NCBI GenBank assembly: GCA_964035545.1
Contig: OZ037769.1
Span: 62,001-126,000 of the forward strand
Direction: 5' to 3'
Origin: Bugula neritina
Taxonomy: Eukaryota; Animalia; Bryozoa
Length of the DNA: 64,000 bases
The notes under the pieces were generated by a model. It saw nothing but the letters and a program-made list of their open reading frames with translations, ran no database searches and had not been told where the DNA came from. Below are positions 1 to 64,000 of the stretch, piece after piece (positions within the stretch are counted from its first letter, which is position 1; each line of letters starts with the position of its first letter). The translations under genes and the position numbers were made by a program.

Positions 1-312
1 AAGCTGTCCAGCTAAAATATTAAAATTAATTACAATAAATTGGCCAAATTACTTCACACTATAAGCTTTACTGCGAAGAGTTTATAGCTGACGTTAAATT
101 TTAGGCTATGGAAATTTTGTTTTTCAACAGTAGTAGCTTTTATCACTCAGGTGGGTGAACAAATTATACTATTAAAGTAGTCTTCACTTAAGAGGAGGCA
201 ACTCCGAGAGATCGATCTGACACTCCCATGGAAAAACAATCGACCTGAGCACATCTGAGAGATGTGCTCAGGTCGATCTCCCTGAGATCGATCCATGGAA
301 AGCCAGTGAAAA

Positions 313-1800
313 TATACTACTATATACTGTATGCTAACTCTCTATATATACTACTATATACTGTATGCTAACTCTCTATATATACTACTATATACTGTAT
401 GCTAACTCTCTATATATACTACTATATACTGTATGCTAACTCTCTATATATACTACTATATACTGTATGCTAACTCTCTATATATACTACTATATACTGT
501 ATGCTAACTCTCTATATATACTACTATATACTGTATGCTAACTCTCTATATATACTACTATATACTGTATGCTAACTCTCTATATATACTACTATATACT
601 GTATGCTAACTCTCTATATATACTACTATATACTGTATGCTAACTCTCTATATATACTACTATATACTGTATGCTAACTCTCTATATATACTACTATATA
701 CTGTATGCTAACTCTCTATATATACTACTATATACTGTATGCTAACTCTCTATATATACTACTATATACTGTATGCTAACTCTCTATATATACTACTATA
801 TACTGTATGCTAACTCTCTATATATACTACTATATACTGTATGCTAACTCTCTATATATACTACTATATACTGTATGCTAACTCTCTATATATACTACTA
901 TATACTGTATGCTAACTCTCTATATATACTACTATATACTGTATGCTAACTCTCTATATATACTTCTATATACTGTATGCTAACTCTCTATATATACTAC
1001 TATATACTGTATGCTAACTCTCTATATATACTACTATATACTGTATGCTAACTCTCTATATATACTACTATATACTGTATGCTAACTCTCTATATATACT
1101 ACTATATACTGTATGCTAACTCTCTATATATACTACTATATACTGTATGCTAACTCTCTATATATACTACTATATACTGTATGCTAACTCTCTATATATA
1201 CTACTATATACTGTATGCTAACTCTCTATATATACTACTATATACTGTATGCTAACTCTCTATATATACTACTATATACTGTATGCTAACTCTCTATATA
1301 TACTACTATATACTGTATGCTAACTCTCTATATATACTACTATATACTGTATGCTAACTCTCTATATATACTACTATATACTGTATGCTAACTCTCTATA
1401 TATACTACTATATACTGTATGCTAACTCTCTATATATACTACTATATACTGTATGCTAACTCTCTATATATACTTCTATATACTGTATGCTAACTCTCTA
1501 TATATACTACTATATACTGTATGCTAACTCTCTATATATACTACTATATACTGTATGCTAACTCTCTATATATACTACTATATACTGTATGCTAACTCTC
1601 TATATATACTACTATATACTGTATGCTAACTCTCTATATATACTACTATATACTGTATGCTAACTCTCTATATATACTACTATATACTGTATGCTAACTC
1701 TCTATATATACTACTATATACTGTATGCTAACTCTCTATATATACTACTATATACTGTATGCTAACTCTCTATATATACTACTATATACTGTATGCTAAC
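313..1800. repeat. Intronic minisatellite, 34-nt unit (ctgtatgctaactctctatatatactactatata), ~44 near-identical copies
   Basis: Direct reading. Begins 5 nt inside the donor at 1805 of POLDIP2 intron 5. Confidence 0.97.
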
Positions 1801-1805
1801 ATTAC

Positions 1806-4800
1806 CTGAACTTTTGTCATGTATAAAAAACTTCTCAAAAAGGTCGTTGTGAATGGGCTGGGGGTCAGAGGTCGTGTACGGGATGACATCCTCGTGTGAC
1901 ACGTAATCCAGTCCGGGAATTGAAAACATGGAGCTCTCATTTCCTGTGTTTCCCATCAGAGTAACAGATTCTATCTGAGCATTCTGGAGAGTATAGCATA
2001 GCATAGCATAGCATAGCATAATAGTGTATAGTATAGCATAGTATAGTATAGCATAGTATAATAGTGTATACTGTATAGTATAGCATAGTATAATAGTGTA
2101 AAGTACAGCATAGTTTAGTATAGCATAGTATAGCATAGCATAATAGTGTATAGTATAGCATAGCATAGCATAGCATAGTATAGTACAGTATAGTATAGTA
2201 CAGTATAGCATAGTATAGCATAGTATAATAGTGTATAGTATAGTATAGCATAGTATAATAGTGTATAGTAGAGCATAGCATAGCATAGCATAATAGTGTA
2301 TAGTATAGCATAGTACAGTATAGCATAGTATAATAGTGTATACTGTATAGTATAGTATAGTATAGCATAGTATAATAGTGTATAGTATAGCATAGTATAG
2401 CATAATATAGCATAGCATAATAGTGTATACTGTATAGTATAGCATAGTATAATAGTGTAAAGTATAGCATAGCAGAGCATAGTATAGCAATGTATATATA
2501 ACACATATATCTTATATACTCACGATATGCGGCACGTCTTTAGCGTCTATAAGGGTCTGATAATATGTGTGAGTTTTACCAATAACATCCTTACCATGTC
2601 TACCACTTGGGTACGTCAAAGACCTGAGAAATCCAACATCAGTTCTATAGAGTATATTGTATACTAGTTCTATAGAGTATAGAGTGTATACTAGTTCTAT
2701 AGAGTATAGAGTGTATACTAGTTCTATAGAGTATATAGTGTATACTAGTTCTATAGAGTATATAGTGTATACTAGTTCTATAGAGTATAGTGTATACTAG
2801 TTCTATAGAGTATAGAGTATACTAGTTCTATAGAGTATACTAGTTCTATAGAGTATAGTGTATACTAGTTCTATAGAGTATAGAGTGTATACTAGTTCTA
2901 TAGAGTATAGTGTATACTAGTTCTATAGAGTATAGAGTGTATACTAGTTCTATAGAGTATAGAGTGTATACTAGTTCTATAGAGTATATAGTGTATACTA
3001 GTTCTATAGAGTATATAGTGTATACTAGTTCTATAGAGTATAGTGTATACTAGTTCTATAGAGTATAGAGTATACTAGTTCTATAGAGTATAGAGTATAC
3101 TAGTTCTATAGAGTATAGTGTATACTAGTTCTATAGAGTATAGAGTATACTAGTTCTATAGAGTATAGAGTATACTAGTTCTATAGAGTATAGAGTATAC
3201 TAGTTCTATAGAGTATAGAGTATACTAGTTCTATAGAGTATAGAGTATACTAGTTCTATAGAGTATATAGCGTATACTAGTTCTATAGAGTATAGCGTAT
3301 ACTAGTTCTATAGAGTATAGAGTATACTAGTTCTATAGAGTATAGAGTATACTAGTTCTATAGAGTATAGTGTATACTAGTTCTATAAAGTATATTGTAT
3401 ACTAGTTCTATAGAGTATATTGTATACTAGTTCTATAGAGTATAGAGTGTATACTAGTTCTATAGAGTATAGAGTGTATACTAGTTCCATAGAGTATATA
3501 GTGTATACTAGTTCTATAGAGTATATAGTGTATACTAGTTCTATAGAGTATAGTGTATACTAGTTCTATAGAGTATAGAGTATACTAGTTCTATAGAGTA
3601 TACTAGTTCTATAGAGTATAGTGTATACTAGTTCTATAGAGTATAGAGTGTATACTAGTTCTATAGAGTATAGTGTATACTAGTTCTATAGAGTATAGAG
3701 TGTATACTAGTTCTATAGAGTATAGAGTGTATACTAGTTCTATAGAGTATATAGTGTATACTAGTTCTATAGAGTATATAGTGTATACTAGTTCTATAGA
3801 GTATAGTGTATACTAGTTCTATAGAGTATAGAGTATACTAGTTCTATAGAGTATAGAGTATACTAGTTCTATAGAGTATAGTGTATACTAGTTCTATAGA
3901 GTATAGAGTATACTAGTTCTATAGAGTATAGAGTATACTAGTTCTATAGAGTATAGAGTATACTAGTTCTATAGAGTATAGAGTATACTAGTTCTATAGA
4001 GTATAGAGTATACTAGTTCTATAGAGTATATAGCGTATACTAGTTCTATAGAGTATAGCGTATACTAGTTCTATAGAGTATAGAGTATACTAGTTCTATA
4101 GAGTATAGAGTATACTAGTTCTATAGAGTATAGTGTATACTAGTTCTATAAAGTATATTGTATACTAGTTCTATAGAGTATATTGTATACTAGTTCTATA
4201 GAGTATAGAGTATACTAGTTCTATAGAGTATAGAGTATACTAGTTCTATAGAGTATAGCGTATACTAGTTCTATAGAGTATATAGCGTATACTAGTTCTA
4301 TAGAGTATAGTGTATACTAGTTCTATAGAGTATAGAGTATACTAGTTCTATAGAGTATACTAGTTCTATAGAGTATAGAGTATACTAGTTCTATAGAGTA
4401 TAGTGTATACTAGTTCTATAAAGTATATTGTATACTAGTTCTATAGAGTATATTGTATACTAGTTCTATAGAGTATAGAGTGTATACTAGTTCTATAGAG
4501 TATAGAGTGTATACTAGTTCTATAGAGTATATAGTGTATACTAGTTCTATAGAGTATATAGTGTATACTAGTTCTATAGAGTATAGTGTATACTAGTTCT
4601 ATAGAGTATAGAGTATACTAGTTCTATAGAGTATACTAGTTCTATAGAGTATAGTGTATACTAGTTCTATAGAGTATAGAGTGTATACTAGTTCTATAGA
4701 GTATAGTGTATACTAGTTCTATAGAGTATAGAGTGTATACTAGTTCTATAGAGTATAGAGTGTATACTAGTTCTATAGAGTATATAGTGTATACTAGTTC

Positions 4801-6377
4801 TATAGAGTATATAGTGTATACTAGTTCTATAGAGTATAGTGTATACTAGTTCTATAGAGTATAGAGTATACTAGTTCTATAGAGTATAGAGTATACTAGT
4901 TCTATAGAGTATAGTGTATACTAGTTCTATAGAGTATAGAGTATACTAGTTCTATAGAGTATAGAGTATACTAGTTCTATAGAGTATAGAGTATACTAGT
5001 TCTATAGAGTATAGAGTATACTAGTTCTATAGAGTATAGAGTATACTAGTTCTATAGAGTATATAGCGTATACTAGTTCTATAGAGTATAGCGTATACTA
5101 GTTCTATAGAGTATAGAGTATACTAGTTCTATAGAGTATAGAGTATACTAGTTCTATAGAGTATAGTGTATACTAGTTCTATAAAGTATATTGTATACTA
5201 GTTCTATAGAGTATATTGTATACTAGTTCTATAGAGTATAGAGTATACTAGTTCTATAGAGTATAGAGTATACTAGTTCTATAGAGTATAGCGTATACTA
5301 GTTCTATAGAGTATATAGCGTATACTAGTTCTATAGAGTATAGTGTATACTAGTTCTATAGAGTATAGAGTGTAGCCTAGTTCTCTAGAATATAGAGTGT
5401 AGCCTAATTCTATAGAATATAGAGTATACTAATTCTATAGAGTATACTAGTTCTATAGAGTGTATACTAGTTCTATAGAATATAGAGTGTAGCCTAGTTC
5501 TATAGAGTATAGAGTGTATAGTGTAATATGGTAGCATACTTTGTGTCATCTCTGTCGTATACTTTGGCAACCCAAGGGAAGAGCACCACACCTTTATATC
5601 CCAGTACTTGGTGAAGGAACAACTAAAACACGTATCATAGGAAAACAGATTAATGGGAGTTGTTGAGAGGTTAGCATGAAGGCAGGTAGAGTCATATTGA
5701 GTATAAACTATTAATGTAAAGACAGAGCTAATGACTAGTATGGGAGATGGTACCAAGCATACCTGCCCTGCCTCGTACTTTCCTTGTAGCTTCGGAGTTT
5801 GTAATCTCCCCACTTCTACTAGTCTAAAACATCACAGAATCACAATACCCAGTAGTTGAAACAATACGTGAATGATAGGTACAAGTATTCAACACACAAC
5901 TTACTAAGAAGTATTCAACACAGAACGTACTAAGAAGTATTCAACACATAACGTACTGAGTATTCAACACATAACGTACTAAGTATTCAACACATAACGT
6001 ACTGAGTGTTCAACACATAACGTACTGAGTATTCAACGCATAACGTACTAAGTATTCAACACATAACGTACTAAGTGTTCAACACATAACGTACTGAGAA
6101 GTATTCAACACATAACGTACTGAGTAATCAACACATAACGTACTGAGTATTCAACACATAACGTACTGAGTATTCAACACATAACGTACTAAGTGTTCAA
6201 CACATAACGTACTAAGTGTTCAACACATAACGTACTGAGAAGTATTCAACACATAACGTACCGTGAGGAAAACCGATGAGAAGATGTTTCTAAAGCAGCA
6301 CCACAGCAGCAGAGGAGAGGTGAAGCCACATTAGCGAGGGTCGCGACCTGCTTTGACCAACCAATCACAGACAACAT
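1806..6377 (-). CDS. POLDIP2: Polymerase delta-interacting protein 2 (PDIP38), 5' part; gene continues beyond the left edge of the window
   Basis: Exons 6377-6262, 5823-5763, 5622-5540, 2644-2524 and 1983-1806 join in frame through GT-AG introns. They give a transit-like N-terminus (MLSVIGWSKQ...) then EVGRLQTPKLQGKYEAGQLFLHQVLGYKGVVLFPW...GKTHTYYQTLIDAKDVPHI...IPGLDYVSHEDVIPYT, matching the POLDIP2 YccV-like region. The ApaG/DUF525 domain is not in the window. Confidence 0.93.
1991..2490. repeat. Intronic degenerate (tagca/tagta)n pentamer-based array
   Basis: Fills POLDIP2 intron 4 (1984-2523) and is the source of the spurious Y/C/L-rich ORFs. Confidence 0.9.
2641..5520. repeat. Intronic minisatellite, 18-26-nt unit with core actagttctatagagtata, >100 copies with higher-order blocks
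   Basis: Fills POLDIP2 intron 3. The unit contains the acceptor junction CTATAG|AACT. Confidence 0.97.
5895..6261. repeat. Intronic minisatellite, ~23-nt unit (acacataacgtactgagtattca)
   Basis: POLDIP2 intron 1. On the - strand the unit starts at the donor GTACGT. Confidence 0.95.
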
Positions 6378-8324
6378 GCTAGAGGAGCACTTTTTCTAAA
6401 ATATATACTATTATATGACATCATATAAAATATATACAACTATATAATATTACAAAAAACATATACATTACACTTAGTCATATACATAATGATAATTATA
6501 GCCGTACTTTCCTCGTGTGAAGGAGGGGGGATAACTGTATAATAAATTCAAAATAGAGATGTAGCATAATCATTATGTGAACCATTAACAATTAATTTAT
6601 TATTTGTATTATAGTTATTCATCTCACTGTCATTAGCTTAGTAGTGGTACTAAAAATTATCTTAATTGAAATAAAAATGAAAATAATTAAATCAAAACTA
6701 CTTGAAGTCAATCATAACCTAAACAACTATCATTATTTATTACGATCATTATTATGACATTAACATGGCTGATTAATAATACCGAATACTTGAAGTGAAT
6801 TACTGAAGTTGTATAGAATGCGCTGGTAGCCCACATTTTGCTTTGAAGTTGAACGTATAAAGAAGCATGCCTTGTAGTACTAGTAGTAGTACTAGTAGTC
6901 CAGTGACTATCACTATGATTATCAGATTCAGTGTCACAATGACTAGAAGTATAACAATAAGTATAACAATATGATCAAGTACAACCATTAAATTTATTCA
7001 TTATTGATTTAAATGACATTTTAGCTTTACTATGCTACTACAACTAATACTATCACTATAACTATAAGTACAAGAATAAAATTATAACATTAATTATACT
7101 TATATATAGTTATACTTATAGTCTATAACTAGAAGTATAAGTATAAGTACGAGTATACTCTAACTTACATTGTATAACTATAAGTAGTGATACTGATAGT
7201 TCTATTTAATTTTTATTAATATTAAATCTAATAGTAATACTAATGATGATTATAATACTAATAGTATTACTATTAGTATTAGTATTAGTATTACTGAGTA
7301 ATAGGAGCAAAATGAAAATGAAATTCAACAATTAAATAATAGTTATAATTTCAGTGTAGCCGACCATACTGATTTCTCAATGTGAACAGTGATACTCATA
7401 CTGATAGTGATACTCATATTCATATTAATATTCAATTTCATATTGATACTCATAGTCATACTGATAGTGATACTGATAGTAATCAGTAATGTGATAGGGT
7501 CCGGTTGTAGCTTGTATAACTATCTCTCGATAGATTAAAATAGAATGGTCAGACACTTTTACTTAGTCTTTTTTTCAATAGACTCTCTCTGCAGAATAAA
7601 AAATTAAATGAATAGTATTATCTAAATTTATTCAGATACAATGATCCCTGTTGTAATCTGGAGCGTTAATGCAATGAACAATTGCACTTACTACAATACA
7701 AAAAAGTTAACTGAAAGTCGCTAGAAGCAGCACCCAGATGATGGTCACTAAACACAGTCTTACGACGGGAGCTTAGGCATTTGAAGTCGAGATTTTCGGA
7801 GTTACTTCTGCACTCAGTGACTAATACCTCAGTGCTGTTTATAGCAGTTTTTCACTAAACTGAATACGCAAGTTCAAGTTGTTTTATAAGCAGCACTGAG
7901 TTGGGGGCTGGCTGAAATCATTAGTCTAGAATTCTCCAGTTTGGAGGCACCCTACCCGATAATTTTAAGCCACTGCACTAAGTTACCCCCTAACTCAGAG
8001 ATGCTTATAGGACAATTTATGTATTCTATTTGCTCGCGAGTAGACTTTGCGCCTAAGTTGAAAATTAGTGTGGAAAAGTGTGTTTGAAGCCTGTTGAAAT
8101 GATATCATCGATACCCAGGCTTCCGTATAAAAAACCGAATATTGTAGTTGCTATACAAAAAGGAAAGACACTACCACTAGAATGACTTAATTATTAACAA
8201 AAGTGAAAGTTGCGCACTGTATGATTTTTTTCTGTCAATCAAATCACACATTTACGTCATTGTGCAGAATACAACTACATAAAATCACATAGTTCTATAT
8301 ATTGCTAGAACTGAACCTGACTAT

Positions 8325-8896
8325 TGTGATAGATTCTCATCCTCTACTGTTCTCAAGTAACTGCGTGTGTCAGTATTATAATTACTGTTGCGTATATTTT
8401 GAATGCTGTAATTGTAGCTAAGTTGGGCTAGCTTTCTAATGCCCTATTATTGTGATTGTTGATAAAGCTTTCAGTATAATGTAATTTTCATGAAATACGC
8501 ATTTCCGGAGTTATTTTCCCTTTTTGCTATTTTATCATTTTGCATTAATACTGATACTGGAAATTTGTGTAGCTTTTATGAATGCCTTCAATAGGTTGTT
8601 ATTATAGCTAAATTCTTGGCCTATTGAATGATTCATTCTCCTTTGTCTATTTTTCTTTTGTTACTGTCAAGCTTAACTTTCTTTTGTCTGTTGGAACATT
8701 CTAGATGTGAATTCTTGTGTATAAAAGCAGGCGAGTTTCCAGTGTAGATTCAGACTTCTATTGGAGCTCGCTGGTAGTAGGGCCCTAAGCTGTATCTGAT
8801 ACAATAAAGGTTATCCTCATTTGTACTCAAATACTTGGCTTATTCTTTATAGAGCATGTAGGCACTAGTTGCATTCAGAACCCACAGTTTACTACA
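8325..8896 (+). mobile_element. Solo LTR (572 bp) of an LTR retrotransposon
   Basis: Starts TGTGATAGA and ends TTTACTACA (TG...CA). Flanked by the 4-bp direct repeat CTAT (8321-8324, 8897-8900). Internal TATAAAA (8720-8726) is followed by AATAAA (8803-8808) in LTR-like order. Confidence 0.65.
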
Positions 8897-9443
8897 CTAT
8901 TAGTACAAACAATTTGCTTACATTGTTTAAAAAATAATCTGGGAAATTGACAAACTTAAATTATGATAATGCATGGATAAAAACACTAATCAAATAAAAC
9001 ATGTGCAACTTACAGTAGCATATGTAAAAATAAAACAAGGAAACTTGGAATTTCCTAGGCTTGATATGTAAAAATAAAAACAAAGTGACAGCAAAGAACC
9101 AAGTATGGATAAATACATTTTATAGATTTCAGTTACAGCATGTAGAAGGCATGCAGTAACTGAGTGCGCGTCACAGTCATTATGTTGAGCACATATAAAA
9201 TTTAGTCATTCAATTTAAGTTTGACTAAAAGAATGTAAAATAACAAAAAGAAAGTTATAAATATTGAACCTCAGGGTGTAGATAAAAATAATACTAAATA
9301 CAGCACGGATTGAATATAAAATTGAAAAGGTATAGAGCAGAAACTGCATGAATAAAAATGAAATGACAGATATGTAAGTGAGATGTAAGTGAATGGCTTG
9401 TCTGAAGAAACAGATATACAAATAGCTGACTTATTGTAGAGCT

Positions 9444-11333
9444 TCAAGACAAGATGAATGTTGCATCATTTTGAAGAGCTGAGCTCAGGACTCTGTTTCC
9501 AGAAGTTAACCTGTTGTGTGGAGTCCAGGAGGGACCAATATCCTCGCCTGAAGAGAAAAAACCCAGAGTAGAATATGGTGGTCAGCACACAGTATATATC
9601 TGTCAGCACACAGTACATATCTGTCAGCATACAGTATATATCTGTCAGCATACAGTATATATCTGTCAGCACACAGTATATATCTGTCAGCATACAGTAC
9701 ATATCTGTCAGCACACAGTACATATCTGTCAGCATACAGTATATATCTGTCAGCATACAGTATATATCTGTCAGCACACAGTACATATCTGTCAGCACAC
9801 AGTACATATCTGTCAGCATACAGTACATATCTGTCAGCATACAGTATATATCTGTCAGCATACAGTACATATCTGTCAGCACACAGTACATATCTGTCAG
9901 CACACAGTATATATCTGTCAGCATACAGTACATATCTGTCAGCACACAGTACATATCTGTCAGCATACAGTATATATCTGTCAGCACACAGTACATATAT
10001 CTGTCGGCATACAGTACATATCTGTCAGCATACAGTATATATCTGTCAGCATACAGTACATATCTGTCAGCACACAGTACATATCTGTCAGCACACAGTA
10101 TATATCTGTCAGCATACAGTACATATCTGTCCGCATACAGTATATATCTGTCAGCACACAGTATATATCTGTCAGCACACAGTATATATCTGTCAGCACA
10201 CAGTACATATCTGTCAGCACACAGTACATATCTGTCAGCACACAGTATATATCTGTCAGCACACAGTACATATATCTGTCAGCATACAGTATATATCTGT
10301 CAGCACACAGTATATATCTGTCAGCATACAGTATATATCTGTCAGCACACAGTATATATCTGTCAGCACACAGTATATATCTGTCAGCACACAGTATATA
10401 TCTCCCAGCACACAGTACATCTACCTGTCAGCACATTGTAGTGATTCGTCAGCAGTCTATTTTTCGGCATCTCATGCTTTGGCTTACTGAGGTCTAACAT
10501 TGCACCGAGTTTGCTATGAGTGAGTGTATACTGAGATAAGTTGGCAGGTTTGTAGCCTCTAGAGGTCAATGTTTGCCGAACTCTTTCACTCTCCATACTG
10601 ACTGCCTTGTTATCTAACACTGGCTGTAGGATTTGACAATGCTACAAGGTAGATACAGGTAGATCAGTAGCTGTAAGTGTATAGAGTACACAGTTGTACT
10701 TACATAGTATGGTACTTACACTCTGAGAATACTTGCTGTAGTAGTCACCACTGTAAGTAGAACTTCGCTGAAAGCTAGGTTCTCTCCCCAGAACTATCTG
10801 TGAGGTGTGCATAGACCTGCACGCATGAGGTTTGGAGGAAGGCAATAGGCCACTTTTACCACCATATTGCTGTAATATCATTCATATACTATAATATACC
10901 ATATACTCATGTACTATGTACTTACATACTACATGCTTCCACACTACATACTATGTACTTACATATATCTACACTATATACTCACATACTACATACTTAC
11001 ATATATTGAACATATTATAATTAAATAAATTGTGTATATACTTGCATATTTTGAGGTAGAGACAAACATAGGTTTCACTGGAGCATATGTCATCGTTGTA
11101 GCATGCATTGGCCGATCTCCTTTGGCAGGAGTTACATATTCTTCATTCAGGTTTGGCAACTGACGCTCTTTATATGGTATTATGCAGGGGTACGCATAGT
11201 CTGCTGTACTAATTATACCACTGTTTGACCCTTGACCTTTTGGCTTCGAGCGCTTACCACAGTCTTTACCAAAATATTCACCGTCGCCTTGAGGTGAACG
11301 GTGGTGTAACTTAGCATCCAGTGTTCTCAACAT
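9444..11333 (-). CDS. Uncharacterised protein, ~252 aa
   Basis: Exons 11333-11046, 10869-10720, 10641-10425 and 9547-9444 total 759 nt in one frame (MLRTLDAK...NHYNVLTGEDIGPSW...SGNRVLSSALQNDATFILS*). Intron 1 needs a GC donor (TAT|GCAAGT) to keep frame. No family recognised with confidence. Confidence 0.6.
9581..10436. repeat. Intronic minisatellite, 21-nt unit (ctgtcagcacacagtatatat), ~40 copies
   Basis: Fills intron 3 of the uncharacterised gene. The unit includes the last 11 nt of the upstream exon. Confidence 0.96.
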
Positions 11334-13283
11334 CTTCACAAAAGTTTGTGATCAGAAGATACGCTTCAAACAAAACTTTCATACATCATGACTCACAAGC
11401 TTTGACTAAAAACCTGAAATGCAGTAGATCCATCAGGTTGAATCTGTATTATTAATTTTATTTACTTTTAAACTTTTAGTTTTACTGCATTTGTTTTTTT
11501 TTTATCAAAGTAGAATAGCATTTCGGTAGATTAGCAGTGTAAAACGACAGTAAGTGTAGCACCTACTGTTGAACTTATATTTTAGTTTATAGCAATACTG
11601 ATTAAGTTAATAGCTAATGCTATACCAAGATTATTCGAACTCAACTTACAGTTATAGTCAGAAGAGATATACTTATAGTCATTATACCATTAGTGTTGTA
11701 CTTATAGTAATAGTAGTAGTTACTACTTAGAGCTATAACTTGAAATTGTCTGTTTAAATTTATTACTTTAAGTTTAATTTTATTAACTTATATTTATTAA
11801 TAATTTTTGAAATTGAATGATTTAATGAATAGGCATAGCAGCATGCTGCATGAGCATAGTAATTTTCAGAACAATTTTATCACTGTCTGTTACTAATACT
11901 AATAGAAACTAATTATTTTTATTTTATTAAAAAATTCATGATTATTTAGTTAATTTAAGTGAGGATACTCATACTCACCAGTGAACTAGTATAAAGTAAA
12001 TAAAATTGTACTAGAGGGAGTGAGAGCGTTACTGAAAACTCCTGAGGCACCGTTAAAATGAAACCATGATGTTATGGTAACAGCGAGCCTCCACTCAAAC
12101 TGTCGTGATAATCACCTAGATACTCTATAGCCTATACGTTTGAAGATCGCAAACACTCCACAGTCCACTATAATATCTAATTGAGGGGTTACTTTCCCAA
12201 AGGATAAAAATTACTCCATGCACACTTTAGCATAAACTGCTTCTTCAAGTTAATCACTTTTAAATTATCATAATATTATTAATCATAATGATGCTATAAT
12301 ATTTTATATTTCAATTATGTTGATATATAAATATTATTTTCAGCATGTATAAATTTGCTGTATCACACTATAGCTATATTTACGTTATACTCACTCACTA
12401 TAGGTATTGATATTCCAACATGAACATAATCATAATGATAATGATAATGATAAAGGCCCTGGGCCTGGGCATTGGTGAAGGCTCGGGTTTATAAATTTAA
12501 ATAAAAAATAAATTTAAACTCGTCATGATCAAATCAATTTCAACATTTAAATATTGAATTTTCTTTATTAATTAGGCAACTAACACAAATGGTGATACTA
12601 CTAATAGTAATAACATTAATGATTATTCTGTTATTATTAATAATTAGTATAATCATTATGATTATTATAATAATAATGGCTATGCCTATAGTGATAGTCT
12701 ATTAGTATTAGTATTACTTTGAATATGTCTATTGAGTATTGACTATTGTCTATTATTATTAGTATTAGTAATCAGTATTACTATACTATTTACTAACAGT
12801 AAAAGTAAGTATAATACTAATAGTAATAGTAATACTAGTGCAGTAATAGTAATACTAATACTAATAGTAATACTATTAGTATTACTATTACTCTTAGTAT
12901 TAGTTATTAATAATATTAATTTATAATTACTATTACTATTAGTATTACTATTGCTATTAGTACTAGTATTATATTTAGAGTTAGTAATTAGTAATTACTA
13001 TTACTATTAGTAATACTATTACTAATGGTAATTACTTATTCTAAGTATAATAGTAATACTAATACTAACAGTAATTAATATTATTAATAACTAATCTGCA
13101 GTTTCAGTTTGAGCTATAGTAATACTGATACTAATAGTTATGCTCGAAGTTGGTGGTTTATACTTCTATTTTATAGTTATACTAAAGTTAATAGTTTATT
13201 ATTACTAACAGTAATGCTAATACTATTGCTAATAGGCTTGATTTTATGTATATAATTTTTTCAATATTTCAGAGTAAATTACA

Positions 13284-14291
13284 ATGAATCAACCAAACCG
13301 CTTTCTGTCTCTGGCCCGTATAGTTCTTTTACGTCATCTTTGTTGCTCAAGAAACCATGGAGGAAATATTCAAAGAGAATATTTCAAGAGAGCTAGAGCA
13401 AAAAGAAAGCGAGAGATCTATCAAAGTCACAATTCTCATCAGCAATGGAACTCAACGACAGATCTTGTAGGAAAAGGCAATGACAATACTTCATTTAAAA
13501 TTTCATCAAATTGTGACACGGAGCTGCTCTTTGGCACTCATCCTGTTTACGCAGCACTGCAAGGCAATCGTCGTCAGTTTTCACATCTGTATGTTAGAGT
13601 GTCTTTATACAAAGAGCTTCAGAATGTCCACACTTCACAAGTATTATCCACTATTGTGAAAAATATTTACGAACAAGTGTTGCGCCTCTCCATTCCCATA
13701 ATTCCTACAGATAAGAGAAGGTTGGATAAACTTAGCGCTTATGGCGTTCATCAAGGTTTAATATTGTCATCTAGTTCCATGGCCATGGACCATATTTATC
13801 CCATTACCTCAGATAGTAAAAGCAGTCCTGCTGTTTGGATGTTGATATGCAATGTGGTTGACCCGATGAACTTGGGTGGTTTAATTCGTTCTGCTGTATA
13901 TCTGGGAGTTGATAAGGTTATAATATCTCCTAACTGTTCCAAACTTTCCCCTGTTGTTTCCAAGGCCAGTTCTGGTGCAATGGAGGTGGCACCTTTATCA
14001 TATGTGACTGATACGTGTGAATTGCTGCAGCAACTAAGAAATAGTGGCTGGAACGTTCTTGGAACAACCAGTTCTGATGGTAGTGACTCGGTGCCATTAT
14101 CCTCTGTGACTTTAAGCCGAAGTACAGTGCTGATTGTTGGTAATGAAGGTAAAGGTATAGACGAAGATGTCACCAACTGTTGCACTGATTTGATTAACAT
14201 TCAATCTCATGGCACTTGCCCTTCCCATGTTGATTCTCTCAATGTATCAGTAGCTGGTGCCATTATTCTTAACCACTTGAAAAGCATGTAA
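13284..14291 (+). CDS. MRM1: Mitochondrial rRNA methyltransferase 1 (SpoU/TrmH SPOUT family), single coding exon
   Basis: 335-aa ORF with an Arg-rich transit-like N-terminus, ELLFGTHPVYAAL, HQGL, DPMNLGGLIRSAVYLG, SKASSGAME, LIVGNEGKGI and VDSLNVSVAGAIIL SpoU motifs. An acceptor TTTCAG just before the ATG implies a non-coding first exon. Confidence 0.93.
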   Translation: MNQPNRFLSLARIVLLRHLCCSRNHGGNIQREYFKRARAKRKREIYQSHNSHQQWNSTTDLVGKGNDNTSFKISSNCDTELLFGTHPVYAALQGNRRQFSHLYVRVSLYKELQNVHTSQVLSTIVKNIYEQVLRLSIPIIPTDKRRLDKLSAYGVHQGLILSSSSMAMDHIYPITSDSKSSPAVWMLICNVVDPMNLGGLIRSAVYLGVDKVIISPNCSKLSPVVSKASSGAMEVAPLSYVTDTCELLQQLRNSGWNVLGTTSSDGSDSVPLSSVTLSRSTVLIVGNEGKGIDEDVTNCCTDLINIQSHGTCPSHVDSLNVSVAGAIILNHLKSM

Positions 14292-15105
14292 GAGTTTTTG
14301 CTTTCTGTGTTCCGAGTCAGTGACTTCCTGTTTATTAGTTCATTGATAGTCTCAGCTCCATATTGTTAAGTTGTTGTTTATTGGTTGATATCTGTGATAT
14401 GTAAGCAATAGCTGTGCAACTACACTTTCTTTCCCTATTGTGAAATAGATGAACTATAGTTGCATACACTATATATGCACAGTTATTAGATACTTGTCAA
14501 ATAGTGTTGGAAATATAATTATTCTAATACTTAAAGTATGCTTTTCGTTTTATTTATTTTGTTATCTATCACATTTTATATAAGCTACAAGCAGTGCAAG
14601 TACATTTTGTCATATCATGGCAGGAAAACCATTAATAGAGTACTTATGATCGAGATGATTACTCCTGATCATTGGTAAATGGCGGTTAATACAAAATGAT
14701 GCATAACTATAAGCAGGAGTTGTGCTCCCCGGGTTTCAGCTGATTTATATCAATGAATTGGGGCAAGTCTAGCCTGTATAAATATTATAGTATAAAGTAT
14801 ATTTTGTTAAACAAGACAGAAAGTTATAATATGAAGATAGGGCAAACAATAGAGTATAGTATTACTGTAAGTGTAACGTAAAGGTTAAAGGAACATGGAA
14901 AGATAAACCACGAATACAAAGCTATATAATACTATTTTATATAAATTTCTACTCAATAAACATACAGTAAATAAAATACGTCACATATTTAATATTGTGC
15001 TGTGACTTTCTCGACATATAGTATATACAAACACGACTGTGCAGAGTGAACTAATAAATATAATGTTGGAACAATGACGTCACTCCAATGTCATATTCAT
15101 TCAGA

Positions 15106-18100
15106 TTACTTGCTTCTGCTAGCATTACATCCAACACAGCAAGCCAGTATGATCCCAAGAATCTACAAAGAGTTGAAGAATTAGTACTAGGGTGTACAGT
15201 GACTGAGTTACTATACAGTGACTGAGTTACTATACAGTGACTGAGTTACTATACAATTACTATACAGTGACTGAGTTACTAGACAGTGACTGGGTTACTA
15301 TACAGTGACTGGGTTACTATACAGTAACTGAGTTACTATACAGTGACTGAGTTACTATACAGTGATTGAGTTACTATACAGTTACTATACGGTGACTGAG
15401 TTACTATACAGTGACTGAGTTACTATACAGTGACTACTATACAGTGACTGAGTTACTATACAGTGACTGAGTTACTAGACAGTGACTGGGTTACTATACA
15501 GTGACTGGGTTACTATACAGTAACTGAGTTACTATACAGTGACTGAGTTACTATACAGTGACTGAGTTACTATACAGTGATTGAGTTACTATACAGTTAC
15601 TATACGGTGACTGAGTTACTATACAGTGACTGAGTTACTATACAGTGACTACTATACAGTGACTGAGTTACTATACAGTGACTGAGTTACTAGACAGTGA
15701 CTGGGTTACTATACAGTGACTGGGTTACTATACAGTGACTGAGTTACTATACAGTGACTGAGTTACTATACAGTGATTGAGTTACTATACAGTTACTATA
15801 CAGTTACTGAGTTACTATACAGTTACTATACGGTGACTGAGTTACTATACAGTGACTGAGTTACTATACAGTGACTGAATTACTATACAGTTACTGAGTG
15901 ATGTCACTCACCTCAATGACTCCAAATCCAATGGCCACACCTCCAACAACCACAATGTTATTCTCAATAAAATCAATGGCTTTAGTCAGACAGCCATCAG
16001 TGTAGCTGCCCTGTGGAAAATATATAGAGTTAGTATTACAGGTGCACACACACTATAACATATAGAGTTAGTATTACAGGTGCACACACACTATAATATA
16101 TAGAGATAGTATTACAGCTGCACACACACTATAACACATAGAGTTAGTATTACAGGTGCACACACCCACACTATAATATATAGAGATAGTATTATAGGTG
16201 CACACACACACATACTATAATATATAGAGTTGGTATTACAGGTGCACACACACACACTATAATAAAGTAAAGCAACGTACACAGCTAGCTGGAATCTTTC
16301 CTCCCTGATTTGGTGCGATAGTTCGATCTTCCCAGTCGGCTGAGGAGTTGACGCCACAACATTCCTTGAATCATACAGTAATATACGTTACAGTAATACG
16401 ATATTATACATTACAGTAATACGATATTATACATTACAGTAATATGATATTATACGTTACAGTGATACGATATTATACGTTACAGTAATACGATATTATA
16501 CGTTACAGTGATACGATATTATGCGTTACAGTAATACGATATTATACGTTACAGTAATACGATATTATACGTTACAGTGATACGATATTATGCGTTACAG
16601 TAATACGATATTATACGTTACAGTGATACGATATTATACGTTACAGTGATACGATATTATACGTTACAGTAATACGATATTATACGTTACAGTGATACGA
16701 TATTATGCGTTACAGTAATACGATATTATACGTTACAGTAATACGATATTATACGTTACAGTGATACGATATTATGCGTTACAGTAATACGATATTATAC
16801 GTTACAGTGATACGATATTATGCGTTACAGTAATACGATATAATACGTTACAGTATTATAGATAGAGTTACACACCAGTTTCTCCTGAAGTGTGTCCCAT
16901 GCATCTTTAGCCACATTATCAACACTCTCATTATACAAGGCCATAAACTTCATGCTGTTGTTTGTTATCAGATCCTCAATCTGAGTTCGGTAGTGGAAGG
17001 CAACTGCTCCGGCAGCAATCTCAGCAATCAGGAGGATTCCAATGATGACTGCAAACTAGTAGAGTAGTACAGTGTAATACAGTGTAATATAATACTATAC
17101 AGTGTAATACAGTGTAATATAGTATACAGTGTAATATACTATACAGTGTAATACAGTGTAATATAGTATACAGTGTAATATACTATACAGTGTAATACAG
17201 TGTAATACAGTGTAATATAATACTATATAGTGTAATACAGTGTAATCCAGTGTAATACAGTGTAATACAGTGTAATCCAGTGTAATATAGTAGTAATAAA
17301 CACTCACAGTGTAAAGCAGGCATGAGCTCTCTTTGCACGCTCCAATGCAGCCAATGGCAGCTATGAGAAAGGTGATGCAGCCGAAACTGATGATGACTAT
17401 AGCGGGAGCATTGATCATCTTATTACCTACGATATCCAGGTAGCTACTCAGAGCTACGTAGGCGTATACACCCGCTGCCACTAGCCCAATTCCAATCAAC
17501 TGTCAATATATATAACATCATATGGTACTAGTAGTAGTGTGAGTGGTGTAGTGATACTAGTAGTGTGAGTGATGTAGTGATACCAGTAGTGTGAGTGGTG
17601 TAGTGATACTAGTAGTGTGAGTGATGTAGTGATACTAGTAGTGTGAGTGATGTAGTGATACTAGTAGTGTGAGTAATGTAGTGATACTAGTAGTGTGAGT
17701 GGTGTAGTGATACTAGTAGTGTGAGTGGTGTAGTGATACTAGTAGTGTGAGTGGTGTAGTGATACTAGTAGTGTGAGTGATGTAGTGATACTAGTAGTGT
17801 GAGTGATGTAGTGATACTAGTAGTGTGAGTGGTGTAGTGATACTAGTAGTGTGAGTGATGTAGTGATACTAGTACTGTGAGTGGTGTAGTGATACTAGTA
17901 GTGTGAGTGGTGTAGTGATACTAGTAGTGTGAGTGATGTAGTGATACTAGTAGTGTGAGTGATGTAGTGATACTAGTAGTGTGAGTGATGTAGTGATACT
18001 AGTAGTGTGAGTGATGTAGTGATACTAGTAGTGTGAGTGATGTAGTGATACTAGTAGTGTGAGTGATGTAGTGATACTAGTAGTGTGAGTGATGTAGTGA

Positions 18101-20410
18101 TACTAGTAGTGTGAGTGATGTAGTGATACTAGTAGTGTGAGTGATGTAGTGATACTAGTAGTGTGAGTGAAGTAGTGATACTAGTAGTGTGAGTGATGTA
18201 GTGATACTAGTAGTGTGAGTGGTGTAGTGATACTAGTAGTGTGAGTGATACTAGTAGTGTGAGTGGTGTAGTGATACTAGTAGTGTGGGTACAGAGTAGT
18301 CGCAAGCGCACACGGTGACCTAGTTTAACACAAATTCGTTAGGAGCTAGTCAGGGCTGCAAGGGCGTTAACATCTATTCAAGCAGTGCAGAATATCGCAT
18401 GGTTCATTGATTCCTCTCATGATGAACAAACAACCTCCTTTCTCTGCGTATGCCGCAACGTAATGCATGAATAACAATTATTCAGTGTAAAAGGATCAAT
18501 AGGCAGGGCTAGTATTAGTCTAACACAAGAGAAAGAGAGAGACTAGCTATAAGAATTATGTGGTAATATAACTGTATATATTATACTTTGTATTGTATAC
18601 AAAAGTCATTCACTGCCTTGTAGAACCTATGCATAACACAGATATTTATACAGTGCACTATCAACTCATGCGTGAGTTATTACATACGGGTTATTACTCT
18701 AATTAGAATATGAGTTAGCAGTTTCCATGGACACACCTGCTGGCACTTGGCATACCTGTGCACTCATAGCATACCAAAAATGGTCTCATCTCAACTGACC
18801 TAAATTACTCATAACTCTGCTAGCAACTTGATACTGCTGTAGGCAATCTATTCCTGAAGGTAATCTGCCCAGCTAATAACAATTCCTGTCATGATTAAAG
18901 GCTAATACTCAATTTGACTGGGTTTGCTTGTAGTCTGTCACTGGTGCATACATAAAGTCACGTCTACTTAAGTAGGTCAGCAGTAAGTGTTAGTTGACCT
19001 AGTGACAGCTTGCCTGCAGAGCTCTTACCGTCTACTCTCTCTGTCTCAACTATCCTGGTAAGAGCTGTACAAAGCATATGCTGCCACTACTAGCTGCTGC
19101 TACTAGCTGCCACTACTAGTACTCAAGAGGTCTGAGGCAGCAGCTGCCGTGTCAGAACATTGCCTGTTGCTGGTTGTTGGGCATTCATTTAGATTAGACG
19201 CTTGCAGTTACTTGCCAAACTAACAGAGCAGCTAACAGAGTGGCTGACATATTTATTCTATATTTAGTTTGAGACAAAGAATATGCTTCTAATTCGATTT
19301 TTAAAAAAGGAAATTTTATGCTGAGCTAAAAAGCTTGAAAGGATGCTAGTATTTACAAGACAGTAAATTTATAGTAAGTGAATAGCAATAGAAAGGGAAG
19401 AACAGCACCAGAGTAACAAATATTGTCCTATAACTAACAGCACATGTTAATGACTCATTGGGAGTCAGAGAATTCAAAAGCAGCAGTTTGTGGCGTTTTA
19501 TCTAGAATTATTGTGACATCTTATCTAGAACATTGTGAGGTTTATTGCAGAAGTATTAACTCAAATCCATAGACAATATCAATATGTATATGAAGATGTC
19601 ACAAGCAAGGTTAAACTTAGACTTCAAGCAGAGAGTGAACCCAATTACACTGTTGATTAAACAATTAAATGCAGGTTATGGTTTCCAATTGAAATAATTA
19701 TTGAAACTAAAGTTCAAACTTTCCTTAATATCAATATATTTACTATAACTATAATTTATCACTTATCAGCGATTAAATCAAATATAAAATCAGTACCAGC
19801 CGTAGTTACTGATACTGACAGTAAATGTAATTACATTTAGTTTTACAGCAATGTTAAAATAATAATCTCTTCTAACAATAACTCTAAGTATTAAGTACTA
19901 ATATTTAACAGTCTATGACTATAGAGTATAGAGTGATAGAACGACACTCACTCTGAGTTGTTAATCATAATAATAATAGCAATACTAATACTAATAGTAA
20001 TAGCAATACTAACACTAACAGTAATAGTAATACTAACAGTAATACTGACAGTAATACTAACTAAGTCTAATAAGTAATAAGTAATAGCAACAATAAATAT
20101 AATATTAATAGCAATATTTATAGTAATAGCAAATGTAATACTCATAGTCTATTCCTATAGCTATAACCTTTTACATTTACTTTTAGTTTTACTGATTTAG
20201 TTTTACCAACTCTAACAGTAACAGTAACACTCAGTAACAGTATGACTATGAGTATGACTATGAGTAACACTAACACTGATACTGATAGTAATTTATGATT
20301 AGCAACAGATCATGGGTACTGCAACTTACACAAAACAAAACGTTGAAAATAATGAGACACCATTTTGCACAGTTAGCACAGCCATCAACATCTCTTCCTT
20401 TTCCTGCCAT
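15106..20410 (-). CDS. Tetraspanin (paralog A)
   Basis: Exons 20410-20330, 17499-17308, 17055-16876, 16364-16281, 16010-15912 and 15162-15106, all phase 0 GT-AG. Four TM segments, GCIGACKESSCLL, and LEL with CCG...DW...PASC...DGC. Confidence 0.92.
15196..15900. repeat. Intronic minisatellite, 19-nt unit (acagtgactgagttactat) with higher-order blocks
   Basis: Fills tetraspanin A intron 5. Confidence 0.95.
16021..16262. repeat. Intronic minisatellite, ~37-41-nt unit (atatagagttagtattacaggtgcacacacactata...)
   Basis: Fills tetraspanin A intron 4. Confidence 0.9.
16376..16860. repeat. Intronic minisatellite, 23-nt unit (acagtaatacgatattatacgtt)
   Basis: Fills tetraspanin A intron 3. Confidence 0.95.
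17066..17290. repeat. Intronic 10-nt based array (tacagtgtaa)
   Basis: Fills tetraspanin A intron 2. Confidence 0.9.
17528..18290. repeat. Intronic minisatellite, 26-nt unit (gtgatactagtagtgtgagtgatgta), ~29 copies
   Basis: 3' end of tetraspanin A intron 1, ending ~28 nt before the acceptor. Confidence 0.96.
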
Positions 20411-21514
20411 GTCCGATGTTATTTTAGAAGGTGATAAGATTTGGTATTGCTGCTAGAAAAGTTGACACTCTCCAACCAACCGTTGCCTTCGCAATAATTA
20501 TCGTGACTGGCTGCTAGGCTATTTAAAGCGCGAGCTACTTAGTCACGTGATTAGTTTTCTGCGCTTTCTTCTTATCGTGTTTATGCTCTCTCTGCAAAAT
20601 AGTACAAATGCGAACACACCAAATTTTAATTATTTTCAACTGCCTAAAAACTAAAATAATGATAGTGCAACATAGCAATATTACACACAGAATATATACC
20701 AGCACTGACTAACTGGAGAAATTTGACTGTTAATTTACACACAGTACCATACCTTTTAATTCCATTGCAGGTGTTCACTGTGACATTGATAGATGGTAGA
20801 GGTTTGCCCTAGTTTCATCTACACTTTTCACCACCACAATGGCCGCTTTTCACCACCACAATTTTCTTGCAATTTTTCCACAACGTTATGCATGTCTATG
20901 CTGCATATGAACTTCTTATTATATAATATAAATATATATATAATTTGGGTATATTTGTCCACTTTACTGCATCAATGGGGAAATTAATTAAAACATTTTA
21001 TGGATATGAAGCAATATATTTCTAGGTTTTGTTACCACGGTTACCACAATAAATATATTATTGCCTCAGCTAAACCCTCATATACATCATAGGTATTGGG
21101 CTTGGGTTTGGTATTAGGTTTGGGGTGATTTAATAGTGGCAGTTAGTTATGGAGTAATGTTTATCACACAACACAACTACCTATGATGTATACACAACTA
21201 CCTATGATGTATACACAACTACCTATGATGTATACACAGTTACTTGTGATGTATTTATTATTTATAATTTACAAGACCCACAAAACTTTATTGTCCTAGA
21301 AAATGTTTACAAATAATTCAATAAATGGTCAGTTCTCAGAAATATAACTATTTGGAATTGAGATAAAATGCACAATGGAATGTGAGAGTATGAGCTAAAT
21401 GTTAAAGCTATGAGTAGTGACAGCGGTTAGGTCAAAGGGTAATAAACAGTCAGCTCTGTGTAGGATATGGGTATAACAGGACTTCAGTTGATAGCTGGAG
21501 TTGTGTACTCAATA

Positions 21515-21890
21515 CTAATGCTGCTCATAGTGACTGTTCTTGCTCATTGTGCAGGCCAAGTAGCACGAGATAATAACTCCAAAGATCTGCAATACAACAG
21601 TCAGTAAAGCCAATAACTAATGCAGAGTGTTGCTTTGCTTTGTTGATAAGTATACATTTGTTACTATGCACTTTGGTAGATTGAATGCTTACCTGAATTA
21701 TACAGAAAGTGATAGCCACAGCCCCAACAGCTTTACCTACTGACATTACCAAGTCTTTATAGACCTCAAAGCACCCATCCTGCAGTCATATATACACATA
21801 ACATGTAACATGTGATATGTATAATACTATGTACTATGTCATATCTCACCTGATAGATAATGTACTATATATATAATATATATGACATAG

Positions 21891-21939
<49 letters not shown>

Positions 21940-23793
21940 CTATGTCATATCTCACCTGATAGAGTTCACCAGATGTAGCTTTGCAAGATGGTGGTGGAGC
22001 TTTCCAGTCTCCCCTTCCGTTTATTCCACAGCATTCCTGTGTATTCATAATACTACATTACTATAGGTTATATTACTACATTACTAGTTTATATTACTAC
22101 ATTACTTAATTATATTAACATATTACTATATTATATTACTAGTTTATATTATTATATTACTATATTATATTACTATATTACTAATTTATATTACTATATT
22201 GCTAGTTTATATTACTATATTACTATTTTATATTACTATATTACTTATTTATATTATTATATTACTATATTATATTACTATATTACTAATTTATATAACT
22301 ATATTGCTAGTTTATATAACTATATTGCTAGTTTATATAACTATATTGCTAGTTTATATTACTATATTACTAGTTTATATTATACACATTTCTATATATG
22401 GCACATGGATAGTCTCACAGAGATAGACAGATAAGAACCGCTTATGGATTAAACTACTGGGGAGTATTCACACCCACCCCTTCTGACTGCGCAACGTCCC
22501 AGGCTATTGTGATAGTAGATTTGGTCTGGTTCATTGCAGCTTCTGAAGCTGTCATTATCTGCACAACCCAGTCCTGTGAAGTTTCATCATCCAACTTGCT
22601 CAGTTTCTGGGCTCCAACCACAACGACTATTCCGATGATAAACTCTATGAAGACCAGCACTGCCATAGTCACTGAGAACTGCAAACAAACCCTCAGTTTA
22701 TACAAGCAGAGCAGCTTCAGCAGTTGAAAGTTCACTCATGGCCTGTGAATTTAGAGTATCACTAAATATAAGCAGAAAGTTGAAGTGAAAAATGGACTCA
22801 CTGTGAAAAGCAGACACTTGTTCTCTTTGCACGCCCCAACCCACCCACAGGATGATATGAAGAGCGTGACTAGACCAACGACAATTACAAAGGCAGCGGC
22901 CGCCACTAGTCCTGTACGGACGCCTTCTACATTGTCTTGTGTCTGTATATTCTCCGGCAGCGTTTCTAGCAGCTCCACAAAATCCATCGTCTTAGCCTTG
23001 CCCACTCCATATGATCCGACACCAACTAGTATCACTGCTACCACCTGTCAAACATACACCAACTAGTAGCACTGCTACCACCTGTCAAACATACACCAAC
23101 TAGTAGCACTGCTACCACCTGTCAAACATACACCAACTAGTAGCACTGCTACCACCTGTCAAACATACACCAACTAGTAGCACTGCTATAACCTGTCAAA
23201 CATACACCAACTAGTATAGTATATTATAGTAGCACTGCTATAACATATTACATTGTACTGTATATTATATATAGCCTAGTATTATAGATTATAGATAATA
23301 GTATAACATACTAAACTGTACTGTATATTATATAGTATTAAAGATAATAGTATAACATATTACACTGTACTGTATATTATATAGTATTATAGATAATAGT
23401 ATAATATATTACACTGTACTGTATATTATATAGTATTATAGATAATAGTATAACATATTACACTGTACTGTATATTATATGGTATTCTAGATGATAGTAT
23501 AATATATTACACTGTACTGTATATTATATAGTATTATAAATGATAGTATAACATATTACATTGTACTGTATATTATATAGTATTATAAATGATAGTATAA
23601 CATATTACACTGTACTGTATATTATATAGTATTATAAATGATAGTATAACATATAACACTGTACTGTATATTATATAGTATTATAGATGATAATCTCACT
23701 CACCGAAAATATTACATTGAAGATGATAAACAACCATCTCACAGTTTTATGTCCACAGCTGATTTCAGAAGGTAGAGAGGGTCCCACAGTCAT
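21515..23793 (-). CDS. Tetraspanin (paralog B)
   Basis: Exons 23793-23704, 23044-22802, 22678-22478, 22036-21956, 21779-21693 and 21586-21515, all phase 0. GWVGACKENKCLL, CCG...DW...PPSC...DGC, four TM segments. Confidence 0.9.
22050..22385. repeat. Intronic AT-rich ~21-nt degenerate array (tattactatattgctagttta)
   Basis: Tetraspanin B intron 3. Confidence 0.85.
23019..23695. repeat. Two adjacent intronic arrays: 37-nt acceptor+exon unit (23019-23215) and ~39-nt AT-rich unit (23220-23695)
   Basis: Together they fill tetraspanin B intron 1. Confidence 0.93.
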
Positions 23794-24389
23794 CCCACCT
23801 TTTATACCGTTAGCTCTCAGTCTAGCTATAGATGGTGATTACTAACAGTATTAGTTGACAGTTACAACTACAGGTCCTAGTTATACAGAGTACTAGTAGT
23901 TAGTGACTTCTACTATACAAGATTACTGAGCCAACGAAAGTGTCTAGTAGTTGATTGTGTAGCGTTGCGAGGCGCAGCAATGCGTGGCTGATGGTTTCAC
24001 TTAGTGCACAAGCTGAGTACTTAATGTATGTGTTTACGTGGCCAGTTGAGTTGTTCATTCGCACTGTGTGGTGTTGACAGATTATAATACCTGTCAATGT
24101 AACGGAGCATAGTAAGAGAACACAACTCTCAAACATGTTCTTGGCGCGAGCTTCCATTAAACTGGAAAAGATAATATTTTGAGATCCATGCCAGCTTCAT
24201 TGTGGCGCATTATAATTCCTTTAGCTTAAACTCACACTAATATTTTGGATTCTCGTCAGTTTTAAACATTTTCATACTCTGTGCTTGACTACCAGCTAAG
24301 GTTGCAAATAACATTCCAACCGCACGTTTACTGCTATTCTGTAGTACAGTATTATCCAGCCCTTATTTCCAGAACGATAATATAGGCAA

Positions 24390-24514
24390 CTCCGAGTTGG
24401 GGTGAGTGAGTGCAATAGTTTGGGTTCTCAAGTTTAGAGTAGGATTTTCTACTAAACCCCCACCCTAAACTCAAGAATCTTGAAACATTGCACTTATTCA
24501 ACCCTAATCCGGAG
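24390..24514. mobile_element. Degenerate palindromic MITE-like element (~125 bp)
   Basis: The left arm ctccgagttggggtgagtgagtgcaat...agtttagagtagg aligns imperfectly with the reverse complement of the right arm (ctccggattagggttgaataagtgcaat...agtttagggtgg). Confidence 0.45.
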
Positions 24515-24969
24515 AAACTTACAAAATCTTTCTTATTTGCATGCCTTTCTTTGTTAGCAGTTTGTTATAGGTCTATGTTATTATGTTATATTTTCTGTTT
24601 AGAAACAATCACTTAATTACAACTAGATGTTGCCGTCCAAACATTGTTCATACATTTTGTTGTAAATCTAAATGGGCCATCAGACTAAAATGAAATGCAT
24701 CATTTTAATTGTTTTTGTATTATTCTATTATCATGTACATACTTATTTATATTTATACTGGATGGCTATATTATAGACATTTGATTATATATACATGCAT
24801 GGTATATAAATATGACTACCAAACTATAATTTGCATACAAATAAAAATATGTATTTTGATGGATTTTCAGTAGCAAGAACAAGAAAAAACTTAAAACATT
24901 GTGTATAATATAGATTTATTACAGTACACAATATTTATTAATAATTCCATGTTATGAAGATAAGTTTGC

Positions 24970-26656
24970 TTATACTGTAGACTCTACAGATATTAAATGC
25001 TTGCACACTTCTATCATGTGCTTATGAAGGTACCGTCGCTGTGCGAAAGCTTTACCACAGCCAATGCACTGGTGGGTTTTCTTGGTAATGGTGTGAGTGA
25101 GAGAGTGAGATCGGAGATTTGATTTATCTGCAAACCTTTTCCCACAGCAGATGCACTGAAAAGGTTTCTCTCCTGTGTGTATCCGTAGATGGCCTTTAAG
25201 AAGCCAGTTTCGAGTGAAAACTCTGCCACAGATGTGGCACTTGTTCTTCAACTTAAGGTGGGTGTTTATGTGCTGCCCAAACTGTTTAAGACCTCCGTAC
25301 ACACGGTGGCAGATGCTGCACTTGAACAGACTGACACTGTGAGCCCCGCCCTCACCAATATGGCTGGACACACAGAATGGCAGCAGCTTAGCATACAGAC
25401 TCTCTTCGTTCTCTCTTTCCACATCAATCTCTGGCACACTGTCTAGTAACTGAATGACAGCAGGACTGGGGGTGGGTTTGCCTAACTTCACAAACCCTCT
25501 CCTAGAAGTATTTTGAGGACTGAACACAGCACTGCCTCCGGTTTGACTATCAAAAGAGATCGGATGAGAAAGACTTCTTTCTAGTTGAGAAGGGCGAGTG
25601 GGGGAAACCAAACTAGGCTCAGATATACTTAGTGACCTGTCAGCGATACATAATTCTCTGAAGCTGCCTTTTCTAGAGTAGTTGTCTTCTTTCTCACTGA
25701 GGCAGTTGCCTTCCCTCTCATTGAAGCAGTTGTCTTCCCTCTCACTGAGGCAGTTGTCTTCTCTCTTGCCAATGCTTTGGGTGGTAGGACTCTGCACGCA
25801 GTGCAAACTGGCTTGCATCTGCTCCTTGCTGGCTATGAACAGAGAGGGAGAGTTTGTTATCTTTAGATCTTTGTCATTTATCTGCACTCCATCAATTAGC
25901 AGTTCAAATCTGGATACCAAAGATATGCTTGTAACATTTCTGCTTGGCGGCTTGAGTATGTTTGTCTCTTTCAGCTGCCCCTACAAGATGACACTGCCAA
26001 GTATATAAACTCGAACTTCTTGCTTCAGGTGTAACACTTATATAAGTATCATTTAGATAACGTGACTAAAGAAAAAACATCACCTGGTTGTTAATGTTGA
26101 AAGTTTTGATACTGTCATGCAGAACAGCAGAATAAGGCTTGTATCGAATAACCTTCTTAATGGAGAGTCCAGAACGAGTTGTCATCACATTTGGATCAAA
26201 AGCACTGACTGAAATGTTTGGCAGAAAAAATGTGACTGTTAAGAAATGCCCAGAAAGAAGCTATCAGTATGAGTATCAGTTGAATCAATTTGCGAATAGG
26301 AAAATTAAATTAGGAAAATTAATTAAGATTAAAGAGACCCTTGACTTTTTAGTTATATTTATCAATATTTTATTAGTTTTAGACAAAATCTTATATACAT
26401 TAGCAGCTAACTTGTGAAAAATAGCTCAAAACTGGAGGCTTCGAGTGCGTACAGGTACTTACTTAGTAAGTTACTACTTATACTATAAGACTAAGTATAT
26501 GAATATCAAGTAAAACATGACATTACTATAACTATTACTATTAGGACCCGTTTTGTTTATTGATAGATTTCTAGGATCACAATTACCTCGTTGATTTCTG
26601 CAATATACTTCGTCCTTTTCACGTGAGTAAACAAAATTTAAAAGACACTTGGGCAT
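24970..26656 (-). CDS. Snail/Scratch-family C2H2 zinc-finger transcription factor
   Basis: Exons 26656-26587, 26235-26084 and 25980-24970 join in frame. The N-terminal MPKCLL is SNAG-like. C-terminal fingers [34 protein letters not shown] and [16 protein letters not shown] match the Snail/Scratch signature (RPWLLQGH, FADRSNLRAH, YLHKH.E..C). Confidence 0.85.
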
Positions 26657-27559
26657 AACTAAAAGAACTCAATTTCAGCATAAAAATCTACCTTTTCTTT
26701 TTAGATTTTAGCGTCTGCTAGCATCCCTACACCATGTTTGCGCGAAAACGAAAATTTGACAAGTTTTTAATAACGGTTCACATTTATTTATTTTTTTTTA
26801 TAATTTAATTTTGAAACAAGTTTTGGATTTTAAAATAAAATATTAATTTTATTTGTTTTTGTAGCTAGCTAACAAAGTTCATGTTTTTTGTTACTATTAG
26901 AGATTCCTAAAATTTATAGAAACACACAGAAATAATATTTAGAACACATCAAAAAGTTAATACCTGCAGTAGTTTATTTTAGTCAAATAAAGGGCCTGAC
27001 CCAAACAATAAGAAAATCGCTATGAGCAGCACAAATTTGTGAGCTATTGAGTGCAGTAATTTTGAGAACATTGTTGGAATTCTAAACCCACGATTTTCAA
27101 ACACGTAGGCCCCCACTTCTTGCACTCAGTGACCGCCAACTATGCGCTGCTTCGAGCGATTTCCGAAATTTCTTTGTAAAACAATGCCGAGCTGGTCGAA
27201 GAAACAGCTAGTCGGCTAACCAAGTTAAATCATTGATTAAAGAAAAATTGTGGAAATCGAGGCTCCTGTTAGGGGTTGAGTCGAATTGAGTCAACTTGTA
27301 TTGGCCTTATTGATATTAGCATTTTTGTTATAATACTATTTACTGGTAAATTGAATTTGGTTTCGCCCTTGCCTTAGGTATGAGGCTGAGTATGACTTAG
27401 TTTTATCACTGTTAGAGTGTTAGTGTTATCAGTATCACTATGATATCAAATTCAATATGAATATCATAATGATTATGATTAAGTAATAATGATATTAAAA
27501 TCAATTTAGCGTTTTAGTCAGTGCCAATTGAAAAGTTTAAAAATTAAATTTGAATATTC

Positions 27560-28040
27560 ACAAAGCCCTGTGTCGTCCTCGCCTAGAATATCATATATGC
27601 TGCTGCTGTGTGGGTCCCTAGCTCCAAGAAGGCTGTAGTAGACATCGAGCAAGTGCAAGAGCAGGCTCTGAGATTTGTGGCAGGTATTAAAGGCAGGGGT
27701 GGCTCAAATGAGGCAAGATCTAGGCTTGGATTAACCCCCCTGCAAAACAGGCGCAAAGACCTACGATTTAGTCTCTCTTAGTCCTGGCCAAAGAGGAATA
27801 TCATCCTACACTCTCAAAATTGTATGAATACCTCATGGACCAGCCCACTACATCAGTTACCACCAGGTCCTATTCAAATGGCATGCCCACCACTTTCAGG
27901 ACTAACACCTCACTATTTCATAACAGCTTCCTACCCAGAACAGTACGTGATATGAAAATAACATCAAATGCTGCTCACAGACAGGCCTCATAAGGCCCTG
28001 TACTGGCACCAAAGTCTTAAAACAGAACTGCACTTATGTG
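27560..28040 (+). mobile_element. 5'-truncated, decayed CR1/L2-clade LINE fragment (C-terminus of ORF2)
   Basis: Frameshifted translation KALCRPRLEY/YAAAVWVP...DIEQVQEQALRFV...LGLTPLQNRR...NSFLPRTVRD matches the post-RT motifs of CR1-group elements (RPHLEYA..VW.P, E.VQRRA.RF, SFFPRT.RDW). The 3' boundary is approximate. Confidence 0.75.
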
Positions 28041-28691
28041 ATAAAAGTATTAACTACATTTAATAATTCTGTTCACCAAAGGAGGCACGTCGCTTAGTGC
28101 TTACACTAATTTAGTGGTCTAACGTGATGAAAAAAGTAATTTCAAACTTTGACTTGCAGTTGCCCAAATTTTAAAAATTCAGCAACTAAAAGTAAAATAC
28201 TTAAATTTAAAGTTAAATAGTTTTACATGATACTCATACTGTAACTGTAAGAATACTGAGGATACGTCTAATATCTCTAGTTAGGACTAGACAAACTCAA
28301 ATTAATGTCAATTATGAAGTTTTCTCTTCATTATTATAGTAACGCCTATTTGATTTACCGGAATTACCTCACATTCATCTTCTGGGTTTAATTGTCATCT
28401 TTCTCAGTAATATTAAAAGGGAATTTGGCCAAACTTGTTTTTACGGTAAATTTTGTTGTAGCTTATTTCAATTATATTCAAATTAACCCCATAAATGTAC
28501 TTTTTATTTTAGTGTAATGAGGCTATCATGCCTAATCAATGGTAAGAGCAACTAGAGTATTTAAAGTGATAAAATTAATGCAGTTGCAATTGCAAACATT
28601 TGATTAGAAGCAAGTGTATGAAGGTAATGTGCTTAAAACTGCAGTACTAAGTCATAAGTTAACTTGTTTCTGTTAGAAAAGGCAGAAGAAG

Positions 28692-31600
28692 ATGTTAGAA
28701 AGGCTTTGGACTAGATGTCGTGTTATTGTCTCAAGACATCACTGTAACTCTTCCTCAAACCACCCCTTTTCAAGGCTGTCTAAACCCCCTCACCTCCTTG
28801 CCCTCAGTCATCTCAACAGAACTGCTGTTGAGGATGGTTTTGGAAAACATACTTATGGCTCCTTGCTTTTCCAAAGTTATCAACTTGCCCATCACATGAA
28901 ACAGTCACTTGGTTGGTTCATAAAACTTACACCAATACTACCTTCTCTATACTGTGGTACTACCTTCTCTATACTGTGGTACTACCTTCTCTATACTGTG
29001 GTACTACTTTCTCTATACTGTGTATACTATACTGTGTATTACTATACTGTGTATACTCCACCATATACTATGCTGTGACATATTGTCAATAGGGTGCAGC
29101 AGCCTGAAGGGGGAGCGGGTTGTATACTTAACACCAAACGACTCAAGCAATGTTGTTACTCTCTGGGCCATATGGATGACAGGAGCTATTGCCGTACCTC
29201 TATGTGCATCACATCCTCTCTCTGAAAAGCAGTACTTTGTGGATGACTCTGAGGCTAAGCTAGTTGTTGGTGAGTATGTAGAGAGAGAGGGGGAGAGAGA
29301 GAGGGGGGGGGGGAGAGAGAGAGAGGGGGTTATTGTACCATTTATATCATTTATATTAATTGTTTGAAGGGAAGTTTATTTTAAATGGAAACTGCTTTCA
29401 CTGTCACGTGTTCAGGAAACTACCATCTCTATATTAAAATAGGAACTGAAAAATATGCGGATGAAATATTGAAGTTGGCGAAAGGTAGATTAACTCCACA
29501 TTTGGTTTTGCCGAATGTAAGTATATATACATTGTGTAAATATATATACATTGTGTAAGTATATATACATTGTGTAAGAATATATACATTGTGTAAGTAT
29601 ATATACATTGTGTAAGTATATATACATTGTGTAAGTATATATACATTGTGTAAGTATATATACATTGTGTAAGTATATATACATTGTGTAAGTATATATA
29701 CATTGTGTAAGAATATATACATTGTGTAAGTATATATACATTGTGTAAGTATATGTGCAATTAGTATATATTATATAGTAGTGTGAGTGATGATGGAACG
29801 TCAGTCTGTGTGTCTGTAGGCTAAAGTTGAATCGGTGAAGAATAGCGACATGCCTTCTGCTTATCAACTCGGAGAAATAGAGAAGACAACTCCAGCTCTT
29901 ATTATATACACCAGCGGCACAACTGGCCGTCCAAAGGTACTATAATATACTCTGTATATTATATACTCTGTATACTCTGTGTACTCTGTATACTCTGTAT
30001 ACTCTGTATACTCTACTCTGTATACTCTGTGTACTCTGTGTACTCTGTATACTCTGTACACTCTGTATACTCTGTGTACTCTGTGTACTCTGTGTATTAT
30101 ATACTCTGTATACTCTGTGTACTCTGTGTACTCTGTATACTCTGTGTACTCGTATTATATACTCTCTAATTTACTATATACACTGTATCGCTGTATACTT
30201 TATGCTCTATTCTATACAGAAGGTGTATTCCAGGGTGTGGTTCTGTCACATGGCAATATCGAGGCTACGACACAAGACATGATAAAGGCATGGGAATGGA
30301 CATCAGCTGACACCTGTCTACATGTGCTCCCTCTGCACCACATACACGGTCTAGTCAACGCTCTGCATGTTCCCCTCTCAGCTGCTGCTAAGTGTGTCAT
30401 GCTGCCTCACTTTGATGCCAGAGAGGTGTAGTGTTTACATGGTTACTAGGTGTAGTGTTTCCATGGTTACTAGGTGTAGTGTTTACATGGTTGTTAGGTG
30501 TAGTGTTTCCATGGTTACTAGGTGTAGTGTTTACATGGTTGCTAGGTGTAGTGTTTACATGGTTGCTAGGTGCAGTGTTTACATGGTTGCTAGGTGTAGT
30601 GTTTACATGGTTATTAGGTGCAGTGTTTACATGGTTGCTAGGTGTAGTGTTTACATGGTTACTAGGTGTAGTGTTTACATGGTTACTAGGTGCAGTGTTT
30701 CCATGGTTACTAGGTGTAGTGTTTACATGGTTACTAGGTGCAGTGTTTCCATGGTTACTAGGTGCAGTGTTTCCATGGTTACTAGGTGTGGAACAAACTC
30801 ATGGCCCCCGACAATCAGGTATCGGTCTTTACTGCTGTACCCACAGTCTACGCTAAACTCCTGGATTATTATGAAACCAACTCAGACTCTAATCTAAACC
30901 CGGAAACCATCAGGCAGGCTTTCAAACGAGTAAGGTGAGCTTTTCATAGCTAATGAATAAGGTGTGTAGATACGTACGTATAGTATATACATGTTGTGTA
31001 TAGATATGTACGTATAGTATACATATACTGTGTGTAGATACGTACGTATAGTATACACATGTTGTGTGTAGATTACTCATGTGCGCTGGTAGTCCATTGC
31101 ATACAACAGTAGCTAAGCTGTGGGTCAAGGTCACAGGTAGTATACTCAAAGACAGATATGGTATGACTGAGTTACTCACAATCATATCCAATCCCCTGCA
31201 TGGACGTCGCAAACCAGGTTTGTGACAGTCAGTCCGTTTCTCTAGAATTACCAGAGTTGTGCTCTCTTCCGACATCCACTGGCAACACTAACATGATGCA
31301 TTAAGTTTTCACCGCACAGTGATAGTAACTAGAATCAGTAAAATCATCAAAGTGATAGTGACTAGAATCAGTAAAATCATTACAGTGATAGTGACTAGAA
31401 TCAGTAAAATCATCACAGTGACGGTAACTAGAATCAGTAAATTAATCACAGTGATTTAAATGTTGAAGATTGATGGTGAGTGGTTCGAATGCGCTGCCAC
31501 TGCCGGTCAGATCAATGTTCAACGAGCTCACTGGCCACGAGTTACTTGAGAGGTACGGTATGACTGAAATACTAATGGCCTTGACACACCCTCTTAGAGG

Positions 31601-33700
31601 AAACCGCTTACCAGGTACAGGGGTCCTTGCTACACTCCTAGTCAGTAAGGGGTACTCACTACACTCGTATCCAGTAAGGGGTCCTTACTACACTCCTGTC
31701 CAGTAAGGGGTCCTTACTACACTCCTATCCAGTAAGGGGTACTCACTACACTCCTAGTCAGTAAGGGGTACTCACTACACTCCTAGTCAGTAAGGGGTAC
31801 TCACTACACTCTTATTCAGTAAGGGGTACTTATTACACTCCTAGTCAGTAAGGGGTACTCACTACACTCCTATCCAGTAAGGGGTACTTACTACACTCCT
31901 AGCTACAGTAGCTTAGCCTTAGCTCTTACTGCTTTCATATCACCATAAAGCTACTGAATTTAACAAACTAACTGGCTAATCTTATTCAGGAGAATCGCAA
32001 GAAAAGAAAGTTATGTTGTGAGTGGAAAGGCAATTTTAAGGGTAGAGAGTGCAACTCCAAATTTATACGTCAGTGTCCATTTTGAATAATTTTCACATCA
32101 ATGCACTGGTTATTCATACATTTTACTCTACTATTTACTCTTGTTATTCGAATAAGTTAAACAGATGTTATTGTGATGTACATGCAGGCACTGTGGGGTT
32201 TCCATTCAATTCTGTGAAGACAATGATAGCTAAAGCTGATGCTACTGCGCCACATGGCTATGTGGATGTAACCAATGAGATGGCAGATGACAATTCAGGT
32301 GTATATACATTTATACAGTAGGCCTATATGCTATCTAGTATAGTGTTGGCACTGAATCGCCTAAGATTCCAAATGATAGGAAGTCTCCATCTTAGATATG
32401 GTAAAGGTATATTCATGTACATAGGTGAGAGTAGAGAGGGGGAGCTATATGTGAAGGGCCCTACTGTGTTTGAGAAATACTGGAACAAACCTGAGTCTAC
32501 CAGGGAGACCTTTACATCTGATGGCTGGTTCAAAACTGGTGACACGATGTGCATAGACAAGGATGGTTACTATAAAGTGTTGGGTAGAACTTCTGTAGAC
32601 ATTATCAAAAGTAGTGGATACAAAATATCAGCACTAGACGTTGAGAGTAAACTTCTTCAACACAACAACATTTCTGAGTGCGCCATTCTCGGAGTTCCGC
32701 ATTCAGGTAGTTATACTACTACTCACTAGTAACTAGTATATTACTCACTAGTAACTAGTATACTACTCGCTAGTAACTAGTATACTACTCACTAGTAACT
32801 AGTATACTAATCACTAGTAACTAGTATATTACTCACTAGTAACTAGTATACTACTCACTAGTAACTAGTATACTACTCACTAGTAACTAGTATACTACTC
32901 GCTAGTAACTAGTATACTACTCACTAGTAACTAGTATACTAATCACTAGTAACTAGTATATTACTCACTAGTAACTAGTATACTAATCACTAGTAACTAG
33001 TATATTACTCACTAGTAACTAGTATACTACTCGCTAGTAACTAGTATACTACTCACTAGTAACTAGTATACTAATCACTAGTAACTAGTATATTACTCAC
33101 TAGTAACTAGTATACTACTCACTAGTAACTAGTATACTACTCACTAGTAACTAGTATACTACTCGCTAGTAACTAGTATACTACTCGCTAGTAACTAGTA
33201 TACTACTCGCTAGTAACTAGTATACTACTCGCTAGTAACTAGTATACTACTCACTAGTAACTAGTATACTACTCGCTAGTAACTAGTATACTACTCGCTA
33301 GTAACTAGTATACTACTCGCTAGTAACTAGTATACTACTCGCTAGTAACTAGTATACTACTCACTAGTAACTAGTATACTACTCGCTAGTAACTAGTATA
33401 CTACTCGCTAGTAACTAGTACAATACTCGCTAGTAACTAGTATATTACTCACTAGTAACTAGTACACTATATTGTTTATTAACTTTAGTGTATGGACAAC
33501 AGATAACTGCGCTGTTGGTGTGTAAACTGGGGACGCAACTGGACATTGACTCTCTAAGGACATGGTGCCGAGACTGCATGCCTCCTTACACCATACCCAG
33601 AGAGTTCAAGATCTTAGGCAGCATACCGCGCAATGCCATGGGCAAGGTCAACAAGAAAGCTCTGATACAGCAGTACTATCCAGAAAGTTTGAATGTGTAA
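28692..33700 (+). CDS. ACSF3: Mitochondrial malonate-CoA ligase / acyl-CoA synthetase family member 3, with duplicated exon 7
   Basis: Exons 28692-28911, 29093-29269, 29443-29516, 29820-29936, 30234-30425, 30786-30934, [31072-31217 or 31469-31614], 32188-32298, 32425-32706 and 33489-33700. Motifs [60 protein letters not shown] and [11 protein letters not shown] are ACSF3-type. Confidence 0.94.
29517..29755 (+). repeat. Intronic minisatellite, 19-nt unit GTAAGTATATATACATTGT, ~12.5 copies
   Basis: The first copy is the real donor of ACSF3 intron 3. Confidence 0.95.
29945..30170 (+). repeat. Intronic 9-nt array (tactctgtr)
   Basis: ACSF3 intron 4. Confidence 0.92.
30426..30785 (+). repeat. Entire ACSF3 intron 5 = 15 x 24-nt unit GTGTAGTGTTTACATGGTTACTAG
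   Basis: 360 nt, exactly 15 units. Exon GAG|GTG... on the left and ...TAG|GTGTGG exon on the right. Confidence 0.96.
31615..31902 (+). repeat. Intronic minisatellite, 29-nt unit (gtaaggggtactcactacactcctagtca), ~10 copies
   Basis: Begins at the donor of ACSF3 exon 7b. Confidence 0.92.
32714..33466. repeat. Intronic minisatellite, 22-nt unit (tactactcrctagtaactagta), ~34 copies
   Basis: Fills the last ACSF3 intron. Confidence 0.96.
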
Positions 33701-33808
33701 CAGTTGAGGTATATTTTCTGTTATCAATATCAGATATATATGTTAATCTGAAACTATTCACTTTATTTTACTAAATATACGAATGAATATAAAACAGGAA
33801 ACAGCAGC

Positions 33809-36800
33809 TCATTGGTTAATTCCATCAACCCAGGGCTGGTTTCTCATGACGTGTGTCTTAGTGTGTTGGCTGAAAAACTCATCCTCATTCACTTTGATAA
33901 TGCTGTGTCTTTCCATGTAAAACCTGTCTTTATCCATTGTTAGGTTAAACTCAGCTTTTATCTTAGCTCTTATGTCTGGTTCTCTTGACCTTTTAGCAAA
34001 GTAATACAATAATACGATAATGCAATAGTACAGTAATACAATAATACAGTAATACAATAATACTGTAGTACAATAATGCAATAATAAAATAATACTGTAA
34101 TACAATACAGTGATACAGTACATAATACCAGTTACTATTAGACTACTAGTTACTACTAGTTACTATTAGACTACTAGTTACTACCAGTTACTATTAGACT
34201 ACTAGTTACTATTAGACTACTAGTTACTACCAGTTACTATTAGACTACTAGTTACTATTAAACTACTAGTTATTATTAGACTACTAGTTACTACTAGTTA
34301 CTATTAGACTACTAGTTACTATTAGTTACTACTAGTTACTGTTAGACTACTAGTTACTACTGTATGTTAAGTTCTGCTCACCAGCTGAGTTCATGTTTGA
34401 CATTCTGTGTGGCAGAAGCAGGGTCTGCTGGGTTCATACTCATATTCTCTTCTGTTCTCCACTCCGTGACAAGACTGTGGGCCAGAAATTCCTTTTCTCC
34501 TGAGTATGATTTGATCTGCAACTCGTGACAACCAGTCTCATTAATACTCGCACTCTCTGAATAGCTGCTAGCTTTTCTCATCACGTATTCCAGTGGTTTG
34601 CATTCGGTTATTGCTGGAATTACATCTGTGAAAGGCTCACTAGACACAAGAGTTGGCATCTCCACCTGCAATTTATTTACCTCTATTTGAAAGTTTACTG
34701 GTTCCGGGTTCGGAATAAATGTTGGGAAATAGTTTCCTGCTATGGCTAGCCTGAGCTTACTGCCAACCGATATTTTCTCACCAATATAATCAAACTTAGC
34801 TGCAACAGTTTTAAAAACCCCACTCTTCAGCCGTTCCATATGTTCCCCAGTCTCATCTAAGTTGAGATTACAGGCAGTGGAGGAGATGAGTCGCGACTGA
34901 TTGGATGAATTGACAACGCATAACCTGAGAAATATATTAGCGTAAATCTTATCACTTGAAACAGAGAGCGTAACAACAGGTCGTCCTAAGAACTCGGTCT
35001 CCTCAGTGAAGTCATCCGTGTCAAACAGAACGCTGCGCCGGTCATCTGGGCTCTGCTCCATTGGCAAACCATTCTTTCCAACGAAGAAGAATGCAGCCAA
35101 TTGGTGCCAGCATGTATCCGTGTTGAACGAGATGACTCCCTCTTCACTTCCCCCATCTCCTTCCTGCATGACTCTCAACTTTCTATTTGCACCCACCACA
35201 AACCTCTTCATGATGGAGGAGGGGTTTTGAATCCACTTCCCTTCAACGTGCTCCGGGAAAGGTACGGGCACATTTTCTTGCACGTAGGTTACCAACCTTG
35301 GTGGCTCTGGCAGTTGCAACCCTTTCAGATGTTTATCAAACCACTTGACAGCTTCTGTGCAAAACCCCCACCTGGGTTCGGGTACTGCAATGTGAGGGTA
35401 CAAATGAACCCATGGCCCAATTATCGCTCTCGTTGGACAGTTAAGCTTGTCCAAAGTTCTTTCAACGGTGTTTGTATAGCCGTCTGCATATCCACAAATC
35501 AGAAAAGTGGCTGCTTTTATTCTAGAGTAGTCTTGACAAACAGAAGCATGTTTCCAGTAAGAATCTTTGGTAGGGTGAGACATCCAAGTCTTGGCAAATG
35601 TTGGAATAGCATCTAATCGCCTCTTCCATTTCTCCCTCCAACATGGAGAAAACATCGGATCTGGAGGTAGACTCATAATGGCATCCATATAGGCTGCCCA
35701 GCTGGTGTTTCCCATAAGCATCACACCACCTATGTCATTAAACAAATAAGTAAACACTAATAAAGGAGGAAAGATGAGAAGACATAATATGACTGGACTG
35801 TTAGTTGTAGTAACTTTCCCCACCTTTGTAGTGGATATCATCTTGGAACCTGTCATCACTGAATGATATGCTTATTACAGCCTTGAGTGCTGGTGGTTGG
35901 CATGCAGCTACCTTCAAATACAACATCAACAGAGAAGACTTTAGCTCCAACATACACTCTGCTCATCACTCCTTCTCTCTAAATGTTTGCTCCTTAGAAA
36001 ATTATATTCCTACCAAGTCTAGTGTTATTACCTGCAGGGAGTTGAACCCTCCCCAAGAGATGCCCATCATTCCCACACTCCCTGAGCACCAGGGCTGCCT
36101 GCTGATCCAGTCAATCACCTGCACAGCATCTACTTGCTCTTGCTCCACATACTCGTCCTGAGGCAGTCCTGTCGAGTCGCCACACCCTCTCATGTCCACT
36201 CTCACTCCCACATAACCATTCAGAGCCAGGTGTTGGTGAGTAATCTCATCCCTGAAAGTTGTCTTATCTCTTTTCCTGTATGGAAGGAATTCCAGCACTG
36301 CAGGCACCGGTTTCTCGGCAACATCTCTAGGCATCCATAGTCGAGCCGACAACTCTACCCCATCATTCAGTGGAATGAAAATATTTTCCTCTATCTTTAT
36401 AATTTCCTTCAAATTACACACCAGATTAACTTTCTACTGTATAGTAACATACACTGCACACTATCTAGTTCTACTAGTTATTAAATACTAGAAGTAGAAT
36501 ACTAGATAATGTTTACTAGTTATACTTATTAGTGCCTTCTAGCTACTATCTAGTTCTACTAGTTATTATAGTGTCTACTAGTTAGTAGTTAGCTAGTATA
36601 CCATCTACTACTAGTACTAGTAGTAGTAGTTAGATAGCACAATATCTAATAGATTCAGATTGGTTAGTTAGAGTGCACCTGCTAGCTGAGAGATTTGCTG
36701 CTATCACTATGTAAGTACCATAAGCACTAGCTTACGATGACAATATTAATGATAGTGCAAGAAGGCATACATATCTGATACCATTTCAATGTTAGGAAGC

Positions 36801-36837
36801 TCACCTCTTTCTCGTCTGTGCTCATGGCTGTAGTCAT
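33809..36837 (-). CDS. CocE/NonD family alpha/beta hydrolase (peptidase S15 / PepX-like C-terminal domain)
   Basis: Exons 36837-36805, 36433-36032, 35910-35824, 35729-34382 and 33989-33809 join in frame. Motifs IPLNDGVELSARLWMP, EFLPYRKRD, VDMRGCGDSTG, GMMGISWGG (nucleophile elbow), DDRFQDDIHYKGG, GYADGY, IIGPWVHLYP and a beta-sandwich C-terminus. Confidence 0.88.
34002..34362. repeat. Intronic low-complexity arrays (taatacag; ttactattagactactag)
   Basis: Fill the last intron of the CocE/NonD gene. Confidence 0.85.
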
Positions 36838-38478
36838 AGATCAGAATAGCATTCAGCGAGAATTAGCATATGACTTCAAGTGGTCATCAAAAAGTCCGTC
36901 TGCTACTAAATAGTTCTCTGCTGACGTGTGCAAAGTTATAGGAATGTTACTCGCTAGCAGAGAGTGGGGATATGGGTGGCATGTGTGGCTTTCTGTCAAC
37001 GCAATCCACTACGAAGAGTATATAAATATAACTAGAAGCAGCACTATGTTAAGGGTGATGGAGTACAATGTTTTCATAAACATTGTTGTCCAAGGGTAAC
37101 CTTCTGAACTGAAAAACTCAAACCCAGTGTTGCTTTAAGTTATTTTTATTAGCCTAACGGTCTGACTACAAAGCGCAGTATGGTGGCTCGGCTTTAACTA
37201 TTCGCGAACGAATTTTATTTTCATTATCTACGTCAAATATAATTAATCTCTACTTGGAGAGAAAAAGCCTTTTACTGCCAACCAATGAACTCAAAATATC
37301 CAGTTCAATGCTGCCAACAATCACTCAAAGGGTTGTAGTTTAATGGGGTTAATAGATCACATTGCTATCATTGCACCAGGTTATAAGACAATAAATGATA
37401 TTTCTGTTTCGAATTCACTTCACACCCTACACCTTCATCTCACGAGCAATTAATCCAATAAAATGAAGCTTTCTACTCTAGCTTCTACATTTCATTGAAA
37501 AGTTTAAATCCTCTCTTGTGTTGGTTGATATTAAATAGACTTTCATGCTGCACTTGTACTACTGGTGGGCCGTGGGTGGCTGATTTCTACAGGAATTTCA
37601 TATTTATCAGCTAAAATGAGACTTTCGGTCTGTCAAACCCCAATAAATTCACACCTTTTACTGGTGTTATATCCGTGGCTAGGTGCCTTAACTAGTGCAG
37701 TGCATCTTAGGCCAAGTCCACAAAGCTGATCTTTATCAACAATATCAATATGCAATTTCTTTTCAACTATTAGCTCAATACAACCCTACTGCGTTTTGGA
37801 CATTGAATGAACATGTATTATAGTGAATTAATTTATTTTTTAAATATTTTTAAACAATTACAGAATAAGCAATTATAAATTACTTTCACAAAACTATAAT
37901 GAAGAATGAAAAGAATAATTATATTATTTGATATTACATAATTGCATTTGAACCTTATCTAACTCATCATAATGGCTGATGATGATTTAAGTTCTTCATC
38001 AAAAATACTGGCAATTCAAAAATAACTAAGACAAAAAATCTTATGCAAAAGATATTTGGATAAAAGAATGCCATAATACAGAGTTCTAATAGTTCCTTCA
38101 GACTATCCTCTGCAATATTATAACCTACATTATTTGTATAGAGATCGAGTTATAAAATAATGTCTTTCTGTCAACATATGGCAACACTATCTGAAGTTGA
38201 CAGCTGAGATTGTTACTAAACAAACAATTGCAAAACTAAGATATTAAATATTTGAAATAGATTTCACTTTTGACTAAAGCTTGCATTTAAAAATAAATGC
38301 AAGGAGATAAAAATGATGTATTTACAAGATGTAAAAAGATTGTGTGAGCTGGAGGAAAGACTAGTAATCTTTTTTCTAAAAGAGTCTGAGTCATACTGAG
38401 TGACTGACTGACTCTGAGTCATTCTCAGTGACTGATTAACTCTGAGTCATACTGAGTGACTAACAGCTAAGTGTTTCA

Positions 38479-49217
<10,739 letters not shown>

Positions 49218-52200
49218 AAACACGTGACTTGCACCAAAATGTAGCCCACTGAAGGCCAACTTTCCTTATCCACTGAGTAAAGAGTCAGTAAAGTTCAACT
49301 GTTGAAAAATAAATATTATTTCTATATTTAAAAAACCAACAAGCTTTCTAATAGCTCATCAACAACTTTACTATCTGTAATGTAATATCATTTAATAAAC
49401 TTTACCTAAAGTCAACTTTCAACTACTAAGAAGTGGTATCAATATGAGATAAATACTACTGAACATGAAACAATAGTCCTACACAGGCAATAACTATTAT
49501 AATAAAACTCAAGTTGATTCAGCTAGTTATTTATTTCACTCAAGTTCAGAAATACAAAACTTAGAAAGTCGCCCGAGGCTCAGACTAAAAGTAGTATCTA
49601 TAACAATAATTCTCAATATTAAACATTTAGCTTTGATTTAAGGTGAGGTTGGACTATAGAATATTTAGCGCTTCCAATTACTATTACTACACTAATAGGC
49701 TGAGCACTTAATTTAAAATTAATTGGCATTACCATTACTATAAAAATTAAAATAACTACTTGACTATATATCATATTTAGTGAAAGTGAAATCAGTGACT
49801 TGGTTTTAAGGAGAAGTTGAATTTAAATTGAGTTATAGTATCACTACAACTATTACTATTACTACTAAACTTGGTCTAATAACAATAATGATGGTTCAAT
49901 TTCCATTTTGTTTAAACCGTTTTCCCAAATACTAAAGTTTTCCTGTATTATTTTCATAATTATCTTTTCAGAGTACAACATCTCAATGATACTAACACCA
50001 GTTTCAAATTTCTAGTATTGAGTTTGAATTTAAGTCATTATGTTAAGATTTTGAGTGATGGGGACTACCCCAGACCAAAACAATTGTACAATATGAAACT
50101 ACACCCATACAGTTACACCCACTCTTGTTTCTAAAAGCACAATATTTGTAACCACCTATCATGATCATTGAAGTTTGGTGGTGTCAGTATGGCTATAAAA
50201 TAATCAATATGGATTCAACTAAATATTTGTACCAGCTTCAGTTTGAAATATGTCAAGTTTAGAACTAAAAGTTATCAGGTAGTCTATCAATGAGTGTAAC
50301 TTAATAACTGCTAAGTAAGAGTAAGAGCATCATTATAAGGTTATGTTTATAAACAACAATTTCAACTATAAATATTATTTGTACTTATACATTAGTCTAA
50401 ACTGAGTTATTAGCATATTGATACTTAATCTTATTACTTATTAGTTATACTTAGTACCTACTACTATTAGTATTAGTTATTAGTATAAGTGCAAGCGTTA
50501 CTAATACTAATAGTATTAGTATTACATTTACTTGTAGTGACTTCCTATTGCTGCCGGTGTGACGTGTCACACTCACACTGACAGTCACTGACCAAACTGC
50601 TACAGTCCGAGTCTCATTCTCAGTTTGAGTTTCAGGTTGAACTGATAGTGATACAGATAGCAACAAGTACAACTACTAGTACTACTAGTACTACTAGTAC
50701 TAATAGTAATACTAGCAGATTTTAATTTGGAAATTGGAGTTGATATTACTATCAGATTCACTTTCAGTATGAGTATGACTACGAGCATAAAATTAAGATT
50801 AAGAGTAAGACTATCACTATCAGTATGAGTATCAGTATGACTATGATTATCCATATGAGTCATACTGTATGACTTACTTGAACTTCAAGCAATCAACGTT
50901 AACACTATCAGATTCAGTATCACTATCACTAACGGTTAACCGTCAACGTAAGTAAATATTAATAATTATAATAATATTTTTATATTAATAGCTCAACTAT
51001 AAGTATTAGTATAACTATTAGCTTATATTTTTGAAAATTAAAATGAAACCAGTGGCAGTTCCGATTAGGGATTCAAATGGTTATTGTAAAACTAAAAGTA
51101 AATTGAAACTCAAACTACTCGCACTGTAAGTGTAAATGTCGTACTCATACTTATACTAATACTAATAGTGATACTCATAACCACACTGATAGTGATACAC
51201 TTTGACTTCTAGTTTTACTTCTAATACTAGTAGTAGTAATAGTAGTACTAGTACTAGGAGTTCTAGTCATAGTCACAGTGAAACTGAATGTAATACTGCT
51301 ATTAGTATATCGCAAGTTAGTGTTACTATTACTATTAGTATTAGTATTACTATTACTATTAGTATTAGTATTAGAGTTTAAAAATAAAAGCTAACAGCAA
51401 ACTGAGTAACTCCAAGTTACAGCTTGCGGCAGATTAAGTTACCAAAAAGGCAAAGCTACACGTTGTAAGTTTAGCTATACCCTTGCATAGATTTTCTTCT
51501 ACAGCAAATAATATCGCAGATATTACATATAAATATAAGTATATTATATTCATATTGTTATATTCTATTGTATGCTCATTCTCAATGCGTCGTAATGACT
51601 GAGGGAAAATCAAAAAAGGTAGTCGTTTTAGCCTCGTTGCACACAAGATCTCTGCTGCCAAAATCCCACTATATCAACGGCCAGTTGAAAAGAGACCTAT
51701 GAGATTTACAAGGGGGCCATTCACCGAGCATTGCTAAATATAGCCAATTACTTTCATTGCGGAATTCATCGAACTTTGGAGTTGCGTTTTCCATGAACAG
51801 ACAACTCTGGAAAGCTGCAATCTTGAACTGGTGACAAGTCATTTATTAGATGCTGTATATCATCATGAACAGTGGTGTACAAGAACTGCATTGTAATATG
51901 TAATGGCATCTGTAATCTCAACTGATCCCTGAAGTATTCCATTTAGTATTTGCAACAAGTAGGAACATAAATTATTATATCTATGGGTCTTGTTTATGAC
52001 CATAACGAAGAAAGATACATGATAAAACAAGATGTAATTATATTTTTTTATTTATCAGTGTTTAGCTAAAGAAGTAACCAATAATAAAAAACTTTTGCTG
52101 TTGGCAAACTGAATCTTCTTGACAAAACTAAAAGCAGCATACAGTTGGAGATGAGCTTAAACAGACTGGCACTAAGATACCAGGTGCCAGCAGCACTTTG

Positions 52201-52220
52201 AAGCACAAATAAATTTAAAT

Positions 52221-53383
52221 TTAGTCGATTTTAACATTACACTCCGTCTTATATATCATTTGACTGATAAATTTCCAGAACAGTTCTTTGTCTAAATTTG
52301 TAACAAAATTCAAAAAACTACAAGTTCCATTTTCAACGTAACTTCCATTAGCAACAGAGGAGTCGACTATAGAGTTGAGAATAGAGCAGGAGCCTTCGTC
52401 CAGCGTCCTGAAGAACATGGGAGCAAGTATATGTTTTTGTATGAGTCTGAGGGGGAGATAAGTATGCTGGTATAGCGAGGAGGCAACAACTCCCGGGTGT
52501 ACAGAGTGCACCCGTACAGAGGACTGTGTGAGGTGAGAAAGCTGCTGAGCAAGACACTCCGAGTAAAGTACTACTGCGAGTTTAGACTGAATGTAAGAGA
52601 GATGAGGCGAATATACTTGGGGCGTAGTATAAAGACTTCTACTAAACAACAACCGAACAAAGGCTATTTTATGTACAGAGGAAGCTATGTTGACAATCTG
52701 CGGCGAATATCCGTCAACAGCAGCCATTTTCAGTTTGGTCAGCAGCAACTTAGTGAGAAGGGAGTGTCCAATGAAGTTAACCCCCATGTGCTGCTCAAAC
52801 CCGTCTTCTGTCTTCATTTGCGGCAGCAACATCACACCGGCATTGTTTATTAACACATCTAATTTTGCAAATTTGAGAGAGAACTCTTTCACAGCATCAT
52901 GAATCGACTTGAATGAAGCTAAGTTCATATATATATAATGAAGTTGCCCTCTCTCTTTATATAGCCTTAGTTCACTTGAGTTAGACTGCTCAGGTATTGG
53001 TTGAAGGCCCGCAGCAACAACCGTAGCTCCTTTACTACATAAAATTCTACACACAGAGAGACCTACAATGAAATACCTTATATGGCAATATAATATTATC
53101 ATAACATATATAATATTGCTGTAGCATATATGTCATGACATATATAATATTGCTGTAGTGTGTATATCATGCTATATGTAATATATAACATATTTTTACC
53201 AATGCCAGACACACCACCAGTACAGAACACAACTCTCCCTCTGAAATAATCGTCATCAATTGACTCATCTAGCTCTACTCGCTGCCACACCTGCCCCACC
53301 ATCTCAACAAACCCATGAATGTAGAGTCGGACAGCACAATATACAGCTAGAAGGTACCCTCGAACTTTAGTTCCAATGTTCAT
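52221..53383 (-). CDS. DHRSX: Short-chain dehydrogenase/reductase, DHRSX-like
   Basis: Exons 53383-53200 and 53062-52221. TGGVSGIG spans the intron, followed by LINNAGVM, TEDGFEQHMGVNFIGH, VNIASSVH and YSPHLSYIQSKLA (YxxxK, resembling DHRSX YSPHAAYAQSKLA), then VHPGVV. Confidence 0.75.
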
Positions 53384-55378
53384 CTGCCCATCAGTGTTAG
53401 TATCACCTATGAGGTAATACCATTTCAAGGTAAGAGTAATGGTAAGCAATGTGAATATTATTCAGTGCTTGTGTGAATACCCATCTATAAGAATCTCTAT
53501 GTGAAAATTAATATTAATAATCCAAAATAAATATAAGTATGAGTATCAATTCACTTTAAATTTAATATTACTATTAGTGTTTGTATAAAGCTGTAATATT
53601 ATTATCAGTATGACTATGAGTATGTCTATCACCATTGGAATGTTTATTTAATATTTAATTTAATTATTTAGTATTTATTCTCGCCTATCTGTGCTTTGTC
53701 CTGTTCGAGTAGCACGCATTATTTAGCATTTATTACAGTCAGTATTACACTACTAGTACTGGTATTAGTATTACTATTATTATTTATATTGGTTGTATCA
53801 CAGATTTTAAGCTAGTGTAACCTTCTACCATCGGCCTAGTTCCACTAGGCTGGGATAGATAAAACTTTCCTCAAAATGTGAGCTGATCCTAGTAAGGCTG
53901 TCTGCTGAATCAGTAGGTATTTGTTTTCAGCTACTCCAAGTAGTGCCATCCAGTCTACAGTCTTGTGTGAAGCTCCAAGGGCTCCAATTACAATGGGGAT
54001 GACTTCTGTTGATGTTTTCCAAAGGCGGGTAAACTCTAGTGCTAAATCCTGATATTTTCCTATCTTCTCTGATTCTTTTTCTTTTACTTTGTAGTCACCG
54101 GGACTGCGATATAAATGATTGTTATTATTATTATTATTATTAGTAATTTAAAAATACAAATATTTTAATTTAAATCTATTTTAATCTATACTTCTGCTTC
54201 AAATTGTCTTATAGTTAGACTTAAAGTTATAATTTAAACTATAATACTAACAGTAACACTAACAGTAACACCCACACTGTCAGTGTCACTAACAGACACC
54301 AGTTACAGTGACACTTACAGTGACACTAAAACTAAAAGTAAATTTAATACTAATAGTAATACTAATACTAATAGTAATAAGTAATAAGTAATACTAATAG
54401 TAATAGTAATACTAATAGTAATAGTAATACTAATACTAATAGTAATACTACTACTAATTCAGTAATTGTACTTTTAAAGGTTTGGCTAATGTTACAAGTA
54501 TAATTTAAGACCAGACTGAAAGTAAAACCAGCAATTCGAGGTTGGGCATAATCACCGAATAGAAGAATTAGCTTTAATTTACATAATTGACATTTGTAAG
54601 AATATTATAATAATATTAAATTTAATATTAAAAATTTACCAACAGTTTAGTTGGGAATGACTAGATGCAGCACAAAATTTAAAGTTACTATTTGTATACA
54701 CGTTGTTTAAAACTTTGATTTCTCAACTCTAAAATCAAGACCACTAAACCCCTGCTTTTTGCGATCTCAAACTTTGTGCTGCATTAAGCAATTACCAATT
54801 TAAAGTTTAGCCTTCGCCTTGGTGTAGTTTCTCACTTACTTTTTAGCTTTTGAAAGCAGAAGTAGTAGGCCTCCGTCGGTCAGTCCGACAATGGAGGGCA
54901 AGAAGATCACTAACAAATAGCCGAGCAGAGCAATAGATTTGTCCAATAGAAGCGGCCGAAACCACTGAACAGTTCATTGGCCGAAACACCGTTTGCAGAG
55001 TGCTATCTATGTCCCATTGTCCCATATGCATGAATTCATTTGTAGCTAGTGAGTTTTTTCCTGTAACCTCTTTGCTCGATAAATATGGGGTTTAGGCTTA
55101 CACCATGTCATTATAAATCAGTTCAATTATATAAACAATCACTATCTATCTGCATTGATTGGGTCCAACTATGTGTATAAATTCTATTTTCATGTTACCA
55201 AATTATCTGCTCATGCAGGCAGGATTCTCAGATATAATAAAACATTAGTTAGTTGGATATAAACACAGCAACAATAACTATTGCAAACAAAACATGTTTC
55301 ACTTATTTTATTTTGTCAGCGTTTGAGAGTTGTCACAGAGATTGTACATTCTACCTGAGGATGTTTTGGTTATAATAT

Positions 55379-56228
55379 TCTGTGTTATTCTGTCTACACT
55401 AGCTAGCTGGGAGAGTTCTGTCTACACTAGCTAGCTGGGAGAGTTCTGTCTATACTAGCTAGCTGAGAGAGTTCTGTCTACACTAGCTAGCTGGGAGAGT
55501 TCTGTGTTATTCTGTCTACACTAGCTAGCTGGGAGAGTTCTGTCTACACTAGCTAGCTGGGAGAGTTCTGTCTACACTAGCTAGCTGGGAGAGTTCTGTC
55601 TACACTAGCTAGCTGGGAGAGTTCTGTCTACACTAGCTAGCTGGGAGAGTTCTGTCTACACTAGCTAGCTGGGAGAGTTCTGTCTACACTAGCTAGCTGG
55701 GAGAGTTCTGTCTACACTAGCTAGCTGGGAGAGTTCTGTCTACACTAGCTAGCTGGGAGAGTTCTGTCTACACTAGCTAGCTGGGAGAGTTCTGTCTACA
55801 CTAGCTAGCTGGGATAGTTCTGTCTACACTAGCTAGCTGGGAGAGTTCTGTCTACACTAGCTAGCTGGGAGAGTTCTGTGTTATTCTGTCTACACTAGCT
55901 AGCTGGGAGAGTTCTGTCTACACTAGCTAGCTGGGAGAGTTCTGTGTTATTCTGTCTACACTAGCTAGCTGAGATAGTCCTGTCTACACTAGCTAGCTGG
56001 GATAGTTCTGTCTACACTAGCTAGCTGGGAGAGTTCTGTGTTATTCTGTCTACACTAGCTAGCTGGGAGAGTTCTGTCTACACTAGCTAGCTGGGAGAGT
56101 TCTGTGTTATTCTGTCTACACTAGCTAGCTGAGATAGTCCTGTCTACACTAGCTAGCTGGGATAGTTCTGTCTACACTAGCTAGCTGGGAGAGTTCTGTC
56201 TACACTAGCTAGCTGGGAGAGTTCTGTG
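55379..56228. repeat. Minisatellite, 28-nt unit (tctgtctacactagctagctgggagagt), ~29 copies
   Basis: Direct reading. Lies between the PISD 3' end and the DHRSX 5' region, not in a recognised coding intron. Confidence 0.96.
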
Positions 56229-57449
56229 TATTACTATAGTTGTTGAATCAAAGTATACAATTTAGTTATATGAGGTAAATACATTGTAATTCACTATATT
56301 ATTATGTACAAAATGATGCTATCCTCTTGAAAGAAATATTTTTGTGTATATTTGATTAAAACGAAATTAATGAATGTTTATAAATATATACTGATATACC
56401 GTATTGATAAGTTATAATACAATGCATGGTGCAGGTAAAGGCGCGCAGGTAAAGGCGTGGTAGAAATTGCCAGGTAGCCTGCCCATACCTTGTATTCGTG
56501 GTGTTAGCAGATGTGTGGTCACTGGGGATATTATGTGTGTATAATACGCGTGCACACGTATCTTATTAATATATAGCCTTATCCATAGCTTCTATATTTA
56601 TATCTGTATTAATACACGCTTTAGCCTTCAATTGCTGCATGAGAATACTCAAGTAGAATAGATAATCTCACTCATATCAAGGCATGCATTTGTCACGTGG
56701 TTTCAAGGACAAGCTAATTGTTTAAGGAAGTATAATAAGACGACCTTTCAACAGATATACCAAGTAGAGGGAGATAATCTTGGCTTATCTGTGTCACTGA
56801 TTGACTCATTTGTGTCACTTATTGTTATGGACTTTACAATCAGTGAGATTGGCCTTTGGTTGTTACATGTTATAGTGTTTTAGTATTGATGTGAGGTATT
56901 CCTTTAATTAGCACTGACTAAATGGTCTACCAGAATGTGCTATTATATTATATTGATATGTTATTATACCTTGATGGTTATATCAATATCATTATTGATA
57001 TAATAGTATTGCTATATTATTATTATACAATAGTATTGTTATATTAATATTATGATATATGCAAAGAGTGCTCACGTGAGAAGAGTGTAAAGCTTTCAGC
57101 ATTCCTGAATTTCATATAAAAGTGGACTATGATGTCACGGAATATATTATAATATCATATCGCAATACATTTTCATTTATATATGAATAATATATAATGC
57201 AATATATTACTCTATAATGCTACAATAGTTATAATATTGTGATAAGCAGTGCTGGAAATGCCTGGAGAGATGTAGACTGAGAACTCAGCCAATTAGTCGA
57301 GTCAACAGTTTTATTATGAAACAGAAAAATAGAAAGAGATGTGAATATAAAATAGAGGACACAACTCTTGCATCAATAAAATAGATTAATAACAATAATT
57401 TACAAACAACAATAGAATTTTCTTCATGGTGAGTTCTGGATGATAGAGT

Positions 57450-60400
57450 TCACGCTTGAGCAGCGCTGGCTCTCTTCTCCTTTGCCGTCACCGGTTCACC
57501 CAGAGCTCCGCCCATTCTCACCGATTTATTCAATGAGAGCTCAGTGAAGTCAAATGCTTTTGGGGCCTCAAATATCATGACGATGGTGGAGCCCAGACGG
57601 AACTCTCCGAATGCATCTCCACGCTTTAGAGACACTCCACGGGGGAAGAATTCATCTTCATATGTCATTTCCTTTCGACCTTCACAGCCAGTGTTGGTTT
57701 CTAGTTTCTAAAGTAGTCAGTATAGAGTATATAGTGTATATAGTGTATATAGTGTATAGAGAGTATATAGAGTATATAGAGTATAGAGTGTATATAGAGT
57801 ATAGAGTGTATATAGTGTATATAGTGTATATAGTGTATATAGTGTATAGAGATTACATAGTACATAGTATATAGAACATAGTACATAGTACACAGTATAT
57901 AGTACATAGTATATAGTACATAGTATATAGTACAGAGTATATAGTACGTAGTATATAGTACATAGTACATAGTATATAGTACATAGTATATAGTACATAG
58001 TATATAGTATATAGTACACAGTATATAGTATATAGTACATAGTACAGAGTATATAGTACGTAGTATATAGTACATAGTACACAGTATATAGTACGTAGTA
58101 TATAGTACATAGTACATAGTATATAGTACAGAGTATATAGTATATAGTAGAGTACATAGTACACAGTACATAGTACATAGTATATAGTATATAGTACACA
58201 GTATATAGTACATAGTATACAGAGTATTATACAGAGTAGGAACTTACCGGGTCAAAGTAGGTGCGGATGGAGCCGACGTTAGTAGCGCCCACAGCTGTGT
58301 AGGAGAAGAAGCCATGTTTCCAGCTGCCCGTGTACACAGCTCTCTCGTTCATACTAAACAGTCCCTCCACGTAGCTGGCTATCATCGGGTTGACCGACAG
58401 CAGCTCTCCTACAATAAGTATACAGTGTCAGCACAGGCAGCGTCTAGTGTGTTACTACAAGACAGCGTCTAGTGTGTTACTACAAGACAGCGTCTAGTGT
58501 GTTACTACAAGACAGCGTCTAGTGTGTTACTACAAGGCAGTGTCTACTACAAGACAGCGTCTAGTGTGTTACTACAAGACAGCGTCTAGTGTGTTACTAC
58601 AAGGCAGCGTCTAGTGTGTTACTACAAGACAGCGTCTAGTGTGTTACTACAAGGCAGTGTCTACTACAAGACAGCGTCTAGTGTGTTACTACAAGACAGC
58701 GTCTAGTGTGTTACTACAAGGCAGCGTCTAGTGTGTTACTACAAGGCAGCGTCTAGCGTGTTACTACAAGACAGTGTCTAGCGTGTTACTACAAGACAGC
58801 GTCTAGTGTGTTACTACAAGACAGCGTAAAGACAGCACTCACCATGGAAGTGCCGTCTGTGTTCAACTGTCCAATCAGCAGGACTGTGGAATCTGTGGTA
58901 GTCGCCTGGAGCCAGATATATGACTACGTGGTAGAGTCTGTTGTCCTTGTTGTGTAGCAGAGACCTACCAAACACACGAGTAGTGAGTATACAGAGTAGA
59001 GTATACAGAGTATACAGAGTATACAGAGTACACAGAGTACACAGAGTACACAGAGTATACAGAGTAGAGTATACAGAGTACACAGAGTACACAGAGTACA
59101 CAGAGTACACAGAGTACACAGAGTACACAGAGTACACAGAGTACACAGAGTACACAGAGTATACAGAGTAGAGTATACAGAGTACACAGAGTACACAGAG
59201 TACACAGAGTGTACAGAGTGTACAGAGTATACAGAGTATACAGAGTACACAGAGTACACAGAGTATACAGAGTACACAGAGTACACAGAGTACACAGAGT
59301 ACACAGAGTACACATAGTGTACAGAGTGTACAGAGTATACAGAGTATACATAGTGTACAGAGTATACAGAGTACACAGAGTACACAGAGTAGTGAGTGTA
59401 GAGTACTGAGTGATACTAGTCACATACTTGTAATGCTGTGACTCGCTAATCCCTTTAAACTCGGCATCTGATTGGTCCAACTCCTTCTCCATCTCTAAAT
59501 CTGACCAACAGTTGGCGGAGGTCTTCCCCTCCTTGTACATCCACAGATTGTTTGGACCAAGAAACCCCTTCAATGAATAATTCACCCCCTTGACTTGCTC
59601 GATTGTTCCATCCACCACTTTGCCAAAATTCAAGACTTTCCCATCTGATGGCATAACCTGAGAAAGACACAGTACACCGCCGCAATATAATATAATACGA
59701 TATAATACTATAATATAACACAATGTAATATAATACAATATAATATAATACGATATAATATAATACACTACACAATATAATACTATAATATAACACAATG
59801 TAATACTATAATATAACACAATATAATATAATACAACACAATATAATAATATAATATAACACAATGTAATACCAACCAGTGAGTGATCCTCAGCTATGGG
59901 TCTGGCACCAGGTTTGAGGGCACGTCTGAAGAACTCCCCCAAGTTTCTATACTGACTGAGGTCCTCCACTAAGGCCTCCTGCACGTTGCAGTTGAACATC
60001 CGCACGTAAATAGAGAGTAGGAAGTTGCGAGAGAATTCTGGGAGAGGAAGCTCGTTGAACTTACCCCACACCCTGGACATGGCGCGGAGGGGGAGCGACC
60101 TGTACAGACTTACCTACAAGCAGCAGAACCTGGGCTATATAACTAGATAATATAACAATATAATATAACTATATAATATAATTTTATAATATATCTATAT
60201 AATATAATTTTATAATATAACTATATAATATAACTTTATAATATAACTATATAATATAACTATATAATATAACAATATAATATAACTATATAATATAACT
60301 ATATAATATAACTATATAATATAACTATATAATATATCTATATAATATAACTATATAATATAACTACATAATATAACTATATAATATATCTATATAATAT

Positions 60401-63400
60401 AATATATCTATATAATATAACAATATAATATAACTATATAATATAATATAACTATCTCACACAATCAAAACCTCAACCCTCCTCAATCTCACATACTATA
60501 ATACTCATACTTACAACTGAATTGCGACTAGGAGTACGAGGTGTAACAAGTAGACCCGTTCTCTTACGGGGCGCCGTGTCCACCACCCCGTAACTGTAGC
60601 TAAATATCTTAGGACTAAATATGACGGCCAGCCATAGCCCGTAGATCCACCTGCGGTGACAAGATTGCAGAGATACACTAAATACGACCACCCGTCCACT
60701 GAACACAAACAACAAGAAATTTCAACTATTATAAACAAGCAGACGCTATGGGAGATCATACCAACTGTACGTAGACTGTATAGCTTTAAACAACTGCTCT
60801 GTGTCGTACATCATCGTGTCTGCTAACATCAGTTATCCCACAGTAAATATTCCACGGCTTCAGTCTAGGGGAGCGAGAAAACACGTCCTACCTCTACGAT
60901 TGCACAGCGTGCAAGACTTAAGCGTATGAGCCCTCATTACTACAACAAAGTTGCTGGCATGGCCAAGACACTTTATCAAGCGAAATGTACGGGAGCCTCA
61001 CATTCGTCCCGTAACCTTTTATTATAATATGAGTAATGATAGATTGAATTAGCTAAAACAGTATCAACAGCCAATCAGAGTCTAGAGAGAAGAACACATG
61101 ACTACAAGGCACCATCTACAGATCGAGTCTGACGCCATAGAAACAGCCTAATGGAAACAACAGTATATAGTGACCACGTGCAGACCACGTGTTACAACTG
61201 TTTACAGCGTGAGAGGAGGCCGAATAGCGAGTACCGCAATGTTTACCGACCATCCGCTAAGCATGCTTCGCTATACAATGAACTGTTATGATGTGAGAAT
61301 ATGATCATGCGGAGCAGGCATGCCATATTGATTAGACGCTGGGATAATAGTTAGCTAAGACAAAAGACCTGCGTTATGTCATTCACTGAGACTTCACTTG
61401 CCAACCGAAAGACTAACTAACGAGCTATTACCATAACGTAAACAATTGATTGAATAATAGAAAATACAATCAACCTGCTTGAAAAAAGTAAATGAAAATA
61501 GGGCAGCGTATCTTACCTCGAAGTGAAGGTTGCACTGGGGCATTGCTAGAACCCCCTCAACCAATTCAAAGTTTAGCAGCTAAAGTATGCTAAGAAATCG
61601 TGCAATGGCCGACTCTAACAGCAACTTACTGACTGGAAGCTGATCATCCCTTCCTCCATTCCTTCATCAGCAACTGCTGCAGCTTATTCCTTAACTCACT
61701 CGCACACTGCACACACTCGCATGCTACACACACTCGCACACTGCACACACTCGCACACTGCACACACTCGCACACTGCACACACTCGCACGCTACACACA
61801 CTCGCACACTGCACACACTCGCACGCTGCACACACTCGCACGCTGCACACACTCGTACACTACACACACTGCACACACTCAGCACACTACGTACACTGCA
61901 CACACTCGCACACTAGAGAGCTAAAGTCTAACAATAATGAGTACAACTACTAGCACAAACTTTAACAGAGAAAGGAGAGTTCTATGTTCAAGAGAATGTA
62001 TAGATAGTTCAATGGCTTGGGCATTACATAATCCTAATTATATAATATTGCTTGATATTATATACTCATTGAATGTGTATATTATATAAATACTCTTTAT
62101 ATACTCATTGAATGTATATATTAGTATATATATACTCTTTATATACTCATTGAATGTATATATTAGTATATATATACTCTTTATATACTCATTGAATGTA
62201 TATATTAGTATATAAATACTCTTTACATACTCATTGAATGTATATATTAGTATATAAATACTCTCTATATACTCATTGAATGTATATAGTATATAAATAC
62301 TCTCTATATACAGATGCAAAGTACGCAAGTACCAATATTTTAGCAATATATAAAAATAATTGTCGAAGCAAGTGTATTGTCAAAAATACGTAACTCGGCG
62401 AATTTATTAAAAATTCAACTAGTATTGGACAATTACCATTCTTTTATATAAAGTTTAGAATGTAACATTGACTCGAGAACAAAAAGATGCAGAGTTATCT
62501 TCTCAGGAGCAAATTATCAAAAGAGAATACAACCCTCGAAACCACACAAGCCATAAATCTTAAAACTATTGTGCATTATATTATTTAACATTATAATAGA
62601 GGATATTACAGTATATTATATTACAGTATAGCATATTATATTAATACAGTATATTATATTATATCACAGTATAGTGTATTATAGTATATTACAGTATATT
62701 ATATTACAGAATATTATAGTATATCTGTGAGATACAGTATATTATAGTATATCTGTGAGATACAGTATATTACAGTATATCTGTGAGATACAGTATATTA
62801 TAGTATATCTGTGATATACAGTATATTATAGTATATCTGTGAGATACAGTATATTATAGTATATCTGTGATATACAGTATATTATAGTATATCTGTGAGA
62901 TACAGTATATTATAGTATATCTGTGAGATACAGTATATTATAGTATATCTGTGAGATACAGTATATTATAGTATATCTGTGAGATACAGTATATTATAGT
63001 ACATCTGTGAGATACAGTATATTATAGTATATCTGTGAGATACAGTATATTATAGTATATCTGTGAGATACAGTATATTATAGTATATCTGTGAGATACA
63101 GTATATTATAGTATATCTGTGAGATACAGTATATTATAGTATATCTGTGATATACAGTATATTATAGTATATCTGTGAGATACAGTATATTATAGTATAT
63201 CTGTGAGATACAGTATATTATAGTATATCTGTGAGATACAGTATATTATAGTATATCTGTGAGATACAGTATATTATAGTATATCTGTGAGATACAGTAT
63301 ATTATAGTATATCTGTGAGATACAGTATATTATAGTATATCTGTGAGATACAGTATATTATAGTACATCACATATTCTACCTCCAGATTGCTGGCTAATT

Positions 63401-63666
63401 TCACAGAGTCAGTGCCAGTCTTCCGGGAGGACTTTATGGTAAGATATGCCAAGAGACCAGCTGTTACGGGGACTCCTGCTCTCCACACCCAAGGCTTTCC
63501 TGTCCAGATACAGAATAGAGGCTATGAGAAGTGAAAGAGCAAAAGAAAACAGCATCACTGGATAATGTGAGAGAGAGAGCAGAAACTTACTGGTGGGATG
63601 ACGACTCCAAGTTTCAGCAAATCGTTGTGTCTGGGGCCTTAGTGAGCTGGAACGTATAGTGATCAT
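57450..63666 (-). CDS. PISD: Phosphatidylserine decarboxylase proenzyme, mitochondrial
   Basis: Exons 63666-63591, 63499-63381, 60113-59877, 59657-59428, 58964-58843, 58408-58248 and 57707-57450. Motifs LASNLE|[61 protein letters not shown] and [10 protein letters not shown] (LGST autocleavage). A further 5' exon may lie beyond the right edge. Confidence 0.93.
57718..58235. repeat. Intronic arrays (tatatagtg; tagtaca)
   Basis: Fill the last PISD intron. Confidence 0.9.
58432..58836. repeat. Intronic minisatellite, 25-nt unit (acaagacagcgtctagtgtgttact)
   Basis: Fills a PISD intron. On the sense strand each unit carries CTTGTAG, resembling the true acceptor ATTGTAG. Confidence 0.94.
58985..59400. 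repeat. Intronic 9-nt array (yacagagta)
   Basis: Fills a PISD intron. Same 9-mer as in ACSF3 intron 4. Confidence 0.93.
59685..60455. repeat. Two AT-rich intronic arrays (59685-59870; 60137-60455) flanking PISD exon 60113-59877
   Basis: Direct reading (tataatataac-type units). Confidence 0.85.
61695..63365. repeat. Three intronic arrays: ~20-nt cacact(61695-61915), ~39-nt (62055-62310) and 28-nt ctgtgagatacagtatattatagtatat (~62720-63365)
   Basis: In the long PISD intron. The 28-nt array starts ~15 nt after the donor at 63380. Confidence 0.92.
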
Positions 63667-63677
63667 GCTACAAGTAC

Positions 63678-64000
63678 ACATGTTCATACTGAGACATGTT
63701 GACACTGAGACATGTTGACACTGAGACATGTTGACACTGAGACATGTTCACACTGAGACATGTTGACACTGACATATGTTCATACTGAGACATGTTGACA
63801 CTGAGACATGTTGACACTGAGACATGTTCACACTGAGACATGTTGACACTGAGACATGTTGACACTGAGATATGTTCACACTGAGATATGTTGATACTGA
63901 GACATGTTTATACTGAGATATGTTGACACTGAGACATGTTGACACTGAGACATGTTCATACTGAGACATGTTTATACTGAGACATGTTGACACTGAGACA
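63678..64000. repeat. Intronic minisatellite, 16-nt unit (ctgagacatgttgaca), truncated by the window edge
   Basis: Ends ~10 nt before the acceptor at 63668. Confidence 0.94.

Follow-up and report, generated by a model that had tools for sequence, protein, structure and literature searches.

The introns of the 64,000-nucleotide stretch of Bugula neritina DNA analysed here (the window) are crowded with tandem repeats lying close to their splice sites, and the question raised by this locus is what places the repeats there. A sequence-only reading had proposed that a process linked to splicing or transcription repeatedly amplifies the splice junction itself into the intron. The best explanation, to which we give a probability of roughly 0.55, is that the arrays are locus-private minisatellite VNTRs of the ordinary recombination- or repair-driven kind, densest near chromosome ends and shaped by four steps.

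The window is subtelomeric and wholly contains 49 modelled introns, 35 of which carry an array; among introns of at least 170 nt the count is 33 of 35, which bears out the earlier claim that the longer introns are array-rich, the arrays lying where that claim had placed them. The array-bearing genes are POLDIP2 (presumably; we recognised it from its sequence), an orphan gene, tetraspanins A and B, ACSF3, TENT4, and PISD, with further arrays in the last CocE intron and a short one in an RDH intron. A Pfam search with two exons (POLDIP2 and ACSF3) gave no match. The wider sample comprised about 210 kb, mostly of one chromosome arm, with 138 modelled introns and 68 minisatellites, and the gene models were hand-curated, with RNA support confined to ACSF3. 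About half of all sampled introns carry an array, and most arrays lie within 20 nt of a splice site.

The arrays are of the minisatellite VNTR kind (head-to-tail units of about 9-100 nt), and the units are AT-rich and almost without A-tracts. Arrays with units of 9-41 nt had been described; the arrays are there, but in the window the real span of unit length is 5 to about 50 nt. The further claim that each intron has its own unit held for all three long units tested (18-25 nt), which were private to their own introns in a search of the 216 Mb own genome, but not for the 9-nt unit of ACSF3 intron 4, which was found at about 10 loci with matches clustering at distal positions.

In POLDIP2 (minus strand), intron 5 (312..1800) holds 44 copies of a 34-nt unit, the first of which begins 5 nt past the donor, and the 5/10-nt array of intron 4 (1990..2489) ends 6 nt short of the acceptor. 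Intron 3 (2641..5520) carries 111 copies of a private 25-nt unit that includes the acceptor AG and 4 exon nucleotides, and it was found to contain 108 decoy acceptors with scores close to that of the real acceptor, as well as perfect internal block duplications of 720-850 nt. The 16 copies of a 23-nt unit in intron 1 (5879..6261) start exactly at the donor GT. The last intron of the orphan gene (9581..10435, minus strand) has 40 copies of a 21-nt unit with 11 exon nucleotides, and the GT is lost from 36 of 36 downstream copies. In the sister lineage, this intron has no 33-nt 3' unique tract, and a unit provides the acceptor AG.

The arrays in introns 1-5 of tetraspanin A (15195..18265, minus strand), with units of 26, 10, 23, 38, and 19 nt, cross no junction, all lie 8-32 nt from a splice site, and are also present in the sister lineage. 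Intron 1 of tetraspanin B (23019..23692, minus strand) holds two arrays: five copies of a 37-nt unit that includes the acceptor and 26 exon nucleotides, yielding 4 full-strength decoys, and eight copies of a 49-nt unit that starts 11 nt past the donor and is unamplified in the sister lineage. The 21-nt array of intron 3 (22047..22382, minus strand) ends 10 nt short of the acceptor, and intron 4 (21780..21963, minus strand) has no array but a donor-spanning duplication of about 100 nt, present as two copies, together with a (TA)n tract.

In ACSF3 (plus strand), introns 1-4 (28936..30155) have 22-, 18-, 19-, and 9-nt arrays, with the intron 3 unit starting at the donor. RNA contigs show the junctions of introns 1, 3, and 4, and in introns 3 and 5 they show the outermost sites only, although such contigs lose rare forms and the lineage sampled is a diverged one. 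Intron 5 (30426-30785, within 30424..30789) consists of exactly 15 copies of a private 24-nt unit with GT at its start and AG at its end. In intron gain by tandem duplication, an AGGT-containing exon segment duplicates, and intron 5 resembles such a case in that it is made of a whole number of GT...AG units and its junction is in phase. However, its position is shared with scallop and two other animals and is thus ancestral, and the unit has no match to exons. Intron gain was therefore rejected, and the intron is an old one that was replaced. The remaining ACSF3 arrays (30962..33469) have units of 34 nt in intron 6 (with 2 exon nucleotides), 33 nt between exons 7a and 7b, 29 nt downstream of 7b, and 22 nt in intron 9, and they have other copy numbers in other samples. 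The scallop ACSF3 gene also has one junction-spanning VNTR.

The remaining genes are on the minus strand. The 18-nt and 8-nt arrays of the last CocE/NonD intron (34000..34361) are confirmed. Among the TENT4 intron arrays (43094..48510), that of intron 4 (47350-47758) has a private 18-nt unit with 5 exon nucleotides and 17 decoy donors, in frame and stop-free, and intron 6 (45737-45984) has a donor-spanning 28-nt duplication and 14-nt units. The RDH intron (53097..53184) has 2.6 copies of a 34-nt unit, the PISD introns (57719..60450) have 7-, 25-, 9-, 15-, and 13-nt arrays that cross no junction, and the last, poorly resolved gene (62590..64000) has 28-nt and 16-nt arrays in probable introns. 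Metagenome scans found no sister locus for TENT4 or PISD.

Two further arrays are exonic and have units that are multiples of three (3n): a 24-nt array in a zinc-finger gene (25680..25766, minus strand), a control showing that arrays arise in coding DNA too, and an 18-nt array in the last TENT4 exon (38763..38855, minus strand). All eight exonic arrays in the sample have 3n units, as compared to 17 of 68 intronic ones (P=6e-5). Two other arrays lie 17-24 nt beyond stop codons, at places without an annotated splice site. A candidate extra exon of an ankyrin gene outside the window was discarded because it failed the frame check.

The arrays recur, at different copy numbers, in Illumina contigs of two other samples and in JGI contigs of the sister lineage. 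Skips corresponding to 1 unit (34 nt) and 2 units (66 nt) were seen in X1, and copy numbers between lineages were 40 vs 17, 39 vs 13-19, and 34 vs 6. This polymorphism is directly observed: copy numbers differ by as much as about six-fold, and some arrays have been gained or lost between lineages, with most orthologous arrays kept across the roughly 6-10% divergence. The arrays contain interspersed variants and nested block duplications, and the units show no kinship from intron to intron or, in comparison with Watersipora, from species to species.

That the arrays hug exon edges, as had been claimed, is far beyond chance, long introns included. We found 61 arrays in the 17.4 kb within 50 nt of an exon and 6 in the 24.5 kb beyond, a density about 14 times greater, and arrays near exons mostly stop just inside the splice signals. 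Of the amplified arrays, 61 of 67 lie within 50 nt of an exon, compared to 1 of 8 two-copy duplications, which in this set of only 8 are distributed flatly along introns. Where introns contain long unique sequence, an exon is no more than 50 nt away from 18 of 23 arrays (6.4 expected), 13 of these hugging donors and 5 acceptors. Base composition was rejected as the cause because, although near-exon DNA is poorer in A-tracts, the weighted expectation is 7.2, against the 18 observed. Selection clearing arrays from exons, the weaker explanation offered by the sequence-only reading, is directly supported by the 3n rule, but it fails on its own to yield the long-intron hugging in a toy model; in this model, which has free parameters, all observed summaries were matched only by erosion combined with a 10-fold near-exon bias. 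Some exon-edge bias in birth or amplification appears to be needed.

The claim that the junction is the preferred source of units was not borne out. At least 3 exon bases are present in 10 of the 68 minisatellites, relative to 14.5%, 22.7%, and 26.5% in random-seed simulations on array-free introns with arrays redetected by TRF, and a collapsed-intron null predicts 19.9 junction-containing arrays. Among arrays within 20 nt of an exon, the same 10 compare with 21.9 expected (P=2e-4), an under-representation, and exon overlaps tend to be short, averaging 0.26 of the unit. A lenient count of junction-touching arrays (21 of 68) exceeds the most generous null (16.7%, P=0.003), but there is no excess relative to subtelomeric introns (P=0.31). 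Junction overlap matches or lies below the geometric null, the outcome that the sequence-only reading had itself named as refuting it, and junction-containing units are the minority expected from a 20-nt seed in a 100-200-nt intron. The junction cases put earlier at 11 or more are visible by eye, but a fixed TRF rule finds contact with GT/AG in only 8 of the 36 minisatellites of the window and at least 3 exon bases in 5 of them, and tetraspanin B intron 4 drops out. Unit starts have no peak at intron position +1, and units have no sense-strand G or donor bias (25 G>C vs 33 C>G, P=0.32), and no strand skew favors an R-loop or RNA-template origin.

On the one chromosome compared, arrays were present in 42 of 62 introns of the subtelomeric block and in 15 of 68 interior introns (P=2e-7), and human minisatellites are likewise enriched near chromosome ends (PMC2599865, PMC13196383). 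Of the array introns, 22 of 67 collapse to less than 77 nt, the length of the shortest array-free intron. In the sister lineage, 3' flanks appear to have been lost at short shared motifs in two introns, the direction of both events resting on parsimony and short-read assemblies; these two lineage comparisons support flank erosion by deletion as a probable process.

In the explanation that we prefer, a local stretch of 9-50 nt would first be duplicated in tandem. DNA repair or unequal exchange would then amplify arrays, most often near chromosome ends and roughly ten times more frequently within about 50 nt of an exon; our preferred guess is that meiotic repair pairs on conserved exons and slips at the start of the polymorphic intron. 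Selection would remove frame-breaking arrays and thin those that copy a strong splice site, and because of this survivors would mostly start just inside the splice signals. Finally, short deletions would erode the unique flanks until an array abuts the splice site or itself supplies it. Where true decoys remain, the exon-adjacent site would be used, and most decoy products would have a frameshift or stop, a setting in which exon definition and NMD may act.

The best-surviving alternative, which we regard as tentative, is that exon edges suffer damage linked to transcription or splicing (polymerase pausing, R-loops, chromatin or methylation at the edge), that this damage causes arrays to arise or expand beside exons, and that selection then removes most units copying splice sites. 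Neither base composition nor neutral turnover models explain the 14-fold edge excess, the long introns lean 13 to 5 to the donor side, and a coding-sequence CpG o/e of 0.45 suggests gene-body methylation. However, the units lack strand bias, the strong subtelomeric gradient is left unexplained, and two arrays lie past stop codons, away from annotated splice sites. We hold just as tentatively the broader proposal that a bryozoan-wide, transcription- or splicing-coupled process amplifies DNA about ten-fold more at exon edges and rebuilds introns and splice sites from private repeats.

Somewhat less probable is the absence of any positional bias, with uniform slippage, purifying selection on exons and splice signals, and a long-term turnover in which deletions and insertions leave the self-renewing arrays beside constrained anchors in place. 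This would fit the 3n rule, the collapsed introns shorter than the minimum length, erosion between lineages, and a transposon-like insertion that has made tetraspanin B intron 1 longer in the sister lineage, and a bias-free simulation reproduces the overall share of arrays within 20 nt (0.71). In long introns, however, that simulation places 20% within 20 nt, compared to the 57% observed, and recent transposon insertion was rejected as the source of long flanks because the two tested are single-copy.

It is improbable that the arrays are selected tuners of splicing or expression. Repeats near splice sites can tune splicing in humans (PMC10078293), and most orthologous arrays persist between the lineages, but the lack of kinship among units and the instability of copy number and presence argue against it. 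More improbable still is rolling-circle copying of junction-seeded small lariat-derived or eccDNA circles. A few units do start at or near +1 (POLDIP2 intron 1, ACSF3 introns 3 and 5, and two genes outside the window), but there is no peak there and no strand bias, even the shortest intron here is longer than the units, and a single small circle would not be expected to yield the interspersed variants and nested block duplications of the arrays. Moreover, a lariat loop excludes exon bases and the acceptor, so units containing them cannot derive from one. An assembly artefact deserves almost no credence, for although the exact copy numbers of the longest arrays rest on the assembly, independent short-read contigs enter or bridge arrays and JGI assemblies hold orthologous ones.

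The closest known case is the 37-bp VNTR in human F7 intron 7, in which the first unit spans the exon-intron boundary, identical donor pseudo-sites are silent, and the most upstream site is used (PMC1557585). Units likewise span the boundary and keep GT or AG in tetraspanin B intron 1, POLDIP2 intron 3, ACSF3 intron 5, and TENT4 introns 4 and 6. In contrast, the orphan intron copies lack GT, and the donor copies in POLDIP2 intron 1 and ACSF3 intron 3 score weaker than the real donor; therefore, the many identical decoys envisaged earlier exist only in some arrays. F7 is one locus, on the donor side only, whereas Bugula has many, including introns built wholly of units, and the acceptor decoys of POLDIP2 intron 3 are not obviously explained by a first-site scanning rule. 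The arrays also resemble subtelomeric hypervariable minisatellites of the MS32 and CEB1 type in being locus-private, polymorphic in copy number, internally variant, and enriched at chromosome ends (PMC2599865, PMC13196383). They differ in their AT-rich, nearly A-tract-free units, in occupying two thirds of subtelomeric introns, and in their concentration within 50 nt of exons. Introner elements are dispersed mobile families that create new introns; Bugula shares with them many introns of repetitive DNA carrying splice sites, but its units are private, tandem, and in old introns, and do not form a dispersed family. A limited search of the bryozoan literature found no description of such arrays, which is weak evidence of absence.

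Junction-spanning VNTRs were formerly known as single curiosities. In Bugula, some old introns have been wholly replaced by repeat units, which themselves provide the GT and AG, and the arrays offer a large set of natural and polymorphic constructs in which to test how a splice site is chosen from identical decoys, acceptors included. They also pose a measurable question, namely, why repeats amplify at exon edges.

The window is subtelomeric, since the 17.7-Mb contig C5 that holds it (assembly, 216 Mb) begins with a 10.3-kb telomeric array. The telomeric repeat at this left end (fetched loci L002:1-10000 and L003:1-352) is the 7-mer CCCCAAA (TTTGGGG) rather than the usual animal TTAGGG; either a motif derived in bryozoans or foreign sequence joined on by mistake could account for it. 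Hand-built, frame-checked gene models covered the window with its flanks and ten samples of 10 kb taken up to 7 Mb into C5, yielding 138 modelled introns; database searches were made exon by exon, and the joined models were used for frame checks and comparison with fetched loci. Orthologues of the window genes on JGI contigs of a related Bugula (the sister lineage) had 91-93% amino-acid identity, and the nearest named protein came from the bryozoan Watersipora subatra, in which the TENT4-CocE-ACSF3 order is also found.

It was found that 33 of 35 window introns of at least 170 nt carried a tandem minisatellite array, as the sequence-only reading had claimed for nearly every longer intron in 7 of the 11 genes. 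Its proposal of a different unit in each intron held for three units of 18-25 nt, which were unique in the genome, but one 9-nt unit was shared. The arrays are VNTRs and not assembly artefacts: the same arrays, with fewer units, were present in DNA contigs from two other samples, and orthologous arrays with differing copy numbers were present on sister-lineage contigs. The units shared a vocabulary rich in TACT, AGTA, GTAT, and CTAG, 4-nt palindromes were modestly over-represented, and 57 of 68 units had no A-tract. The tandem paralogues tetraspanins A and B (window 15106-23793) have five position-matched introns with unrelated arrays, and an intron of 5,976 nt in a C22orf15-like gene (locus L007:632-6587) consists of a 14-nt unit repeated 426 times plus just 20 unique bases. 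Where no gene is annotated, a 28-nt array (window 55388-56227) starts about 19 nt past a donor-like site on the + strand and may point to a spliced transcript that the annotation lacks.

Introns without an array are short, with a minimum of 77 nt and a median of 120 nt in the subtelomeric block and 213 nt overall, which means that a 20-nt seed placed at random will often span a junction. Of the 68 minisatellites, 10 included at least 3 exon bases and 16 touched the GT or AG. When random seeds were simulated and arrays redetected with TRF, the respective values were 14.5 and 16.7% for all array-free introns, 22.7 and 27.6% for subtelomeric ones, and 26.5 and 31.8% for introns up to 200 nt, whereas 19.9 and 24.0 arrays were expected from collapsed host introns (array cut down to one unit). 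The 11 junction cases originally noticed in the window compare with about 10 expected among 36. When only the 48 arrays lying no more than 20 nt from a splice site were counted, exon bases were present in 10 versus 21.9 expected (P = 2e-4, or 0.002 by a lenient count), and an excess appeared only when the most generous null was combined with a lenient count (21/68, P = 0.003). Therefore, the idea that units are seeded from the junction fails against random placement.

Per kb of positions, array density was 4.3 up to 20 nt from an exon, 2.0 between 21 and 50 nt, and about 0.25 farther away, which resembles DNA outside genes. Most arrays begin 4-20 nt past the donor or stop 4-33 nt short of the acceptor, immediately inside the splice signals. 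In introns with a collapsed length of at least 200 nt, the expectation was 3.8 of 23 arrays within 20 nt and 6.4 within 50 nt, against 13 and 18 observed; base composition hardly shifted the latter expectation (7.2 versus 18 observed). Adjacency to exons, not junction copying, is the genuine signal, and arrays do hug splice sites as first described. Two-copy duplications did not cluster in this way (1 of 8 within 50 nt), a hint that amplification or survival is the step at which the bias operates. When no positional bias was built into toy turnover models, they matched the overall hugging and did not reproduce that of long introns; the closest match, erosion with about ten-fold more births near exons, demonstrates sufficiency only, as these models have free parameters.

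Scoring with a simple matrix, for which these introns served as the training set, found donor-like sites in at least half the copies of 14 of 68 arrays, and acceptor-like sites likewise in 14 of 68. The envisaged many identical decoys thus exist in some arrays, but GT was missing from all 36 copies in the orphan gene intron. Decoy use would mostly cause a frameshift or stop, TENT4 intron 4 excepted. Only exon-adjacent sites were seen in RNA contigs, which cannot reveal rare forms.

Collapsed lengths of 24-76 nt in 22 of 67 array introns were shorter than every array-free intron, indicating loss of unique sequence once the arrays had formed. Comparison of the lineages reveals two such erosion events. 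A 33-nt pyrimidine tract of the orphan gene is absent from the sister lineage, where the acceptor is now supplied by a unit whose end is a copy of the upstream exon; the other event shortened the 3′ flank of tetraspanin A intron 5, at a shared motif of 5 nt. The end point is ACSF3 intron 5, whose 360 nt are made up of a 24-nt GT...AG unit repeated exactly 15 times. In RNA contigs of a lineage that has diverged by about 6%, which verified most ACSF3 junctions, this intron is spliced at the outermost sites. Its position is ancestral, and therefore an old intron was replaced. Joins made by erosion may explain why most exon overlaps are just 1-7 nt.

Arrays arise in coding DNA too: all eight exonic arrays had 3n periods, compared to 17 of 68 intronic ones (P = 6e-5). 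Six exonic arrays in an ankyrin-repeat gene (locus L010:5503-7683) are all 3n and code for peptide repeats of low complexity. Arrays were present in 42 of 62 subtelomeric introns versus 15 of 68 interior introns (P = 2e-7); human minisatellites likewise cluster terminally, which has been attributed to meiotic recombination (PMC2599865, PMC13196383). Because of this gradient, we favor meiotic repair anchored on conserved exons, which would amplify arrays at exon edges. A transcription-linked process may instead cause the exon-edge bias; array units had no strand skew. Copying of one small circle fits less well than repeated unequal exchange with the perfect 720-850 nt block duplications in POLDIP2 intron 3.

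Several other features were observed in the window. ACSF3 exon 7 exists as two tandem, mutually exclusive versions (31072-31217 and 31469-31614) that are about 40% identical, both used in RNA contigs and present in the sister lineage. TENT4 intron 10 contains a roughly 2.8-kb element with long terminal inverted repeats (40150-43000), adjoined by a (TAG)236 microsatellite (39134-39836), and POLDIP2 intron 5 a palindromic MITE-like sequence (181-310). Other matches to the CocE/NonD (peptidase S15) gene (33809-36825) were mostly bacterial, along with bryozoans and the copepod Tigriopus, and old horizontal transfer or patchy retention is possible.

Watersipora introns also carry private arrays, with unrelated units. 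Scallop ACSF3, fetched only as an outgroup (L045:5227-5650), has its own donor-spanning minisatellite with a 64-nt unit; it includes roughly 45 exon bases and offers five or six full decoy donors. Similarly, a 37-bp VNTR spans the donor of human F7 intron 7, where the pseudo-sites are silent (PMC1557585). Taken together, the initial observation is confirmed and its interpretation partly supported: this kind of array is already known, and what is new in B. neritina is the scale, the concentration at exon edges, and the replacement of whole introns.

What the first reader, a model, noticed from the sequence alone, without database searches (positions are those of the whole stretch)
31072..31614. 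Mutually exclusive duplicated exon pair rewriting the ACSF3 active-site segment
Seen: two 146-nt exons with identical phases (2 to 1), both open and flanked by AG/GT. Exon 7a (31072-31217) encodes [48 protein letters not shown]. Exon 7b (31469-31614) encodes [48 protein letters not shown]. Including both or neither shifts frame. Established: this segment carries the SGSA loop and the A5 YGMTE motif of ANL adenylating enzymes, which line the adenine and acyl pockets, and 7b resembles canonical ACSF3/MatB. Inference: 7a is highly diverged yet keeps length and RYGMTE, so it is under selection and gives a second acyl-CoA synthetase with altered substrate specificity from one gene.
Basis: partly seen in the sequence, partly recalled or inferred. 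Interest (0 to 1): 0.85.

Follow-up and report, generated by a model that had tools for sequence, protein, structure and literature searches.

The report
Two swappable pockets in bryozoan ACSF3
The single gene for the malonate-activating enzyme ACSF3 in a moss animal (bryozoan) carries two old copies of the exon that forms its substrate pocket, both used in RNA, and the unusual copy changes residues known to set substrate choice in bacterial relatives, so one gene probably makes two enzymes with different diets.

Summary
Observation confirmed. The window holds the genome's only ACSF3-type gene, with two 146-nt, same-phase, open copies of exon 7. RNA contigs from four studies of a sister lineage show 7a spliced to exon 6 in all four. 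Contig break points fit 7a-only transcripts in all four runs, 7b-only in two, both-included in three and neither in none. The both-included form stops one codon after 7a, so exclusivity holds for the protein but is leaky in splicing. The pair is intact in three other lineages (7a in a fourth); synonymous sites are at or near saturation, 7a copies form one clade (99/93), and three outgroup animals have one canonical exon. 7b keeps the MatB pocket. 7a keeps Arg299 but has Ser277>Gly (4 of 5 copies), Gly276>Ala/Ser, Leu297>Lys/Met and Met307>Thr (5 of 5); Met307 is the site engineers mutate to widen MatB's substrate range. Best reading: a malonate enzyme plus an enzyme for a bulkier or longer dicarboxylate; no assay exists. 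Precedent: ACSL1/6 gate exons. The scan reported similar exon pairs in other genes of this genome, not in ACSF3.

The parts
28692..28911 (+). Exon 1 (ATG; Arg/Ser/His-rich N-terminus that looks like a mitochondrial presequence). Boundaries inferred.
   Evidence: presequence by eye only
29093..29269 (+). Exon 2
29416..29516 (+). Exon 3; boundaries ambiguous (start 29416 or 29443, end 29504 or 29516); full protein 555-568 aa
29820..29936 (+). Exon 4, carries the P-loop (A3) motif
30234..30425 (+). Exon 5, shared; carries the His209 equivalent of MatB
30786..30934 (+). Exon 6, shared upstream exon
31072..31217 (+). Exon 7a, derived pocket: Ala5 Gly6 Lys26 Arg28 Thr36 (MatB 276, 277, 297, 299, 307)
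31218..31468 (+). Intron between the copies (251 nt; 299, 306 and 44 nt in the other lineages); appears retained in the RNA contigs
31254..31260 (+). Candidate intronic splicing element GAGTTGT, followed by pyrimidines, 21-53 nt after 7a in three deep lineages
   Evidence: 15 of 2000 shuffles; found post hoc, five regions tested; absent from L016
31469..31614 (+). Exon 7b, canonical pocket: Gly5 Ser6 Leu26 Arg28 Met36
31471..31473 (+). TGA read as a stop when 7a is joined to 7b
32188..32298 (+). Exon 8, shared downstream exon
32425..32706 (+). Exon 9
33489..33700 (+). Exon 10, ends with the natural stop

Best explanation
The ancestral 146-nt exon 7 of ACSF3 was duplicated in tandem in an ancestor of this animal group (probably cheilostome or wider bryozoans). 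Both copies were kept. Splicing picks 7a or 7b, and because 146 is not a multiple of three only single-copy transcripts give full-length enzyme; joined transcripts stop at once and are waste or a way to turn output down (shown: junctions and frame; inferred: decay). 7b gives an ordinary malonate/methylmalonate-CoA synthetase (inferred from the intact His209/Ser277/Arg299/Met307 set). 7a gives an active adenylating enzyme that still holds a distal carboxylate through Arg299 and His209 but has a roomier, less hydrogen-bonded pocket (Ser277>Gly, Gly276>Ala, Met307>Thr), and so most likely prefers a C2-substituted malonate or a slightly longer dicarboxylate and is poorer on malonate (inferred, not assayed).
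For: Expression: exon 6>7a junction in four studies; unique junction sets from contig ends give 7a>exon 8 in all four, exon 6>7b in X1 and X7, no exon 6>exon 8. Conservation: intact, same-order pair in L020, L015/L017-19 and L016, and 7a in L023; pS 0.55-0.85 against pN 0.26-0.38 for 7a between deep lineages, about the same as 7b (pN 0.28-0.31). 7a copies form one clade, 99/93. Single canonical exon in Owenia (L035), L034 and L036. Pocket: positions 5, 6, 26, 36 are G, S, L, M in 39, 39, 41, 40 of 41 single-copy relatives and in all 7b copies, but A/S, G/S, K/M, T in 7a. Ser277 and Arg299 contact the methylmalonyl group and are 100% conserved in the MatB group; the family-wide residue at 277 is Gly (PMC6122825). 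M306I/V in R. trifolii MatB widens the C2 pocket (bioRxiv 2021.04.06.438652); 306 maps to 307 of 4FUQ by the T207/T208 offset (my inference).
Against: No activity data. Two of the five junctions (exon 6>7b, 7a>exon 8) are deduced from contig ends, not read directly. RNA comes from a sister lineage (alleles match L020), not the sequenced animal. Between the two sister lineages 7a has 4 amino-acid and 2 silent changes, against 5 and 25 in four other exons (Fisher p = 0.024), so constraint on 7a is looser there, though the changes lie at positions 18-20 (end of a helix) and 45, not in the pocket. L023 7a keeps Ser at position 6. Contig depth cannot rank isoforms.
Confidence: 0.6

Rival explanations
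1. Both isoforms are malonate/methylmalonate-CoA synthetases; 7a only retunes kinetics (Km for malonate or ATP, temperature or pH optimum, product inhibition) for a tissue or life stage.
For: Arg299, His209 and the YGM(T/S)E motif are kept in all 7a copies; the changed loop also touches adenine; L023 keeps the Ser; human ACSL6 gate isoforms differ in activity on shared substrates.
Against: Four near-invariant pocket positions change together and stay changed across lineages with saturated silent sites; Met307 is a documented specificity switch.
Confidence: 0.22
2. 7a is a regulatory or low-activity exon: its job is to divert transcripts away from the malonate enzyme (as a catalytically weak protein, or through 7a+7b transcripts that stop early), so splicing sets the dose of 7b enzyme.
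For: Both-included RNA survives assembly in three of four runs and the intron between the copies appears retained; the joined form stops at codon 50 in all four lineages; in two runs the exon 6>7b junction is not in the graph.
Against: A pure poison exon need not keep length, frame, the A5 motif and 19 invariant residues across four lineages. The immediate stop follows from the usual Leu/Val-Met codons at the exon start and also occurs at the start of two 7a copies, so it is not special.
Confidence: 0.13
3. 7a is a decaying duplicate with no selected function.
For: Raised amino-acid change between the sister lineages; lower match to family profiles than 7b.
Against: Open frame, 146-nt length and splice sites in five lineages with silent sites at or near saturation; 7a-specific invariant residues; spliced in all four RNA studies.
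Confidence: 0.03

Closest known systems
ACSL6/ACSL1 fatty-acid Gate-domain exons (PMC1543647, PMC2868784)
   Same: A mutually exclusive pair of homologous exons swaps part of the substrate path of an ANL acyl-CoA synthetase, is conserved across species, and gives isoforms with different activity.
   Different: Different gene and different segment (the short gate motif; from my knowledge it corresponds to the exon 5 region here, not to the GS loop and A5 motif). There a no-gate in-frame form exists; here skipping or joining shifts frame. The ACSL copies differ slightly; 7a and 7b are only 35-46% identical.
ACSF3 / MatB malonyl-CoA synthetases (4FUQ, 3NYQ; NCBIfam PRK07514)
   Same: Gene orthology, exon boundaries, His209, Arg299, A5 motif; the 7b form keeps Gly276, Ser277, Leu297, Met307.
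   Different: The 7a form lacks Ser277 (4 of 5 copies) and Met307 (5 of 5). I found no paper describing duplicated alternative exons in ACSF3 in any species.
Engineered MatB T207G/M306I and M306V (bioRxiv 2021.04.06.438652; 2024.10.29.620781)
   Same: Replacement of the pocket Met by a smaller beta-branched residue.
   Different: Natural change is to Thr and comes with loop changes; the T207-equivalent position is Ile and shared by both isoforms.
Frame-shift-guarded mutually exclusive exons (Hatje et al. 2017, PMC5740500)
   Same: Length not divisible by three, joined reads present, protein-level exclusivity; 83 of 377 such human clusters have joined reads.
   Different: One lineage (L016) has only 44 nt between the copies, under the 50-nt steric limit, so the guard may differ between species.
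Ketohexokinase A/C and pyruvate kinase M1/M2 exon pairs (from memory, not checked here)
   Same: Tandem homologous exons change a metabolic enzyme's properties.
   Different: Unrelated folds; vertebrate; biochemically characterised.

Membership tests
Tandem-duplicated mutually exclusive exons (Hatje 2017 criteria) | Neighbouring homologous exons, similar length, same phase, valid splice sites | tested here: met
Tandem-duplicated mutually exclusive exons (Hatje 2017 criteria) | Junction from upstream exon to second copy, bridging the first (exon 6>7b) | tested here: met
   Deduced from contig ends in X1 and X7, the only junction set that fits; not read directly
Tandem-duplicated mutually exclusive exons (Hatje 2017 criteria) | Junction from first copy to downstream exon, bridging the second (7a>exon 8) | tested here: met
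   Deduced from contig ends in all four runs; not read directly
Tandem-duplicated mutually exclusive exons (Hatje 2017 criteria) | No joined reads unless joining shifts frame | tested here: met
   Joined form exists (X4 record 14) and stops one codon after 7a
Strictly exclusive splicing (steric block, U2/U12 mismatch or RNA pairing) | Copies cannot be joined | tested here: not met
   7a>7b junction seen; 251-nt GT-AG intron; no intron pairing above shuffles. L016 with 44 nt may be sterically blocked (not testable)
Frame-shift guard by nonsense-mediated decay | Joined transcript rises when NMD is blocked | not testable with these tools
   Needs UPF1 knockdown or translation block
ACSF3/MatB malonyl-CoA synthetase, 7b isoform | His209, Ser277, Arg299 (and Met307) | tested here: met
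ACSF3/MatB malonyl-CoA synthetase, 7a isoform | Ser277 hydrogen bond to the carboxylate | tested here: not met
   Gly in four of five 7a copies, including the window's
ACSF3/MatB malonyl-CoA synthetase, 7a isoform | Arg299 and His209 | tested here: met
   Arg28 invariant; His in shared exon 5
ACSF3/MatB malonyl-CoA synthetase, either isoform | Measured malonate + CoA + ATP activity | not testable with these tools
   Needs enzyme assay
ANL adenylating enzymes, 7a isoform | P-loop (A3), A5 YGx(T/S)E, A7/A8 and A10 lysine in the full chain | tested here: met
   A5 in 7a; the others lie in shared exons 4, 9, 10

The most novel reading that the evidence does not exclude
The 7a isoform is a new animal acyl-CoA ligase activity for a dicarboxylate other than malonate or methylmalonate (for example ethylmalonate, methylsuccinate or another C2-substituted or C4-C5 diacid), it is the main ACSF3 product in some tissues or stages of bryozoans, and evolution reached it through the same pocket residue that protein engineers use to widen MatB.
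Probability: 0.35. Interest if true: 0.8.

Novelty: new variant of a known kind. Interest (0 to 1): 0.64.

Why it matters
ACSF3 is treated as the one animal enzyme that activates malonate (PMC13228397). A conserved second pocket in the same gene points to an unknown mitochondrial dicarboxylate substrate in these animals. It also offers a natural two-allele experiment on the residues that set MatB/ACSF3 specificity, useful for making unusual polyketide extender units and for reading human ACSF3 variants. The splicing arrangement itself is a known kind; the pocket chemistry is what is new.

Tried and rejected
Pseudo-exon: rejected (five intact 7a copies, spliced in four studies). Assembly artefact or second gene: rejected (one locus in the genome; same layout in independent assemblies). 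Constitutive tandem inclusion: rejected (stop one codon after 7a). Strict exclusivity: rejected for this lineage. Docking-selector RNA pairing: no duplex beyond shuffles in four tests. Stop-restart at the overlapping TGA/ATG in joined transcripts: the overlap follows from ordinary Leu-Met codons, also present in two 7a copies and absent in L016 7b, so not pursued. A link to symbiont bryostatin synthesis: no evidence; the enzyme looks mitochondrial and the pair occurs in other lineages. Word-index protein searches with 7a found nothing or only the query's cluster; the HMMER library search found the orthologues. WD40 hits to 7a are summed weak repeats. Single-sequence fold failed. Two primary papers (Crosby 2012; a guessed id for the ACSF3 paper) were not held.

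Full report
Observation. With either exon alone the frame runs from exon 5 to the natural stop at 33700. With both, translation stops at 31471-31473; with neither, early in exon 8. Both match the same stretch of the AMP-binding domain and of MatB (4FUQ 273-319). The genome (216 Mb, 321 contigs) has no second copy of either exon, and no second ACSF3-grade match to exon 9.

Organism. A JGI contig (L020) with the same locus at about 14% silent divergence has a record name that begins with AY690838, an accession that occurs in the Bugula neritina mitogenome paper. I infer that the window is from the B. neritina complex or a close relative. The other loci are from unnamed metagenome or Logan assemblies; their shared exon layout and a shared Leu at position 35 in both copies suggest other bryozoans, which I could not verify.

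RNA. Four runs from four studies were laid on 30780-32710. They are assembled contigs, labelled RNA by guess, but their joints skip GT-AG introns, and their alleles match L020. Seen directly: exon 6>7a (all four, as joint or loose end), 7b>exon 8 (X2, X4, X7) and 7a>7b (X4, record 14). Short bridging contigs are not listed, so I used where the contigs end. A de Bruijn contig runs past an exon end by the letters its successors share, and starts before an exon by the letters its predecessors share. The exon 8 contig starts five letters early in X2, X4 and X7, which is the suffix shared by 7a and 7b; the exon 6 contig runs three letters late in X1 and X7, the prefix shared by 7a and 7b. Enumerating all junction sets gave one solution for the exon-exon junctions in each run. 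X1: 6>7a, 6>7b, 7a>8, 7b>8, no 7a>7b. X2 and X4: 6>7a, 7a>8, 7a>7b, 7b>8, no 6>7b. X7: all five. Exon 6>exon 8 never. So both single-exon isoforms exist, 7a is used everywhere, the 7b-only form varies between samples, and a joined form with an immediate stop is common enough to survive assembly. Absence from a graph means rare, not absent, and depth cannot rank isoforms. The intron between the copies shows up in contigs of all four runs, whereas the introns after exon 6 and exon 8 do not. Under the criteria of Hatje et al. (PMC5740500) the pair still counts as mutually exclusive, because joined reads are allowed when they shift frame.

Conservation. A HMMER search with 7a found two proteins closer to 7a than to 7b. 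Their contigs and cluster mates and a metagenome scan gave the intact pair, in the same order and phase, in L020, L015/L017-L019 and L016, and 7a alone in L023 (no 7b in the 1.2 kb before the contig ends). Between deep lineages silent sites are at or near saturation (pS 0.55-0.85) while pN is 0.26-0.38 for 7a and 0.28-0.31 for 7b. In a 48-column tree with 41 single-copy relatives the five 7a copies are one clade (99/93) and the four 7b copies another (91/89; few columns, rough supports). Owenia fusiformis and two unnamed animals have one canonical 146-nt exon at the same boundaries, so the exon is ancestral and the duplication is restricted. One caution: between the two sister lineages 7a shows 4 amino-acid and 2 silent changes, against 5 and 25 in 7b and exons 8-10 (p = 0.024). 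The changes are at positions 18-20 and 45. In a model of a single-copy relative (pLDDT 87) the exon spans strand, loop, helix, strand, loop, and 18-20 fall at the helix end, away from the listed pocket residues.

Pocket. Position p of the exon equals residue 271+p of 4FUQ. In 41 single-copy relatives positions 5, 6, 26, 28 and 36 are Gly (39), Ser (39), Leu (41), Arg (41) and Met (40), and all 7b copies agree. The 7a copies have Ala/Ser, Gly (Ser in L023), Lys/Met, Arg and Thr. Ser277 and Arg299 bind the methylmalonyl group in 3NYQ and are fully conserved in that enzyme group, and Gly is the family-wide residue at 277 (PMC6122825). Met306 of R. trifolii MatB is a known specificity switch: Ile or Val there makes room for larger C2 groups. 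It maps to 307 in 4FUQ by the one-residue offset seen at Thr207/208 (my inference). From memory, and not tested here, 276, 299 and 307 also correspond to positions 301, 322 and 330 of the NRPS adenylation specificity code.

Mechanism. Shown: duplication, conservation, use of both exons, frame guard, leaky joining, and the location of the 7a changes. Inferred: decay of the joined form; 7b as the malonate enzyme; 7a as an active enzyme that keeps the carboxylate-binding Arg and His but has a wider pocket, most likely for a substituted malonate or a longer diacid (0.6). Rivals: kinetic tuning on the same substrates (0.22), a mainly regulatory exon (0.13), decay (0.03). A 7-nt word, GAGTTGT, lies 21-53 nt after 7a in three deep lineages (15 of 2000 shuffles, post hoc) and may help choose the exon; it is missing in L016, where only 44 nt separate the copies. 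No long-range intron pairing was found.

Comparison. The nearest precedent is the gate-exon pair of ACSL6 and ACSL1, another ANL enzyme with a different segment swapped. I found no paper on duplicated ACSF3 exons or bryozoan ACSF3. Other notes of this scan report conserved exon pairs in several other genes of this genome (unchecked), so the arrangement is not rare here. As a splicing system this is a new member of a known kind. As an enzyme, 7a fails one defining feature of malonyl-CoA synthetases and is an uncharacterised variant.

Limits. No assay; two junctions deduced; RNA from a sister lineage; related loci unnamed.

Noticed in passing
window 34378-35859, minus strand: A 493-aa uninterrupted ORF with Peptidase_S15 and PepX_C domains (CocE/NonD-like hydrolase) lies tail to tail with ACSF3 and is kept in L020. 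The long intron-free stretch in an intron-rich genome may point to a bacterial origin or retrocopy.
   Followed up: partly
window 30424-30789 and 30962-31073: Introns 5 and 6 are tandem arrays (24-nt x 15; 34-nt x 3.3) whose units repeat the AG acceptor context, yet the RNA contigs use only the last acceptor.
   Followed up: partly
L016 300-343: Only 44 nt separate 7a and 7b in this lineage, under the 50-nt steric limit, so strict exclusivity may have evolved there while it is leaky in the window's lineage.
   Followed up: no
L014 447-923: A close relative has an extra intron inside exon 9, at the same place as Owenia (L035); the window's lineage lacks it, which suggests an intron loss.
   Followed up: no
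window 30780-32710 against runs X1-X7 and L020: All RNA runs filed under the same species label differ from the assembly at about 14% of silent sites and match L020, consistent with cryptic species.
   Followed up: partly
G000 C1 about 19.08-19.29 Mb and 20.44-20.45 Mb; C2 about 3.03-3.05 Mb; C6 about 8.68-8.70 Mb: Clusters of many weak matches to the ANL A7/A8 region suggest tandem expansions of another acyl-CoA ligase family.
   Followed up: no
window 29416-29516: Exon 3 has two possible acceptors and two possible donors that all keep frame.
   Followed up: no
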